This document shows positions 1 to 64,000 of a stretch of 64,000 nucleotides of DNA, one piece after another. The position numbers and the translations under genes are program-made. The stretch comes from Amoebophrya sp. A120 (taxonomy: Eukaryota; Protista; Dinoflagellata), in the NCBI GenBank assembly GCA_905178155.1, contig CAJINV010000012.1, forward strand, positions 2,457,407 to 2,521,406. The letters run 5' to 3'. How positions within the stretch are numbered: the stretch's first letter is position 1; every line of letters starts with the position of its first letter. The notes under the pieces were generated by a model that searched no databases, was not told the origin of the DNA, and saw only the letters and a program-made list of their open reading frames with translations.

Positions 1-1282
1 CCATGGTAGCAACATAAATTTTTCAAATAAATTTGTCAGCACTCAACAAGCTAGAGCTAAAACTTCTTTGACAACTTGTTTATCTTTTCAAAGCTGGCTC
101 TGTATAGCACCACTACTACTTCGCAGCTACGACCAGATCGTGAAGGGAGAAATGCAACCGATGCATGATTGTTGCGCCGGCGTTCTTGCTGACCTCGTCT
201 CGTGCGTATTATCGTACTCTTCTTGTTTGTACCCGCACCAGTGCCAGTGGTCCTCTCTTCAAAGAGGAAGGTGGTGCTAACGTCGGTTTGTAGGCCTCCT
301 CATAGCTGTTGCTGTCGTCCCATGTTGACACCAGACTGCGTCATTGATCCCCCCTCCAGCAACGGGAGCAGCAGCTAAGTAACCACAAGTTGTACGTCCT
401 CCAGCTCCAATGCTTCGCCCTGGCGCTGCATTAAACAACAAGTCGAGAATGCTATATTTCAACAACATACGACACAGACACTTAAACCTATACGACGGTG
501 CAACACTCCAGACTGAATACGTGTAGTGGGCTCCTACCCTGGGGGTCGTTTCCTTAAGTTCGTACAGTTCGTGGCTCAGTTTTTTCATATCTCTACTTAC
601 GGAAGTGTCAAAGGGCAACATGTTTGCCGGATTTTTAGAAAATCAAACCGAGCCAAACTTTGCAGCTTTCTGTAATTGAAACGCACTGAAAATGCGTATA
701 CTACTAAGCGATCAAGAGCAGCATCGCGACTGCCTCTGCTAGGGCAAGCAGTGGATATTACTAGAAGGTGTGTGGTATAGTCCTCGTGGCCGCTAGTAAT
801 AGCAATAGCATTATCTTTTCGCCTGCTTAATGGCTTTTCTTTTCAAATTTATAAGTAATTTCTTTCTAACGTAAATCAAAATCTGTACTGAATCATCCTA
901 GTAGTAGTTCTACGAGGATGTAGATGATGTCGATACAGTGCGTGGAATTCTTCCTAGAACTCCCCGCGGTAAAAACAAGTGTTAAAAGTCGCTCGCTGAA
1001 ACTAATTTGGATATACAACTGTGTTGACTTTCACTTTCTGTACTGTTCCAGAAGCGCAGCATTGCTTCTCAAGAACATTCATCGGTAGTTGCTTGCATGA
1101 GTACATGCAAGTATAATAAAATCATCATCATGGTCATCTCTGATACTTACTTCCACCAACTTCGGCCCACAAATCCACGATTGCAGATTCTGCGTGTAGA
1201 TAAATCGTGCCCAGTCTTCAAGTCCTCCTCCTGGTGGTCCTGTCCGTATTCACGTTGTTCGTCGTCTTCCAGTTCCAACTCG

Positions 1283-4200
1283 TTACTCGTTATCGCTCTC
1301 ATGAATGGCAGTCAACTGCTCGCCATTCAGCATGTCCTCGCTTTTTGACATGATCGACGTCGTCCCGTGATAATTACAGCTGTTCCCGGCTAGCATCTGC
1401 TCTACAGAAGTTCCAGTCGAAGCTGTTGTAGTTGTCACCTGCAACTCTAGCAACGAGTGCTCACTCCCGAGAATTCCGCCTGGACTGGAGCTGGGGGTCG
1501 CGGCGGTCTCTCCCGCAGACACATCCACCGCCGGAATGACGTATCAAATGCAAACATCCCTGGATGTCTGGAAACTTCCACTTGTGATGCAAGGAAGGGA
1601 ATAGGGCGCGCACTGTAATGCGCAGTCAAGCATGGCAAGTTTTTCCATGGTTCTGCGTTGCGTACCCCGCATGAGAAATAGCTGTGTTTTTGCATGACAG
1701 GCAAGAGGAGCTCTACTTTGTGGCCACGCAACACAGATTTCAGAGTCAGGCCGGGCTAGCATGACAAATCTCGTCGCAATCTCCCAGACGTCCAGGGATA
1801 TTTGCATTTGATACGACGGCTTTTTCGTTGAGAGTGCTGTCGTGGGTGTAGTTCATCAACAAATTATTGTCCCGGTTGTGCAATTATCCTGTGCAAAAGT
1901 ATCGCACTCGTAGTAATTGCAAACATGCATTACAAATCCAGTTCCTAAGGCAAATCCGCATTACAAATTTGAATTGCAATTTATATTGCAATTCAATACT
2001 AGGCATGCTGAGCCAATTTGTATTGCAATTTATACTAGTACGATGCTTTTGCATTTGATAGCAATTCATCGGCCAAGCAAGTGAGCCCCGCGACCGCCGT
2101 ATCGTAATCCGAATAGCTCCTGGGCGGTCCGACGATTGGGTCGGAGCCGAAGGAATCCACCTCGTCTCGGTCCTCGTCAAGCGGGGAAAGCAGCAAATCG
2201 TCCGCGGAGAGCGTTCCATGAAACAAGTCTCCATGCTGTCTTTCCGCCGGGGAGCGACAGGCCGCCGGGGAGCTACTCGAGGAGCACTTGGGGGGAGGGA
2301 AAGAAGACGAACAACCATGATCTGCTGTCATGATTGTGGGACAAGCAGGGCGCAACAGCTCCTGCATATCATCGTCAGTGGCGACATGATCTTCAACACC
2401 AGCAGCAAACGACCCGGACGACGACCGGGGTCCCGCTCCCGTACTAGGGCCAAAGGAGTTATTGTCATGCTGCATTAAACCTCCAAAGTCGGCATCAATT
2501 TCGTCGCCAACGTCCTCCATGATCTGTTGGTCCATGATCTCCATTTCCAGTTCGTCTTTCGGATTTTGTTCTCGGCAGTATGAGAGTGCACAACTCGACG
2601 TCCCCCGTCGTCCCGCTCATTTGTCATGCAAAATACCAAATCCACGACCCTTTGCCTCTTGGCACTTTTCGCATGACAAATTCTGGAAGCTCCTTAAACT
2701 ACAGCACTATATTCCAGGGTGGATTTGTCATGGCAAACCTGCATTCTTGCCGCCGCTTGTGTTGCTGTTTGTGCAAATAAAATGCAAACGAGGGCCGCGA
2801 GAGGGAGTTGTGCACTCATCTCATAGGCAGTGCTGAATGTCCATCTCGATGTCCTCCATCCGTCGGTCGAGTTCCTCGTTTTCGTCGCCCTGAAGGAAAT
2901 CAAGGAAATCGTGGCTGGTCGTGGGAAGTTGTGATTTGGACTCTCGAGGTAGACAAGTCCTCAGGTTCGCGTTGCTCGTGTTTCGACGCAGCTGCGGCTC
3001 TCCATCGAGGTGTTGTAGTTCGTTCCCAGACGACGTGCGCAATTTACTGGACGTGTTGATGCAGCTTGTCCCTGATGGTGTAACATTTATTTCCCCATCT
3101 TGAAGATCTTCCCCTCCCGCTCCACCAGCACCATCCGCCCTCCCTCCCTCGCTATTTCGCTGGCTGATCTCCATTATGCATTGCGAAAGTATCGCACTCG
3201 TATAAATGCATTACAAATTTTCTCAGCATGAGAAAGAAAATTTGTAATGCTGATTTGCCTGGAGCTGGACAAAGAAATTTGTAATGCAAGACCTGCATTT
3301 ATACGAGTACGATACTTTGCAATCCATATCCATCAACCGCTCGAGTTGCTGCTCCGGTGTGGAGAACTTGCTACTGTCCACGTCATATGCAATGCAAAAG
3401 CGTCGCACTCGTAGTAATTGGAATTGCAGTGTAAGTATGCATGACAAATCTCCGTTCCAAGGTAAAACTGCATGACAAATGTAATTTTTCATGCTGAGCA
3501 AATTTGTAATGCAATTCATACTAGTACGCTGCTTTTGCAATCCATACGTGAGGAAGCTTCTGTCCTGGGGAACTTCCAGAATCTTTCCTCTTCATCGGGG
3601 TTGCGCTGTTCGTGGTAGAAGTCGCAAGAGCATTTACATTTGTACTGTTCTGTGGCGTGGAGGTCTGGACGTTATTATTATTACCCCTTTGTGGTCCATT
3701 GTTCCCATTCACAGAAAAGGTTCCAGGCAACGGTGGGGGCAGGGGGTGGACGCGAGACTTTCCGTCCGTCGCCCCGTACTTCTCGCGAAGCTCCAGTTTC
3801 ATGACGCAGTGGAGGATGTACTTCCCGTAGGGAAACCGTTTCAAAATGTGGGTGTGTTCGCTATGGCGTTCTCAACTGTTACATTCTCAACCGTTACATG
3901 GATTTGTGATGCAAGAATGGGAAAAGTGAAAGGGAGGAGATTGCGCCTGTAGCATTACAAAATCCGTGCGGATTTAGGCGCTGTTTAGCCCTAGGCAAAT
4001 TTGTCATGCCAAGCAGCTTGATCGAGTGGATGATGATGGTGCTTCTGCATGACATCGGTGGTCTACGGGCAGGCTGTCCCGGTGGCGCTTTGGCCAATCG
4101 TACAGAGAAAAAACAAAAAATACAAGTTAGGTAGGAATACAATTGAAGGTTATGAATGAAGTCAAAAGTCGTAGAGACAGTATTAAAGTAGTTCCTACGG

Positions 4201-7200
4201 GCATGGTCACGATTGGGCAACAGAGGGTAGAGTCACGATTGGGCAACAGAGGGTAGAGCAACGAATTGTTACGCATCTATCCGCTGGTCAAGTACGAGGA
4301 AAACGAGAGCAGCATCGAAGAAGGGAAAGGCGCGCAAGCAGGGCAGCCCAGCAGCAGCAAAAATATCAAGACAAGAAGCAGACTACCGCCACCCGGGGTC
4401 CTACCCGACCGAGAACTGTACTGGTATGGGCCAACATACCATAAAAGGTACAGAAGAAGGGTAGGTGCTCGCGTAAAGAGAAAGATGACCAAACCTGGGT
4501 GCTTCTGCATGACAAATTCATGTAACAGTTGAGAATGTAACGTTTGAGAGTCTCATATTCGCGGAGTTTGGCAATCAGCTTCTTTCGCTCGTCGCCCTCC
4601 TATATCAAATGTAAAAGTGTCTGGGTCTGGAAACTTGTGATGCTGGGTGGCGTCTCATGATGAGGCCACAAATGCTGGCTCAGCATGGCAAGTTTCTGAG
4701 CTTCTAGGTGTTGCCTATTCTGCATGACAAATAACTGCGTTCCTGCATCACAGAAAAATGGAGCTCTTGGGTAACGTGCGTGACAGATTTGAGAGTCATG
4801 CCAGACAAGCATGACAAACATGCACTCTTCCAGACCCAGACATTTTTGCAATCCATATCCGAGATCAGGAGGAGACGCTGGGCCACGAAGTTACCTGTAG
4901 GAGGTTGTGGTTGAGGTTGTGCAGATGATGCAGCGCACTTAGACTTTTTCATCCCCATGCATCTTCACAAAAAGTTGTACTATCATGCTGACAAATTATC
5001 ACTTTATGCAGCAAAAATTCCAGCACAGATCATCCCTCATCATGTCCCCGTAGTCGTATTAAATACCGAACTTATCCTTCATGATTGTCAGTAGCGGGAT
5101 CTTGTGAACTGCAAAAGTATCGTACTCGTATAAATGCAATACAAATTATTTTCTCAGCATGAAGAGAAATGAAGTTTGTAATGCGGATTTACCTATAACG
5201 AAAAGATTTGTAATGCATGACTGCAGTACGAGTACGATACTTTTGCACAGCGTAAATCTTGTGCACATCCCGATAAGCCTGCAGCGTCGACCAGGTGCTG
5301 ACCCGTCCTATCAAGTACAAATATGTCTGGGTCTGGAAATTTCTGATGCTAAAAGGTGGATCAAGAAAACCCTTCCTTATGCAGGAAAGCATGACAAGGC
5401 TGCAGAACGCTTTCTCATGCGCAGTCCGCATGAGAAGACTGCGTTTTTGTATGACAAGAGGGGCTCCTGCGACTTTTGTTGGTCATGCAATACAGATTTC
5501 ACAGGAAAAATGTAAGAGCAGCAATACAAGTCCCAACTTTCCAGACCCAGACACTTTTGCAATCCATACGTCCGTTCGGCGTGCAAGTCGAAATTCGAGC
5601 GCTCATGTTCATCACACAGCTGGATGCTGGGCTGCCGCTTGTCCTGTTCATAAGGTCGAGATTGCTTTGCCGCAGACCACTGACCTGGTCGACCGCATGA
5701 TCGCCAGAAGGAGTCAACTCCCGGCGCCCGTTGTTCGGCGTGCACCGGCTGCTGGGAGGGAGATTTTGGTGCGGACCGGCGTCTAAATCAACATCATCAC
5801 AACTTTGCTGCGCCGAGTGAGCATCAACTCCACGACCGTCTTCGTTATTGTCGGGAACAAGCTGGTGCAGCTGTCGGTCGTGCGTAGAACCAGGGACGAG
5901 TTGTCCACCCGTAGAACAATTTTTCATGTCGTCACTGCCCAACAAGGCGGAGATTAGCTGCTTCTTGTGCCCGGAGTCGCCCTATGCATTGCAAATATGT
6001 CTGGGTCTGGAAGAGTGCAAGGCTTGTCATGCACATTTTGCATGACTCCTGATGTCTGTGATGCATGCTCTAGCATCGCAGATTTTGGGAGGGCTTCCTG
6101 ATGCCTATACTGCATGAGAAACGCCCCCTCGCCGTGGCAAAAACTGGACCTCTTCTGCTGATGTTCAACATGCAATACAGATTTATTGTGGAATCCAAAT
6201 CCAGCATGACAAGTTCCAACCTTCCAGACCCAGAGGACATATTTGCAGTTGATACTCCCTCCATCAGTGCCCGCTCCAGCGTGTTCGATCCGCAGCGGTG
6301 GGTTGCCATTTCCAGAACGTTATCGGCCAACGTGCTGATAATTGCGTCGCGATCCGAGGGTCGCCCGCGGTATCCTGAGCGAAAACGTCCCCACCCCATA
6401 GTCAAGATGGGAAACCTGCTACACAAATCAGCCAGCTTTTGTTGTTGCGCATGACAAGTTCTTTATTGGCGTCGTGGTGTAAAAATCCTGCTTAGCTTGT
6501 TTAGCAGCATCACAGATCTAGCCTCATTTTCTGATTGGAGCACTACAAATTCCAAACCACGACTAGAAAACGCTTGTCAATGGGGCTCCGCATGAGAAAC
6601 ATTTTGAGCATGCAGATTTGCATGACAAGAACTATGGAGTGGGGACGTTTTTACGTGGGATACGCGAGTCAGCATGTTTTGGACGACGTAGTTCCCGTAC
6701 TGATCTATATCCACAGTAAATTTCCCGCACACGTACAAATGCAGTCTCTGCATGACAAAACTTGCCTTCAATCCTAGTCCAGCATGACAAGTTGGACTCT
6801 GCAAGGTAACGAAATTTGTCATGCATTTTGTACATGTACAGGAAATTTACATTGCATAATCTAGAATCAGCTCGTAAACCTTGTCCTTCACGTAGTCCAT
6901 AATCGGGAACTTTTGCTCGTCCGCCCCGTGCTCGAAAATCCGCTGGACCACACGGCAGCCAAAGCAGTGCGTGATGAAGCGGTCGGTGTTATTCCGTGTA
7001 AAAACGTCCCCGCCCCATAGTCAAGATGGGGACTCGGCTAGACAAATCCACAAGCTTTGGCTGTTTTGCATGACAAATTTCGACTCGTAGTGTAGTGCTG
7101 TTTGAGCTATCTGAGCAGCATCACAGATCTAGTATATCATGCTGATTGGAGCATGACAAATTCCAAAAGACGATTGGAAAATGCTTCTCATCGGGCTCCG

Positions 7201-10200
7201 CATGACAAACAATTTCAGCATGCAGACTTGCATGACAACTCTGGGGTGGGGACGTTTTTAAATACGATAGGTGTTGCGGAGCACTGTGTCGACGAGGAAC
7301 TGGAACTTTTCCACCGGCTTCGTAAACTCGATCAGTTTCTGCAAAACGTGGTTCCCGTATGACAATGCACAACTCCCCCTCGCCCGCATTTGTATTGGTA
7401 TTGCATGAGCAGCAATACAAACGCCAGCGCCACGACTGGAGCCTGTGCATGACAAATTTACGTATGTGCCTGCTGTAGTACTGTTTGGGCTTTCGAAATT
7501 CTTCATGCAAACAGTGCCACAGTGCAACGACTGGGACTCTGGATTTGGGATTTTGCATGACAAATGAGGGGGAGCGGCGGGAGTTGTGCACTGTCATATC
7601 CCGTGCTGGTCCTCCATTAACACCGCCTCGTGCCCCTTCAATTCCGCAGCCAGGAGGCACTGCTGGTCAGACTGCGACACCTCGAAGGCCTTTTGAATCA
7701 CGCGGCAGCCGTGGCTGTTGTGTCGTGAAAGGGAGGTTTTGAGTCAATAATTGTTTCGCATTCTTCATGCACATGCGGCCGACGTTGTGCCTCGGCTCTT
7801 GCAAAATGTAGCGAACGCGGTTAGGCCCCTCGGTCATGATGCGCACTATCGGAAATTATAGCGAAGAAGAGCCCAAAGAATCAAAGACTGATTTAGACCC
7901 ATCTGCATGGGAGATCTAGCGGTAAGACAGCACTTCTCACCACGAGGAGATGGTCACAAAGTAAAGTCAGTGTCAGAATTATGTCAAACATATAGAAAAT
8001 GATTTGAGAAACAATTTTATGCTAAGAAAAAAAGTCGCTATTCATCAGTACGCGTGCAGCGAGAGTTTCAAACAGCTTCCCACGAGGTGCTCCGCCAGCG
8101 TTCGTTTCTGGTGGTTCAGCCCGACGTCGAAAAAAGCGATGATCACTTTCCCCGCAAATTTGTCCTTGCAATGCTCCACCAACTTTGGCAGCATCTGCAT
8201 CATGCAGTTCTGCAGGTCCGCGGGCTCGGATCTTTCGACAGAAGTTGAAGTCGTCGTGTGTTTAGAAGTATTCAAATTTATCTTGTTCTCTCTACTGTTG
8301 ATGCTTCTAGTAGTACAAGAACCATCGTCGTCTTTATTATTCTTGACCACGCCATCAACATAATTGTCATTCGTTATTTCCAAAGTAGTTGTAGCAGCGG
8401 ACAATGAATTTTCGTCCTCTGTCGCCGCTTTCAGCCGGTACAGGCACTCGAGAATCAAGTGCACCCCCATTGCGTCCTTGGCGAACTGCAGAAAAGGGCT
8501 GGTCCGGAGGCGGTCCTGCAGCAGCTCCTTCAGCGTGCAAGCCTTCCCCTGCTCTCGATAAGCGCGAAGCTGCGGACAGGCGTTGATGGGCAGCGGCGGA
8601 ATCTTCGCCATGGTTTCCAAAGACTGCTGGTACAATTGGGCGTTCACTGCGTTGTTACGCCGGTGGTACTCCGCCTGCGCGGCCGTTTGGTCCTGTCTCA
8701 GTCTCGTGTTGCGGTGCTCCTTATCGGTTTTCTGCTGGTACGAAGCCATCTTGTTCTGCAAAACTTTTTGCCCCAGCTGGTTTTGTATGCATTTTTGCAA
8801 AAGTACTATCGTATTATTTTAGAAGTGGAATTGGAAATTGCATTGCTCAGCATGATGTTGACAAATCGATGGATTTGCCATGGTGATCTTTTACTACATT
8901 TGAATTTGTAGTAATGCCATACTACCACGTAGGTACGATAGTACTTTTGCAATGCGTATCCTGGTATGCCTGGATCTGCTTGTAGTACTTGATGTAACTG
9001 TAGTTGCGGTGATCATGGTAGTTGTCTGGGCCGCGTTGATGGTTGTTGTTGTTGTTGGCGTACTGCTGGTGCATGTGCATCATATACTGCATATACTGAA
9101 ATCGGTTGCAACTGTTGCTCATCGCCTCCATGTGACGTTGCATCATCGTGGTCCCCGCCGAGTGCATGCGGTGCATCAAAGAACCGCTCATCGCGCACGC
9201 AGGAGCGACCCCGTGCATGTTGGGAAACCGGGTCATATGAAGCGGGTTGCACATGCTCGTGGTCGCCATGTTGGACATCATGCTCATGCTGTGGCTGGGT
9301 CCGCCACCTGCTCCGGGTGGTCCATTGTGGTGCCTGGTATTGTTTCCAGCGCCCCCGTTGTTCATCATTGTTCCCATATAAGTGCGACCCTGTTGTTGGA
9401 AATTGTCGCGGTTGTTGCTGAATCTGTTCGTGCCAGTATTGCTTCCAGCACCACCTCCTCCGTACATGCTATTCATCCTCTCATATGCGCTCTGCATCCG
9501 GCTGTAAGAGCCCGCCCCGGATGTCGATGACCCCCCACTCGCACCAGCTGCGGCACCGTGGCCATCGTTCATATTGTAGTTGCCACTCATGTTGAAATTG
9601 CCGCTCTGATGCTGAGCCCCACGATTTCCGTAGCCGTTATTGTAGTTCAAATTACCCCCGCGGTTCAACAAGTTATCATGATTGTTTCCTCCTCTGTTTT
9701 GGTAGTTGGCATGATGAAGATCTTGCGAGCAGTTATTATTTTTGAATCTGGAGGTTTGGTAGTTATTGAAAGCATTTGATGTTCCGATGTTGTTGTGCAT
9801 CTTACCTCCCCCATTGCCGTAAAAGCTGCCATGATTTTGATTGTTGCCGCCGCGGTTATTGTAGCCACAACCAGTATGGAACTGTCAGGATTGAAATTGA
9901 CAAAGTTGAAATGATTTGTCATGCATAAAATGGATGCCAGTCGGAAGCCCACTCATCAAGCGGCGCATGGCAAGTTTTCGTAGCACCGGAATCCAGTTTG
10001 TCATGCTGTTTGGTCACAGAAAACTGCTTTTGTCATGCTACTTTAGCAGCTCTATTTCAAACCCTAAACAGGCTCACAATCGGCCTCCCTTGCCTACTCT
10101 GCAAGACAGGCACTTTGTGGGTTGCATTTTATGCATCGCAAACTATGTCAACTTTGACGATTTCAATCCTGACGCCTCCATAACCAGAACCACCGCCATC

Positions 10201-13200
10201 TTCTCCGGCTCCGTTGTCGAGCCCCGGCGGGGTAAGCGGTCGGCCGCTGTTGTAACTAGCGCAGCTCATCGGGTTGTTGTTATTCATTGTTCCAGCACCA
10301 CCGTGGCTGTAGTCGCAGTTCTGGTTGTGGTTATTGTACTGCTGCTGGCTGTTGTAATTGTTCATCCCGTTACCATTGCCGCGCTGACTGTAGTTGTAGT
10401 TATTGTTTCCCATTCCCCCCTGCTGCTGCTGCTGCGGGTGGCCACTTTGGTGAAAGCTACCGCCTCCATAGTTGCTATAATTTCCGCGACTGCCCCCGCC
10501 GCCACTCGTCATGCGATCGAACGAGTGGTGGTTGGGGTTGCTGCCACCGCGGCCCATGTTGTACTGATTCATCTTCATCTGGTGCTTATTTCCACCACCC
10601 CCGTTCAACATGTAGGACGAGTTGACCCCGCCGCTGTTCACGATCATCGTATTGGTGCTCAAGCCACGCTGTTGTAGCTGCGAGTTACTCATAGCGGAAG
10701 CTGCGCCAGAACTGGTTTGCGCGATGTGCGAAATCGCCGGCCGGGTCCACTGCTTTGTCGGGTTTGATGTTCCAGTGCCGCTGTTCTGATGAAGCCCTCG
10801 TCCAGCATTCGAAGAGGTTGAGTAGCTGCTGTTCATCATCATGCTGTAGTTGTGGTTACCGGCCCTTTCGCTGTCTGTCCAGTTGCTTGAGTTCCCGGTG
10901 GTGTTGCGATTCAGCGCCTGCTGCTGCGGCCCTTGTTGTTGATCATGATCTACCAATTGCCCATACTGGAGCGGCTTTGACATAGTACCAGACGTCTTGC
11001 TATTATAGACGCAACCAAGCGTCGTGGCCGTGTTATGATGTTCCTCCTGGTTCATCATTGCATTCGCTTGTTCCGCAACACCTCCACATGAAATATCATC
11101 CGCACCACTGTTGTTCGACGACAACCCGACCTTGGTGGTCGTCTTGATCACTTCACTGGCGTGGCTTTTCCATTTCTGATCTTGATCAGGAAGATTCATC
11201 TCGGAAGATGAATTTGTGGTTCTCGAGGCATCGGCACCAGTCGTGCTCTTGGTAGTCGTGGTCGCGCTACCTGTTCCACTGTTGCGGAGGGACGAGGAAA
11301 ATGTGCCCACCTGGAAATCAATATGATTGCCGCTCTGTCTCGGAGAAAGATGAAACTACGATGAAGTCGCATTTTTCCACTGGTGCAGCAATTATCTATC
11401 GCATGATCTACTAGAACAACGAACCCATGTAAAGAAACGTTTCTTTTTTGTACCTGTTCTCCGGTCGTGTACAACGAAGATCCGTGATCCGCATAGTTCA
11501 TCTGCCCTGGCGCCGTCCACATCAACTGGTGCCCATGAAGATCTTCACCCTTTTGCCCATTGTTCCCATAATTCATCCCGTCTGGGACCTCCGAGCCGTG
11601 CATCTGGTGCAGCGCTCCGTGCTGTTCCGGGGTGTTCATAGCGGAGTGATACGCCGCTAACCGCTCAGCCGTCGCTTGGTCCACCACTGGCAAGTTCGCA
11701 TTGTGTATTGGTGTGTCAGGATCGAAATCGTCAAAGTTGTAATGCATAGAACCGATATCACTTGGGAGCCCACTTATCAACCGGCGCATGACAAATCTTC
11801 CGAGAACCGGACTCCAATTAGTCATGCTATTTGGGCACAGCAGACTGCTTTTGTCATGCTAGTTCAGTAGCTCTATTGCAAAGAAGAAGAACCCTAAACA
11901 GGCTCACAATCGGCCTCGCTTGCCATCCCAGCAAGACAGGCACCTCATGCCTTGCATTTTATGCATGCCAAATCGTTTCAACTTTGTCGATTTCTAACCT
12001 GACACGTCCATATTATGTTGAGCAGTTGTACTACTGTTGCGCATCATCATCCCGCCCCCTATTCAAGAAAAAAACACCATCGCAATCACTATTGCACATT
12101 TTTGCAATACAAAAATTTTTGTTATGCGCAAAAATGCATCACAGTCAAGAGTTATTGGCGATTTCCCTTTGTGTTTTTGCAATACAAGAAAAATTTGGCA
12201 TGCGAGAGAAATTTCTGATGCAAAACCTCCTACATGTGATTGTGATGGTGTTTTTTTCTTGGATACCCCCAGACGAGCTGTTAGTGTTACCCCGCTGCAG
12301 ATAATGTTGGCCAGCCCCGCTGTTTCTACTGTTGTACTGGCTTTGCCGGTGCGAGGATTGGTGGACCAGAGATTGCGGGATTCCGGTCCTGGCCTGTTCC
12401 ATAGCCGCTTGCTGCAGTCGCTGGTTGTGCAAGATCGCCGCCTGCGAAGCTGCGGTCGTTGCGGAAGAGGTTGTAGTTGTGATCGGTTGATGGGGGCCCG
12501 AACCAGCAGGACCCCCTGCTGTAGTTGTACCTCCTCCGAAATGAGAAGCTGCAAACGAGCCTGCTGCATGGTGTTGGTGGGCCGCTGCCGCGGCGGAGAC
12601 GAAGCCGGCGGTAGCGGTCCCTGCAGCAGCAGCCCCAGTAGTACTAGGAGCTCCCGCTACAAGCTGGTGACAACTCGGGTCGTGATAAATCATAGTAGCG
12701 GGCTGGTATTGGTACGCCAAAGTGGGGACGGCCCCGGTCGCCGCAGTTCCGGCGGTAGGGGTGGTTCCCGTTGCGCCGGCCGTGGTAACGTAAGCCGGGT
12801 AGATCAATCTTGGCTGGCTGTCAGCCGTCGCCAGGGCAGCGGTGGTGCCGGCGGTGCCCGGGTGGAGAATGGTCGTCGCCGCAGGGTACTGAAGTCGAAG
12901 CGGAAGCGTATATGTAATTGGTCACGTGGTCATTCCAAAAGAAAATGCTCTTGTTTGTTGAAAAGAACTTTTGTTCGTGCAGCTAATGCTATGCTTTACT
13001 TTTAGAACTACAATCACAAGAGTCTTCCCTACTACTTCATCACGACCTGTAAAATCCTATCATACCAACAGCGTCGCCCCAGCAGCTCCTGCGGCCGTCG
13101 CTCCGATCGGATTCCCGGCCGCATCCACGGCCTGCTCGTAACCGACAACATGCTCTGCGCCCGCCATCGCCAGCTGCGAGGGGTGCACCAGGTGGTAAGC

Positions 13201-13605
13201 AGCAGTGGCTGCACCAGTCGACGGGTCTACATGGACCAAATGCGCACCAGCGGCGGCCGCGCCCATCTGGCTGGCGTCGAGGTGCACGGCGGCGTGCTGG
13301 TACCCGGCCAGTGGCATTGCGGTCAGCATCTGGTGCTGACCGTGGTCGAGGTAGGTAGCCGCCGGCTGGTGCAGATGATGGGCCACTGCGCCGGGGTGGC
13401 TATCTGTGTTGTAACCGTGGTGGTCCATTGTCGCCGCAGATGTAGCAGATGTGGTGCAAGAACTACTACCTGATGCTGCTAGCAGGAGGTTATGCTTGTT
13501 GTACTGCTGTTGTTGCTCTATCAATAGCTGCTGATCCGCGTCCGCAATGTCCGGAGAACTGGTTCTGGTACTTACGAAGGCTTCCGCGTCCGGGTTTAGG
13601 TTCAT
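1283..13605 (-). CDS. Pumilio/PUF-family RNA-binding protein, multi-exon, with N-terminal PAM2-like motif and long N/Q/G/H low-complexity regions
   Basis: Joined exons give PUF repeat signatures (FAKDAMGVHLI, CKDKFAGKVI, YGNHVLQKLIE, DQYGNYVVQNML, THRCGSNTLERAL, KDKFGNFVAQRLL) and the C-terminal LKRFPYGKYIL cap. It starts MNLNPDAEAFVS. Interrupted by 18 TIR elements and several GT-AG introns. Exact ends uncertain. Confidence 0.85.
1542..1813. mobile_element. TIR introner-like element (family B variant)
   Basis: TATCAAATGCAAA..TTTGCATTTGATA; flanks tgacg/cgacg; removal +5 nt gives in-frame EKAVVPAVDVSAG. Confidence 0.9.
1885..2060. mobile_element. TIR introner-like element (family A, TGCAAAAGTATCG)
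   Basis: TIRs; DR gcaat/gcaat; removal +5 nt gives in-frame ADELHNRDNN. Confidence 0.92.
2579..2825. mobile_element. TIR introner-like element (family C, TATGAGAGTGCACAACTC)
   Basis: TIRs; DR ggcag/ggcag; removal gives in-frame QHCREQNPKDELEMEIM. Confidence 0.92.
3175..3328. mobile_element. TIR introner-like element (family A)
   Basis: TIRs; DR tccat/tccat; frame restored (ERLMEISQ). Confidence 0.92.
3386..3546. mobile_element. TIR introner-like element (family A)
   Basis: TIRs; DR cgtca/cgtga; frame restored (KLPHVDSSK). Confidence 0.9.
3862..4557. mobile_element. Enlarged TIR introner-like element (family J) carrying a nested insertion
   Basis: Ends TATGGCGTTCTCAACTGTTAC..GTAACGTTTGAGAGTCTCATA; DR ttcgc/ttcgc; frame restored (KLREHTHILKRFPYGK). 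Confidence 0.88.
4038..4514. repeat. Nested insertion bounded by a 17-bp direct repeat, with an internal ~26-bp tandem duplication
   Basis: GGTGCTTCTGCATGACA at 4038-4054 and 4498-4514; GTCACGATTGGGCAACAGAGGGTAGA twice near 4206-4258. Confidence 0.8.
4603..4857. mobile_element. TIR introner-like element (family B, TGTCTGGGTCTGGAA)
   Basis: TIRs; DR tccta/tccga; body nearly identical to 49810-50061. Confidence 0.92.
4895..5066 (-). other. Canonical GT-AG intron in PUF gene
   Basis: TTCG|GTATTT...CTACAG|GTAAC joins the PUF repeat KDKFGNFVAQRLL. Confidence 0.85.
5103..5254. mobile_element. TIR introner-like element (family A, degenerate ends)
   Basis: TGCAAAAGTATCGTACT inverted pair; DR gatct/aatct. 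Confidence 0.85.
5309..5568. mobile_element. TIR introner-like element (family B)
   Basis: TIRs; DR cgtcc/cgtcc. Confidence 0.9.
5983..6254. mobile_element. TIR introner-like element (family B)
   Basis: TIRs; DR cgccc/ctccc. Confidence 0.9.
6371..6662. mobile_element. TIR introner-like element (family D, AAAAACGTCCCC)
   Basis: TIRs; DR cgcgg/cgcga. Confidence 0.9.
6708..6858. mobile_element. TIR introner-like element (family E, TAAATTTCCCG)
   Basis: TIRs; DR atcta/atcta. Confidence 0.9.
6990..7269. mobile_element. TIR introner-like element (family D)
   Basis: TIRs; DR ggtgt/ggtgt. Confidence 0.9.
7358..7598. mobile_element. TIR introner-like element (family C)
   Basis: TIRs; DR tcccg/tcccg. 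Confidence 0.9.
8786..8958. mobile_element. TIR introner-like element (family A)
   Basis: TGCAAAAGTACTATCGTA inverted pair; flanks ttttg/tcctg; frame restored (AYQDQLGQK). Confidence 0.88.
9875..10182. mobile_element. TIR introner-like element (family F, GTCAGGATTGAAAT)
   Basis: TIRs; DR accag/accag. Confidence 0.9.
11311..11453 (-). other. Canonical GT-AG intron in PUF gene
   Basis: CAG|GTACAA...TTCCAG|GTG joins TTGEQ to VGTFSSS in frame. Confidence 0.75.
11706..12012. mobile_element. TIR introner-like element (family F)
   Basis: TIRs; DR ttgtg/ttatg; body similar to 9875-10182. Confidence 0.9.
12060..12265. mobile_element. TIR introner-like element (family G)
   Basis: TATTCAAGAAAAAAACACCATC..GATGGTGTTTTTTTCTTGGATA; DR gcccc/ccccc. 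Confidence 0.9.
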
Positions 13606-15929
13606 TTTTCTATGCGGGAGTTACTACCTAGTAGAAGAATAACAGGTCGACGTGCTGAAGTACGGTGGTGTTCTGTTGCTGCTTGTCTGGTTCTGTGGTT
13701 GTCCAGAAATAGATGCTGAAAGAATGAGAAAATCCAAATTGCGTACGTTATCTCCGGCCGCGATAAGATTAAGATGTCTGGCTTTGTTTGGATAGTGCTT
13801 TTGGAATAATCATGCCGATTTGATATTAGGAGTCCTTGAGTCGGTTCGGCAGGCGTTGTGCTTCGCCGCCGGTCTTGGAAGAGGAGTTCTTTTTGTGGTA
13901 CAAATCATATTCTTTTCAAGTGGTTCTTTCTCTTGCTGTTTTTAGAAATTCAATTTGTCAAGGTTCAGCTTCTCTGTTCCACTGAAGTACTACTGGTCCG
14001 AAAAGTTCTGTGCAGGAGGGTCTTTGTAATTGGTGTGCGTGCTGTTGTAGTTGTGGTTGGAAAACGTTTTTGTCCGTGCGACCGCAGGCCTCGCCGTTCC
14101 CGATGTGTTGAATGATGGGCAGATAGACAGGAGTGGTTATCTGGATTTTTCTGTTGTATCCGCACGGCAACCCCAAACTCAGCGGAAAGACGTTCGGCTT
14201 ACTCTGTGCTGTTCTGTATTCTCAAATTGTCAGATCCAGAAGATCCACAAAAGAAAAAGTGATGCTGTATCTTCTTGTTGGTACCTCTAAACTATTCAGG
14301 AAAAATTCGAATACCTTTAATCTTTTCATCAAAAAAACTGTAAAAACTTCTATCTTAGTACTTCATAGATACCAGCACGACGGTGAAGCAAATGATGTGA
14401 TGTGCGGTATTACTTACCTTCTCGCTCTCGTCTGCTTTGCTCGTTTGCCTTTTTCCTAAATTTTTTTGACTGACTTCTTTCGAGAGTGTAAAGTGTAAAC
14501 TAATCTGTGACACGACGTCTAGGGTAGTGATAACGTTGCACCTTACCCAATGTCGGAGAAGAAACATGTAAGAAAGTTGTTGGTGTGAATAGATGGCGTA
14601 AACTTGTAGTTCTTGAATGTGGTGAAAAATAGATAAGTACACGATCACGATGTCATAAAAGATCGCATCACAATAAATCCGCGACAAAAAAGAACTGACT
14701 GCCGTGTCGTTGTGAAGCAGAAGCACATCCTGGTGAAGATCTATCTTCGCGTTGACCATAAAAAAAAACGCAAATAAATATAAAAGTGTTGAATCAGGTG
14801 CACTCACAGTACATCGAAAACACGTCGTGATCTTCAACAGACCTCCGCACGCTGCAATCATCATCTTGCGAGAATCTTCGTACTGGTGATGGAAAGAGTT
14901 GTAAGAGAGCGGACAGAACGAGATGAGCCAGAATCTATCACACACCTTCGAAGCTTCAGCTTTGTTGATCTTCGCGCTCGTTGCAGCGAATAAAGGTCTT
15001 TATTGAGCGAAGAACTCTGACCCCGACTCCTGCGCCTGACTGAAGAGCAGAGCGTCAGTCTGTTGTGGGCCACCGCTTTCTAAGCTGCGAAACCACCCCC
15101 GTGCTCCCTGTGGTCAGAGCCAGGTTCTGTCTGGAGCTCTTTTTCTGTTGCATCGTCTGCGTCTTTGTTGTTATCCTAACATCACTGTACAGTCTCTATC
15201 AAGGATATTCGCATCGGTCGTCGCGCACTAATTGTACATTTTTTTCCCGAATGAGGTGCGACGTATTTTCGTTTCTATATTTTTCGCTGCAACATTATCA
15301 TTGCTAGTGGTGCTCCACGACCTCCTAAGATGATTGTACAAAGCCACTCTTTGCCCAGGCGCTCTGTACTTTTTGTTTTTTCCTAATTTTGAGCCGCTTT
15401 AAAATTCAACTTCTATCGCTAAAAATCACTTCATTGTAATTCATTATACAGTCGCTTGTCACGGCGTTGTCTGTGCCAGGGCACAGGCACAATCTAAATT
15501 CACGTCGGGATTCGACATGACAGGAATCTAGAGGGTCAAGCGTAGGGACAACAAAGGTAAAACTTGTCAAATTGTACAATACAGAAGCTAATTTCATTTC
15601 CTAGAGAATAACGCTCGTCAAATCTGCTACAAATACATTATTTCAAAGACAATTCAGAATGGTAGTCTGTAATCAAGCAAACAAGATGAGATGTCTGGTT
15701 TGTTTCTTGGAATTTCTCCTGCCGTTAATACAGTATACCGTATCAACATCTAATGAATTCGATTTTAATATTGGCTCTAGTAACGGTACACGTCTGATAA
15801 GTCTTCAATGTGAAAGCTACATTTCTCTTGCGTGTTTGTTTATCGTCTGCTAGTAAAGGTCTGGATAGTCTGTCAATCTGCGTAAATTCATCAAAGCTAA
15901 GTTTGTTTTTGTCTGAGTAGGCGTACTAA

Positions 15930-17129
15930 GATTTTTCAGGCTGATGTTCATCGCCTGATGTCTTCTTCAAAGCCCCCCCCTTTTCGCCGGAAAACTTCTC
16001 CGAACGCCCTCGGGGGACGCAATTCATGCCAAGTCGATCGGTTTGGCGCGCTGGTGTAGTTCTTTTGAAGCTTAGCAAACATCTGCAGCAGCACGAAGAT
16101 CGGCGGCACAAAACAAATCTCCCTAGGCGGGCAATCAAAACCGGCTGACTTTGCGCGCTGTCAACAAAAGCGAAAACTCGTTGACTTTGCGCTTCGGGCT
16201 CGCCCCTCAGGAAGCAAATAAAAAGCCCGCGCCTTTTCGCTCCGTTTTACGAATAGGCTGGAAAAGTGGGGGAGTGAAACTCCACCAACTTTTCGCACGC
16301 AGCGAGCTTTCAGTCTGCCTCCAGAAGACACTCAAAAAACCAAGTGAAAGCTCAGCGGTGTTTTCACTCGGAGTGACAAGTCATTACACATTCCGAAAGG
16401 CTTAGGGTGGGAAAAGAAGTGAGAAGTCAGTGATTTCTCACTCTCGCGAAATCCTGACGGCTCGAAGGTCTTCGGGGCTCGAAGTACCTTCGAGAAAAGT
16501 AGTGAGAAATCACTGATTTCTCACTTTTGAAAAATTCTCACTCTGGAAAGAGTGAACGCGACTCCGACTCCGGAGTGAGAATTTTTCACAAGTGAGAAAT
16601 CACTGATTTCTCACTCCGTTTCTCGAAGGTATTCGAGAAACAGAGCGAGAAACCAGTGATTTCTCACTTTTCCCAAATGAAAATTTTTCAGAAGTGAGAA
16701 GTCAGTGACTTCTCACTTTTTCAAAATGGAAACTTTTGAGAAGTGAGAAATCAGTGATTTCTCACTTTTCCAGAATGAAAATGCTTCAGAAGCGGGAGGT
16801 CGCTGACCTCTCACTCCGCTGTTCGAAGACCTGCGGGAAACGGACCGGAGTGAGAAGTCTTCCAAAATGAAAACTCTTCCGAAGTCAGAAAGCGCGTTCT
16901 TCTCGTCCCGTTTCTGGACGGAATGTAGGCCCCTTATTTCTCAAAAAGAAACAGCTTCAGAATGAAGGCGGGCCCTTTGTGGCCCACGCGTCCACGCGCG
17001 CCCCGTTTGCGAAATTCTTGCGCTGCTACCCCTCGAAAGTCTTCGGGGAAGTTTTCCGGCTATCAATTCTATTAGAGGGTTGCGAGTCATGGATTTTTCA
17101 GGCTGATGTTCATCGCCTGATATCTTCTT
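15930..17129. repeat. ~1.1-kb segment flanked by 38-bp direct repeats and containing an array of 25-bp palindromes
   Basis: GATTTTTCAGGCTGATGTTCATCGCCTGATRTCTTCTT at 15930 and 17092; at least 7 copies of AGTGAGAAATCASTGATTTCTCACT between ~16418 and 16815. Confidence 0.8.
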
Positions 17130-17442
17130 TGGAGCACGAGATCGTGCAATGAATTTATTTCGTCGAGTCAAGTCAAGATTAATTTTCGCGTAAAAGTTTT
17201 GGCTTTCATGGCAAACAGTTACTTCGACAAGGTTCTCTTTCCGATAACAACAAATCGTGGACAACAACTTCAAGTGTGACAAGTTTTCAAATTGTGAGTT
17301 TCAAAGCAAGAAAGTCTCTACTACAACGACAGTTAAGCAAGTTTCTCCAATGATCTGTGAAGATGCGCATTTGAGACCATGATCTTCATGCTCATACCAA
17401 GTTTCATTTCTCTGCCACCACACATCTTCCTCCTCCTCTTCT

Positions 17443-20400
17443 TCACACCGACTGCGTCTTCGGTCTTTGCATCATCATCGGTCTCTCCTCATCTTCGTCG
17501 TCCGTATCTGACTCGTCGTGTTTGTCAACGATTCCCGCCGCACCTACCTCCTGTCGAATCACGTTGACGCCTGATGTTCCTTCCCCCGAAAGAACCGGAC
17601 TAATTTTCGCGTCCTTATTTCCGATCACTGCACCCAGCCGCTTTTCCCACTGCTTCATGAGGACGATCTGCAACCACTTGAGCGCTAGCACAATCAACAG
17701 GATTCCGAGGACGTAGATGCTGAAGACCTTCGCGTACTGAAGCTTCTGCTATAAGAGTGCACAACTCCCCCTCTCCCTCATTTGCCATGCAAAACCCCAT
17801 CAAATCCAGTCGCTGCCCTGTGGCTCTGTTTGCGTGACAAATTTCGAAAGCCCAAACAGTACTACAATCAATGTAAGTATACATAAAATTTGCCATGCAC
17901 AGGCCACAGGGTCGCTGGCGTTTGCATTGCTGTTTATGCAAGACAAATGAGGGCGAGGGGGAGTTGTGCACTGTCATATCTGCCCGAGCTCGATCCACGG
18001 CGTGGGCTGGGACCAGTGGATTATAACGCGCTCAGGTGTTACAATCTCAAACGTTCCAATAGAATATCGCAATTTGTGATGCAAGCGCGCATGATCCAGC
18101 TTACTCCACCCACAGGATTGCGCATGACAAGTTTTCGAGTCCCAAACCGCACTAGAATCATCTGGCGAAATTTGTCTTGCAGAAAGTGGAGCGCCCTGTG
18201 AGTCTGTCATGTTCATCACGCCATACAAAATCCAGATTCTATTGTAACGCTTCAGATTGTAACATCTGAGCAAGCCATATGGAGAGGTGATTTTTTCTGC
18301 TTCTTCAGATTCGTTTTTACCTGCTTTGTCGTGGCTGCAGTAGTAGATTTCGTTCTTGCTGTTCTAGCTTTGTTGGTTTTTTGCGCAAAGGAGGATTGTT
18401 TTTCCCCAGTCGCAGCTTCATCCGCAGTCGTGGGAGCAGCCGCTGGTGCAGCCTCCTGCTCGTTGTTTTCGTGGCTAACTTCGGCAACTTCCGTGGCTGG
18501 TTGCTCCACTTCCACGGCCGCTGCTTGGGATTCGGTCGCGGCTTCCGGCGCCTGAGGCACGACCTCCTCCTCGTAAACCTCCGTTGGAGCTTATGCAAGA
18601 GAAATTTATTTACAGTCCATGCACAAAAGGCATCACAAACTTCGGCTTTCTTCCAGTACGTACCAGCCGGCGCCATTGATTTGCAATGCGGAGGACACGA
18701 CAAAACCTGTCATGGTGGCAGACCATTTGCATTTCTACGTGTACTGTATGGTAAATTTCTCCTCGATAGCGTTGGAACTTCCTTTCCGTACGTGACATCC
18801 TCCGGGGTGGTGGGCACGTCCTTATGCAGTGCAAATACATCTAGTTCTGGGCTCTTCGGAAAGTTGTGACGCAAGTTGTCAGTGAACAATAAGAATACTG
18901 TGAGAAGTGTGTACATACACCGATAAGCATGACAGGTTTATTCTTCTTCACTCTGTGTTGCGAATTTCAAATGCAGACAGACACAGACTTCAGAGTCATG
19001 TCAGACTAGCATGACAAACCTCGCAACCTTCCAGAAGATGGCCCAGAAATGATATTCGCCGTGGATATTCTTCCAGGTATCCGTTTTTCAAATCCGACAA
19101 AACCTTCTCGCCGCTCCCCAAGTAGCTTCCCGTCTGCGCATTGACCTCCTTCTTCACCTCCACGATTAGTTGACTCGCCTTCCCAGTCGCTCGCGCCACA
19201 GTATGCATTGCAAATATGTCTGCGTCTGGAAACTTGTGATGCAAGTCAGTAAACAAAAGTGAACTGTAATGCGCAGCCGAGCATGACAAGTTTTTTCGTT
19301 CTTCTGTACTGCGTATTCCGCATGAGAGACTGCGTTTTTGCATGACGGGCGAGAGAGGCTGTTTGTGGCCACGCAATACAGAGTGCAGAGTCATGCCAGA
19401 CTAGCATGACAAGTCTTGCAATCTTCCAGACCCAGACATCATATTTGCGGTTGATACACAGCCGATTCTTGCAACCCGTTGTTGCAGAAAAAATCTCGCA
19501 TCCGAAACGCGCCCGCATTTATGGAACGGCATCAGGACCGAAATTGATGACAAAGTTGTAATGCATAAAATGCAATGCACAAGATCCCTGTCTTGCGAGG
19601 GTGGCAAGCGAGGCCGATTGTGAGGAGCCTGTTTGGGGTTCTTGATAACGGAGCTGCTCAAGTAGCATAACAAAAGATGCCCTCTTTCCCTAAACAGCAT
19701 CACAAATTGGATTTACATGAGGCTGAAATTTGTCATGCGCCGGTTTGAAACTGGGCTTCCAAGTCGTATCGATTTTATGCATGGCAAATCATTTCAAGAC
19801 CTATGTCGGAAATTTCGGTCCTGACGCGTCCATAGCATTCCGGTCCTCGTTCACGTTGGCGTAACTTGGGTACACAAACGTGGTCTTCAGCTTCACAATG
19901 CTCGGCACTTCCTCTTCTTCGTCCGACCAGGCGGGCTTCTCTTTCTTGTCGGTGGTTTTCTGAAAGAAGGAAGAGGAGGCCTCCTCCTTGCTTGTTGCAG
20001 CTTCTGCATCTTCTGCTGCTGGTGTAGCGACCTCCGACGTGGTGCTGGCCGGAGCTTCTTCCCCAGCCGAAGGACCTTCTCCACTTGGAGGTGGAGCAAC
20101 ATCGTCAGTACCGCCGATCGGAGCAGCCGTAGCGGCATCGTACACGTCCGAGAGGTCGGTTTCTGCAGCGCCGTCGTCCAGGTGCTTCACCGCCTCGCTG
20201 AACAAGCCGCACAACATGTCGTTGGCAAAATCGTGCTCCAGTGCTTGGTGGTACAGCAGTTCCCCTGCGGAGGCTCGGGTCCGGTTCAGCGCGTCTTCGG
20301 CCAGCACTGCCTCCCGCCCGGCGAACAGATTCAACTCCTGAAAATCGGTCCACAGGTCGGAGTAGGCTTCGTGCAGGCTGAGGCCCCTTTTGTGGAATTC

Positions 20401-23400
20401 GTCCGCGATTTCCTGCGCGCTTTGTCCCTTTTCCACGTACAGTTCCGGATCCTTCTATGCATTGCAAATATGTAGTCTGGGTCTGAAGGAAGGATGTGAA
20501 CCTGTGCTGCGCATGTCACAACACAGACAAATCTGTCATGCATAGGCAGAAAAAGATGCCCATTTCCTGTCACCTCCAAAGTGGGGGACTTGTCATGCGG
20601 ATTAAGCAATGCGGAAGCTTCTCGAACTCTGTGATGCTAGGGCTTCCATGACAGACATTCTGTTTTATGCAAAAACAGTATGGCAAAAATCTGCACTGCT
20701 CCAGACCACCCAGACATATTTGCATTTGATACCTTCACAGTTTCCACAATCTGCCCCATCGCGTTCTCGATCGAAATTTCGGCGGCGTCCTCGTCCTATC
20801 ATGTGCAAAAGTTTACTACATACTAGTACGTGTAGTTGCAGTTGTAGTAACTCTGGCAAGACAGATTATTTTTTTTTCAATTTCTATTTCAGCACCTGCA
20901 GCACAGCAAGTTCATTTATTTTTGGATGGGGGAAACATCAAGATTTTCAAGATATTCATCATATTAATATTTCAACATTTACAACTGCTATGCAACTCGT
21001 CACACTAGTAGCACGATCCACCTTTTGCTCTGCATACTGCCATTTTCTGCTGTTTCCTCTCTAGCGCCTCAGCGTGCGCGTTTCCACAAGAAAAGCATCT
21101 TTGCTTATGCATTGCAAAAGTATCGTACTAGTAGAAATCGCATGACAAATTTGCGTAGCATGACAAATGAAATTTGTAATGCAGATTTATCTTAGGAAGC
21201 AGATTTGTGTTGCATGATTGCAATTAGTGCGAGTGCGATACTTTTGCAAAGCATATTGCTTCATTTTGTTCAATTTCATTTTCTTCTGGAGAAACGACTG
21301 CTCGTCCGCCTCGATAAGCTCCTGTCTCGTTTTCGGACTGGCCATCTCGTACAGCATCTGCTGAATCTATGCAATACAAATTTCCCGCCGCACATGTACA
21401 AAATGCATCACAAATTTCACCAATTATTGGAGGATAACGCTTGTTATGCTAAACTAGGATCGGACGCAAGTTTTGTCATGCCGAGACTGCATGTGTAGTA
21501 CGTGTACGGCTACGGGAAATTTACTGTGGATAGCATCTTCCGGCTGTGTTCGGCCTCTTGAAGTACCGCAGCGTCGGATTTGGCGGCGGTGTCAGGAGTG
21601 AGCAAGTCGTAGCTTCGCTTCGCCATCTGCTGCAGCGCTTTCACCGCGCGCTCAGTCTGCTTCCGCATCTGGATAAACGATCCTGACCCTTCGAGCGACA
21701 TCCTCAACTTATCGCCGCCCTCACCCGCCTTGCCCTGACCCAGGTTGACCGGAAGCGCTTTCACAGCGGACACCATGGCGGCCCGCCGCTCGGCATCTGT
21801 TTGGAAGAGGAATTGCGATAATTTCGAACATTCTAGCTTCTAATACTTCTTGCACGACTTTTGCATAAAAAAGTGCGCGATGGTTCTCGTGCGCAGCTGC
21901 TTTTCAAATCTGCACAACTATCGACGACGACTTGTGCAAGAAGACTCCATAGTCCGGTCCTCGGAACAACTACATGAATCCTAATCCATTTTCTTAGACA
22001 TCAAGGGGGCTGCAGCTGCAACGAACGACCTCCAGCAGCATCGCTCCTGAAAAGAATTTATAATTATCAGCAAAAAATTTCTTCTATACGCTGCGCGTCC
22101 ACGGTTCTGCAGGCAACGATCTCTCCCTTCTCGTTGGCATATGAAGTGCAAATGAATCGTCTTCGTCTAAATGCATTACAAATTTCCTCAGCGTGAGAAA
22201 TAAAATTTGTAATGCTGATTTACCTCAAGATAAAGATTTGTAATGCATGATTGCAATACGAGTACGATACTTTTGCACAGGATATGGCAACCCGTTCGAC
22301 CAAGTTGAGATGTAAGTCAACCGCTATCAAAGTGAAAAAACCCCCCTCCCCCTATTGAAGCGGAAATTTCTGTTGCTGGATTTGTGTACACAAATCAGCG
22401 CTATAGTGCAGCGAGCGCTTGCAGGCATTTGCTGTGCCTGATTAGGTATGCAAAAGGCTAGCACTCAGGCATGACAGACAGCTCTGCAGTAGGCAAAAGC
22501 GCATTACAGATTGGCTGTGGAATGCGCCACACGGCTCCAGTTGCCTCATATACAAGACAGAGCTGATTTGTGGTCACAAATCAGCATCACAAATTTCATT
22601 GTGAGTATGGGGAGGGGGGCTTTTTCCTTACGATAACCGTGTCGAAGGTACGCTGGACGGTCTGCAACGCCTTCTTCCCAAGCTTCCGGAAGTTACTCAG
22701 CGTTCGCTCCGTGCTCTCTTGGTAGCGCTGTTTGATGGACAAATTCTAACGTGTACGTAGAAATCTGTCATGCTACTATAGACATCTGTTGCACTGCGTG
22801 TCATGCAAAATAGAGCGGCATAAAAATATGGACGCCTGTTCTTGCTCCGTGTCTACTTGTACTTTACCTGAATCGTCATGGTCATTTCACGGGCGATGGT
22901 CTGCGCCAGAAGTGGGTCGTTCAAGTTCAACGGCGTCCGAAGCATGAAGAAGGACAGTTCCGTCATGATCCGCGTTGCGTCAGCCGCACTCGCTGTGACC
23001 GCCCGGAGCATGCCCTGCACCATCTTGCGGCCCATCACCGCAACCTCGAGCAAGCGGTCGAACATGTTCACCCGGAGCTCCGGATCCACCAACGTCGGGT
23101 TCATGCGCTTGGTGAGCCCGAGTTCCTGGGCTTGCTTCGTGCGTTCAGCTGTTTTTTATGGGAAGTTGTATGTTTGTAAATACATTAGTACTCCTCTACT
23201 GCACTTCTCCACCTCCAACTCCAAGGTCATAAGCATGATCGTACTGAATGAAAAATGCCAGGACAAAGATTTCATTTCGAGAGAAGAAATAAGGAAAAGT
23301 AGTACTCAAAGTCGAATCCTGCCAATCCCAGAAGTCCGCTCGCTTCACATTTTGGAAATCGATCGCGTACATGCGCAGCGCGATGATCATTTCACGCATG

Positions 23401-26400
23401 CCAAATGTCTGGTGAAACAGCACCGCGCATCCTGAGCAAAAACGTCGCCGCCCCAGGGTTGTAACTAATGCCAATCTGCATGCTGAGAATGTTTCTCATG
23501 CGGAGACCCATGGGAAAGGGAAGCAGTTCCCGTTGGTGTTGTGCGATTTGTGATGCTCAAATCCAAATGGTGTGCTAGATCTGTGATGCTGCTGAACTAC
23601 CTAAAGAGGACGACACTACTAGGAGAAACTTTTCATGCGAAACAACCAAAGCTGGCCGATTTGTCTAGCAGATTTCCCATCGACTGTGGTGTGGAGACGT
23701 TTTTACTCAGGATACCGCGTCCGTGTCCAGAATGTCGGTGACCAGATCCCGTTGGTAAGTCATCAGCTGCGTGGCCAAGTTCGCCAACTACTATGCACTG
23801 CAAATATATGTTGTGTCTCGGTCTGGTGGAGAGACGCAGCGAATTTGTGCTCTTGCTCCTGAGTCATGCATGGCACAGCGATCATGTAGTTTTGTACGGC
23901 GCCTAGTACGCATCACAAATTTTTCGCTTGGTGTTGCGAGTTCTAATACTGTGTTTCATCGCGGCGTGACCTGACAACCTGAGTGCTTTCACAGCATGAC
24001 AAAGAAAATACCCAATCGTGATTACGCTTCACAAATGAATCCTCGCTGCATCACAAATCAAGAGGACCCAGATCGATATAATTATTTGCAATGCATAAAT
24101 ACAGGCGATTGCTGATGTCGTGCCAGATGTTGTCGACTTCGGAGGAAACACCGTCCCAGCTGGTTCTGATCAGGGTCGGAAACTCAACTTGCAGAAATTC
24201 CTCGTACTTGCCCAGCTCGACCTGGAACTCAGATTTCCTGTAGAAATTTTGTTTTTTTACGGATACAGCTCTGCAATGCATGACCAGCATGATAGACAGA
24301 ATCAACTTGCATGTTGCGCATGACAATAAAGCTACAGCAGACAAAAGCGACGTAGTATTAAAATCGAATTCGTACATGTGATCCATGACTTGGTCCTTGG
24401 TGTCCCAAATGTAGGAGTATGCAATACAAAATTCCCGCACATGTACAAAATGCAAGACAAACTTCGCTCACTTTGAATGTCAAACTTGTCATGCTGGCTA
24501 GGATTGAAGGCGCATTTTGTCAACACGCAGAGACAGCATTTGTACGCGTACGGAAAATTTACTGTGGATAAGGAGACCGTGCTGTCCAGTTCCGTTGTGT
24601 AGTTTCCCACGTTGTGCTTCAGATTCACGTGCGTCTCGTGCACGCGGCGCAGGGCTCGCTCCACGTTGTTCTCTGTAATGTCTTCGTAGATCAGCTCTTT
24701 GCAGGTCTCCAACTCCGAAATCGACTTCTGGATCGCGTCGCGCATCCGGCCGCGGGACTCCTTCAGAAACTCGGCGCGGAGGACCATGGACCGCAGGTTC
24801 ACTACGAGCTGGTCAAAGATTTTCTATCAAATGCAAAAGTGTCTGGGTCTGGAAGAGTCATGCTATTTTTGCATGACAGAGAAGGTCTGGCATGGAAGCT
24901 CTAGCATCGCAGGTTTCGAGAAGCTTCCGCAATGCCAAATCCGCATGACAAATCCCCCAGTTTGGTGACAGAAACTGGGCAGCCTTTGCTACCTATGCAT
25001 GAGAGATTTTTCATCTGTGTTCTGAAATGCGCATCACAAGTTACATCCTTCCAGACCCAGACACTTTTGCATTTGATATTTTCCGCACCCGGTCGATAAA
25101 CGCGACGGTCTCGGTATGCAAGAAAAAAACCGTGTAAGTGTAAATCTGTGATGGAAAAAATGCAAAACAGTTACGATTGTCATGCTGGAAGTGCGTGATA
25201 GACGTGTTTCGTACGTCTTTTCACGTACTATCCGCGCATGACAGGTTTTTTCTGTAACGCAAAACGAGTTTGTGATGCTGCTCTTCCTACAAAGTTACAC
25301 TTACACAGTTTTTGTCCTGGATATTCGGGGACGACCTGCCACAGCTTTCCCTCACCTTTCAGGTACAGCTCCTCCAGCCACTTCAGCAGCAAACGCTGCA
25401 TCAGAGAAGTCGTATGCAATGCAAAGATGTCTGGGTCTGGGAGATTCTGAGACTTGTCAGGCACGTCTTGCGTGAGCCATGATGTCTGTGATGCATGCCC
25501 TAGCCTCACAGATGTTCTGAGGGCTTCTTGATGCCTCGTCCGCATGACAAATGCCATCTCCGCGTAGCAAAAATTAGATTGCTTTTGCTGCTCATGCAAT
25601 ACAGCTTTTTTTTGACATCCCAATGCAGCATCACAATTTGCATTCTTCAAGACCCAGCCATATTTGCAATTGGTAAGTCTTCTGGACCAGCAGGGGGACG
25701 ACGGACTCGGTCACTTGCTGGGTTGAGAGGTAAAAGAGTATATAAAGGTCCACATAGTGCAATCATGAGTTTGTCATGCGCTGCAAGGATGCTGGTAAAA
25801 AAAGTTGTAGTGCAAAAGCCCTATTATACCAGGTATCGCGCAGGCGTCTCGACGTGAAAGTAGTCGCTGTCAAGGTACGCAACGACGCCTTGGAACATGT
25901 ATCACAGAGAAATAAAGTGCTAGTAGAGGTAAAAGTAGCTCGAAACTTGTTCTTGTCTCGCTATCCGGCAAGAAGAACGCATCAAAATGTTCCTGCTTTG
26001 AATTGCGTAGCACAACATGCCTCGTCGCGACAGTCGGTTTCGCAGGAGGAACCAATGCAAAAATCCAGTGCAGTTCGTGGACAAGAATTATCGCTATCTT
26101 CAAAACTGAACACTCTTTATTTCTGGATAACATTTCGTGCACTTTTCTGATGAGGTCCTCTCCGAAGATTTTCGCCAACTCCGCCATGCCCGAGTTCAAG
26201 GCCGCGTAGATTTGTATGAAATGCAAAAGCACCTTTCTCGTATGAATTGCAGTCATGCATGATAAATCAAACTTTCGTACCTTACCCAGCATGACAAATT
26301 GCATTTTTCTTCTTAGCGAAATTTGTAAATGCAATTCATACTATTACTAGGAGTACGATGCTTTTGCGATTCATAATTTCTTTTGCCCGCTGATTGTAGG

Positions 26401-28800
26401 CCAGAATCGAGGCGGTGACCTGTTTGTCCATATCGTTCTCCTTCACTTCCTCGACGGTCTTTACCAGTTCTTGAAACTTCGCCTTCTCCAGGAAGTGCGC
26501 GCCTTGCAGAACCTGGTGTAGAACAGTGCTCTTGTAGTTTATTCATCTCGAGGACGTGCACGTGACGTGCGTCAACAAGTGCAGAAATTTTTGGTACTCA
26601 TTTTGATTTTATGCTATAGTACAACTGCAACGAAAAAAAAAGCTGTTTCGATCTTCATTGATGTACTTATAGAATGAACAAGAAGCTTTTAACAACTTCT
26701 ATACCGTGAGAACGTTCTGCGCATTTTCGCGCAGTTTCTCCCACCGTTCCGCGGGCTGTCCCTCCGATATCAAACAAAAAAAAGTTCGTCGCGATCACTC
26801 ATGCGCATTTTTGCAATACAAAACTGGCTGTCATGCGTAAAAATGCACGACAGCCAAGCTTCGTAGGGGATTTTCCTAGTGTTTCTGCAATACAAGGAAA
26901 ACTTGCGATGCTAAAAAAACTTGTAATGCAAAACCTGCAAGTTAGTGACTGTGACAAACTTTCTTCTTTCCATATCCGAGCCCTTCAGCGTAATCTGCAC
27001 CAGCTTCGCTTCAATTTCCAGCAGATTGTCCGTGTAGGTTTTGAAGGACCGCAGCTCGCCCCGGCAGTCCTGTTCCGCATCGTCCGTGCGGCGCTTCGTG
27101 TAGTCGATCCGCTCCATCAGCTCCTGTATGCATGGCAAATGTGTCTGGGTCTGAGAGATTGCGAGATTTGTCATGCTTGTCTGGCATGACTGAAGAGTTT
27201 GTGATGCGTGTCCAAGAAGAGAGCCTTTCGCTTGGAATGCAAAACGCAGTTTGTTTTTCATGCGGAAAGCGCAACACTAAGCCGCGCAGATATTTCTCAT
27301 GCTTGGCTGTGCATTACAGAGAATCAACTATTCACAACACAGCATTACAAGTTTCCAGACTCAGACATATTTGCAATGCATATCCTGCAGTTTCTGGTGA
27401 ATCTCCCCGGCCGCGTCGATCTGGTAGTCCGCAAACCGCACCATGGCCCGCGACTTGGCGATGTCACGCCGCGAGTAAACGGCCACGGAAAAGAAGTCTC
27501 GGGTGATCCCCTTCAACTCGGTGCGCAGGATCCGCTTCGTGGAGAGCATACCCTTCAACATCTCATGCATCGGCAAGCTGTACTCATTGTAGACCTCGTT
27601 GCGCTGCTATGCATTGCAAAAGTATTAACATCTTGCTCGTAGTGGTAGTGCTACTTGCATAGATTGCATCACAGGAGATCTTTCTTTCGGAAAATCACCA
27701 GTACAAACTTTTTCTCCCAATGCAGCTAGTACATCTTCTACCAACATGATATTAGTATTACTTTTGCAATTCCTACGTGCCACGCGGAGGCGATCTGCCA
27801 CTTCTCCCAGGCGACCAGCTTTTCGATGGGGGAATACGGCGGGTAGGGAAACCGAAACCAGTACTCGATCTCGTAGTTGTATGGAGAGAAAAAAGTTTGT
27901 CACAGTCACTAACTTGCAGGTTTTGCAATACAAATTTTCTCAGCACCACAAACTTTCCTTGTATTGCAGAAACACTAGGGAAATCCCTAATGAAGTTTGG
28001 CTGTGATGCACTCTTACGCATGACAAACAATTTTGTATTGCAAAAATACGCATGAGTGATCGTGACAAACTTTTTTTCTTTGATAAGTTGCGCTGGCGCT
28101 GCAAGTGCGTGTCCTGCCACATGATCTTTTATCCTGAGTAAAAACGTGCCCCCCCCAGAGTTGTTATGCAAATGCGCAAAGACAGGTAATGCGCAGCTTC
28201 ACGGGAGGCATTACCAATCGCGTTTTTGGAATTTGTAATGCTGTAAACAGGATGAGAAAATGGCTCTATCGTGCGGCTTCCCTTACCAACCAGCACTACA
28301 CTGCAGAGGAAAACTTGTCATGCGCAGCTCCCAACTTGGAGATTTCTTTGTGTTGCTAGTTTCCCAACTTGACTATGGGGTCGGGACGTTTTTGCTTGGG
28401 ATATCTTTACCGAGTGAATCATGGCGTTGTGGGCGGAGTAGAGCTCGCGACTGATGATTTCTTGGATCATCAGAGCCCGAACGTGCATATGCATTGCAAA
28501 AGTCTTGTATCGTGCTAGAGCTAGTTGTAAAATTCTTGCATTACAAATTGAAATTGAAATTTCCTCTTCAGCATAAGAAATGGAGCTTGTTTTATTGTGA
28601 TGCGGATTTACCTGCAGAAAAAGATTTTTAATGCGTTGACTGCAATTACAACTACCACTACAAGCACGATACTCTTTTGCACAGGATAGTGCAGCTTCGA
28701 GTTCACGTAGTCCTGCATCTCGACGATAATGCGCGCGCGCTCGAGCATTTTGAGCTGGACGTGGACACGGATTTTCGCGGAAATTTTCTTCTCGACTTCC
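17443..28800 (-). CDS. Hypothetical multi-exon coding region (one long gene or several), helical/coiled-coil-like with A/E/T-rich spacers and a C-terminal hydrophobic segment
   Basis: GC-rich open exon fragments between 26 TIR elements and GT-AG introns (e.g. 19835-20455, 22868-23140, 24571-24824); C-terminal VFSIYVLGILLIVLALKWLQIVL. No family recognised; gene boundaries unresolved. Confidence 0.55.
17750..17978. mobile_element. TIR introner-like element (family C)
   Basis: TIRs; DR tctgc/tctgc. Confidence 0.9.
18022..18279. mobile_element. TIR introner-like element (J-related)
   Basis: GCTCAGRTGTTACAATCT inverted pair; DR tggat/tggag. Confidence 0.85.
18592..18768. mobile_element. TIR introner-like element (E-related, diverged)
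   Basis: TATGCAAGAGAAATTT..AAATTTCTCCTCGATA; flanks gagct/gcgtt. Confidence 0.75.
18823..19067. mobile_element. TIR introner-like element (family B, diverged)
   Basis: Degenerate TIRs, B-like body; flanks gtcct/ttctt. Confidence 0.75.
19202..19456. mobile_element. TIR introner-like element (family B)
   Basis: TIRs; DR cacag/cacag. Confidence 0.9.
19520..19834. mobile_element. TIR introner-like element (family F, opposite orientation to 9875 and 11706)
   Basis: TIRs; DR gcatt/gcatt; body is reverse-complementary to the other F copies. Confidence 0.9.
20456..20731. mobile_element. TIR introner-like element (family B)
   Basis: TIRs; DR ccttc/ccttc. Confidence 0.9.
21106..21255. mobile_element. 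TIR introner-like element (family A)
   Basis: TIRs; DR ttgct/ttgct. Confidence 0.9.
21368..21532. mobile_element. TIR introner-like element (family E)
   Basis: TIRs; DR gaatc/gcatc. Confidence 0.88.
22140..22284. mobile_element. TIR introner-like element (family A)
   Basis: TIRs; DR tggca/tggca. Confidence 0.88.
22325..22635. mobile_element. TIR introner-like element (family H, AAAAA-CCCCCCTCCCC)
   Basis: TIRs; DR accgc/accgt. Confidence 0.88.
22728..22867 (-). other. Canonical GT-AG intron containing introner-like motifs
   Basis: CAG|GTAAAG...AAACAG|CGC joins TMTIQ to RYQESTERT in frame. Confidence 0.7.
23428..23714. mobile_element. TIR introner-like element (family D)
   Basis: CATCCTGAGCAAAAACGTC..GACGTTTTTACTCAGGATA; DR ccgcg/ccgcg. 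Confidence 0.9.
23792..24097. mobile_element. TIR introner-like element (family B, diverged)
   Basis: TATGCACTGCAAATA..TATTTGCAATGCATA; DR actac/aatac. Confidence 0.82.
24249..24360. mobile_element. Degenerate element with eroded TIRs
   Basis: DR aaatt/aaatc, GCATGAC motifs; removal gives YEFDFYRKSEF; also reads through in frame. Confidence 0.55.
24418..24570. mobile_element. TIR introner-like element (family E)
   Basis: TIRs; DR aggag/aggag. Confidence 0.9.
24825..25078. mobile_element. TIR introner-like element (family B)
   Basis: Perfect ~30-bp TIRs; DR ttttc/ttttc. Confidence 0.92.
25115..25323. mobile_element. TIR introner-like element (family I, GTGTAAGTGTAA)
   Basis: TIRs; DR ctcgg/ttcgg; near copy at 58701-58910. 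Confidence 0.9.
25413..25675. mobile_element. TIR introner-like element (family B)
   Basis: TIRs; DR agtcg/agtct. Confidence 0.85.
25900..26129. mobile_element. TIR introner-like element (singleton, motif-poor)
   Basis: TATCACAGAGAAATAAAGTG..CACTCTTTATTTCTGGATA; DR acatg/acatt. Confidence 0.7.
26215..26375. mobile_element. TIR introner-like element (family A)
   Basis: TIRs; DR atttg/atttc. Confidence 0.85.
26768..26974. mobile_element. TIR introner-like element (family G)
   Basis: TIRs; DR tccga/tccga. Confidence 0.9.
27127..27382. mobile_element. TIR introner-like element (family B)
   Basis: TIRs; DR tcctg/tcctg. Confidence 0.9.
27608..27775. mobile_element. TIR introner-like element (family A, diverged)
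   Basis: TTGCAAAAGTA inverted pair; flanks gctgc/cgtgc. Confidence 0.75.
27880..28085. mobile_element. TIR introner-like element (family G, inverted copy of 26768-26974)
   Basis: TIRs; DR agttg/agttg; reverse complement aligns along the whole length with 26768-26974. Confidence 0.92.
28130..28403. mobile_element. TIR introner-like element (family D)
   Basis: TIRs; DR tcttt/tcttt. Confidence 0.9.
28488..28688. mobile_element. TIR introner-like element (family A)
   Basis: TIRs; DR gtgca/gtgca. Confidence 0.9.
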
Positions 28801-29096
28801 GTGCGGGCCGCATCGTCGGCGAAAATCTCGTGGAGCTTTGTCTGTGATGATGAAAAACAAAAAAATTGAAGGTTTTCATCTACCTAACAGCTGTTTTTTG
28901 TTCTTGCGCAAGAAACCAATCAGTTCGTGTCTTCTCATCTCATGACGCGGATAAATGTTCTTTACTGTACAAGTACGTGTTTTAGTTTTTTGTTTTAGTT
29001 TTTTTTTAAAAAACGTGCGCTTGTTCTTGTAGTTTCGCGATCGATTGACATCCGAATCCGAGTTTTTGTGCTGGTGTCACTATCAAGTAAGTGATT

Positions 29097-31860
29097 CTAT
29101 ACTAAGCCCTGCTGCAATTTGCCGACAATTTTCGGAATCGAGAGCATCTTGTCCTCGTTCCCTGGTCGCGCGTCGTATTTCTCGTCGTCGGCCTGGGAAA
29201 ATTTCCGCTGAAAAAAGTTGACCTCGATGGTTGCCACCCTTGTGGAACGCAAAATGTCCTTCGCGGCGGCAATGTGGGCGTGGATGGTAGGCAGCATCAA
29301 TCCCGGAATCGCGTCGACCAGGGGGTGGAGGTTCGCGGCCTTGCCTTCCTCGTGTTTCGTCGGATTGTACAGCTGCGCTTCGACCCGGCCCGCGCGGACG
29401 GCCATGACGGTGGAGGTCTGGGCGAGATCCATGAACTGTTGTACTACGGGGAAAAGTTCAAGAATAAGAATTTTTGCAAAAATAGCTAGGCGGGTTCGAT
29501 GAGGGCGCAGAAGCAGATGGCGAAATGGACTCCGCGCTGCAGGTCGGGGAGGTACATCTCCAGCTGGAAAACCGCGGAGGGTGGCTCGTGAGGGTGGCCC
29601 AGAAGCATTGCGCGCGCCCGCTTTCGGATCGGTCTGAAGGAGACACTCCTTACAAAAATGCGGCAGCCTCAAAACTCGCGCCCCTTTTTGCTTATAGGTC
29701 GTGATTAGCATGAAAATAGGCAATTACTAATCGGTGCTGAGTTTTCAAGAATGGACAGGGTGGGGGGTTCCGAAAAGGGCCCGGAAACGGCCAATTGGCG
29801 CCCCCCCTCTGAGCCCCCAAATCGGCACCATAGCATGGGTGCTGAGTTTTCAAGAATAGAAAGATCGACCCCCCTGAAGACCCCCCCGCGAACGCCCCCG
29901 CGGAGGCCCCCCCCTTGAGATTTTTTGGCCCTCCGAAAGGGCCACAGAATTGGGCTCCGGCTCCCTTTGGGTTCCCCGGCCAACAAAAGCATCGGGCGAG
30001 GGCGGGGCCGGGGCGGTGGCCGGGCCGTAGAAGCGCCGGGCCGCAGCCTGGGGGTGGGGCCGCAGCCGGCCTTTTGTATTTTCCCCTTTTTCTTCCGTGT
30101 TTGGCATATTTCTTGTACCTACTACAAAAAAACTACAACAACACGACCCAGCACCTACCGTCGCTGGGCCCCCTAGTCAATTTTTGCTCGGATTCTTATT
30201 CTTGAACTTTTCCCCTTAGTATGTTGGGAGGTTACTTCATCCAGCTCAATGAAGTACTGCTGGCACTTCACAAGCGCGAGCTTGTTCATCTTGACCAGGT
30301 CGGTGCTCATGTCGCTCATGCACTGGTTGGCCTGCGCAAACTCTTCCACGCGGAGACACTTCTATGCATTGCAAAAGTATCGTACTCGTATAAATGCAAT
30401 ACGCATTTCCTCAGCATAAGAGCTGGGATTTGTCATGCTGTTTTACCTTAGGGACATCAACGTTTCTTGTCATGCATAATTGCAGTTAGTACGAGTACGA
30501 TACTTTTGCTCAGGATAACTTCTGGTTGTAGCTGATCCAATCCATCTTCTCGAATTTCATGCGCATCGCCATGGACCTGATTTTTTACATACATCAGGGA
30601 TGAATTACGTAAGTGGAAGTAAGGATTGCACGAGGTGGAGAAAATGTTGTCTAACGTAAACTTACTTTCCTCTATAATTCTAATTTTTCCTATGAACGAG
30701 GAAAAATGATGCAATTGCAATAAAATCAAACTGTTTACTGAAATCCCCGATAGGCCGCGTCTGTTGGCTGTTGCAGGTGCTGGCTCGCGTGCATCCAGCG
30801 GTTGCGTTCTATCACGATGTGGTGCAGCTTAAACGCTTCCTGCGCCCCAATCATGTCCAGTTGCAGGGGCGTCATTTCCGGCGCTCCGTGTTCCTCGATC
30901 TCCTCCTGCAGCTGCTTTTCGGCTATGCATTGCAAACATGTCTGGGACTGAAACTTGAACTTGTCATGCGAACACTGAATCACGCATAGGTCTGTGTTGT
31001 ATGATTGCCAAAAGTTGTAGCTGTCCAATTTTGACCAAGTCAAGAGAGAGTTTCTCATGCAGGAGAGGCATGATTGAGAGAACAAGATCTCTCGTCAGGG
31101 TATTTGTCCTCATGCGGCGGGGCCGTGCATTCCCTACCCCATGGGTCACGGTCATGGAAAACCTGCATGAAAAGGCTTGCAATCTTCCAGTGACCCAGCA
31201 GACATATTTGCAGTGGATATCGGCCTGCGCTTTGTCGCCCGACAGGTTCACGGCGTCCTCGCCGGGCAGCACCTCGGCGTGCTCGGGATCCTTCAGGACA
31301 AAGACCGGCTCCGGGTTGGCATCGTCGTTTGCCGGCGCCGTGGCGTCAGCATTCCAGAACGGAAGTCGTTTGACATCCTCCAGGGTCTCCGGAAGCGGGA
31401 CCACTGGCATCGGCAGGACGTTGGTCGACAAATCTTCAAAAATGTGCGCGGCATTCTCGTCCTGCGAAGGTTGTACAACTTCTGGAGCACCTTCTTTCGA
31501 AGTCGAGAGATCTTCGAGCGGTGGCGCTTCTGATTCAGGCTCTTCGTAGTTCCCGTCCGGAATAGGATCTCCTTCTGGCACGATGGGCTTGCTCGTCTTT
31601 ACCGAAGCCACGACGCCGGTCGTGATTGATGGGCAAGAAAGGTCGTTGCAGCCGAACAGAAGCAAGGACATCATCCCGCTAGCTGCTGTGTTTCTCATCT
31701 TGTTTCTGGTTGTCATGCTGGTGCTAGAAGCCGTTCTCGTTCTGTTTGTCGTGCTGCTTTTGCTAGAAAATAAGGCTGCACTTCTAGAAGACGAACTGCT
31801 GCTCGAGGCGGTTGTACTAGTTTGGGAGAAATAAACCATTTTCTCCACTGCTAGTACCAA
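29097..31860 (-). CDS. Hypothetical multi-exon protein (S/T-rich N-terminus, hydrophobic stretch, acidic Pro-rich region)
   Basis: Open exons 31220-31860, 30735-30923, ~30236-30362 and 29097-29435; no family recognised. Confidence 0.55.
29445..30218. mobile_element. GC-rich non-autonomous TIR element (MITE-like), TA-flanked, distinct from the introner families
   Basis: GGGGAAAAGTTCAAGAATAAGAAT...CTAGG at left and its reverse complement at right (~43 bp imperfect TIR); TA on both sides; internal duplication GGTGCTGAGTTTTCAAGAAT. Confidence 0.8.
30363..30517. mobile_element. TIR introner-like element (family A)
   Basis: TIRs; DR acttc/acttc. Confidence 0.9.
30924..31219. mobile_element. TIR introner-like element (family B)
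   Basis: TIRs; DR tcggc/tcggc. Confidence 0.88.
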
Positions 31861-33193
31861 CGAATCGCGGATGATGAGTTATTGTTCCAAAGAACAAGAA
31901 GAACTCCGTGGTCGTCGTGCGTGGCACTGTACTAAGTCCTTGACTTCGACGCTTTATCGCTTGCTTCACGAAGATCTTCGAAAAGTTCGTAGTTTGCTCG
32001 GCTTCAGAAGATGCTGTTGCTGACAAGAGGTCGCTGCCGCCATGCTCCTCTTGTTGAGCTTGAATTTACGTAGGTTTTTTTCAGAGGACGCTAACGCTGT
32101 GTGATGTCAAAAGCCCCCACGAGGACTACACAACAGCAGCAACTCGTCCCTGCGTTCCTTCTGCTAGGTTTTTGAAAAAAATTCCTGCGTTTGGTAGTTT
32201 CGGTATCGAAAGATTAAGGTTTCTCTTTCTTTTTCTTAGTTAGTACCACGACTGCTCGTGTAGTAAGTACTTGTTTATTCAGGCTGAAGCTTATCGTGAT
32301 ACGAAACGAAATTATCGACGAAGAGGACGAGGGTCGTGTTGTGTTCTATTTGCAAACTACCTTCAGATTCGCGATGATGCGCTCGTCGCTCTTTTTACCT
32401 TTCCTTACAACCTTTTCGCTCCTCTTGCAATAAATAATCCCGGAGGACGAGATCATCTTCCGCACAAGAGCTGCCTTGTCGTCGATCATACAAGCTGCTC
32501 TGCGACGATACGAAAGCGAAACGCGTTTTACGATGTATTACAGGGGCTGTCGCTGGTGTAACAGCAAGTGCAAGAGATGCAATCATAAATAATTTGAATT
32601 CGTCCTGCTAGCTGTACGTGCTATCGCTATGTTGAGTCCTCCTCGACCACGTTTCTAGCGCCTTGCTTCTACGAATAGTACAGACGACCCTGGTGACCCA
32701 ACGCTGTTACTGTTTAACTGACGTCCCCTCTTGTAATGAAAGCCAATAACGTACGAATTAGAAAGCGTATCCAGGAGCAAGAGCATCTACACGCTGCACG
32801 AACAGACTCACTTTCTCTATGTAGGCGCGCATCCGTAGAGCAGCACTTGTATTGCTGACTGTGCAACAGGTTATTTGCGTGAAAAAAAATCTTCTTCCAC
32901 TTAGTTCGAGATCTTCTCATCTCGACCCTGGTACTCCCTTCCACACGTGCGTATCTTCTGCACGTGAAGGTGGGAGGACATCGCTTTGACTATTGAGACT
33001 ACTTACAACACGGCAAGACGACCACACGTTCATCTCGACGTCGACTGTGTGTGTTTATTTTACTATTCAGGTTCTTTTATTTCTCATTGGAGGATTTTTA
33101 TCCGATGATGTTGGTACAAGTTAGTTCAGGCTCTTCAGGCTGAAGTAGTGAATCCACCACCGACGTCAGCAGCTGCAAGAAAACAACTCGCTC

Positions 33194-36100
33194 CTAGTTT
33201 CCAAATAACAGCGTCGTCTGTATCCAGGCGGAGAGCGGCTCCCGTCGGTTTTTCAAGTTCGTGGAAGTGACCCGGTACTCGTGCAGCAACGCGTACAACT
33301 ATGAGAGTGCACAACTCCCCCTTCCCCTCATTTGCATGGCGTGAAGTGCAATACAAACATCAGTACAGCTACAGCTACAGGTGGACCCTGTGCATGACAA
33401 GTTCATCATGCGCCGAGTGTTGAAGCACTGTTTGGAATTTCGGCATTTTTTATCATGCATGCAGTGCTACGTGGGAGCAACTGGATTTGGTTTTTTGCAT
33501 GACAAATAAGGGGGAGGGGGGGTAGCCGTGCACTCTCGTAACAACAAACCCGCGCGGATGTTTTTCGTCCGGACGAGTTCCACGATCGACTCGAGCGATT
33601 CGGTCTATGGGACTCTCAAACGTTACATGCTCAACTGCTACATGGATTTGTCATGCAAAACTACCTTAAGCCGCCAGATAATCAAGCTGCTTCGCATGAC
33701 AAATTTCCGAAGGACTAAATAGCATCTAAATCTGTGCCAAATCTGTGATGCGAGGGCAGCAAGCTTGCCCCCTTGGCTGTTGCTCTTCTTGCATTGCAAA
33801 TTCATGTAACTACAGCTGAGAATGTAACTACAGATGAGAACGCCATATGGTTACCGATTGCCGTCCCTCCATCCCCTTCGCTTCACCCGACATGGGGCCC
33901 TTTATCATTTTCCCCGCGTCCAGCTGGCATTTCGCTGTGGACACCCGGAGTTCCTGCACGCCGACTTGGGCGCAAACAATCCACCTGTGTAGTTTGATGA
34001 GTCTTTTGTTCAGATCAGAGTGACAATACGAATTAAAATATCTGATAGACGAGGTGTGATGTCTCGAGGGCAGGCTGTAGTTGTGATGCTCTCTAGTATC
34101 GTCACCGGGGAGGGATGAGGCATGCTGTGTAAGTACAACGCAGATGAAAGCTTTAGGAGGCTTGTATGCAAATCCAAATCCAACTACAAGTGAAATTCAG
34201 CAGGACAACATATTGGAAAAACGAAGTTTATACCATAGCAGCACCCACGCCATCTGGTTGTCTATGTTCGTTCCCCCCAAGTGGGTTAGAAAGGAATATG
34301 GCAGCACCACCACCCGCTTTGTCTTTTCGGGGAAAAATGCGTCGACGGGCTCCTTTGGAGCGGCCTAGAATTTGTATAAATTCAAATGTATAGTTGCAAG
34401 CTAGTTTATTTGTGAGACAATCGCGTTAATAGCATAAGCTGCATGGGTGCGCAATACAAAAAAAAATGCACTTCTTACCTCCACCGCTGGGGCGGGGTTA
34501 TCGGTGTCTTCCTCCTCGTCTGGCTCTTCCTTCTCTTTCACTTCGGGCACAAAGGACCTCTATCGCACGAAAAAAACGACTTTTCATTTTCACTGTACAC
34601 TTGTATTGCACAGCATGGACCATGGAGGTATTTGTTCTCTTGTTGTACATGCAAGGCACGACTTCTGCATTTCTGCAAGCCGGTTTTATTTCCACCCTTG
34701 GGCGACACGCATCGCAAATGTACTTTTGTTGTCGTGTAGAACTACATCAAATTTGCGAAGTAGGTGCAAACGTTGCAAATTCGTTACAGTGAAGCCCTTT
34801 TCATTTTTTCCTGCGATAATCTCGGCTTCAGCGCTATTCTTATGGCGTCGAGTGTCTCCGGTGTCGTTTTTTTCGAAGAGAAAGCGCAGGAAACTACTTC
34901 ACAGGGAGACTCGCCAAGCGGACCTGATCATGATTCGTTCATGTACGTGGTTCAATTTGATCATTCGTTGGTCGTGGTGGAGACTTTATCACTTGTTAAT
35001 ACAGACCTGAATCATGCTACGTCCTGCTATGCGAGATGAAAGGAAGCAAACGCAGCTGCTGCGTGCACAATTTTTTTCTTCACAAGTTGTACACTACAAG
35101 AAGTCTCATCATCAATCTGTAGTAATAAACAACTTCTCTTCCTCTACCTTCAGAGAAAGCCGGGTCCGCTGCTGTTCTCCCGTCTGAATACCCCTCTTCC
35201 CGCGGTATACACCGAAAGTCCTCCCCCATTTCGCAGGTTTTGCGGGCCGATCGGACCGACAGCCACTCCTTCGATAAGTATGGCAGTGCACTACAACTCC
35301 CCCTCCCTCTCATTTGTCATGCAAAATCCCAAATCCAGTCGCTGTCGCTTCCACCCTGTGGCGCTGTTTGCATGGAAAATTTCGAAAGCCAGAACAGTAC
35401 TACAGTAGGCGCATAAAAAATTTCTCATGCACACGCTCCAGGGTCGCTGGCGTTTGTATTGCCGTTCATGCTATAAGTACAAATGAGGGGGATAGGGAGT
35501 AGTTGTGCACTGTCATAATAGGTCCGCCTTCTCGATGAACGGCAAAAACGCCATGGCCTGGACGTGGGAGGCAAAAAAGGCCTCAACCGCATCATAGGAC
35601 TGCCCGAGAAAATCGCCGCCATACCTTTATTTTTGTTTCGTCGTAAAATTTTTGCACCATCAAAACCCGAAATTGTACTAACGAACGGTCATGCACATGT
35701 TCTCGATTTGCGTGGCAGGCTCTATGATGCGCACGCACGACATCATCGTGCATGATATAAGGAACAACAGCACTCACCTTTATTCGTGAAGACCGCAGGC
35801 AAGCCTGCTATGCATAGTAATAGATCTACCTGCTCGACTGCAGTTCCATCACCCGAACCAGTTCCTCACTCGTCCTTGGGGCGAGCGCGTCCCCGGATTC
35901 TTCCAAAACAAGCTCGCACGTATCCATCAAGAAAAGACTGTCGGTGTAAGAAGAAGTAGCTCTGTGATCATGCGCCGCAACATGCAAGATGATTGCGTTT
36001 GTGTTTGTCATGCTGCAGGTCATGATGCATGCGTTGTTGTAGCGTCATAATCCAAGCTGCGCGTCTTCACGTACAATTAGAATTACCTGGGTGTGAAGAC

Positions 36101-37886
36101 GAGCTATTAATTGCTGTGATGATGCAAGCCAAATGTGTTCTATCTTCCAAACAAGTTCAGCACACCTGCAATCTTTTTTTCTTGGATAGCACTTGTCCAG
36201 CGAGCATTCTGTCGCGGACCAGAAGGACATGTCAACTCCCACATGAGGCTCGACGAAGGACCGCCTGGTTGTTACAAGATTGAGGCTCATCGAACTATAG
36301 CTAAAGAAATCCGGAGGGTTTTCATGCAGGTCATGCAGCATGACAAACTGCACATCAAGAACTACCTTCTCTTCCCCGGAGACTGGCTTGCGCTTTTGCC
36401 ACCGCCACCGCCGCCCTCCGCGTCCTCATGCTGGCCCCGGATCAGTGTGAGTGACCTCGAGCCCCACTTGGCGTACACATTTTGCCGAAACTCCTTTTGT
36501 CTTTCCTTGAAGCCTATGCATCACAAAACCGACCGTACTCGTATAAATGCATTACAAATTTCCTCAGCATGAGAAATAAAATTTGCAATGCGGATTTGCC
36601 TCAAGAAAAATATTTGTAATGCAAGACTTGCATTTATACGAATACGATACTTTTGTACAGGATAAAAGCTTCCAGCTCCTCATCTTCCTCTCTTTCAAAC
36701 GACGGCTTGAGTTGAGAGATATGATGCTCGAAATACCTGGTTTGGGTTTTGATCGCACCAGTCCCTTTGACTTTTGCTTTTGCATGCGCACACTGCATAC
36801 GAAACTCCTTCTGTCATGCCCTGCTCATGAATGCTGCATCACGACCGCAGATAATAAAAGTATCAATTTCATATATACCTCAGCACCGCGCACAGCTTCT
36901 GCGCTTGCTTGTGGTCGTTTGCACGGAAAAATTTTCGAAAATTCAAACTCTGAATCGCATCGGTGAGTGGTTTATCCAATGCAAAAATATCGCACTCGTG
37001 CTAATTCTTGCGAATATGCACTACAAATTTGATTTGTCATGCTGCGCTAATTTATCGTAATGCAAATTGAATTTGTACTAGTACGATGCTTTCGCAATGC
37101 ATATGGTTCGGGAAGGATGCAGAAGAACGCCCCTGCTAATAGGTAGACACACTGCTTTTCTGTTAGCGTCACCTGTTGTGATGAAATGTTGCTGTTTATT
37201 GCGGATTCAACATGATCCAAAGGAGGTGTCATGATACAGTACGACCGATGTACTTACTACAGTAGTAGTTCCATGACCGCATTTTTTCTTCTTGTAGTTC
37301 TTTCTGCAAATCAATCTAGGCGCCTGTGCAAGAAGTAGTCCAACTTCTGTAGAACTCCCAATCGTGTTCTTGTACCTTCCCCGACTTCCCCGCTCGCAGG
37401 ATTGGCACCGGGTCGGGGAAATGAGTGGGAAACTGCCTGGCCCATTCTTGTATCTTTGGCAAGATGTTGGTGTAAAATTTTTCGTGCAGTTTCGGGTCGA
37501 TTTCGGACATATCCTGTGCAAAAGTATCGTACTCGTAGTTATTGCATTGATGCATTACAAATCTGCTTGGTTTCTCAAGGTAAATCAGCATCACAAATTC
37601 AATTTGTAATGTTGGGGGAATTTGTAATGCGATTTACACGAGTACGATGCTTTTGCATTGCATAGGACACCTGCTGCAGCAACGCCGGGATCTGCTCAAA
37701 TTGGTCCGCTTTTTTCAGCGATCCCGCTACCTCGGCCAAGAGGACGAGCGTGTCGCGCAGCGCTTCGGGCGTTTTCAACGTGGCTTTCTCCAAGCCCTCG
37801 CGAATGGTCTTCCATACCTCCTTCTTTCTGCCCCCGAACTTGAAATCGATCACGTTCGGATTGGGGGGCGGCTCGCCACGAGGCAT
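33194..37886 (-). CDS. Divergent poly(ADP-ribose) glycohydrolase (PARG)-like protein, multi-exon
   Basis: FYTNILPKIQEWARQFPTHFPDPVPILRAGKSG and VTLTEKQCVYLLAGAFFCILP resemble the PARG accessory helices; C-terminal IVELVRTKNIRAGLLYALLHEY resembles the PARG terminal helix. Recognised by eye; internal junctions partly unresolved. Confidence 0.65.
33300..33540. mobile_element. TIR introner-like element (family C)
   Basis: TIRs; DR acaac/acaac. Confidence 0.9.
33606..33847. mobile_element. TIR introner-like element (family J, opposite orientation to 3862-4557)
   Basis: TATGGGACTCTCAAACGTTAC..TGAGAACGCCATA; flanks cggtc/tggtt. Confidence 0.82.
35279..35517. mobile_element. TIR introner-like element (family C)
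   Basis: TIRs; DR ataag/atagg. Confidence 0.88.
36515..36665. mobile_element. TIR introner-like element (family A)
   Basis: CGTACTCGTATAAATGCA inverted pair; flanks aagcc/aagct; right end +/-1 nt. Confidence 0.82.
36973..37103. mobile_element. TIR introner-like element (family A, short)
   Basis: TIRs; DR tggtt/tggtt. Confidence 0.88.
37510..37664. mobile_element. TIR introner-like element (family A)
   Basis: TIRs; DR ggaca/ggaca. Confidence 0.9.
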
Positions 37887-38776
37887 GATTTCGGTTTGCG
37901 TGGTCAGTTCTTGATCTTGAGGCCTCTTGTGAACAAGCTGTCGGACAACTTCTTTTAACGTCTACTGGTGTTTGTGAAGAGGCTAATAAACGACCTTCCT
38001 CTTGTCCACCCCACTGGTCGCTCGTACTAACTTCAACAATCCTGATTTATCGATATATGTTGTGGTTTACTTGTTCTTGGTTATACAAAACCGGCTAGTT
38101 TTTGATTTTTCTCTGCGCAGCACCAGGGCCGACAAACTACTTTTTACGAAAGGGTACAAACGCGTCGAGAAGACTGGTACTTCTACCCACACAAGAACGA
38201 CGAACGATGAAGCAACGATAGCGATAACCTATAAGAAGGTAGCGAAAATAAAGAAGGAACCCAATCCTAACAGGTCGTCTCAGTCCCTCGATCTATTCGC
38301 TCCTGAATCACTTAAAAAACCAAGACCAACCTTGGACCGTCGTAACAACAGAAAGTACTATGCAGTTAACCGCTGCACGACTCACGACGAGGAGTTCTTT
38401 CAGCTACAAGAACACACGACGTCGCTTTATTGCACCACACCTCCAAAGAGCTAAGGGCCGCGTGGAGATCGAATGAGTTTCTTGACAGAGATGAGGTTAT
38501 TTGAAGAAAGCGACTTATGCACTTAACGATTGTTGTAAGTAACTATCCGTCGAAATTTCTATAACGCTGAATTTCGTAACCCGCTGCACCACCAGCAGCC
38601 TGAATAGGTGTCGGAAGAAGTACTTAGACTGATGTTCCCGTGGTTCCCTTGCAGCATTTAGAAGTCCAACACGCTCCGCCTCATCAACAAATGTGTTTCC
38701 ACTCACCACCAAGCTGCAATTCTCGGGACCAAAATGATCACCGATCGTGGTGCTTCTCCACGACCTATCCTGCTCC

Positions 38777-41141
38777 TTACAAGAACATTTTCTTCCGGCT
38801 GACTTGCGAGTCGGGTCGCCACTGGTACTCGTATTCTCCGTTTTTTGAGTCGAAAGTCCCGTTCTGTAGGTACCGGAGCTTCAGCGTAAACCGGGGTCCG
38901 ATCTCTTTTAGGCCCGCGCGGACAAGTTTCTCCCCGCTGTCGTTTACATACCCGTCTTCATCTTCTGAATTCGCTTCACCCGCGTTTTATCGTATGTAAA
39001 AACGACCCCACCACATAGAAGTTGTAATGTAAATCTGCATGCTGAGAATGTTTCTCATGCGGATCCGCCCCATGAAAAGCATTTTCTACAGTTGTGCTTT
39101 GGAATGTGTCATGCTCCAATTATCACCATGGTATGCTAGATCTGTGATGCCCAGCATCGCGGCGCGCTCCTTTTGAGCTAGTTCAGCGGCAATTGCTGAA
39201 CTAGCTCAAAAGGATTGCACTACGAGAACCAGCTTGTCATGCGCAACATACAACCAAAGTTTGTTGATTTCGCGTAGCAGATTTCCCATCCTGAGTAAGT
39301 AACTATGCAAAGGTGGGGACGTCGTTTTTAAACAGGATACCTTCTTGCTTTTCTTCTTTCTCTTCTCTAGCGCTTTCTTCCGCAGGGCTGCCGCGTCATC
39401 CAGGTCGGAATCTTCGGAATCATTCATGTCTATCGAAAGGAAAGATCCCCCCTCCCGCCCCATATCAAAACAAAACTTCTGATGCTGGATTTGTGTACAC
39501 AGATCCGACCTGTCTTGCTGGAGAGCACTGCAGGCCCATACCAAGCGTGAGTAGAGAGGTTTTGGCCTAGGCGCTTAGCATGAAAAACGTCCGTGCTGTA
39601 GGCCCAGCAGCATGACAAACCGCCCGCATAATGCGGCGGAGCCTGCGGAGTTGCCTTCTTGCAAGACAGACGCGATTTGTGATCACAAATCAGCATCACA
39701 AATTTCCAAAAATATACCTTTTGAGTATGGGGAAGGGGAATTTTTTCTTTTGATAATGTCCTCGTCCTCGTCCATATCGTCGTCAGAACCTTCCTCGTCC
39801 TCACTGTCGCTGTCCTTCTTTTTCTTCTGTTTTGCCCCGGTCCTCTTCGACCCCTTAAATTCGTACCGGTAGTGCCGGAAAAAGATGAAGTCCCGCTGGT
39901 TGTGGAAGGTGACCGACCTTCTCCCGTTGAAGTCCGGCTTCTGCGGAAACGCCGTGGCGAGCTGGCGCGCGACTCTGCGGCCTAAGCGGGTGGAAAAGTT
40001 GTTCAACAGCAGCTCCGGATTCGCGTCGGAATTGCAGTACGTCGACTGATATCAACTGCAAAAATGTCTGGGTCTGGAAACTTGTAATGCTAAAAGAGAA
40101 TGATAGACGCGCCGCAGTACGCAGCTATGCATGACAAATTTTGTGGCTGCCATGTCTTACGTATTCCGCATGGCAAACTGCCTTTTCGCGTCACAGTTAA
40201 GAGGGCTCTTTCGTGCCTATGCAACACAGATTCTTGAGTCATGCCAGACAAGCATGACAAACTTGCACTCTTCCAGACCCAGACACTTTTGCATTTGATA
40301 ACTGATTTCTGCGCATTTCCTGGCCGAGTTTGAGTTTTGTCAATTTGAAGAACGCGGTGGGGCCCTCCGGCAGGTTGCAGATGTACATGCCGTTCACCTT
40401 TTTCTTGTTCTCGGTGACCACCATGAGCATGGTGAAGTCCCGTTTCTTCGCGTACTCGATGATTTGCTTCAACGATAAGCCCTTCCGCTTGTAGTACTTC
40501 GTATTCGGAATGACCTCGACAAGCTCCTTTAAAAAGTCGAACATTTTTGTGCTCGGCTTCAGGTTCGTGGTCAGCATGATCTTCGGCTCCGTTTCGAAGT
40601 TGAAATGGGGCGAAAATTCGTCGTTTTCCTCGTCATTTGCGATCTCTTCGTCCAGAGCGGTGGTTTGGTCGATAATCGTTTCGTTCTCCTCCCGCATCAT
40701 ATCCACGGTGACAGCGCCCGCGCCCTTTTTCGGAAAACCGAGGGCCTGATAATTCATTTTGATGAGACGCAGATAATGATAATCCTCGATACAGAGATTT
40801 ACGATTCAGTTTCTTTCAAAAAATCGATTCTGAAGCAGGAGGGTTGTAAGCAGGAATAGTACAAACTGTAACTGAGGCTGCTGTTACTATATAATATCTG
40901 AAAATACCTCTGGATCCTCGCCATTTTCCTCCGCCTCCTTCCTGCCTTTTCTGATTTTTTGTTTTTTCAGCTTTTTCGCCCTTTTGTCCTTGTCGTGCAG
41001 TTCGGATCGCATGATTTTGTCTTTCACATGTTTGAAACTGTTATCCTCCTGCTTGCCGCAAGCCGGCTTGGTGTTCCGTCGCTTCTTTGCCAGTTCGATG
41101 GCCAGCTTGCGCTGTTCCTTCTTTACGGCCTTCTTCACCAT
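38777..41141 (-). CDS. RPF1: Ribosome production factor 1 (Brix-domain protein)
   Basis: EPKIMLTT, NLPEGPTAFFKL, PELLLNNFSTRLGRRVAR, VTFHNQRDFIFFRHYRYEF, LKEIGPRFTLKL..GTFDSKNGEYEY..SRKKMFL*; one GT-AG intron (40746-40907) and three TIR elements. Confidence 0.93.
38988..39339. mobile_element. TIR introner-like element (family D)
   Basis: TIRs; flanks cgttt/ccttc; removal +5 nt gives in-frame SKKAGEANSEDEDGYVNDSGEKLVRAGLKEIGPRF. Confidence 0.9.
39431..39755. mobile_element. TIR introner-like element (family H)
   Basis: TIRs; DR atgtc/atgtc. Confidence 0.9.
40050..40300. mobile_element. TIR introner-like element (family B)
   Basis: TIRs; DR actga/actga; frame restored (RRNQSTYCNSDANPELLLNNF). 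Confidence 0.93.
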
Positions 41142-42719
41142 TGTTTTTTTTTGTAAAGTAATATTACAGATTACTTCTAACGAAGAGGAAAGATGATGAG
41201 AAAAAAAGACAGGAGAGACGAGAAGTGTTGTTGCGTGGTGGTCGAAATGGGAGATCAAGTAGCTGCAATACTCAATTAGGGGTACAACAACTCGTAGCAA
41301 GAATGTCTGTCCGTCGATTGTACTGATCTACAGATCTGAAAAACTTGTCGCATTCACGATACTGTGCACGACCTTTCATCAAGATGAAACTACATGAAGA
41401 TAAAGCTATCTTGATGTCTCGCAGCTGGTGATGTTGTACAGGGTCTATTCCAAGAAGGGAGGTTTCTTTTCTTTCTCATCGACGAAGCAATCGCGTCTAT
41501 ATTATTTTGCCTCCAACTCTCTCGTCGGGGCAACTGCTAATGCTATCAAAAGAACTTGCAACTTCTACTTGCAAACTCCTTCGCGCCATATTTTCATCAA
41601 TGTAAGGGGCTAGATGAAGGAAATTACACACACTACAATCCACCGAACGGAATGAACCAAAACCAAAAGCGCCGTCGTGATCCAAGAGCATTTGCACTAG
41701 CGCTGTCATCCCATGACTTTTCCACCATCATCCAATTTTCATCTCTGGTGATCTAGATCTCCTTTCTCTATATTTCGATCAGAAGGTCAACACAGAGATT
41801 CTCCTGGTGAATTAGTGCGCACTTATTTTCAAGACCATGATCATTGTCTTTGTCAGCATCATTAATTTTCATTGTGTCTTTCGCTAAGATTTGATCTGTC
41901 GATCATGAAGCACATTTCGACCACCGCTCAGCACATCTAAAAACTTGCTTCCAAAAATTCCAGAAGTTTTCTACATCTTTTCGTACCTCCGAAACAGGCA
42001 GAGAAGAGCAAATCAGTGTGACTAAGCGAGCAAGAACAACGTGATTTTCGATCTTCTTGAGCAACATCAAGGATTATATAACATTCATTGAGCAACGTAC
42101 AAGGAGTAAAAACAGTGCGGCTTTTCAAGAGTCGCTACAGCAAAACTTATTTGCTTTGACTGCAAGCGCAGTAGTAGTTCATCTTCCACCCGATGCTAAC
42201 GAAATAGGGGTAGTAGAGGAGTTGATGCTACAAAATCATGCGTAAGCTAAGGTGGATAACAATACCCACGCAAGAGCATCAAGAGCACAACATCTTTTAC
42301 AGGAGGGTTCCAGCAGGAGTCCGCACAGTATTCTTTCCACGCAGAAATCATGCGCTGGGCTGCGACTGTCTAAGTTAGTAGTGTAAGATCAGTAACTTGC
42401 TAAAAAAGAAGTTGTCCCTCCTGCTTCAAGAGCTGAAATACCGACGAATTTGAGCCCACGCTAGAATTGCAACAACATAATTATAATAATAGTGAAACGA
42501 ACTTGGCCTCCCCCTTTGCTATAATCTATAGGAGGCACTTAGAAAAATAATTCTAAACGAATGTGCTTAGAAGGTCTCATCTAGAAGCTTCGTGTAACAG
42601 ATTGAACGCGTTCCCGTTATCTGTACCCCGTACCGTCGTGCAAAGTGTTATCCTGCACGCCCTGGCGAGCATGTGAATGCCAGCACCAGAATGGCCAGAG
42701 TGGCCGAATCATGTGAATG

Positions 42720-44110
42720 AATGATGGCCGGAAGCTCCTTGCCCAGCCGGGCGGGGCAAAAGTGACGGCGAGCGGCTCCTTGGCCATCACCTCCGCTCGA
42801 GCAAAGTTGAAACTTTTGGCCATCACTTTCCGGCCGGGCAACAGTGGTGGCCAAGAGCTCGTCGGCCACCACTTTCCGCTGGCTCGGACATAAGTCATGG
42901 CCGAGAGCCCCTTGGCCATGACTTTCCGGCCGGGCAAAAATGATGGCTAACTAAGGGCCCCCGCCGGCCTGGCCATCAATTTTGGCCATCACCTTCCGGC
43001 CCGCCGGGCAAAAGAGACGGCCAAGGGCAGGAGCTCCTGGGCCATCACTTTCCGCTTCCGGTCGGGCCCTTGGTCACTCCTTTGACTTTCCAGCCGGGCA
43101 AAAATGGTGGGCAAGAGCTCCTCGGGTGCCATCATTTTCCGGCGGGCCGGGTAAAGTGGTGGCCAGGGGCTCCTGAGCCTTCACTTCCCGGCCGGGCAAA
43201 AGTGATGGCCGAGAGCTCCCTGGCCATCGCCTTCCGCCCGGGCAAAAGTCCTCGCCAAGAGCCCGCTGGCCATCGTTTCCCGGCGGGCCGCTGGCTCGGG
43301 CTGAAGTAATGGCCTAGAGCCCCAGGGCTATCACTTTGGGCGGGCAAATTGTGAAAACCGACTTCAAGTCCGAATCCCCCTGCTGTCGTCGGGATGTTTG
43401 TTGTCGCGAAAGCCTTCGCGACGGCATCCGGGCGACAATAGGGGGACTCGGACCTGAGAGCGGTTTTCACAACTTGCAGCCCAAGCGTGAGAGCCATTCC
43501 CAACCTCGAGCCCCCCTGTTGTCGTCAGGATACTGTCGCGAAGGGCTTCGCGACAGTATCCTGACGACAGCAGGGGGACTCGGACTGGAAAAATGGGAAA
43601 GCCATTTTCTCGAGTCCGAATCCCCCTGCTATCGTCAGGATACTGTCGCGAAGCGTATCCTGACGACAGCGCGGGGCCTCAAGCAGCTTGAAGCTGGTTT
43701 CTTTCGATAAAAAAACCCTTTTCAAGCGCTGGCAAAAGTGATGGCGAAGAGCTCCCTTCCTGGGCATCGCCTTTCGGCCGGGCGCAAGTGATGGCCAAGA
43801 GCCCCCTGGCCGCCAACGTGGCCATCGCTTCTCGGCCGGGCCAACGTGATGGCCAAGAGCCCCGCGGCCATCGCTTTTCGTTCGAGCAAAAGCGATCGTG
43901 GCCATCGCTTTCCGGTCCGGCAAGAGTGGTGGCCGAGAACTCCGCGGCCATAACTTTTTGCCATCGCTTTCCGGTCGGGCAAAAGTAACGGCCAGAAGCT
44001 CCCTGGCCATCACTTTTCGGCCGGGCAGAGAAAAACGGTGGCGACAGCTCCTTGGCCATTACCTTTGCCCAGCGCTTTACTGTCGGGCAAAAGTGATGGC
44101 CAGTAGTTCC
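42720..44110. repeat. Satellite of ~45-bp palindromic units with an embedded second palindromic module
   Basis: Many degenerate copies of GGCAAAAGTGATGGCCRAGAGCTCCYTGGCCATCACTTTCCGGCCG; 43340-43700 has TACTGTCGCGAAGGGCTTCGCGACAGTA and GGGGGACTCGGAC/GTCCGAATCCCCC; runs into the gap. Confidence 0.85.
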
Positions 44111-44815
44111 NNNNNNNNNNNNNNNNNNNNNNNNNNNNNNNNNNNNNNNNNNNNNNNNNNNNNNNNNNNNNNNNNNNNNNNNNNNNNNNNNNNNNNNNNN
44201 NNNNNNNNNNNNNNNNNNNNNNNNNNNNNNNNNNNNNNNNNNNNNNNNNNNNNNNNNNNNNNNNNNNNNNNNNNNNNNNNNNNNNNNNNNNNNNNNNNNN
44301 NNNNNNNNNNNNNNNNNNNNNNNNNNNNNNNNNNNNNNNNNNNNNNNNNNNNNNNNNNNNNNNNNNNNNNNNNNNNNNNNNNNNNNNNNNNNNNNNNNNN
44401 NNNNNNNNNNNNNNNNNNNNNNNNNNNNNNNNNNNNNNNNNNNNNNNNNNNNNNNNNNNNNNNNNNNNNNNNNNNNNNNNNNNNNNNNNNNNNNNNNNNN
44501 NNNNNNNNNNNNNNNNNNNNNNNNNNNNNNNNNNNNNNNNNNNNNNNNNNNNNNNNNNNNNNNNNNNNNNNNNNNNNNNNNNNNNNNNNNNNNNNNNNNN
44601 NNNNNNNNNNNNNNNNNNNNNNNNNNNNNNNNNNNNNNNNNNNNNNNNNNNNNNNNNNNNNNNNNNNNNNNNNNNNNNNNNNNNNNNNNNNNNNNNNNNN
44701 NNNNNNNNNNNNNNNNNNNNNNNNNNNNNNNNNNNNNNNNNNNNNNNNNNNNNNNNNNNNNNNNNNNNNNNNNNNNNNNNNNNNNNNNNNNNNNNNNNNN
44801 NNNNNNNNNNNNNNN
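44111..44815. other. Assembly gap
   Basis: Run of N. Confidence 0.99.
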
Positions 44816-45110
44816 GCGGCTAAAGGGCTGACGGCGGGCCGGCGTCCTGGACGCCGGACCGCAAAAGGCGTTAAAGCGGCGAGGCCGCTAGGGCAAGCGC
44901 AGGCGCGGCAACGCGGCTAAAGGGCTGGCGGCGGGCCGGTGTCCTGGACGCCGGACCGCAAAAGGCGTTAAAGCGGCGAGGCCGCTAGGGCAAGCGCAGG
45001 CAGGCGCGGCAACGCGGCTAAAGGGCTGACGGCGGGCCGGCGTCCTGGACGCCGGACCGCAAAAGGCGTTAAAGCTGCGAGGCCGCTAGGACAGGCGCAG
45101 GCGCGGCAAC
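44816..45110. repeat. GC-rich tandem repeat, ~98-bp unit, 3 visible copies
   Basis: GCGGCTAAAGGGCTGACGGCGGGCCGGCGTCCTGGACGCCGGACCGCAAAAGGCGTTAAAGC... repeated. Confidence 0.9.
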
Positions 45111-45384
45111 GATCTTCCTCGCGGCAGGCAGCGCTATGCTTTTCAACCTTCTCGCCACATTCTATTCGACTCCAAGCCAGACCTTCTGAACACATTCCCA
45201 TCTTTAGAATTATCTTTAAATCTACTAGCCCAGCGGGCGTCCGGGGCGCCCGCGTCAAGAGGCTAGTAGAGATACATATGATCTTCGTATGTTTTACTTA
45301 TTTCAAAAAAGTCGCAAAAATGCAGCCCCTCTGTCCCGCCCGCCAGCAGGCACGACCACAGGAGTAGAGGACAATAAAAATACG

Positions 45385-46962
45385 TCAATGGCTTGTTTGG
45401 AGGTAGAGGCGCAGTTTGGTGGTCGCCGGGGAACATCCTGTGCAAAAGTATCGTAGTCGTACTAATTCAATATCAATATCAATTGCAATCAACATGCATG
45501 ACAAATCCTGTTTCTTAGCAAAATCAAATTCAGGATTCCAAATTCCATTTTTCATACTTCTGGAAATATTTGTAATGCGACTTATACTAGTACGATACTT
45601 TTGCAATGCATAGGGAAATACTCCAGTAACCCGGGAGCGGGAGCGGGTTGTGGTAGCTGTCGAAACGACGTAGATTGTAACGCCAGATGTGAATAGGGGC
45701 AACGCCATCATTGCGTGTGAGAAGAGAAGGTGCGTAGGGAATAGAAAAGACCCAAGGACCAGCGTCAGCGGGCTGCTGGCGGAACCCGAACGGAGCAAGC
45801 AACTCCTTTACAGCTTGCCGATCTTCCGATATGAGAGTGCACAACTCCACCACCCCCTCCCCCACCCCCTCATTTGATGAGGGCATCATGCTGGTGGGAA
45901 GCAACTACACAAGCGACGGCAGAAATGAGGCTTCTGCATGGCAGATCTGCAGACGTACTGTAATGCTGTTGAAGGTAGTAGAAGTTGTTTAAGAATGATC
46001 TCTCATGCAAACAGTGCTGCTTCAAGGCAGAGTGTGGATTTGGTATTTTGCATCACAAATTTTCATGTTGAGAGAGGAGCAGGACTTGTGTACCATCATA
46101 GGCGACTGCGACAGCTCCGCCATCAGTTCACCAAACTCTTTGGTAGGTGAATCATAGTACTCATCTTCATTTTCAAATCGTCCGTAAAGAAGATTTCGAA
46201 GTTCCAGCAAGACTTGATAGTTCCCTTTCGTTTCTTATGCATTCTTGCAAATGCATCTGGGCCTCCTGGAAACTGGTGATGCTGAGTGGCGATGATTGAA
46301 CATACTCCCGAGTGGAGCCCAGCATGACAAATCCCGAACCCGAGGACGCTTCCTGGTGCGTAGATAGTGGTAGTGCGCATTAAATTTAGAAATAGAAATT
46401 CAAACTGTGCTTTTGCATGACAAAACACAACTCGTTCCTTGTTGTTGGTCATGCAATACAGAGACAGATTTTACAGAAATCGAAATAGATACATACACAG
46501 AAGTACAGGCTTCACTTTTCCAGACCCAGACATATTTGCATTTGATATTTCTTCTGACGCATGCGCATCGAGTCCGTGTCCGTGTGCGTGATCCTCATCA
46601 TTTTTATCTATCACAGTGGCAGGCGCTGCTGGGTGGAAATCGAAATCTGCAAAGTGAAATCGAAACAAATATATTACGAGCAGAAAAGCAAAAGTCCTCA
46701 TCCTCTGCGTTGGATGCAAGAATGTTGCGACACAAAAAATGTCTGCTTTTTTTGCCCATGTTGCTGCACGAAGATTGGATGAAATAGCACTTATACGCAA
46801 AATGCGTCCCGCCCCTTAGCGCCTACGATTTCAACCCAGCACCTGACACTGTTCCATACCACCGCCGCGATCAAGTCCCGACCCGAGCCCGGCCGTCGCC
46901 GCGCTGACCACTGCCACCGTCGACAAGTGCAAAACGACAAACGCAAGAAAACGTGGCTGCAT
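45385..46962 (-). CDS. Hypothetical secreted protein
   Basis: Starts MQPRFLAFVVLHLSTVAVVSAA (signal peptide-like); exons join in frame across TIR elements (ELSQSPDRQAVKELL; PGYWSISPATTKL). Confidence 0.65.
45434..45612. mobile_element. TIR introner-like element (family A)
   Basis: TIRs; DR gggaa/gggaa. Confidence 0.9.
45830..46100. mobile_element. TIR introner-like element (family C)
   Basis: Left TIR intact, right degenerate; flanks tccga/ggcga; frame restored. Confidence 0.8.
46236..46547. mobile_element. TIR introner-like element (family B)
   Basis: TIRs; DR tttct/tttct. Confidence 0.88.
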
Positions 46963-48661
46963 TTTGATCATTCAGGCTCTTGTGCGAGATGATGTGATGA
47001 AATAGCAATGAAAAGGATTGATTTTTCGATAAAGCGGCACTTGTTTTATGAAATTTTTCCTGATCTTAAGCGTGCGCGAAGGGAAAAGGAAAAATTAAAA
47101 ATGCAAATAGTAGGGGGCGAGGGCGACAGCAAAAACTTATTCAGCTGCAGCTGTTAGCACAAGACGACCTCCCAGCAGAAGTTGTCGCGTTACCAGAAGT
47201 AGACGCGCTAGTAGAAAGTGCTTGTTGTTTTTTTTTCTAAGGTTTTAAAAACAAGGTCGTGTAAGAAGTTGGTCGTCAAACGGTAAAGACGGATCTCAAC
47301 TTGATTCAAACTTAAGGGTAAGATCTAAGAAAGTGGTCAGACGTTAGGGCGGGAACTGTTACTGTGGGTTGTAGTAAGGAGCAAGGATGTGCAGGTGCAC
47401 AAGAATTGCGAGCCATCTTCATCAAAGAGATGCAGTGCTGACCGACATACACGATAGATGTTTTATGTTAATGTTTCTACTTCACGAAAACAATACCAAA
47501 CTGAGCCACGAAGTGTGCTCTACTTTGTGTTTCGTTGTTTTCAGATTCAGACACATCTCACCGACCAGGTATAGGTTTCATTCTGGAGTCAAATTGAGTA
47601 TCCTACTTAGACCCTCCAAGAAATGATCCACCGAGATGATCGTCACTGTTGAGCTACTGTCTCGACGGAATGTTCTTGATTTATTCAGTTTCACTGACTT
47701 GAAACAATTTCGATCCATCGCATTTTGCTTTGCTTTCACTTCTGATCCACTACTAGCTTTATTTTCCATGTATGTTGATACCACGACCACGCACCGAGGC
47801 AATAAAGGTGGACCGGGACGACGAGATGTATCAGTACAGATATCGCTCCTCTTTCACTTGTTTATGTTTTTCTGTTTCATCCCTCTTGTTTACCTTCTTG
47901 ATCTTGGCCGACCGAGTTTCAAATTGAACAATGATCTTACTTATATAACTGTCGCTGCTCGTCCTCGAGATGAGGTTTTCGTGTTGGTGAAGATGCAGAA
48001 CGAAAAAGCGACAGAAATAATTATCTTCAAGATAGTACACTTACACTACATCTACAGCAGGCGCACAGAAGTATTTATCAGAATGCAGCTGCTCTGACGT
48101 AGCAAAAATTAGGGTCCTTCTACAGTGCAAGTGCTTTGGGCTCTACGCGGAGACTCATTTTTCTCTTACGTGCTTTACCCAATAGAAGAGCTCGTCTTGT
48201 CGTCTAATCATGATGGGGGCAAAAGTAAACCAGGTGGCACAACACTCGCAACGACAACGAAGTAAATAATGAAACACATGAAAAAACGTATAAATATAAA
48301 GGAAAACGAGACGTCGGGATGTCCATGTCGTGCAAGTAAAAAGCTAAAAAAGAATCGGAATGTAAAAAATCAAAAAAGAAAAATTATGTAAATGCTGACG
48401 AGTTAAGACAATGACAAAGAGGGCAAAACGACCCATGCTGCCGCAAAAGCAAAACTGAGAGCGAAAGGCTACTACTTACGTCATGCGTAGGACAACTAAA
48501 GTATAAGAAAAGGTAGACCTTAATCACAATCGCACTGCTGACGTATTCTCTTGCTATCATCATGAATGTCTACTTCCTTCTTTCCGCCAAAAAAAGTTGG
48601 TATCTCCTGTTTGTCGCCTCCTCTTCAACGGATAAATCCCGCCGGTCAACTTCATCTACAG

Positions 48662-51600
48662 CTACACGTCGAACCTCGATTGTGCACAGGTTTTATCAAG
48701 TGCAAATATGTCTGGGTCTGGGAAGTTGTGACGCAAGTATGCGACTGATGGAGGGACTTGAATTATATGCAGCAGCCACGCACGACAAATTTTCGAGCTG
48801 CTATGTGTTCTTGCGTACTCGGCATGGCAAACTGCGTTTTTGCATGACAGGCAAGAGATGCTCTTCGTGCGCATGCATCACAGACCTTAGCTTACAATCA
48901 TGCCACACAAGCATGACAGGTCCGGCATTTTTCATCTTCCAGACCCAGACATGTTTGCAGTGCATAAGTTTCCCCGCGTTGCAGAATGACCGGGAAACTC
49001 TTGCGGGAGACCCGCAACTCGTGGTGGTCCAAGTGGTCGTCGGCGCCGGTTGGCGGCGGTTGCTCCACATTGTTAAATTTGAAAAAGCACATGCTGCGGA
49101 CAAACACCTTCATCTCGCCAGCCTGCTCTACTTCAGCAGGTTCATCTTGCCCCGTAGAAGAAGAACTTTGTTTGTTTTGGTGACCCCCCGCACGGAACAC
49201 TATCCACAGTAAATTTCCCGTGCACGACGTACAAATGCCAATGCGGTCTCTGCATGACAAAACTTGGCTTCGATCCTAGTTTAGCATGACAAGTTTGACG
49301 CTCCAAATTCGTGAAATTTGTGATGCACCTTGTACATCCATGTACGGGGAATTTGTATTGCATAAACACGTCGATCTTCACCACGTCGTCCTTTTTCAGG
49401 GGTCCCTCGGCCACCTCCGCAAGCATGTCGTCGTCGAGATGGTCACAGTCGATGTCTCCGTGCACCAGGTTGCTCAGGTACTGCCCGTATCAAACGTAAA
49501 AATGTCTGGGTCTGGAAGATTTCTAGATTTGTCATGCATATTTTCCATGACCCACGATGTCTGTGATGCATGCCGTAGCATCACAGATTTTTAGAGCGCT
49601 TTGTGATGCCTCTACAGCATGAGAAATGACCTCTCCGCATAGCACAAACTGGAGTCCTCTTGCTGGTCATGCAATACAAATTTTTTCAGAATCCAGAGAC
49701 AGCATCACAAGTTTAGAATGTTCCAGACCCAGACATTTTTGCATCTGATAGCCCGATCCCGAAGGTTTGCGCCTCGATCTCGGCTACTGCATTGATCAGC
49801 TGCACAGCTTATCAAATGTAAAAATGTCTGGGTCTGGAAACTTGTAATGCTGGGTGGCGTCTCATGATGAGGCCACAAATGCTCGCTCAGCATGACAAGT
49901 TTCTGAGCTTCTAGGTATTGCCTATTCTGCATGACAAACTCCGTTCCTGCATCACAGAAAAACAGAGCTCCTGGGTAACGTGCATGACAGATTTCAGAGT
50001 CATGCCAGACAAGCATGACAAACATGCATTCTTCCAGACCCAGACATTTTTACATTTGATACAGCTTCCGCACACACGTAGCCGTCATTTCCCCGCCCGC
50101 CGACGCACTCCCACTCGACCGGGTGCTCCACCAGAATGTGCTTCACCTCGAGCCCGGGCTCGTTGTTGCCTTCCAACGTTCTCGTTTCAATCAGGGGCAG
50201 AAAGTTCTTCTGCATCGCTTCGGACATGTGGATCTCGCTCGTTTCATCTGCTGGTTTAGTTTTAGCCGCGCTTGTTTCAAGCGTACTACCAGCTGTGTAG
50301 TTCTCGTTTCTTGCCTTCCGAGCTTGTTGCTTCCGTTCTACTCGTTTTTCGTGCGCTTCCAGTTCCGCCCGCAGCTTCGCCTCGGTGGACTTTTGCAAGA
50401 GAGACAGCGGCCTTGGTTTCTTCAACAGGTTTGCTGTTCTTGTACTACCGGTCGGGTTCCTCGTCTTCGTAGCTTTATTATTCTTGTTGATGTTGTTTTC
50501 AACAACACCGGTCTGGCGTAAGTCCGACGAAAATTGCATGTCCTTTTCCTCGTCAAGAGACACTACACTGGTTCTTTCCTTTACATCAATTTCCTGAGCC
50601 AACAAGTCCCCGCCTTGGCGGTCGTCCCCTTCTCCACTAAACTGCCCCCCAAAAGATGATGGCAAAGATGCTCCTGAGGAAAGAGTACTTTTCCTTCGAG
50701 ACCCAGTAGCTGTTCTTGCTCCAATATCATCTCCGTCAACAACATCAATATCATCTTCAATCTGCGCAAACGAATTGTAGTCCCAAATGTTGAGCGAGGT
50801 GTCGAATTCCACTCGGACGTGATGGCAAAAGTCGTGCAGGGACAACCCAAATTGGTCGTACTCGATGCAATACTCGGGAATCCCCTCGTTCAGTAGGTAC
50901 CACTTGCAACATGTCAGTCGCAGGTTGGCCATGCCCCAGGGTTTGTCCAGCTCCGCCATGATGGAAACGCTATGCAAAGAAAAAAGTGTTACAGTTGCGC
51001 ATTGTGTTTTTATAGGCCAAGCAAGACAGACCAGCTCTGTCATGCCGGATACGCATGGAAGCCTCGTTTCATAGGAGTTTTGGTTTTCCCGTAGGATTTC
51101 TGCATTACAAGTTGTTTTCTCTCTCATGCAGAGAATAAATTTGTGTTGCTGAATTGACTACAAATGTGTAACCGTAACACTTTTTTCCTGGGATAGACGC
51201 TGGCCGTGTAGTACTGGTGCCCCGCGTATCAAATGCAAAAATGTCTGGGCCTGGTGGAAGGATGCGAACTTGTGATGCATACTTGGATCATACAAAAATC
51301 TGTCATGCTTAGACAGCCAAGGGAGCTCTTTTTCCTGTCGCCGAAAGAAGGTGTTAGTTTGTCATGCGGATTAAGCATTGGGAAGCCGTCTCATCAAGCC
51401 CTGTGATGCTAGGCCTTGCATGGCACACCTTCCGTGTCAAGCAGACACAGCATCACAAACCTCAGCAATCTTCCAGACCCAGACACTTTTGCAATGCATA
51501 CCGCGCAGGCCGGCACGTGCATCTGGCTGCTTTGCAAAGCCGCCGCCGCCGTCGTGGGAAATTTCGCGGCCTGCGTATCACAAGAAAAAATCTCCCCTCC

Positions 51601-54357
51601 ACATATCGACAGGAAGTCTCTGATGCTGGACTTGCGTATACGAATCAGGTTTGTCCTGCAGTAGAGGACTGCAGGCTCCTGCCAAGCCTGAGTAGAGTGC
51701 TTTTGCCTAATCGCTTAGCATGAGAAACGACTACGCTGTAGGAGCAACAGCATCACAAACCGCCTGCATAATGCGGCAGAACGTGTGGAGTTGTGTTCTT
51801 GCAAGACAGACGCGATTTGTGGTCTCAAATCAGCAAGACAAATTTTCGGAAACGCACCTTTTCGATATGGGGAGGGGGGATTTTTCCTCTCAATACTGCG
51901 TGATATCCTGCGGCCGGTACACCACTTCCAGACCCTCGGACCCGCTCAGTATCAAATGTAAAAGTGTCTGGGTCTGGAAGATTGGAACTTGTGATGCTAA
52001 CTTTGGACTCTAGAAAAATCTGTATTGCATGAACAGCAAGAGGAGTCTAGTTTGTGCTACGCGGGAAGGGCGTTTGTCATGCGGAGTAGGCATCAGGAAG
52101 CCCGCTCAACATCTGTGATGCGCGGTCGTGCATTACAGACATCCTGGGTCATGCAAAACATGCATGACAAATCTCAGAATATTCCAGACCCAGACACTTT
52201 TACATTTGATACTCAGGTTGCGTTCGCAACTCTTGCGGAACTCGCAGTTCGGCTTCGTGTCCGGGGTCGCGGTGCCCTGGCTGTACTCGTCGCCAAGGCC
52301 GAACATGGCGTGACCCAGCTCGTGCGCCGCGATCTGCAGCGCGGCATTGTCGAGCGACATGGTGGCGGCCGACTGCGCGGCGTAGCCGGCCCCGCCGTAC
52401 TTGGGCGAGTTGTGGATGACGAGGAGGGTGGTGTGGAACCCGCTGCCGCAGTGCATCTCGGCGTGCTTCCAGAATTCGGAGATCACGCAGCACAGCAACC
52501 GGTCCACGTCGTGGCAGCCGTACCAGCAAAGCGCGTCCCCGTCGTTGTCATAGGCGTACATCTCCTCGTCCAGACGCTGGTTCACGTAGAACACGTTCAA
52601 GGCTGCGTTGTTGGCCGCGTCAAAGGGAGCGTAGGTGCTCAGCCCCTGAAACACCGTCTGCGCCTTGTCCGCCCAAACGTTGCCGTTCCCGTTGGCGTCC
52701 CCAAAGTCGTCGTGTGCAAAGTTGCTCGGGAGCATATCGAAATGAAAAATCCACCCCCCCCATACTCAAACTAGAGACTTGTGGTGCAGATTTGTGGCCA
52801 CAAATCAGCTTTGTCATGCTAGAAGGGAAAAGATGCGGACTGTAGGGCTGGTTGGCGTGGGAAAGCCTTGCATCTTTAGCATGACAGGGGGCAACTGGAA
52901 GTGGGAAGCAGCATGACAAATTGCCTGCAAACGAGGCCACAGCTGCGTCTCTTGGCCTTCTAGCATTACAAGTCGATTTTTTTACTCAAATACAGCATCA
53001 CAAGTTTCGTTTTCGATATGGAGAGGGGGGATTTTTCCTTTTGATAGAGCAGCACCAGGTTGACCGCGTTTGCCTTGGGCACGTTCGCGGACAAGGCCTT
53101 GCAGTGCGGGTTCCCCTCAATCGGCGACGCTTCGGGCACAGAAGCCGGCACTGCCATCGTCATGGCGGGCGCCGACGGCGGGGCACGAGCTGCGACGGCG
53201 GCCGTGGAGGGGGGCTTTGGTGTCGTGGTGGTTGGAGGGGGTGCAGTCGTGGTCGGAAGGGCGGGTGTAGAAGACGTTGTGGGTCTTGTGGTGGAGGTCG
53301 GAAGGGGTGTGGACGTCGTTGGTTGTGTGGTGGTCGGAAGGGGTGTGGACGTCGTGGGTCTTGTAGTAGTCGTCGGAAGGGGTGTAGTCGTCGTGGGTTG
53401 TGTAGTGGTCGGAAGTAGGGGTGTGGACGTCGTGGGTCTTGTCGTGGAGGTCGTGGGTTTTGGAGTGGTGGTGGCGGGTTTTGGAGTACTAGTGGAAGCA
53501 GCAGCAGCTGGACAACCCCGGGGACCCCAGTGGTTCCTGAGCTCTCCGTGGTCGTAGGACTGATGGCATTCCCAGGCGGAGTCCTTGCAGCAGTAATCCG
53601 TTCCGCCCACGCAGTCGTTCGGCTTGGCGCACATCACGGGCTGGTTCTTCGGGCACCGTTTGCGGCCGCCGCGGTCTTGGCACCGGTTCCAACCCCCGCC
53701 CCTGACCTGCTGCAGCGAGCCGTCGTTGCACTCGAGGTAGCCGTCGCGGCTGGAACCCTCCAGCCAGGGACAGCGCACGAGCTCCTCCGGGTCGTAAGAC
53801 GGCGGCTTCGGCTTCGCCGGCTTTGCAGCGGCCCGGCCACGACGACCACTCGAGGAACTTCCTCTACTTCTGCGGCGCCGCTTTGCTTCCGCTTTCTGAG
53901 TCGTTTCTTGTCCCATTTTCGCTTGATGCTGGGATGCAAACGATTGCTTTTTCGAAGAGATTTCGGTAAAGACCTGCACGGTCGTTTTATCTTTTGCTTT
54001 CTGAAGCAACGTCGAGGTGGTCATGGGCTTGTTGTTCGCTGTCATCTCCTCAGAAGTCCTCGCCGCGGCGGCCCTGTGTTTATTTTCGCCTTCAAAGCCG
54101 AGCACAATTTTTGTGCTGTAGTCCTCCCGCGCGGTAGTACTAGTAGTTGTAGCAGATTCATCATTTTTCCTCGTGATGCGCGAGGAGGATTTAGTAGTAG
54201 TTCCAGCAGATGAGCGGACTGAGGTCTTCTTCCGGCTCAGCAAACTCACACTGGAAGCGGACACCACCGAGGATGATGCGGCTGCCGACAACGCGAGTGC
54301 GGATGCTCGTCGGACGAACCTGTTGTTCTGGCCGCGCAAGACTGAATGCGTCATCAT
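48662..54357 (-). CDS. Secreted zinc metallopeptidase, M64 (IgA peptidase)-like, with Cys-rich domain and Thr/Pro mucin-like stalk (paralog 1)
   Basis: AVNLVLLPSNF..YAPF..LNVFYV and AAHELGHAMFGLGDEY; CNDG..GWNRCQDRGGRKRCP..MCA..C..CC domain; PTTT repeats; 9 TIR elements. Confidence 0.8.
48694..48966. mobile_element. TIR introner-like element (family B)
   Basis: TIRs; DR ggttt/agttt. Confidence 0.9.
49201..49364. mobile_element. TIR introner-like element (family E)
   Basis: TIRs; DR aacac/aacac. Confidence 0.9.
49488..49750. mobile_element. TIR introner-like element (family B)
   Basis: TIRs; DR gcccg/gcccg. Confidence 0.9.
49810..50061. mobile_element. TIR introner-like element (family B)
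   Basis: Perfect ~30-bp TIRs; DR cagct/cagct. Confidence 0.92.
50971..51195. mobile_element. TIR introner-like element (family I-related)
   Basis: AAAAAAGTGTTAC inverted pair; DR aacgc/gacgc. Confidence 0.88.
51227..51500. mobile_element. TIR introner-like element (family B)
   Basis: TIRs; DR ccgcg/ccgcg. Confidence 0.9.
51576..51895. mobile_element. TIR introner-like element (family H)
   Basis: TIRs; DR ctgcg/ctgcg; body similar to 39431-39755. Confidence 0.9.
51950..52211. mobile_element. TIR introner-like element (family B)
   Basis: Perfect ~30-bp TIRs; DR ctcag/ctcag. Confidence 0.92.
52735..53046. mobile_element. TIR introner-like element (family H)
   Basis: TIRs; DR gagca/gagca; joins AVNLVLL to PSNFAH. 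Confidence 0.92.
53200..53500 (-). repeat. Coding tandem repeat encoding Thr/Pro mucin-like stalk
   Basis: Repeated GGTCGGAAGGGGTGTGGACGTCGT units encoding PLPTTTTRPTTST. Confidence 0.85.
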
Positions 54358-55964
54358 GCTGGTTGGTGGTTTTTTCGATGTACGCGCTACAATTCTTGCG
54401 AAGCAGGTATAAGAAGATTTTTTTACGAATACTCACTTAAAAAACGGAAAGTGGAAGCAAGGAGGAGCAAAATAAATGTGCGGCTTTCGCTTTCTTAGTA
54501 CCAAGTCAAAGATCCGATTTTTCTTTTTTTTAAAAAAAAGCGACGTGCGAGTAACAACACCAAAGTGGTAGTTACAACTGCAAGTAGAATTGTTCCTGCG
54601 AAGATGTCGAGAAATAAGGTCATAGAATTTTTGTGTCGACTAGTACCACATCGTACATCTGGAAACATCGTACTTGTGCAAGCGGAAGATGACACGACGC
54701 TGTGACGACCACGGACGATGGGAGAAGAACGAAGTTGCTAGTTTTAGGAGCGGAGGCGGACGATAGGAAATAAGCTGAAGCAAATAACGGAAGTTCGTCA
54801 GCACGATTGGGTGTACGACGGTGGTGCACGAGTATGTATGCTTACAACATCGTTCTACAACTACAATTTCTTCATCCTGGGTGTTTACGATTAAGAAATA
54901 GCCGAGCTCGCACCTGCGCCTCTTCGCTACTAGTAGTTGTGAACTGCAAAATAATCATACATACCCGTCCTCCTGCTATTACAAATTCTAGCACTTGCGG
55001 CTAACAATTGTGCCGCTACTGACACTCACACTGTGCGACATCAACGTGATCTGTGAATATAGTGAAAGGCGACGTTCTCGGGAGGGCGAGGCAACTCTAT
55101 GTTTATTTCATTCAACACCTGGCGCCGCATGAGGACCTTCTTCTGCCCATCATGGATCATTTGTCTATTGTTTTTATTTTTGATGCGGATGCGAGGTGGA
55201 ATGAACGTACTTAAGTAGTGTAAAAACGCGGGTAAAAATGAGATTTGTTCTCCAATGATCTTGCAGCTCCAGGACGAATGGATACGCACAACTTCGACAA
55301 TATCTCCATCTCGTCCTCTGCGCCAGGCAGCAAGGGATGCCCACTGCTTCGTCTACTTCGTTGGGAGCGTCATCTAATATGATTCCACTACCACGACCAT
55401 GAGGGGAGGTAGTGCCCCCACGGTTTCATTCCCTGGTGGAACCGCTTAGAAAATACTCTGGGTAGAAAAAAAAAATATGTTCAAAAGTGCAAGCAAGTTT
55501 ATCATGGAGACCCCCTTCATTCGGTAAAGGGTAGCTGTGAAGGTACTACTTAAATAGGAATGCAATTGTCTGTAGAAATTTGGTGAATAAACAAAAAAGA
55601 AAAACGCTGTTTATTTAAATTCGGAAAAGCCAACTGGCGCGAAACTTGTTTGAAATCAAAAAAACCTTGACGGCAAGTGCAACTAAGAAGTGACCGAGTC
55701 ACTTCGAGAATTACGTCTACTGTGAAAGATCATGGATGCGTATGCTTTATTTCGGAGTGACTTTTAAATTTAAAAACTCTGCAGAAACGAAAACGAATAT
55801 GTAGATGATCATGATTAGATATGGTAAACAAGATGTGTGAGTAGTACCAACATGAGTTACACTTCCGTTTGGCTGTCCTCCCACCGCTCGCGATAAGTTA
55901 TCAAAGCTAAAGCTTGCTTCCTCTTCTCCTACTGTGTGTAGGTGTACTTGGTGTGGTTACAACG

Positions 55965-58900
55965 TCAGTCAAAGATGACTTCCCCGAACTGCAAAATCAC
56001 TGCAAACGACTTCCGCGGCACGCGCACCTCCTCCAAGCTGACCTTGTCGTTTTTGTCCCGCGGGGGAATGTATCAACTGCAAATCATGTGTCTGGGTCTG
56101 GCAAGAATTGGATTTGGTGTGATCTGCAGCTACTCTTCGATCAACATACATTGTTCTGTATTGCATGAGCAGCAAAAGGTACTCAGGTCAATATCGCCGC
56201 CCGGAAAGGACATTTCTCTTTCTGTTTCTCATGCAGAAAACTAAGCATCATCAAGCTCTCGCGAAAGCTGTGAATATGCTACTAGAGCATGCATCAGCAT
56301 TATAGGCATTCTCGTGGGTCATGTAAAACGTGCACGACATCAAACAACTCTCCCAATTTGTATCCAGACCCAGATACATACTTCCGCAATGGATAGCATG
56401 GGATCCGCGATATCGTAGTTGTAAAAACAAAGACTCCGGTCAAATGTTGCGCTCTCTTTCCCCATGTTGTCGGCATTCCCGCTCGTCGGGTTCTTTTTCT
56501 TGTACACGTCAACTTTCACGATGGATTTGTCTTTTTGGACTTGTTCCTCGGTGCACTGCTTGTTTTCGCCACTGGTGTCCTCTACGTCCCCATGCACCTC
56601 GTTGCGCTGAAACATCCCCGCACACAAGTCCGCGCTCCCCTCTTCATTCTCCTCGGAAATCGCCGCTTGGAAGCATTTTGGTTTCTGATCGGTGTTCCCG
56701 CCACCGGAACCCGAAGCGGAAGAGATCTTACACACCCATTCCACCGCTTGTTCTACCAAAACATGGGCGGCGCCGTGCTCCGAGAAGGCTTCGTCGTCAC
56801 CTTCTAAAATGTGCTGCTCCAGCTTCGGCATCCTGTGCAAAAGTACCGCACTCGTACTAACTTCTGATTGCGGTCAAGCATGACAAATCTAGTTGTTAAG
56901 GTGAACCCGCATTACAAATTCAATTATTTGTGATCGTAATGCTGAGCTAATTATTTGTATTGCAAGTTATACTAGTCCGATACTGTTGCAATTCATATTC
57001 GGAAAGCGACAGTCTCGGTTCGCGACTTCGGCGAAAGACGTGAACGAAACTTTGTGTAGGGGGGAGAAGCTGTTGTTTTCCTCGCCTGTCATTTTGCTTC
57101 GTCTAGTGCTGGTTCTCCTGACGTTCCGCCGGCGCGGCATTTGATTTTCATTTTCTTGTGCGGCGGCGCTTCTTGCTGCACCAGCCGGTGGAAGGAGGAG
57201 TTTCTTTTGTGGATTTTTTTCATCAACGGTACTACTATCCAGAACTTCATCGTGTTCGTTCTCTTTCTTTCCCATTTCCACGAAAGCCGCGGGCGCGCTG
57301 GTTTGGCTGTCGTAGTTCCAGACCTCGGTGTGGGCCTCGTACTGTTGCTGAAGGTCTTTGCAGAACGCCCTCAAGGGCGTCAAACCATTGCTGTTGAACT
57401 TCTCGTATGCATTGCAAAAGCATCGTACTAGTATAATATAGATCGCATCACAAATTTTTCATTCAAGAAACAAAAATGAAATTTATAATACTGATGTCCC
57501 TTAGTTGATGGATTTGTCATGCACGACGGCGATTCGTACTAGTACAATGGTACTTTTGCACTGCATATCTCGCAATACGGTGGCGTGACGTCCAACACCA
57601 AATAGTACTTGCAGCACCCGACTCTCTCGCTCGCGTACCCGAACTCTTGCAGCGAGATGTAGATCATGATGGACTCCTTGGCGATGTAGTACGCGTTGTT
57701 CTCGCAGTAGCCGTAGACGCAGGTCCCCACCTTCTCGTCACCAAACACCGCTCGTAAATCCGCGATGCGGTTCAGACAGCCTTGCTTGTCGTGGTCGCAG
57801 TTGGGCTTTCTTGTCGCCGTGGATTGCCGCGCCGCGTACTCGTCGCCCAGACCAAACATGCTGTGGCTGAGTTCGTGCGCCGCGGCGTCAATGCCCTGAT
57901 CCATCAACGTGATGGTCGCCGCGGACAGCCAGGAGTAAGCAGCCCCAGCCCAGGAAACCGCGTCGTTGTGGACAATCAAGTAGCATCAAGTGCAAATATG
58001 TCTGGGTCTGGAAATTTGTGATGCTTAAAATGTGCATGATGAAAAGAACTTCCTCATGCAGGAAAGCATGACAAGTCTGCGCAACGCTTTATCATACGAA
58101 CTCCGCATGAGAAACTGCGTTTTTGTATCATGACGTGAGAGGCTGCCACATTTGTTGGTCATGCAATACAGATTTCACAGCCACAGGAATGCAAGACCAG
58201 CATTACAAGTTTCAACTTTCCAGACCCAGACAACATATTTGCATTTGATAAGTAGCTCATCAAGAAGCCGTGCCCGCACTCGTGGCGCGCGACCGCTTGG
58301 AACACCTCGACTTCGCAGAGCAGCAACGTGGATTGCACCTTGCACAGCTGTGTCAACTGTAAAAGTGTCTGGGTCTGGAAGAATCCAACTTGTCATGCTG
58401 ATTTTGGATCCTAAAAAAATCTGTATTGCATGAGCAGCAAAGAGAGTCCAAGTTTTGCTACACGGCAAGAGCATTTGTCATGCGGTATAGGCATCAGGAA
58501 GCCCTCACAAAATCTGTGATGCTAGGGCATGCATCACAGACATCAGGAGTCATGCAAAATGTGCATGAGAAACCTGGCAATCTTCCAGACCCAGACATTT
58601 TTACATTTTATAAGCTGCCCGTGGTCTTCCGCTGCCTTTTCGTTCACGTAAAACATGTTCAAGCCCTCGTTCTCGTCGGCGTTGAACATGGCGTAGCGGT
58701 TATGCAAGAAAAAAAACTGTGTAAGTGTAAATCTGTGATGCAAAAAACGCAAATCAGTTACACTTGTCATGCTGGAAGTGCGTCATAGACGTGTTTCGTA
58801 CGTGTTTTCACGTACAATCTGCGCATGACAGGTTTTTTCTGTAATGCAAAACGAATTTGTGATGCTGCTCTTCCTACAAAGTTACACTTACACAGTTTTT

Positions 58901-61412
58901 TTCCTGGATAGCGGTTCGTCAACTCGCGGTAAATCCGTTTTGCGTGGTTTTTCCAGCTCCCATTCGAGATTTCGCCGCTGCTGAAGCCGGAGGGCAGGAA
59001 AACCACATTGATGCTGTCGGATTTCGCGCGGTGCTGCGACAAAATCTTGCACTTGCTGTGGGAATCGTCGAAATTGTTTCGGTTTTGTTGTACGACTGCG
59101 TTCGAAGATGTTGAAACTACCGGCGCCGGTGCGGCGGCGGAAGCGGAAAACTGCTGCACTACGGGGGGAGGAGGTGTGGTGGTACTATCCTCACACGCGC
59201 GTAATCCTCCGGCCGTGCTGCAGTCGGTTTTGCATTTGGAGTTCTGGGCGCACATCTGATATCCATTCGGGCACACCTTGCGGCCGCCGTGGGCATTGCA
59301 ACAGCTCCAGCCCTCGAGACCGACGTTGCAGACCGTGTTGTCCCCGCAAAGCATTTCATTCGTGTCCAAGGGCACCGGCGGATCCCAGGGACACTGCCAG
59401 GGACACTGGAGTTTTTTCTCCGACGGACAGGCTGGGTTCGAAGTTGTGGTGGTCGTAGTCGTAGAGGTTGTTGTGCTAGTGCTAGCAGTTGTCGTTTGAG
59501 TTTCCTCGTATTCATCCTCATTATAGTCCGATTCCGAGGAACTTCCGTAGTCGCTGCTCTCGCCGTTAGCACTGGGCAGATCAGAGTTCGTGCCATAATC
59601 AGAAGTGTCTTCCTGGTCACTCGTAGCGCCCCCGCCCGCCGCGGAAGTAGATGACATCATTTCCGTATCCAATAAAAAACGTTGTAGGTGTAACTTTTTT
59701 GGCGGAACAGCATTACAAATCTGGGTGACATGACAGCAAAAACCTGTCATGCGCAGATAGTATGCGAAAACGCCCTGTAATGGGCCCTACAATGCATGCC
59801 AAGCATGACAGACGCAATCATCTTGCATGTTGCGCATCACAAATTTCCACTAGCAACGTTTTCTTCTTGGATATTCCGGACACTTCCGGACCCCGCCATG
59901 TCCCTCGTTGCAGCCTGTCTCCGCTGGAAGCATGCAGCAGAAGTCTTTTATGCATTGCAAAAGTATCGTACTAGTATAAATTGCATCACAAATGTTTTCA
60001 AGAAGAAAAATGGAATTTGTAATGCTGATTTACCCAAAAAGGGATATCTGTCATGCATGATCGCAATTACTACGAGCGCGATACTTTTGCACAGGATATC
60101 TTTTCCGCCCGCGCAGTCGTTGTCGTACGCACACATGCCGTGTTATGCAATACAAATTTCCCGTACATATACAAGATGCATCACAAATTTCACCAATTTA
60201 AAGCGTGAAACTTGTCATGCTAAACGAGGACCGGAGCCAAGTTTTGTCATGCAGGGACCGCATTTCTACGTGTATTAAGTACGGGAAATTTACATTGCAT
60301 ACGTGTCCCAGTGGGCATCGCGCCCGGCCGCCGTGCGAGACGCAGGCGTCCGCGTTGGCCCAGTCTTCCTGTTCTTTGGAAGAAGAGTGGGGGTTTTGCA
60401 CCGTCCCGTCGTTGCATTCCATTTCGTACTCGTTCGTTGTCGTCCGGACTTCGTTTTGCAGCGTCAGAAAGGGGCAATTTTTCGGGTGGAAATCCTCGTT
60501 CGTGTTGCTCTCCGACGTGCTGCGTCGGCGGCGGCGCCGCCCGGTGGGAGTGCTGGCCGTCTCTGTGGAAGTAGACCGACGCCGCCCGTCTCGCCGCCGC
60601 CCGTCGCGCCGTCTGCCATCGCGTCGTCGCCGACGGCTGTCCTGGAGTTCCTGTTCTTCCTTCGAGTTTCTCTCGACCATGGAGGATGACGAGGATGTTG
60701 TAGCGCTCATCTCACTTCCCGGGGTGGAGTGGTCGTCTTCATAATCATGAGCCTCGTTTTCAACATCTTGTTCACCCGAAGAAGATGGCACTTTTTGCGG
60801 TTCAGTCTGATGCTGATCTGCTACAACGTCGTTGTCCTCGTCGCCACCTGGAATTTTCGTCGCCTTCTCCTCCGGTAGTTGTAACACCCCAGAAGATTCG
60901 CTCCTGGTTTTACTGGAGTCGCCAGCTGCTGCCACTTTCTGTTGTTTCCGCAACTGCAGTAGCGTACTTTTCGGTGCACCTGGTTTAATATTTTCGTGTT
61001 GACCTGCCTGTTTCTTTTCAGTGTTTCGGTTTTTCGCCAGCAAGCTCTGCTTTTCTTTCTCAACAACATCGCTTGCCGTGGCCGTGGTAGCGGGTGCAGC
61101 AGCTGGTGCGATGAAAGGCTCCGGTTTAATGTTCTCCTTCGCCTCTTGTGCTTGTGGATCTCCTCGTCCCTCGGCACCATGGTTCATGATCGCTGCCGGC
61201 GCCACCTTGGCCGTCTTGACATTCCGCTTCAGCAGGTTCTTCGGCGTGGCCACGAAAGCCTCCACACAGAAAATTGCACCTTGGCCGCCGTTGCCCAGCA
61301 TCCTTCTGGCGACCTCCTGCTGCGTCGCCAGGACGAGCAGGATGAAAGCGGTTCTCTTCATCGCAGAAGTAGGTCCCATAGGACCTTCTACGGCGCTGAA
61401 ATAGGACAACAT
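55965..61412 (-). CDS. Secreted zinc metallopeptidase, M64-like, with two Cys-rich domains (paralog 2)
   Basis: MKRTAFILLVLA signal-like stretch; SINVVFLPSGF; AAHELSHSMFGLGDEY; C-terminal VRVPRKSFAVILQFGE matches paralog 1 LRVSRKSFPVILQRGE; 9 TIR elements. Confidence 0.8.
56071..56395. mobile_element. TIR introner-like element (family B)
   Basis: TIRs; DR gaatg/gcatg; frame restored. Confidence 0.88.
56829..56997. mobile_element. TIR introner-like element (family A)
   Basis: TIRs; DR ttcgg/ttcgg. Confidence 0.88.
57406..57567. mobile_element. TIR introner-like element (family A)
   Basis: TIRs; DR tctcg/tctcg. Confidence 0.9.
57984..58250. mobile_element. TIR introner-like element (family B)
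   Basis: TIRs; DR agtag/agtag; body similar to 5309-5568. Confidence 0.9.
58351..58612. mobile_element. TIR introner-like element (family B)
   Basis: TIRs; DR agctg/agctg; body similar to 51950-52211. Confidence 0.9.
58701..58910. mobile_element. TIR introner-like element (family I)
   Basis: TIRs; DR gcggt/gcggt. Confidence 0.92.
59666..59873. mobile_element. TIR introner-like element (family I-related, inverted)
   Basis: TATCCAATAAAAAACGTTG..CAACGTTTTCTTCTTGGATA; DR ttccg/ttccg. Confidence 0.9.
59949..60098. mobile_element. TIR introner-like element (family A)
   Basis: TIRs; DR tcttt/tcttt. Confidence 0.9.
60144..60301. mobile_element. TIR introner-like element (family E)
   Basis: TIRs; DR cgtgt/cgtgt. 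Confidence 0.9.
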
Positions 61413-62929
61413 GTTCTTTCTTTGAGGTTGAGGATTGTTTACGATTTTCCAAAAAAATAGAGTAGTACAAGTAGTGTTTTCATCAAAGCGAGGAAGAAAC
61501 AGAGAACTGCTGCTCCCGGAACTGCAGTTTACCCGTGCAACAGGGAAAAAAGCAACACTGATGTGGGCGTAAGCAATAAATCAGAAAAATTGCATCAGAA
61601 GTTGTGCACGTAGTTCTGAGATGGCGTCGAGCGCACCAGGATCATAGAGGAAACGAGTGAACTTTCATCGGTGGTCCAAAATTATCACTTGACCAGTTCA
61701 CAACACGATTAAGATTATACTTCACGTACGACTCCAAATACAAGCTGCACGACCACCGTGACTTATCTTCATGTTGTACGATGAGAATGAAACGACGAGG
61801 AAAGGCCACAGAAAGACCAAAACGAATGCGATTGAGATGCTTTTTCGTTATTTCTAAACCACGTTACTCTTCAACAGAGAGTGATAGATTTTGTCGTGAT
61901 TGGCCCTTGCATCTTCATCACACTGCATCAAGATTTCCACGTTTATTGATGAGCCTATTCAACACGAACGTCTTTTCGACGAAATACTTACATCAACATT
62001 TCGAAGGACGTTTTGGAGGACGAACAAATCCAGCGTGTGTCATCGTCGTAGTTCGGGCGATATTTTTTATGAAGAGTCGTGACGAACATCTTCACCAATG
62101 GTGCGGCTTGAAGTTGCACAAGACAATATTAAGCAATGTTGAGCGCATCTGCTCCTCGTCACTACACCAGAGAAGTCATGAATATCATGAGTACCACCTG
62201 GAAACCAACAGACACACGAAAATTTTTACCCGAACCCGAGTCCAATCAGTTATGTCATGGGCTTCTCATGCCCTTTGTGCTTTCAGTCTTCAAATTCAAC
62301 ATTTGTTACAACAGTATATGGTTTTTTCAGTAAAACAATTGGGTGTTGTGCCTGCTTGCCAATAAATCATACAAAGAATTTGGAAGTGGGGCGTGCTCGT
62401 GTGTGAGGTTTATTAGGGTCTTGCTCCGATTGCGATTTCATCGAGTGTAGCACGCTACACCGGTTGACAGGCGAGCTCGTGTTGACCAATAGGCTTCAGA
62501 GCTCGAAGAGAAAGAAGTTCAAAATCATATCATACAGGTGTTGGAAAAAGTCAGAGCTCAAAATAAATGTCATGCGGGCTTTGGGAAGTTTGAGAAAACT
62601 ATAAAGCTTAAAATTATCTGCTGGCGTTGATGAAGAAGCATCATGCCCGGTGTTGTGCTAGTAGAAAGCAAAACGAAGTCCGGCGCCCACAAGTGAAGAG
62701 GCTCCAACAGACATGAGTCAACTCGTCAAAACACCAACATCTGTCCAATAGGTACTTACTAGAGAACGTCGTGAAGATCAAGATCGTGAAGTTCATCCAT
62801 GACAGGTGGAAAAATAACCAAAAACAAAAAATCATACATGTTGACATACAGAAGAGAATAAAGGTCATCTTTCCAAACGATGACATCTTCGAGGCAGGAG
62901 GAGCACAACTCCTCACTCTATCTTCCATT

Positions 62930-64000
62930 TCAGACCATTTTCCACTCCTGCATGGAAATGGCCATATCCACAATAGCTTTCTTTTTGTCCCGGAAGTCTT
63001 TTTGTTCCATTTTCAACACCTTCGCCACGTTCCCCATGTCCACCTCGACCTCGTCAAAGCCCTGCAAATGCAGCATGTCCGCCACAGCCTCAATCTTCAA
63101 GTAGTCGCGCAGAAACCGGAGTAATCCCGCCGGAATCCGGAACCACGGGCGGGTGGTGGGGAAGATAGAAGTTGAAGTAGATGATGCTTGTTTATCATTA
63201 TTTCCACTACGACCTCCGCTACGTCCTCCGTTGCTCAACACCGCATTGGCCAACTGAATAAACTCGACCGCGTTGACGCCGCCGTTGCACGCTAAAAACC
63301 GGTGCCCAGCCGCCTCTTCGCTGTTCTCAATAGCGGCCACGTGCATGCGCGCGACATCCCGCACGTCGACAATCTGCACTCCGATGGGGGGCGCGAGCGG
63401 TGCTTTCGAGAACTGCTCTAACAGCGCCGTCGACTCGCAGGCCTTCGGCAACAGCAGTGGCCCGAACACGCCGGCCGGGCAAATGGTCGAGATTTTCAGG
63501 TTGTTTTTACTTTTCTTTTTGTAGTAGTCCCACGCAATTTTCTCGGCTTTCGTTTTCCCCAGCGGGTACGCGAAACGCTTTTTGCTGATGGATTCCAGTT
63601 CTGCTTCCTTGGTCCAGTGCTTGCTCGCGTTTATGGCAACCCCGGCGTTTACAAAATCCCGCTGAATGTCGTGGCCGGCAATCACGGCGGCCACGGAGCT
63701 GGTCACGACGCAATGCTCGACGTTTTCACAACAACACGCCTCCAAAACCTTTCGAGTGCCCTCAACCGCGGGTAGAATTAACTCCTTCTCCGGATCCACG
63801 GCTTTCTCCTGCGCAAAGTACGGCGACGCCACGTGCAACACATATTGGCACCCCTTCACAGCCTCCCGCCAATCCTCGAGGCTCGAAGCGACCAAGTCCA
63901 GGCCGCCGATGAGCTCTAGGCTTCCATCCGGCGCGACCTCATTCACCAGACGGTCACAGTCTTTGTTCCATTGTTCTGCCCGGATAGTGCCGACAATCTG
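62930..64000 (-). CDS. NAD(P)-dependent epimerase/dehydratase, extended SDR (dihydroflavonol-4-reductase/cinnamoyl-CoA reductase-like), 5' end outside window
   Basis: GCQYVLHVASP, PAVEGTRKVLEAC, VVTSSVAAV, catalytic YPLGKTKAE (YxxxK), VDVRDVARMHV. Confidence 0.9.
   Translation of the reverse strand, partial: QIVGTIRAEQWNKDCDRLVNEVAPDGSLELIGGLDLVASSLEDWREAVKGCQYVLHVASPYFAQEKAVDPEKELILPAVEGTRKVLEACCCENVEHCVVTSSVAAVIAGHDIQRDFVNAGVAINASKHWTKEAELESISKKRFAYPLGKTKAEKIAWDYYKKKSKNNLKISTICPAGVFGPLLLPKACESTALLEQFSKAPLAPPIGVQIVDVRDVARMHVAAIENSEEAAGHRFLACNGGVNAVEFIQLANAVLSNGGRSGGRSGNNDKQASSTSTSIFPTTRPWFRIPAGLLRFLRDYLKIEAVADMLHLQGFDEVEVDMGNVAKVLKMEQKDFRDKKKAIVDMAISMQEWKMV

Follow-up and report, generated by a model that had tools for sequence, protein, structure and literature searches.

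Results

The window, i.e. the whole stretch of 64,000 nucleotides that was analysed, holds seven complete gene models, and three exon queries were 100% identical to Amoebophrya sp. A120 proteins. As a first-pass annotation of the letters had stated, repeated elements interrupt every one of these genes; all of them, and all features given below, lie on the minus strand. The gene of a PUF-domain protein (P0005, 2266 aa; 1286–13605) contains 18 elements, all of which are removed at element + 5 nt (1542–1813, 1885–2060, 2579–2825, 3175–3328, 3386–3546, 3862–4557, 4603–4857, 5103–5254, 5309–5568, 5983–6254, 6371–6662, 6708–6858, 6990–7269, 7358–7598, 8786–8958, 9875–10182, 11706–12012 and 12060–12265), together with GT-AG introns at 4895–5066, 7715–8051, 11311–11453 and 12889–13065. 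The gene of P0002 (1874 aa, no Pfam hit; 17446–31839) has GT-AG introns and 28 elements (17750–17978, 18022–18279, 18592–18768, 18823–19067, 19202–19456, 19520–19834, 20456–20731, 20797–21036, 21106–21255, 21368–21532, 22140–22284, 22325–22635, 23428–23714, 23792–24097, 24418–24570, 24825–25078, 25115–25323, 25413–25675, 25900–26129, 26215–26375, 26768–26974, 27127–27382, 27608–27775, 27880–28085, 28130–28403, 28488–28688, 30363–30517 and 30924–31219). Eight elements and seven GT-AG introns interrupt the gene of P0004 (576 aa; 33197–37886; elements 33300–33540, 33606–33847, 34561–34818, 35279–35517, 35921–36188, 36515–36664, 36973–37103 and 37510–37664), and four elements that of P0003 (184 aa; 45388–46971; elements 45434–45612, 45830–46100, 46236–46547 and 46609–46858).

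P0002–P0005 were the only annotated proteins used, and the other three genes were judged by restored frames or Pfam. The 3′ part of a Brix-domain gene (38780–40805) regains its frame on removal of three elements (38988–39339, 39431–39755 and 40050–40300), with Brix matches on three exons. An M64-peptidase-domain gene (48665–54432) has a restored frame of 1126 codons and nine elements (48694–48966, 49201–49364, 49488–49750, 49810–50061, 50971–51195, 51227–51500, 51576–51895, 51950–52211 and 52735–53046). Nine more elements (56071–56395, 56829–56997, 57406–57567, 57984–58250, 58351–58612, 58701–58910, 59666–59873, 59949–60098 and 60144–60301) interrupt a gene with a restored frame of 1219 codons (55968–61580), which gave no Pfam hit on five exons. 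The PUF, Brix and M64 domains read from the sequence earlier were confirmed by Pfam. Elements and canonical introns do occur together within genes, as 18 introns of the GT-AG type were mapped, with GTA donors in 18/18. Two P0002 gaps, whose borders are not resolved (29439–30223 and 21795–22090), lie outside this set.

A scan blind to direct repeats (DRs) returned 77 TAT...ATA inverted-repeat candidates in the window, compared with zero to two in five dinucleotide shuffles, and a 5-nt DR with at most one mismatch flanked 40 of the 50 non-overlapping candidates. The resulting catalogue comprises 78 elements (18,625 nt, 29% of the window); a 79th, 46609–46858, which had first been counted among 15 canonical introns, was added later. 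DR identity has its sole peak at 5 nt (90%, against 24–32% at 1–4 and 6–10 nt). Of the 78 DRs, 48 match perfectly, 21 differ at one position and nine at two, i.e. 69/78 have at most one mismatch. Nine multi-copy families account for 63 elements and the other 15 are singletons. Exact TAT and ATA termini, which had been ascribed to each element, are found in 67/78 and not in the rest. The elements are 130–350 nt long with unrelated interiors, their inner stem is well paired at inverted-repeat positions 9–15, and no intergenic elements were found in the 64-kb window. With terminal inverted repeats, a fixed-length target duplication and no coding capacity, they have the anatomy of MITEs or TIR DNA transposons; as regards a transposase, the longest element among 148 other loci measures 972 nt. 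A motif recurs inside the elements on both strands at a spacing of ∼31–32 nt, which suggests a putative DNA-binding site. Many contigs of a DNA-like sequencing run (X1) diverge from the window exactly at element base 1 (26 at 1885, 59 at 21106). For an empty-site comparison, none of the 148 loci was orthologous to the window.

At all 58 junctions within P0002–P0005 (57/57 of the catalogue plus 46609) the element and 5 nt are lost, in agreement with the net removal proposed earlier, and long frames were restored only on removing element + 2, 5 or 8 nt. A 6300-nt transcript-like contig from run X3, which is taken as RNA-like by a guess and has no RNA record, skips six P0002 elements and lacks exactly 1509 nt, the sum of the elements and 6 × 5 nt. 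The raw RNA runs X9 and X10 placed only 7 and 4 reads on the window and give no evidence on the elements. In contrast to the X3 contig, the DNA-like contigs of run X1 retain the elements; they are unbroken through 18592–18768 and through 8786–8958, the latter within a contig continuous over 7545–9903. As regards the proposed check for element-free genomic DNA, this one DNA-like run keeps the elements and none of the joints listed for it (15 of 697) is an element + 5 skip. Sliding the borders brings only 3/78 elements to GT/GC-AG, which bears out the description of their ends as non-GT-AG. The further statement that no sliding yields an AG acceptor holds at 2579 and 1885 but not in general, because 38/78 elements can reach some AG.

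The position of the cut within the repeat was then expressed as the number of upstream repeat nucleotides kept (the register). For 20/20 informative junctions the sole common solution keeps 4 nt (register 4): over 19 junctions, register 4 fitted 19, registers 3 and 5 fitted 14 each, and registers 2, 1 and 0 fitted 13, 9 and 3, and the held-out junction at 46609 also gave register 4. On the gene's strand the intron therefore reads N-TAT...ATA-NNNN for either element orientation, with 1 nt taken before and 4 nt after the element, and the repeat left in the mRNA is a 4+1 hybrid of both DR copies. Deletion of 'one DR copy', as previously described, is correct in length but not in register. At 46609–46858, where the DR has three mismatches, register 1 would give perfect GT-AG ends, but only register 4, with its GT-TA ends, agrees with P0003. 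Likewise, DR mismatches at positions 4 and 5 leave only register 4 at 45830–46100 (P0003; CT-GG ends, no canonical bias) and at 27608–27775 (P0002; ends by chance GT-AG). Canonical options at other registers were passed over at 20797 (GC-AG) and 46609 (GT-AG), rather than drawing the junctions to nearby GT/GC-AG pairs; at register 4, GT-AG ends occur in 2/78 window elements and 8/278 elements from other loci.

As read from the ends of their pieces, the RNA-like contigs keep the upstream base at DR position 2 (3386), position 4 (5983) and positions 3 and 4 (8786–8958, an X3 junction). Family 1 rules out register 1 in both orientations (3386 versus 21368 and 36515), which indicates that the register follows transcription. 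The lower bound on the register comes from gene models and RNA-like contigs, and the upper bound (≤4) from annotation-derived proteins only, at six junctions; these proteins are genome letters chosen via transcript alignments, by a pipeline that favours long frames. An in-frame-stop test at other loci was uninformative (one stop, at register 1, with 56 mismatched repeats among 269). The phase-0 share at register 4 (28/57 in the window, 128/269 elsewhere) was not counted as evidence, since target-site composition could cause it.

Conservation of the terminal bases was assessed over 356 elements, i.e. the 78 of the window and 278 from other loci (333 minus 55 with a weak strand call). Intron position +2U varied in 0/356, against 11 variants at its pairing partner, and A(-7) in 2/356, against 15; +3A was present in 354/356. 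The exceptions among the 278 were two at +3 and two at -7. The asymmetry was noticed post hoc in the window (Fisher P = 0.002) and was replicated in the 278 (P = 0.0012), where +3 on its own was not significant (P = 0.29). Because the partners of +2U and A(-7) drift, base identity appears to outweigh pairing. Covariation of +1 with -1 did not reach significance (pooled P = 0.076; control pairs did at least as well), and that of +1 with -1 or -2, nominal in the window (P = 0.03), was absent in the 278 (+1/-2, P = 0.37). No branch-site consensus was found ahead of A(-7). A sense excess of one 5-mer in the window (31 versus 7) was not replicated elsewhere (41 versus 40), nor was any other 5-mer strand bias, sense and antisense folds were equally stable, and G-U wobbles had no sense bias. 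For one element, folding was no more stable than in its shuffles (z = -0.69), and Rfam gave no match at gathering score in the window.

Discussion

We consider it rather probable that a relaxed U2/U6 spliceosome excises the elements from pre-mRNA and would need neither G+1 nor AG to do so. The N-UAU at the intron start would be read as the donor, A(-7) would be the candidate branch point, and the 3′ site would be set at a fixed distance from it, while the inner stem, from inverted-repeat position 9 onward, may clamp both ends together. Catalysis by the spliceosome and branching at A(-7) are predicted steps of this scheme. The spliceosome normally needs a G·G or A·C pair between the intron ends and an A at -2 (PMC8283771), and neither is conserved in the A120 elements; of the features of U2-type introns, they lack GT/GC...AG ends but have the +2U and +3A of the donor. 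As these two bases are shared with the canonical donors here, they speak for a relaxed spliceosome no less than for the putative separate, dedicated machinery of the first-pass annotation. In A120, 83/89 spliceosomal proteins and the U2, U4, U5 and U6 RNAs are present and U1 was not found, according to Farhat et al. 2021 (PMC7789003). In their Table S4 the nine leading motifs of A120 all carry NT donors and the nine of A25 all carry TT; given that the A25 repeat starts with TTA, +2U and +3A are likely shared with A25. Strains AT5 and Kv use GT-AG.

A non-spliceosomal RNA cut-and-ligate route, euglenid-like or by an endonuclease and a ligase, that measures its cuts as 1 and 4 nt away from the stem and releases a linear or circular product is possible but, to our minds, doubtful. 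The free intron end bases, the perfect GT-AG option ignored at 46609, the well-paired inner stem and the failure to find U1 would all suit it, and in euglenid introns, which come out as circles, the stem is offset in a similar way, at +4..+6 with -8..-6 (PMC11282704). Yet conservation falls on exactly +2U and, for the most part, on +3A, the bases shared with the canonical donors here, and the pairing partners of the conserved bases drift, which would be unexpected for a stem-reading enzyme; for a tRNA-type route, direct repeats presumably could not form a bulge-helix-bulge site. Self-splicing of a group II-like kind, in which the stem and an A bulging from it close to the 3′ end would be used, is the least credible reading: in group IIA introns 4 bp separate the branch A from the pair of the first and penultimate bases (PMC8283771), which corresponds to -7 by our count, but the elements are short, their interiors are unrelated and +1/-2 covariation is absent in the 278. 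With no Rfam hit either, they have neither the multi-domain fold of group II introns nor the bulge-helix-bulge of tRNA-type introns.

That the splice points truly vary within the repeat, the 4+1 register being an annotation artefact, is improbable. The Fig. 3 legend of Farhat et al. calls the splice borders variable and unknown, and our upper bound derives from annotated proteins only. Against this, the 20/20 junctions span four genes and include some with no aligner bias and some with a bias elsewhere, three RNA-like contig ends agree, and the Table S4 NT donors fit the register. No more credible is programmed DNA elimination at some life stage, in the manner of ciliate IESs, which had been put forward alongside RNA-level removal. 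The transposon anatomy and the spaced motif that suggests DNA binding would favour it, and the DNA evidence comes from one DNA-like run and 15 of 697 joints. However, X1 contigs pass unbroken through two elements, the listed joints show no element + 5 skip, and the register and terminal conservation track the gene's strand and not the element's orientation; furthermore, Farhat et al. treat the elements as RNA-seq-supported introns.

A fixed register would have a simple consequence. Since 1 + 4 = 5, a new insertion would leave no trace on removal, in any orientation or reading phase. This would account for how coding sequence came to be invaded by elements that may have spread through a cut-and-paste or integrase-type transposase with 5-bp target duplication. 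We give even odds to the broader idea of splicing without terminal dinucleotides, in which the symmetric TAT/ATA ends supply donor and branch point, a count of seven bases from the A sets the 3′ cut, and any insertion with a 5-bp target site duplication (TSD) is instantly an intron; if no lariats form, the same geometry would describe a stem-measuring RNA cut-and-join machine. A single register makes exact predictions: the branch base, the bases that a reporter must keep and the placement of junctions in annotation. It would also show to what extent the spliceosome can do without its end rules (G+1, AG), and by what means a transposon becomes harmless inside coding sequence.

The window elements are the introner elements that Farhat et al. 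2021 (PMC7789003) described in the marine parasite Amoebophrya sp. A120, in line with the mention of Amoebophrya introners in the first-pass annotation. They share the host, TAT followed by ∼7 variable nt and at least AAA, the 5-nt DR, the families, absence from RNA-like contigs and non-GT-AG ends. The published introners have an inverted repeat of TAT, about seven variable bases and an A run, direct repeats of 3–5 nt (5 bp in the Fig. S19 legend) and RNA-seq support, and they occur, as here, in many families mixed with GT-AG introns within genes. Non-canonical introns make up more than 60% of those in A120, and their removal is described as an open question both there and in a 2024 review (PMC11282704). 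What differs here is the single register at 20/20 junctions, and that +2U and A(-7) are conserved in a strand-specific way. The literature searched gave no paper that fixes the register, and it could be present in figure images of Farhat et al. (Fig. 3, S19–S25), the Gozashti 2025 datasets or Roy et al. 2023 (Curr Biol). The accessible text of Farhat et al. has no mention that we found of the internal motif with 31–32-nt spacing.

Euglenid nonconventional introns likewise have inverted repeats that join their ends, TSD-like repeats, non-canonical ends and a likely MITE origin, but their stem is offset at +4/-6 and they are released as circles (PMC11282704), whereas the A120 stem is at +2/-5. 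Introns of Giardia and Trichomonas resemble the elements in a V-TATG donor with a variable first base and a 3′ site fixed from the branch A; the Giardia donor VTATGTT tolerates variation at +1 and its branch point is fused to the 3′ site at a fixed distance (PMC6679479). Unlike the A120 elements, these introns have retained both a consensus at the branch and AG as their last bases, and they are not transposon-like (PMC6679479). The non-canonical introns of Fritillaria borealis and the TIR/TSD introners of Aureococcus, Micromonas and Symbiodinium are MITE-derived, are spliced by the U2 spliceosome and draw their splice sites partly from the target duplication (PMC11282704, PMC9860276, PMC13326754). 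All of these use defined dinucleotides, whereas in A120 no such fixed letters stand at +1, -2 or -1. Ciliate IESs are also short transposon-derived inserts removed with one flanking repeat copy, in a symmetric, DNA-level process; in A120, by comparison, the DNA-like contigs keep the elements and the cut is strand-asymmetric.

Element catalogue and identity

A scan blind to direct repeats returned 77 TAT...ATA inverted-repeat pairs in the window against 0–2 in shuffles, and 40 of 50 non-overlapping candidates carried a near-perfect 5-nt direct repeat (DR), demonstrating that the TIR-bounded insertions described in the first-pass annotation are real. Its estimate of about 75 copies in about 10 families was borne out by a curated set of 78 elements (29% of the window; nine families and 15 singletons), and a 79th, 46609 (named, like all elements here, by window start coordinate), was detected later. 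The DR length spectrum of the 78 had its sole peak at 5 nt, with no mismatch in 48, one in 21 and two in 9. Sliding to GT/GC-AG ends was possible for just 3/78. All window genes lie on the minus strand and the families occur in both orientations; all 79 elements fall within coding frames, with none found in the intergenic stretches of the window.

The system is already published and known in this strain. Amoebophrya sp. A120 proteins matched three exon queries from the window at 100%, and P0005, an annotation-derived database protein, matched the window's PUF gene (1286..13605, minus strand) exactly. In agreement with the proposed identity, the sections and legends available from Farhat et al. 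2021 (PMC7789003) describe A120 introner elements whose sequence opens with TAT, then seven variable positions and AAA, and which carry direct repeats of 3–5 nt (5 bp in the Fig. S19 legend) whose positional preferences are reported in section 11 and the Fig. S23 legend. The Fig. 3 legend calls the splice sites "variable" and the border unknown.

Motif GCA[TAC][GTC]ACA, present in both strand orientations, had a density of 13.6 per kb inside elements; the density was 3.8 per kb across 15 mapped introns, 0 in 4 further introns and 0.33 per kb elsewhere. Same-strand pairs spaced 30–33 nt numbered 50/186 in the window versus 6.3 expected, and 231/932 in loci of a separate assembly, counts that are inflated by related element copies. 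This spacing, about three helical turns, suggests a putative DNA-binding protein.

Elsewhere, an unspliced contig of the RNA-like run X3 at 15292-15959 had a depth of 743, the highest among pieces listed, with no frame of at least 130 aa and no Rfam match. Upstream of the PUF gene, a ~30-nt unit that bears no relation to the elements is repeated in a cluster (16400-16900), in direct as well as inverted orientation. Satellite-like repeats with a ~98-nt tandem unit (42750-45110) surround an N gap (44111-44815) and include an 86-nt hairpin (43557-43642) that starts with TAT and lacks a direct repeat.

Removal register

Long frames were restored only when an element plus 2, 5 or 8 nt was taken out. 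Within P0002–P0005, the database proteins of four window genes, element + 5 was lost at 57/57 catalogued junctions, the length that the first-pass annotation had given. Element 3862-4557, oversized by a ~460-nt insert flanked by two 17-nt copies (4038, 4498), is still excised at element + 5.

Where DR copies differ, the product reveals the register k, the number of upstream-copy bases retained. Among 19 informative junctions, k=4 was compatible with all 19 (k=3, 14; k=5, 14; k=2, 13; k=1, 9; k=0, 3), and 27608 and 45830 were compatible with k=4 alone. Both 1542, whose outcome was recorded before protein retrieval, and 33606, chosen as a test, agreed with k=4. In these gene models, the intron is therefore N-TAT...ATA-NNNN, which fits the donor motifs in Table S4 of Farhat et al. 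2021 (PMC7789003; top nine all NT in A120, all TT in A25). For family 1, k=1 was excluded in both orientations, and so the register follows transcription.

Conserved positions

In the window, terminal variants were confined to the third base at the sense 5′ end (5 cases) and to the outer two bases at the 3′ end (6 cases), an asymmetry spotted post hoc (p=0.002). The replication sample, obtained by pattern search, comprised 148 loci from another assembly (records JACKZZ01...), in which the window's families recurred with best matches up to 97% identity. A symmetric detector (window recall 54/78, zero false calls there) found 333 distinct elements in these 485 kb, the longest being 972 nt (L065:4787-5758). 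A codon model, right for 64/66 in the window, gave 278 a confident strand, and the asymmetry was replicated in these (p=0.0012). Across 356 pooled elements, intron position +2U had 0 variants versus 11 at its pairing partner and A(-7) had 2 versus 15, while +3A (2 versus 6) was not significant. Stem pairing was weak at repeat positions 4–7 and strong from position 9 on. Canonical donors of the window began with GTA in 18/18 cases.

Alternative explanations

The first-pass annotation had also allowed excision from DNA. In a 6300-nt contig of X3 (RNA by the tool's guess), two exon pieces are separated by 581 nt where the genome has 2090 nt between them; the missing 1509 nt equal six elements (1479 nt) plus 6 × 5. 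Contigs of X1, a DNA-like run with even coverage of intergenic DNA, pass unbroken through elements 8786-8958 and 18592-18768, which, with a register that follows transcription, argues against that option. With 15 of 697 joints listed and rare forms dropped by contigs, DNA loss at another life stage may occur; overall, we consider DNA elimination very improbable. Raw RNA runs X9 and X10 gave 7 and 4 window reads and carry no information here.

The register might instead be an annotation artefact: P0002–P0005 are genome letters picked using transcript alignments by a pipeline that prefers long frames, and the upper bound, k of at most 4, comes from these proteins alone (6 junctions). Against this, held-out 46609, where three DR positions mismatch, was fitted by k=4 alone even though k=1 would give it perfect GT-AG ends, and a GC-AG option at 20797 was also passed over. 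X3 piece ends gave k of at least 2 at 3386 and at least 4 at 5983 and 8786, assuming the tool's leftmost joint placement, as seen at perfect repeats. An artefact is thus highly unlikely, as is self-splicing. The main rival, a non-spliceosomal system that measures the stem, is a tentative possibility.

Proposed mechanism and comparison with known systems

We lean, by a modest balance, towards a relaxed spliceosome that would read N-UAU as donor, branch at A(-7) and cut seven bases beyond it, with the inner stem keeping the two intron ends together. Judged from sequence, A(-7) is a candidate branch point. Counting against a spliceosome, the elements lack an intron-end pair, an A at -2 and a branch consensus, and conserved positions show a few exceptions. 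As for how they spread, a DNA transposase is suggested by the TIRs and by the constant 5-nt length of the duplication; no autonomous copy was found.

No report of the fixed 4+1 register or the +2U/A(-7) asymmetry was found in the literature searched (Roy et al. 2023, figure images and datasets lay outside its scope), nor any mention in the available text of PMC9860276, PMC12005148, PMC11453091, PMC12787238 and PMC13326754. What the analysis adds is not a system: it is a constant cut position plus a mechanism that can be tested, which gives the published question of the border exact tests.

Available text on these and related systems offers parallels. Gozashti 2025 (PMC12130899) describes A120 TIR elements with LTR-integrase-like frames. 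The stem-measuring rival is modelled on euglenid introns, which are released as circles (PMC11282704). For a relaxed spliceosome, precedents are Giardia spliceosomal introns, with a VTATGTT donor and a branch at fixed distance (PMC6679479), and a red alga that splices without U1, where a role of +3 is described (PMC8283771).

Follow-up and report, generated by a model that had tools for sequence, protein, structure and literature searches.

Background

The closest described counterparts of the elements considered here are the introners of Amoebophrya A120, which, in the part of the published account drawn on here (PMC7789003), are bounded by inverted repeats composed of TAT, seven variable letters and three As, are flanked by short direct repeats, measure about 240 nt, fall into many families, are associated with co-oriented genes and are removed as non-canonical introns, mostly at NT-xx sites. 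In the same part of that account (Farhat et al. 2021, PMC7789003) no transposase is reported in A120, and the mobilisation of introners and their splicing without U1 are stated as open questions. The A120 families of Gozashti et al. 2025 (PMC12130899), among the 21 of 58 A120 rows considered here, are mostly designated 'TIR DNA, unknown superfamily' and have lengths of ~150, 210, 255, 280 and 305-320 bp. One A120 family in the considered portion of that source contains Copia/Gypsy-like frames inside inverted repeats (PMC12130899), and it is a candidate for the mobiliser.

The short elements of the window (the whole 64-kb stretch of A120 DNA that was analysed) fit these published introners. They share with them the TAT-N7-AAA ends, the short direct repeats, the non-canonical removal, the length of about 240 nt, the setting in co-oriented genes and the multiplicity of families, as far as the part of PMC7789003 used here extends, and their terminal inverted repeat type and sizes are similar to those of the A120 families in the 21 of 58 rows of PMC12130899. 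They differ in that the duplication is a uniform 5 bp, against the short direct repeats of PMC7789003. The considered text of PMC7789003 deals with terminal repeats only, and the internal motif, the spacing rule and the conservation test come from the present analysis; similarly, no shared internal motif is described in the considered rows of PMC12130899. A literature search recovered no description of this motif, and figures S19 and S25 of PMC7789003 may show it. The elements are of a known kind; what appears to be new is the internal word, common to the families and set in helical phase.

Short repeated words inside transposon ends have a precedent in Herves, whose hAT transposase binds short subterminal words cooperatively (PMC3143072). 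In the part of that study considered, the Herves subterminal repeats resemble the window word in being short, in lying inside both ends and in being related to the terminal repeat, and they are needed for mobility; however, the Herves word is specific to one element and has a known transposase (PMC3143072), whereas the window word spans at least 14 families with differing inverted repeats and fills the whole element at helical spacings. Features of subterminal transposase-binding repeats (hAT/CACTA type) found here include several copies near both ends, in both orientations, and conservation above that of the flanks in active lineages. The target duplication of hAT elements is 8 bp, as against 5 bp in the window elements, and Ac, Tag1 and Tol2 are reportedly further hAT elements named for subterminal transposase-binding repeats. 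Dinoflagellate introners are also said to be treated by Roy et al. 2023. On the splicing side, the nonconventional introns of Euglena (Nomura et al. 2025, PMC12501133) likewise depart from GT-AG and, in the part of that source drawn on here, have a signal tied to paired ends and fixed cut distances; the Euglena code is terminal and strand-specific, in contrast to the window word, which is internal, repeated and strand-neutral.

The elements, their ends and their placement

The window elements are inverted-repeat transposons 109-370 bp long, bounded by TAT…ATA and flanked by target duplications of 5 bp. The catalogue comprises 77 short elements recognized by paired ends and flanking duplications, 19 of which were added by hand; a degenerate element near 45830-46100 and a motif-free 780-bp element were excluded. 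In nearly all families the end consists of TAT, seven variable letters and mostly AAA. The 5-bp duplication is perfect in 48 of the 77 and carries one mismatch in 21 (at most one mismatch in 69), and no other length fits. Additional copies were obtained by scanning metagenomes with the end pattern of one family, which recovered 168 distinct loci, all on JACKZZ01 contigs; these contain the same element families as the window, in a set biased towards the family whose end pattern was queried. Pooling both sources gave 496 elements, with 14 families of at least three members. The terminal word itself scores as a motif in 108 of the 992 ends. Within an element, the left and right arms match at end positions 1-3 and 9-14, but agreement falls to 38-70% at positions 4-7, a regular mismatch that adjoins the splice sites. 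A search of a viral collection with the terminal pattern gave 0 matches; two matches to a motif pair, located in AT-rich, phage-like sequence that has a terminase-like frame (L002 being the one record checked for frames), were rejected as chance.

Among confidently labelled elements, 258 lie in predicted exons, 23 in mixed contexts, 12 in introns and 3 in intergenic DNA, as labelled by a home-made gene finder that over-calls exons in intergenic DNA and hence gives rough exon and intron labels. The intergenic segments 13650-17300, 40900-43400, 46700-48500 and 61700-64000 contain 0 of the 77 elements, and insertion seems confined to genes. Intergenic DNA does contain a modular palindromic element at 16430-16870, which lacks a motif match, and GC-rich tandem and inverted arrays surround an assembly gap at 42700-45110, again with no motif match in 43557-43642. 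In each of the five over-long elements inspected, a second insert sits in or next to the CATG core of a motif site, and several of these inserts have short tails of (ATG)n or (AATG)n and are bordered by direct repeats 8-17 bp long; they are likely to be non-LTR retro-insertions with a preference for the motif, carried within the spliced-out element.

The 780-bp element is GC-rich, has long inverted repeats and shares the 5-bp duplication, with TAC-N7-AAA ends in place of the usual ones. It lies in a predicted coding frame, and its removal restores a frame of 180 residues, as judged on the genomic letters alone. Since this young-looking element with similar ends is devoid of the motif, some mobile elements of this genome evidently do without it.

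A shared internal word

The 64-kb window contains 110 exact copies of the ten-letter word GCATNACAAA, against 0.93 expected (100 shuffles, the largest count being 4). Across the 77 elements 105 matches fall in element interiors and 3 outside elements, and 59 of the 77 interiors contain at least one. The learned matrix corresponds to GCA(T/A)(G/C/T)ACA(A/G)(A/G) and matches 76 of the 77 elements, at a density of 19.3/kb within elements versus 0.53/kb outside; as the matrix was trained on element interiors these densities are circular, a circularity of which the exact-word counts are free. The preliminary description had judged the motif apparently rare in exons and intergenic DNA, and so it is: transcript-verified exons contain 2 matrix matches per 3310 bp (0.6/kb) and intergenic DNA 8 per 10218 bp (0.78/kb). 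Enrichment of the motif in these introner-like elements is thus confirmed.

The same description called the families bearing the motif otherwise unrelated. Their bodies indeed cannot be aligned once the motifs are masked, with no cross-family match at E<0.05 for 18 subfamily profiles, but nearly all of them share the TAT-N7-AAA-like ends and the 5-bp duplication. Further, the motif is not scattered, as had been supposed, but set at fixed distances from the ends and from neighbouring sites. A motif site lies 28-56 bp from the end in 863 of the 992 ends and at 5-27 bp in just 2, and outward-pointing sites cluster at ~31, 41, 50, 60 and 72 bp from the end. Same-orientation site pairs peak at 31-33 bp, with 77 pairs at 30-34 bp versus 14.2 in random placements; when one element is taken per family, the corresponding values are 12.3 versus 2.4, and the 10.5-bp phase has an R of 0.41 versus 0.13. 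A 30-34 bp pair is present in 13 of the 14 families, and the spacing is replicated in 342 elements from other contigs.

The family-weighted best period is 10.5 bp for both same-orientation and divergent pairs, and the helical phasing that the preliminary description had suggested looking for is therefore present in these two classes. Convergent pairs (15, 33, 64 bp) show no 10.5-bp fit; with the 30-34 bp peak left out and one element per family the phase is borderline (0.32 versus a 95th percentile of 0.31), and no 10.5-bp phasing of element length is supported (p 1.0, 0.31 and 0.012 by clustering level). Relative to the transcript, the sites are distributed 103:84 in 43 elements (p 0.19) and 611:657 in 281 elements, where single-orientation elements are divided 14:13; neither count displays the strand bias expected of an RNA intronic splicing enhancer. 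The element families, too, insert in genes in both directions. The combination of helical spacing, anchoring to the ends and strand neutrality argues for a protein on duplex DNA.

The flagged element

The element in which the motif was originally noted (Table 1) belongs to a family that is high-copy by DNA contig depth, and it was aligned with six relatives. Approximately seven motif copies 15-45 bp apart had been claimed for it; six clear sites and a weak one are recovered, 23-49 bp apart, two of them exact. The interior is no more stably folded than shuffled sequence (z -0.07), and the z of -3.2 for the whole element comes from its ends. In the RNA run X9, ~80 reads fall on 4598-4632 and 6203-6234; they come from a single related element that has the same end and carries motif sites ~31 bp apart. 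The exons of the host gene, which encodes PUF repeats, receive no X9 reads at 90% likeness, and the X9 element alignments have loose ends; the reads probably derive from a copy retained in another strain or organism.

Table 1. Coordinates of the flagged element, its host gene and other elements discussed in the text
Feature	Position	Strand	Remark
Non-autonomous inverted-repeat element (introner), 255 bp	4603..4857	.	in coding exon of minus-strand gene
Left target-site duplication, 5 bp	4598..4602	.	one position differs from right copy
Right target-site duplication, 5 bp	4858..4862	.	frame needs at least first two transcribed letters
Left terminal inverted repeat	4603..4632	+	shared TAT-N7-AAA end and family-specific part
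Right terminal inverted repeat	4828..4857	-
Motif site	4634..4643	-	31 bp from left end, outward-pointing
Motif site	4683..4692	+	private change at 4688, where almost every other copy in the genome has the consensus letter
Motif site, exact word	4722..4731	+
Motif site	4745..4754	+	next site 33 bp on
Motif site	4778..4787	+	private change at 4780; next site 31 bp on
Weak motif site	4800
Motif site, exact word	4809..4818	+	39 bp from right end, outward-pointing
Host gene part, Pumilio/PUF repeats	1200..8780	-	14 such elements and two GT-AG introns
Control: older element, interior motifs broken	8786..8958	.	still removed exactly
780-bp inverted-repeat element	29442..30221	.	GC-rich; TAC-N7-AAA ends (TAC…GTA), 5-bp duplication, no motif
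Over-long element, window	3862-4557		insert about 4035-4513
Over-long element, L034	632-1465
Over-long element, L038	6314-6770
Over-long element, L068	571-1051
Over-long element, L069	3862-4492

Removal of the elements from the message

Pfam recovers PUF repeats in the host-gene product, seen only on single exons. A 7720-letter contig of run X1 (putative RNA) aligns to the minus strand of this gene in separate pieces, and X2, from the same sample, agrees. In five intervals the length missing from the contig equals that of each element plus 5 bases, and the two GT-AG introns (4895-5066 and 7715-8051) account for the remainder; the spliced length over 1200-8780 is 3393, which equals the span of the transcript contig. 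The flagged element is not retained, since only 157 transcript letters lie between 3857 and 5568. Hence, in the one gene checked, each element is absent from the message together with one copy of its duplication. Three elements with motif sites in a single orientation (6371, 6990, 7358) lie within the region for which the length removed agrees with that of the transcript.

The junction letters are drawn solely from the ends of the contig pieces (1537, 3546, 5977 and 8780). Where the two duplication copies have diverged they place the cut at or beyond position 4 (5983 and 8786), at or before 4 (1542) and at or beyond 2 (3386), from which we infer that cutting follows the fourth base of the duplication. 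The intron would then begin with the base preceding TAT and extend four bases past ATA; such a 5' cut fits the NT-xx sites listed for A120. A GT-AG reading is possible for 1 of the 43 window elements in confidently minus-strand genes, and canonical sites are only weakly favoured on the sense strand (GT-AG in 14 sense versus 10 antisense of 281). The older element used as a control retains one interior site at threshold, its next best scoring 3.6 bits, and its exact removal is reflected in depth ratios of 54.0 and 54.2 covered letters versus 54 expected.

In the 93 predicted GT-AG introns of the window and the metagenome loci that show no homology to elements, the motif occurs at 2.1/kb versus 0.5-0.6 in shuffles and exons; 20 of the 93 contain a match, and many begin with GTAT, as aged elements would. 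The intron at 22746-22867 is an example, and one pair among the motif remnants still has a spacing of 33 bp. On this sequence evidence, such GTAT-starting introns with motif remnants are probably aged introners that have turned into ordinary introns.

Conservation of the motif cores

Across 15 subfamilies the motif cores change at a rate of 0.0048 on internal branches versus 0.0304 for linkers (~6-fold), which answers in the affirmative whether the motif is more conserved than its neighbours, and at 0.0285 versus 0.0679 on terminal branches (~2-fold). Private changes, counted in 426 of the 496 elements, number 280 of 11318 core positions and 1583 of 30382 linker positions; the core/linker ratio is 0.48 when context-matched and 0.59 for the 68 closest-neighbour copies (91%+). 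The linkers carry little shared information while their spacing is kept. Selection on the copy-producing lineages is therefore clear. Mismatches between duplications give a post-insertion rate of 0.03-0.06 per site, and the terminal-branch rate of the cores is close to or below this, being lowest (0.0165) at the site nearest the end. This may reflect either the history of unsampled masters or selection after insertion, the latter being possible but unproven because a small share of all copies has been sampled. Core changes are not relaxed in the 13 GT-AG-readable copies (10 of 364 versus 148 of 5516; p 0.019 versus full relaxation), nor is relaxation seen in 10 intron-nested copies; these are small numbers with crude gene labels. 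Regression of core decay on age proxies was uninformative, the copies being of similar age.

Competing explanations and a proposed mechanism

The preliminary description had interpreted the motif as a code bound by a common factor that marks the element for excision. On this view, a host protein, acting on DNA during transcription or on RNA in either orientation, would read the word and recruit the splicing of non-canonical introns. This agrees with the two-fold slower change of cores on terminal branches, strongest nearest the end, with the almost exclusive location of the elements in predicted exons, with the scarcity of GT-AG readings and with the drop in density of the word to ~2/kb in predicted GT-AG introns, which would have no further use for it; moreover, U1 was not found in A120 in the considered part of PMC7789003, and a host reader acting at the DNA level would account for the phasing and for the symmetry between strands as well. 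Nevertheless, the control element is removed exactly despite its broken motifs, two of the six cores are altered in the flagged element itself, and removal of the site-free 780-bp element would, on the genomic letters, restore a frame. A non-palindromic RNA site should show a strand bias and none is seen, and the GT-AG-readable and intron-nested copies, few and crudely labelled as they are, are unrelaxed. Consequently, we regard an excision mark as possible but rather unlikely; its RNA version in particular is weakened, and the two-fold conservation on terminal branches may reflect a host role for the motif.

The alternative offered with it, that self-complementary motif modules fold the RNA interior and join the ends, finds some agreement in predicted folds, where motif bases are paired at 0.70 versus 0.57 for linkers, with about half of the pairing being motif-to-motif, and where interiors have a mean z of -2.35 (33 of 68 below -2). 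However, such modules are not needed: in the 9 of 68 folded elements with sites in a single orientation the ends pair as well by their inverted repeats alone (0.79 versus 0.77, the motif-motif share being 0.07), and the interior of the flagged element lacks any excess of folding. Pairing, besides, requires complementarity rather than one fixed word or a 31-33 bp spacing on the same strand, and this reading appears improbable. Still less credible is a functionless relic of one ancestor of all families. The common end rule and 5-bp duplication do suggest a common origin or machinery, but the six-fold slower change of cores between subfamilies, together with linkers that keep their spacing while holding little information and no cross-family homology, largely refutes it.

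We consider it reasonably probable that the word is a site on duplex DNA, most likely bound by one mobilising protein shared by the families. The occurrence of one word, common ends and a common duplication length across families suggests one mobilising machinery; accordingly, convergence of the families on a single motif does not by itself entail host-side recognition, as had been argued. The notion of one shared factor survives in that it is probably a DNA-binding one, in view of the phasing, the conservation and the unalignable bodies, but not as the reader of an excision code. Under the proposed mechanism, the repeated, helically spaced word, which lies within non-autonomous transposons that act as non-canonical introns, would be bound on double-stranded DNA by a protein common to all families. 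This protein, possibly multimeric and either a shared transposase/integrase or a host cofactor, might occupy several sites on one helix face and is predicted to help join the two ends for transposition. Master copies would be selected for sites and spacing while the linkers turn over. Splicing would proceed mainly via the paired ends and a terminal signal, the 5' cut falling a single base ahead of TAT, and the word would decay in elements that have aged into GT-AG introns. As for the protein itself, no transposase or autonomous element was found in the window or among the long elements of related contigs totalling ~0.5 Mb, a small fraction of the genome, and no transposase in the 80 longest of 127 long open frames there; Pfam searches with 15 window frames gave no match, to a transposase or otherwise.

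Implications

A broader variant, in which one host-encoded or domesticated protein reads the helically phased code, mobilises all families without family-specific transposases and also marks the DNA for splicing at the paired ends, is speculative and seems unlikely; if true, tens of thousands of non-canonical introns would owe their existence to one universal reader. The shared helical word offers both a bait for pull-down and a target for mutations that would separate mobilisation from splicing, and it provides a sequence signature for such elements and for their decayed descendants among GT-AG introns. A word shared in this manner would also mean that many apparently distinct families depend on one machinery.

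Follow-up and report, generated by a model that had tools for sequence, protein, structure and literature searches.

The window analysed here, a 64,000-nucleotide stretch of the Amoebophrya sp. A120 genome (contig CAJINV010000012.1, positions 2,457,407 to 2,521,406), contains a gene carrying two copies of the same short element in opposite orientation, which raises the question of how both can be removed from its transcript. The first-pass annotation had interpreted their removal as strand-symmetric, depending on the stem of the terminal inverted repeats or on double-stranded DNA and not on polar splice signals; that interpretation is partly supported. The features concerned are the following.

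26768..26974, no strand assigned: element A, 207 nt, with terminal inverted repeats TAT-N7-AAA ... ATA
27880..28085, no strand assigned: element B, 206 nt, of A's family, in the opposite orientation
26763..26767, no strand assigned: left copy of A's 5-bp target duplication, identical to the right copy at 26975-26979
27875..27879, no strand assigned: left copy of B's 5-bp target duplication, identical to the right copy at 28086-28090
26764..26975, minus strand: inferred intron A, its +1/-4 register borrowed from other elements
27876..28086, minus strand: inferred intron B, with the register borrowed likewise
12060..12265, no strand assigned: third window member of the A/B family, oriented as A, in a different gene
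17446..31839, minus strand: host gene, protein P0001 (1874 aa; CAD7965302.1, GSA120T00007282001), with 28 elements
33197..37886, minus strand: neighbouring gene, protein P0002 (576 aa; CAD7965305.1, PF20811), with 8 elements in both orientations

As reverse complements, A and B align over 207 nt with 87.0% identity (self-blastn, 26768-26974 against 28085-27880, E 7e-66), and their global alignment has 180 identities, 26 mismatches and 1 gap, whereas the direct match scores 10. With the outer 30 nt removed on both sides, core scores are 187 in reverse and 28 directly, the maximum for shuffled cores being 26; therefore, the match reflects the orientation of the body, beyond the terminal repeats. 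The pair was thus correctly described as reverse complements about 900 bp apart (the gap is 905 nt), and its placement in one minus-strand gene is confirmed by a single 6300-nt spliced contig that joins across both and by the presence of both junctions in the annotated protein P0001. The spliced contig of this gene spans 17092-32163, and a Pfam search with P0001 and four of its exons gave no match; likewise, a search for the protein of the gene carrying elements 3386 and 4603 found none. Two window exons are 100% matches to Amoebophrya sp. A120 proteins. The annotation of P0001 and P0002 is transcript-guided, and its RNA is possibly shared with the runs used here.

The other opposite-orientation pairs named by the first-pass annotation agree with their core scores, reverse against direct: 204 vs 32 (9875/19520) and 177 vs 42 (11706/19520) in family F; 92 vs 35 (3862/33606) in family J; 80 vs 20 (6708/21368), 94 vs 21 (6708/24418) and 137 vs 26 (49201/60144) in family E. 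The pair of family D, 6371/28130, is weak when compared directly (43 vs 18) and is linked through the intermediate 6990-7269 (blastn 70%, E 3e-19), as the same family with opposite sign. Pairs from different genes are opposite relative to transcription as well, because the genes are placed on the minus strand by a cross-validated codon model, at 70/70 called junctions (4 uncalled, margin 5), and by the long ORFs, 5/6 of the longest in the window after element removal being on that strand. Two further same-gene cases are found in the host gene.

27127..27382, no strand assigned: element between A and B, removed as its length plus 5 nt, opposite to the same-gene relative 19202-19456
20456..20731, no strand assigned: element opposite to 24825-25078, which lies in the same gene; P0001 has both junctions, and the 24825 joint is seen in RNA

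Regarding their anatomy, position tables give a terminal inverted repeat of TAT + 7 nt + AAA, some families keeping the TAT without the A run, and the 5-nt duplication is perfect in 46/75 window elements, a share biased upward by a detector that rewarded 5-nt matches; any other length occurs in at most 5. The elements have the traits of miniature inverted-repeat transposable elements (MITEs), being short, multicopy and non-coding, with terminal inverted repeats and a target duplication of fixed length, and the depth at their ends in DNA-type contigs is far above single copy. The detector recovered 64/75 curated window elements and made 1 hit on a shuffled window; two extra hits, 11426-11748 and 46176-46547, were mis-paired ends and were left out. 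Applied to 116 related loci, which share no overlap with the window exons, it made 397 raw detections, reduced to 359 unique and 331 strand-called copies (15 uncalled, 12 discordant and 1 at an edge were dropped), of which 319, from genes on both strands, were retained with at least 4/5 duplication letters matching. An orientation count of the kind proposed as a check, covering the window and these copies, shows both orientations in 13/13 families of at least 4 members, with 1894 same against 1838 opposite family links.

Both A and B are absent from the spliced contig in 4/4 RNA-type runs, confirming that either orientation is tolerated and removed: the joint 26762/26975 skips 212 nt (207+5) at A, and the joint 27874/28086 skips 211 nt (206+5) at B. 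Among the 15 joints displayed (at least 15 in all, from two samples of one study), 3 are GT-AG introns without repeats and the 12 element joints all skip the element length plus 5 nt in 4/4 runs. Contig-length bookkeeping is exact for 6 further elements at 17744-19835, and ORFs of 1100-1200 aa are restored only by removing the element length plus 2, 5 or 8 nt. The four runs, which bear no RNA label in their records, were accepted as cDNA since GT-AG introns are missing from their contigs too. Raw RNA reads from two further runs match the exons almost nowhere (80 and 10 reads, all at element ends).

This removal needs no GT-AG. Only 3/75 window elements have GT/GC..AG in any register, and 2/75 have it in the working register; among 394 copies, GT-AG in the working register is seen 9 times against 11.0 expected and a 3' AG 37 times against 38.5, counts that show no selection for G+1 or AG. 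Thus, no cryptic GT-AG sites serve either orientation, and neither of the refuting conditions named in the first-pass annotation (consistent retention of one orientation in mRNA, or cryptic canonical sites for each) holds. A drift of elements towards GT-AG, hinted at by 27608, 23792 and 1542, was rejected on 394-406 copies, and the changed duplication letters show no overall drift in that direction. Strict GT..CAG introns coexist with the elements in the same gene, whose canonical donors start with GTA in 7/7 cases (3 from RNA, 4 inferred).

The cuts of A and B themselves have 6 equivalent positions each, the cut of A being ambiguous because its target duplication is perfect, and the register has to be read from elements with mismatched duplications.

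27604..27776, minus strand: intron enclosing element 27608-27775, its junction free of ambiguity, GT-AG and exactly +1/-4
23792..24097, no strand assigned: upper register bound, with a mismatched duplication, at most 1 nt before the 5' TAT
25115..25323, no strand assigned: lower register bound, with a mismatched duplication, at least 1 nt before the 5' TAT
36515-36664: element of the P0002 gene that excludes the mirror register
33606-33847: element of the P0002 gene that excludes register 0

The sole register common to the 12 RNA joints is (+1,-4), that is, N|TAT...ATA|NNNN in transcript sense, which also fits 28/28 junctions of P0001 and 8/8 of P0002. The mirror register (+4,-1) is excluded in 7/7 informative cases (18592, 20797, 21368, 23792, 27608, 36515, and 4603 through a stop codon; p=0.008 for a register tracking element orientation at random), and register 0 is excluded by 18823, 25115, 27608 and 33606. 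In the intron at 27604..27776, the duplication copy inside the intron departs from the exonic one at +1 and -1, where it has G, and elements with just 3/5 matching duplication letters are skipped in the same register. These results come from some twelve informative copies in three genes, all on one strand, with 38988, 45830 and 56071 left out of the tests; none of the informative copies form a same-family opposite-orientation pair, A and B cannot be placed, and for 3386 and 36515, of the same family and opposite orientation, the register is known on the 36515 side. A codon-usage test for the exonic copy of the duplication gave no signal, the upstream copy being better in 24/50 (at t2-t4).

Besides the cut, the conserved letters are polar with respect to the transcript. 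U+2 and A+3 are present in 75/75 window elements each, and changes at the first two repeat positions number 0 at the 5' end against 6 at the 3' end in the window, and 6 against 22 in the 319 independent copies (p=0.004). Within families, A+3 is changed in 0/317 and U-6 in 9/310 (p=0.002), while the internal AAA/TTT control is symmetric (19/949 vs 22/928, p=0.64); the outermost 3' partners, -5 and -6, decay at the background rate, whereas +2 and +3 do not. The best-conserved 3' letter is A-7, with 3 changes against 15 and 13 in 394 copies (p=0.004), but its conservation is no more than suggestive, with p=0.17 when the test is limited to independent family members and p=0.15 in the comparison with its partner U+4; its invariance in the window (75/75) is weakened to 3 changes in the 319 independent copies.

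These observations are consistent with removal from pre-mRNA by a divergent spliceosome, in a fixed register polar to the transcript and with a cue supplied by the inverted repeat in either orientation, a reading that we consider slightly better than an even call. The element would insert as a non-autonomous DNA transposon of the MITE type, through a 5-bp staggered cut and in random orientation. The repeat read forwards may then serve as a relaxed donor, N|UAU(G/C), matching +2 to +4 of the canonical donors of the gene, and a hairpin between the repeats would bring the ends together, replacing the U1 bridge reported missing in A120. The 3' cut may be set by distance from the repeat, perhaps from a branch A at -7, and not via AG; 7 nt would be an unusually short distance between branch and cut. 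Orientation would likely be irrelevant because the inverted repeat presents the same cue both ways. The duplication would let the +1/-4 cut restore the original exon exactly, and therefore any target and either orientation would be harmless.

A further-reaching version, put forward tentatively and judged to fall short of an even chance, is that the terminal repeat acts as a two-way splice cassette for a U1-less spliceosome: forwards it would be the donor N|UA, and backwards it would provide the branch A-7, the 3' cut following 6 nt later without AG. Tens of thousands of copies would thus turn into perfect introns whatever their 5-bp target and direction, and the published 'unprecedented variability' of ends would be that of target-duplication letters passing through one register. 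In favour of a spliceosome, the GTA donors share the +2/+3 letters of the elements and 27608 is a GT-AG intron in the element register; against it, the strict GT..CAG introns next to elements indifferent to G+1 and AG would suit two separate pathways.

The main rival is such a separate, Euglena-like pathway, in which a dedicated non-spliceosomal endonuclease-ligase would bind the terminal hairpin, make the staggered +1/-4 cut and release a circle, as proposed for the nonconventional introns of euglenids; it is plausible but judged less likely. It would account for elements that disregard G+1 and AG within a gene that also has strict GT-AG introns, for the strong hairpins predicted in both orientations (z -7.7 and -6.0), and for a design like that of Euglena, with an inverted repeat at unequal offsets, slidable direct repeats and circles, as described in the available portions of PMC12501133 and PMC11282704. 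However, the decay of -5/-6 while +2/+3 are kept points to the reading of sequence and not of pairing, the conserved letters are those of a canonical donor, and 27608 combines GT-AG ends with that register. Nor do the data show much selection for transcript-strand pairing, either in G.U against A.C mismatches (225 vs 204, p=0.33) or in the energies of the arm duplexes (-21.1 vs -20.7 kcal/mol), and the terminal TAT is unpaired in B's lowest-energy predicted fold. Of the recognition by the stem suggested in the first-pass annotation, the supported part is that a symmetric terminal repeat makes orientation irrelevant; the pairing itself is a prediction.

Strictly strand-symmetric removal, with the stem alone being read and the cut falling anywhere in the duplication or following element orientation, is improbable. 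The unbiased orientation of the family links would agree with it, and the cut is invisible at the 46/75 window junctions with perfect duplications, but all informative junctions fit one register in transcript sense, with the mirror excluded in 7/7 and register 0 by four elements, and the substitution pattern is polar, the 5' repeat copy being more constrained than the 3' one. The proposal that removal is symmetric and non-polar is therefore not supported.

Removal very probably occurs at the RNA level. DNA excision in transcribed nuclei, as with the internal eliminated sequences of ciliates, would fit the transposon-like ends and duplications, and DNA and RNA runs are perhaps from different life stages; moreover, rare variants are lost from contigs, and repeat joints swamp the DNA-type run's joint table, which gives no measure of spliced junctions in DNA. 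It is nevertheless very improbable, and the suggested recognition of double-stranded DNA is not supported: DNA-type contigs (depth 41-45) traverse at least 6 complete elements, flanks included, with no break, the element-free contigs also lack GT-AG introns, an element-containing contig is present in an RNA-type run (depth 3.7 vs 117; pre-mRNA or DNA carry-over), and the register is polar to transcription. Reverse-transcriptase skip artefacts arise at hairpins that lie between direct repeats, and all RNA evidence here comes from cDNA contigs, yet such skips are just as improbable an origin of the joints: the skipped form is the dominant contig, and bins inside 23792, 25900 and 26768 have depth 0 (4/4 runs); no protein could be made with 28 stop-containing inserts in place; P0002 aligns colinearly with a relative assembled independently (566 aligned residues, 358 identical); and elements with just 3/5 matching letters are skipped in the same register.

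The window elements are the published non-canonical introner elements (IEs) of Amoebophrya sp. A120 (Farhat et al. 2021, PMC7789003; Gozashti et al. 2025, PMC12130899), being repeated, RNA-supported introns without GT-AG, with border repeats of 5 nt. In the available portion of PMC7789003, the A120 IEs, like those of the window, have TAT + 7 nt + AAA, direct repeats of 3-5 nt, hairpins, a length of about 240 nt and RNA-supported removal. The same portion describes 'no clear splicing signature' and 'unknown' border positions, and records, for the commonest A120 direct repeat, four nt upstream from the 5' end, in part foreshadowing the +1/-4 register; it reports that A120 has U2, U4, U5, U6 and almost the full set of spliceosomal proteins with no U1, no transposase found, and more than 60% of introns in Amoebophrya A25/A120 without GT-AG, and does not mention element orientation. 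All 9 top A120 non-canonical motifs in its Table S4, as available, are NT-NN, which may reflect an aligner preference for T at +2; 8/9 also have A at -2, as the mirror register would give. In the literature searched on A120, neither the +1/-4 register nor orientation independence is in print. Thus, the elements themselves were already known, and what is new is the splicing of both orientations, in one +1/-4 register, with a polar U+2/A+3 constraint.

Two-way introners in general are already known. In Aureococcus anophagefferens, two-way introner-like elements were reportedly described by Huff et al. in 2016, as relayed by Roy et al. In Polarella glacialis, introner-like elements of classes 2, 3, 6, 7, 8 and 10 are transposons with terminal inverted repeats and target duplications that form introns in either orientation (Roy et al., bioRxiv 10.1101/2020.10.14.339549). 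According to the available part of that preprint, the Polarella and Aureococcus elements draw their GT/GC/GA and AG sites from within the element or its duplication and have a restricted target sequence, often with one favoured orientation, whereas the A120 elements set no constraint on the target letters, show chance levels of AG and G+1 and have the two orientations in about equal numbers. The nonconventional introns of euglenids, as covered in the available portions of PMC12501133 and PMC11282704, share with A120 a MITE-like origin, inverted repeats at unequal offsets, slidable direct repeats and GT-AG introns alongside, but their motif is CAG/CTG, further from the cuts, in an unrelated lineage and with circular products reported; this terminal code is absent from the window elements, which end in TAT/ATA at +2/-5, and the word 'orientation' is absent from PMC12501133. 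Fritillaria borealis also has MITE-derived non-canonical introns, attributed to a U2-type spliceosome, with preferred AG-AC/AG-AT ends and a conserved U1 (PMC11282704 and PMC13326754, available portions); A120 differs in having no preferred end letters beyond U+2 and a U1 reported as undetected. Compared with U2-type introns, the elements lack GT(GC)-AG termini and have the conserved +2 U and +3 A.

The single register and the polar U+2/A+3 constraint give exact predictions of the 5' end, branch and 3' end of the excised RNA and of which point changes should block splicing, and the register would permit re-annotation of the junctions of the genome. How the non-GT-AG introns of A25/A120 are removed has been a standing question since 2021, as far as the available portion of PMC7789003 goes. 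The proposed removal explains the dense transposon invasion of coding exons, with 28 elements in one gene, and, if true, would represent a natural splicing chemistry that ignores G+1 and the 3' AG while GT-AG introns are present in the same transcripts.

Elements A (26768-26974) and B (27880-28085), located 905 nt apart in one minus-strand gene, are reverse complements of each other, with 87% identity over 207 nt by self-blastn. When the terminal 30 nt are trimmed, their cores score 187 in reverse against 28 in direct orientation (shuffled maximum, 26), and both possess TAT...ATA ends and a perfect 5-bp direct repeat at the borders. The opposite-orientation members described by the first-pass annotation for families F, J and E are confirmed by direct matches, and the family D pair is borne out via a third member. 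Among the 75 curated elements of the window, both orientations occur in 9 of 11 families (49 elements grouped, 26 outside families), and since all host genes lie on the minus strand, orientation in the window equals orientation relative to transcription. The 5-nt duplication is perfect in 46/75, a count obtained after a first detector favouring 5-nt matches, and every other length from 2 to 9 is found in at most 5/75. Two elements found later, missed by the detectors and left out of the counts, also show perfect 5-bp duplications (2579-2825, with a short duplication within its right repeat, and 46236-46547). In addition, the family J element at 3862-4557 reaches 696 nt because it contains a nested insert of 460 nt with a 17-nt direct repeat at both sides (starts 4038 and 4498); its removal whole, as element length plus 5 nt, restores the frame, so length appears to be tolerated.

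Additional copies came from one scan with the element-end motif, which over-samples one family and returned 118 stretches, giving 116 loci totalling 380 kb without overlap with window exons and with a best identity to window elements of 71-92%. With 397 detections over the 380 kb, these metagenome contigs are densely populated by the window's element families, and we read them as environmental DNA of this lineage or of a close one. Strand was called from exon codon usage only (cross-validated in 70/70 of those called), leaving 319 copies, for which splicing is deduced from frame restoration. Together with the 75 window elements, both orientations are present in 13/13 families of at least four members, with 1894 same- and 1838 opposite-orientation links (heterogeneity p=0.12) and two families nominally biased, 32:17 and 6:19 (uncorrected).

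The elements are removed from mRNA independently of their orientation and with no need for GT-AG. The spliced evidence derives from four contig sets, taken as RNA by inference, of two samples from one study. One long contig per set (4/4) omits 26763-26974 and 27875-28085, that is, the element plus 5 nt, and the other 10 displayed elements are omitted with the same excess, as well as three GT-AG introns (15 of 17 joints displayed). For six further elements, the contig coordinates balance exactly with removal, and for another eight, the 590-nt remainder equals the top-scoring trio of GT-AG introns, one among 233 solutions. An exon between A and B has a 100% match to a protein recorded for Amoebophrya sp. 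A120, a neighbouring gene has such a match as well, and the element junctions are present in 28/28 cases in the protein of the host gene (17446-31839) and 8/8 in that of its neighbour (33197-37886). In the two genes together, six pairs above the similarity threshold are in opposite and four in the same orientation. Raw RNA reads of run X9 scarcely match window exons; about 50 of them join the family ends of 24825-25078 to an unrelated flank, which we read as an unspliced copy from another locus or strain. The host gene also has a GC-rich, internally repeated intron of ~785 nt (29439-30223, borders approximate), unlike the TAT elements, which together with the 162-nt gap 30576-30737 makes up the 947 nt otherwise left over in the contig bookkeeping. 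Other features of the window are as follows:

5062-7743, minus strand: 333-aa frame once 7 elements are removed, with possible continuation to 1286; presumably resembling Pumilio/PUF repeats
42737-44100: degenerate GC-rich repeat array, units of ~46-80 nt
44111-44815: N run, an assembly gap separating this array from the next repeat
44816-45111: 97-nt tandem repeat
62933-64000, minus strand: element-free 356-aa frame with a family match to NAD-dependent epimerase / 3-beta-HSD

For elements with non-identical duplication copies, which of the two stayed can be read from the mRNA. The sole register common to the 12 RNA joints cuts 1 nt upstream of the 5' TAT and 4 nt downstream of the 3' ATA (+1/-4). 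The elements starting at 23792 and 25115 set its limits, and the element at 27608, a GT-AG case as well, fixes it exactly; all 36 protein junctions are compatible with it. The mirror register (+4/-1) is ruled out at 18592, 20797, 21368, 23792, 27608 and 36515 and meets a stop at 4603, and register 0 is ruled out at 18823, 25115, 27608 and 33606. As the duplications of A and B are perfect, their own cut is extrapolated from the other elements. A polar cut in one register relative to the transcript is well supported; against it count a codon-usage variant of the test, which yielded no signal, and the location of every examined gene on one strand. Of the strand-symmetric removal initially proposed, the excision of both orientations without GT-AG stands, but the symmetry of the cut is not supported. 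The element at 27604-27776 doubles as a GT-AG intron, its 5' repeat altered to TAG, and is possibly an intermediate between the two intron classes.

Regarding the ends, in transcript sense U+2, A+3 and A-7 are found in 75/75 window elements, U-6 in 73 and A-5 in 71, the conservation of A-7 being suggestive only. The 5'/3' asymmetry, a hypothesis from the window, was tested on the 319 independent copies, where the 5' end has 6 changes at repeat positions 1-2 against 22 for the 3' end (p=0.004); genes of either strand show this trend (4 vs 9 and 2 vs 13). Within families, A+3 is changed in 0/317 against 9/310 for U-6 (p=0.002), and among 24 positions no other reaches p<0.05, both uncorrected; G+1 and AG occur at chance frequencies. 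Strand-biased mutation is rejected as the cause because the two positions carry opposite letters in sense orientation and the inner A/T runs show no asymmetry, and pairing alone because the 3' partners decay at the background rate, ~3%. Strong folds are predicted for introns A and B; the arms pair imperfectly close to the ends (51% paired at position 4, 37% at position 7), with no G.U enrichment relative to A.C mismatches. In the consulted part of PMC7789003, Table S4 gives a TT start in 9/9 top A25 motifs and T second in 9/9 top A120 motifs; U+2 may be common to both strains despite different repeats and offsets, aligner bias being an alternative.

On balance, the reading that we somewhat favour is that of two-way MITE introns cut by the spliceosome at a polar register. 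A MITE would insert in either direction, making the 5-bp duplication, and the first-met repeat on the pre-mRNA would read N|UAU(G/C), resembling the GTA start of canonical donors, seen in 7/7 of those in the A/B host gene. The hairpin would likely bridge the intron ends in A120, a strain in which U1 was not found according to PMC7789003; the 3' cut would be placed by distance, 4 nt beyond the repeat, and the target duplication would render the joined product seamless. Spliceosome use, the hairpin role and the branch are what we infer here. As the main rival, with a lower probability, a separate endonuclease-ligase could produce the same geometry, as suggested for Euglena in the consulted parts of PMC12501133 and PMC11282704. 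Fully symmetric cutting, against which the polar register stands, is unlikely, as are a reverse-transcriptase artefact and DNA excision, DNA-type contigs carrying whole, unbroken elements at single-copy depth, in a run that is possibly the assembly's source.

The TAT + 7 nt + AAA repeat of the window elements is the motif published for A120 introner elements (PMC7789003, part consulted), of which class they are members; the A/B observation is real, RNA-supported and of a known element class. Introners of Polarella and Aureococcus also function in either orientation, but differ in having canonical-type sites and constrained targets, as described in the consulted part of bioRxiv 10.1101/2020.10.14.339549. 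Orientation independence or a fixed register in Amoebophrya is unstated in the literature searched, which covered few subscription journals and theses and was limited to text; in the part of PMC7789003 consulted, 'orientation' refers to genes (4 text occurrences and 2/3 in the supplement), and its Fig. 3 and Figs. S19-S25 may show part of these findings. What is new here is the rule: insertion two-way and into any target, one polar register, and U+2/A+3 read at the 5' end. This two-way, fixed-register rule makes the question of which machine splices these introns directly testable.
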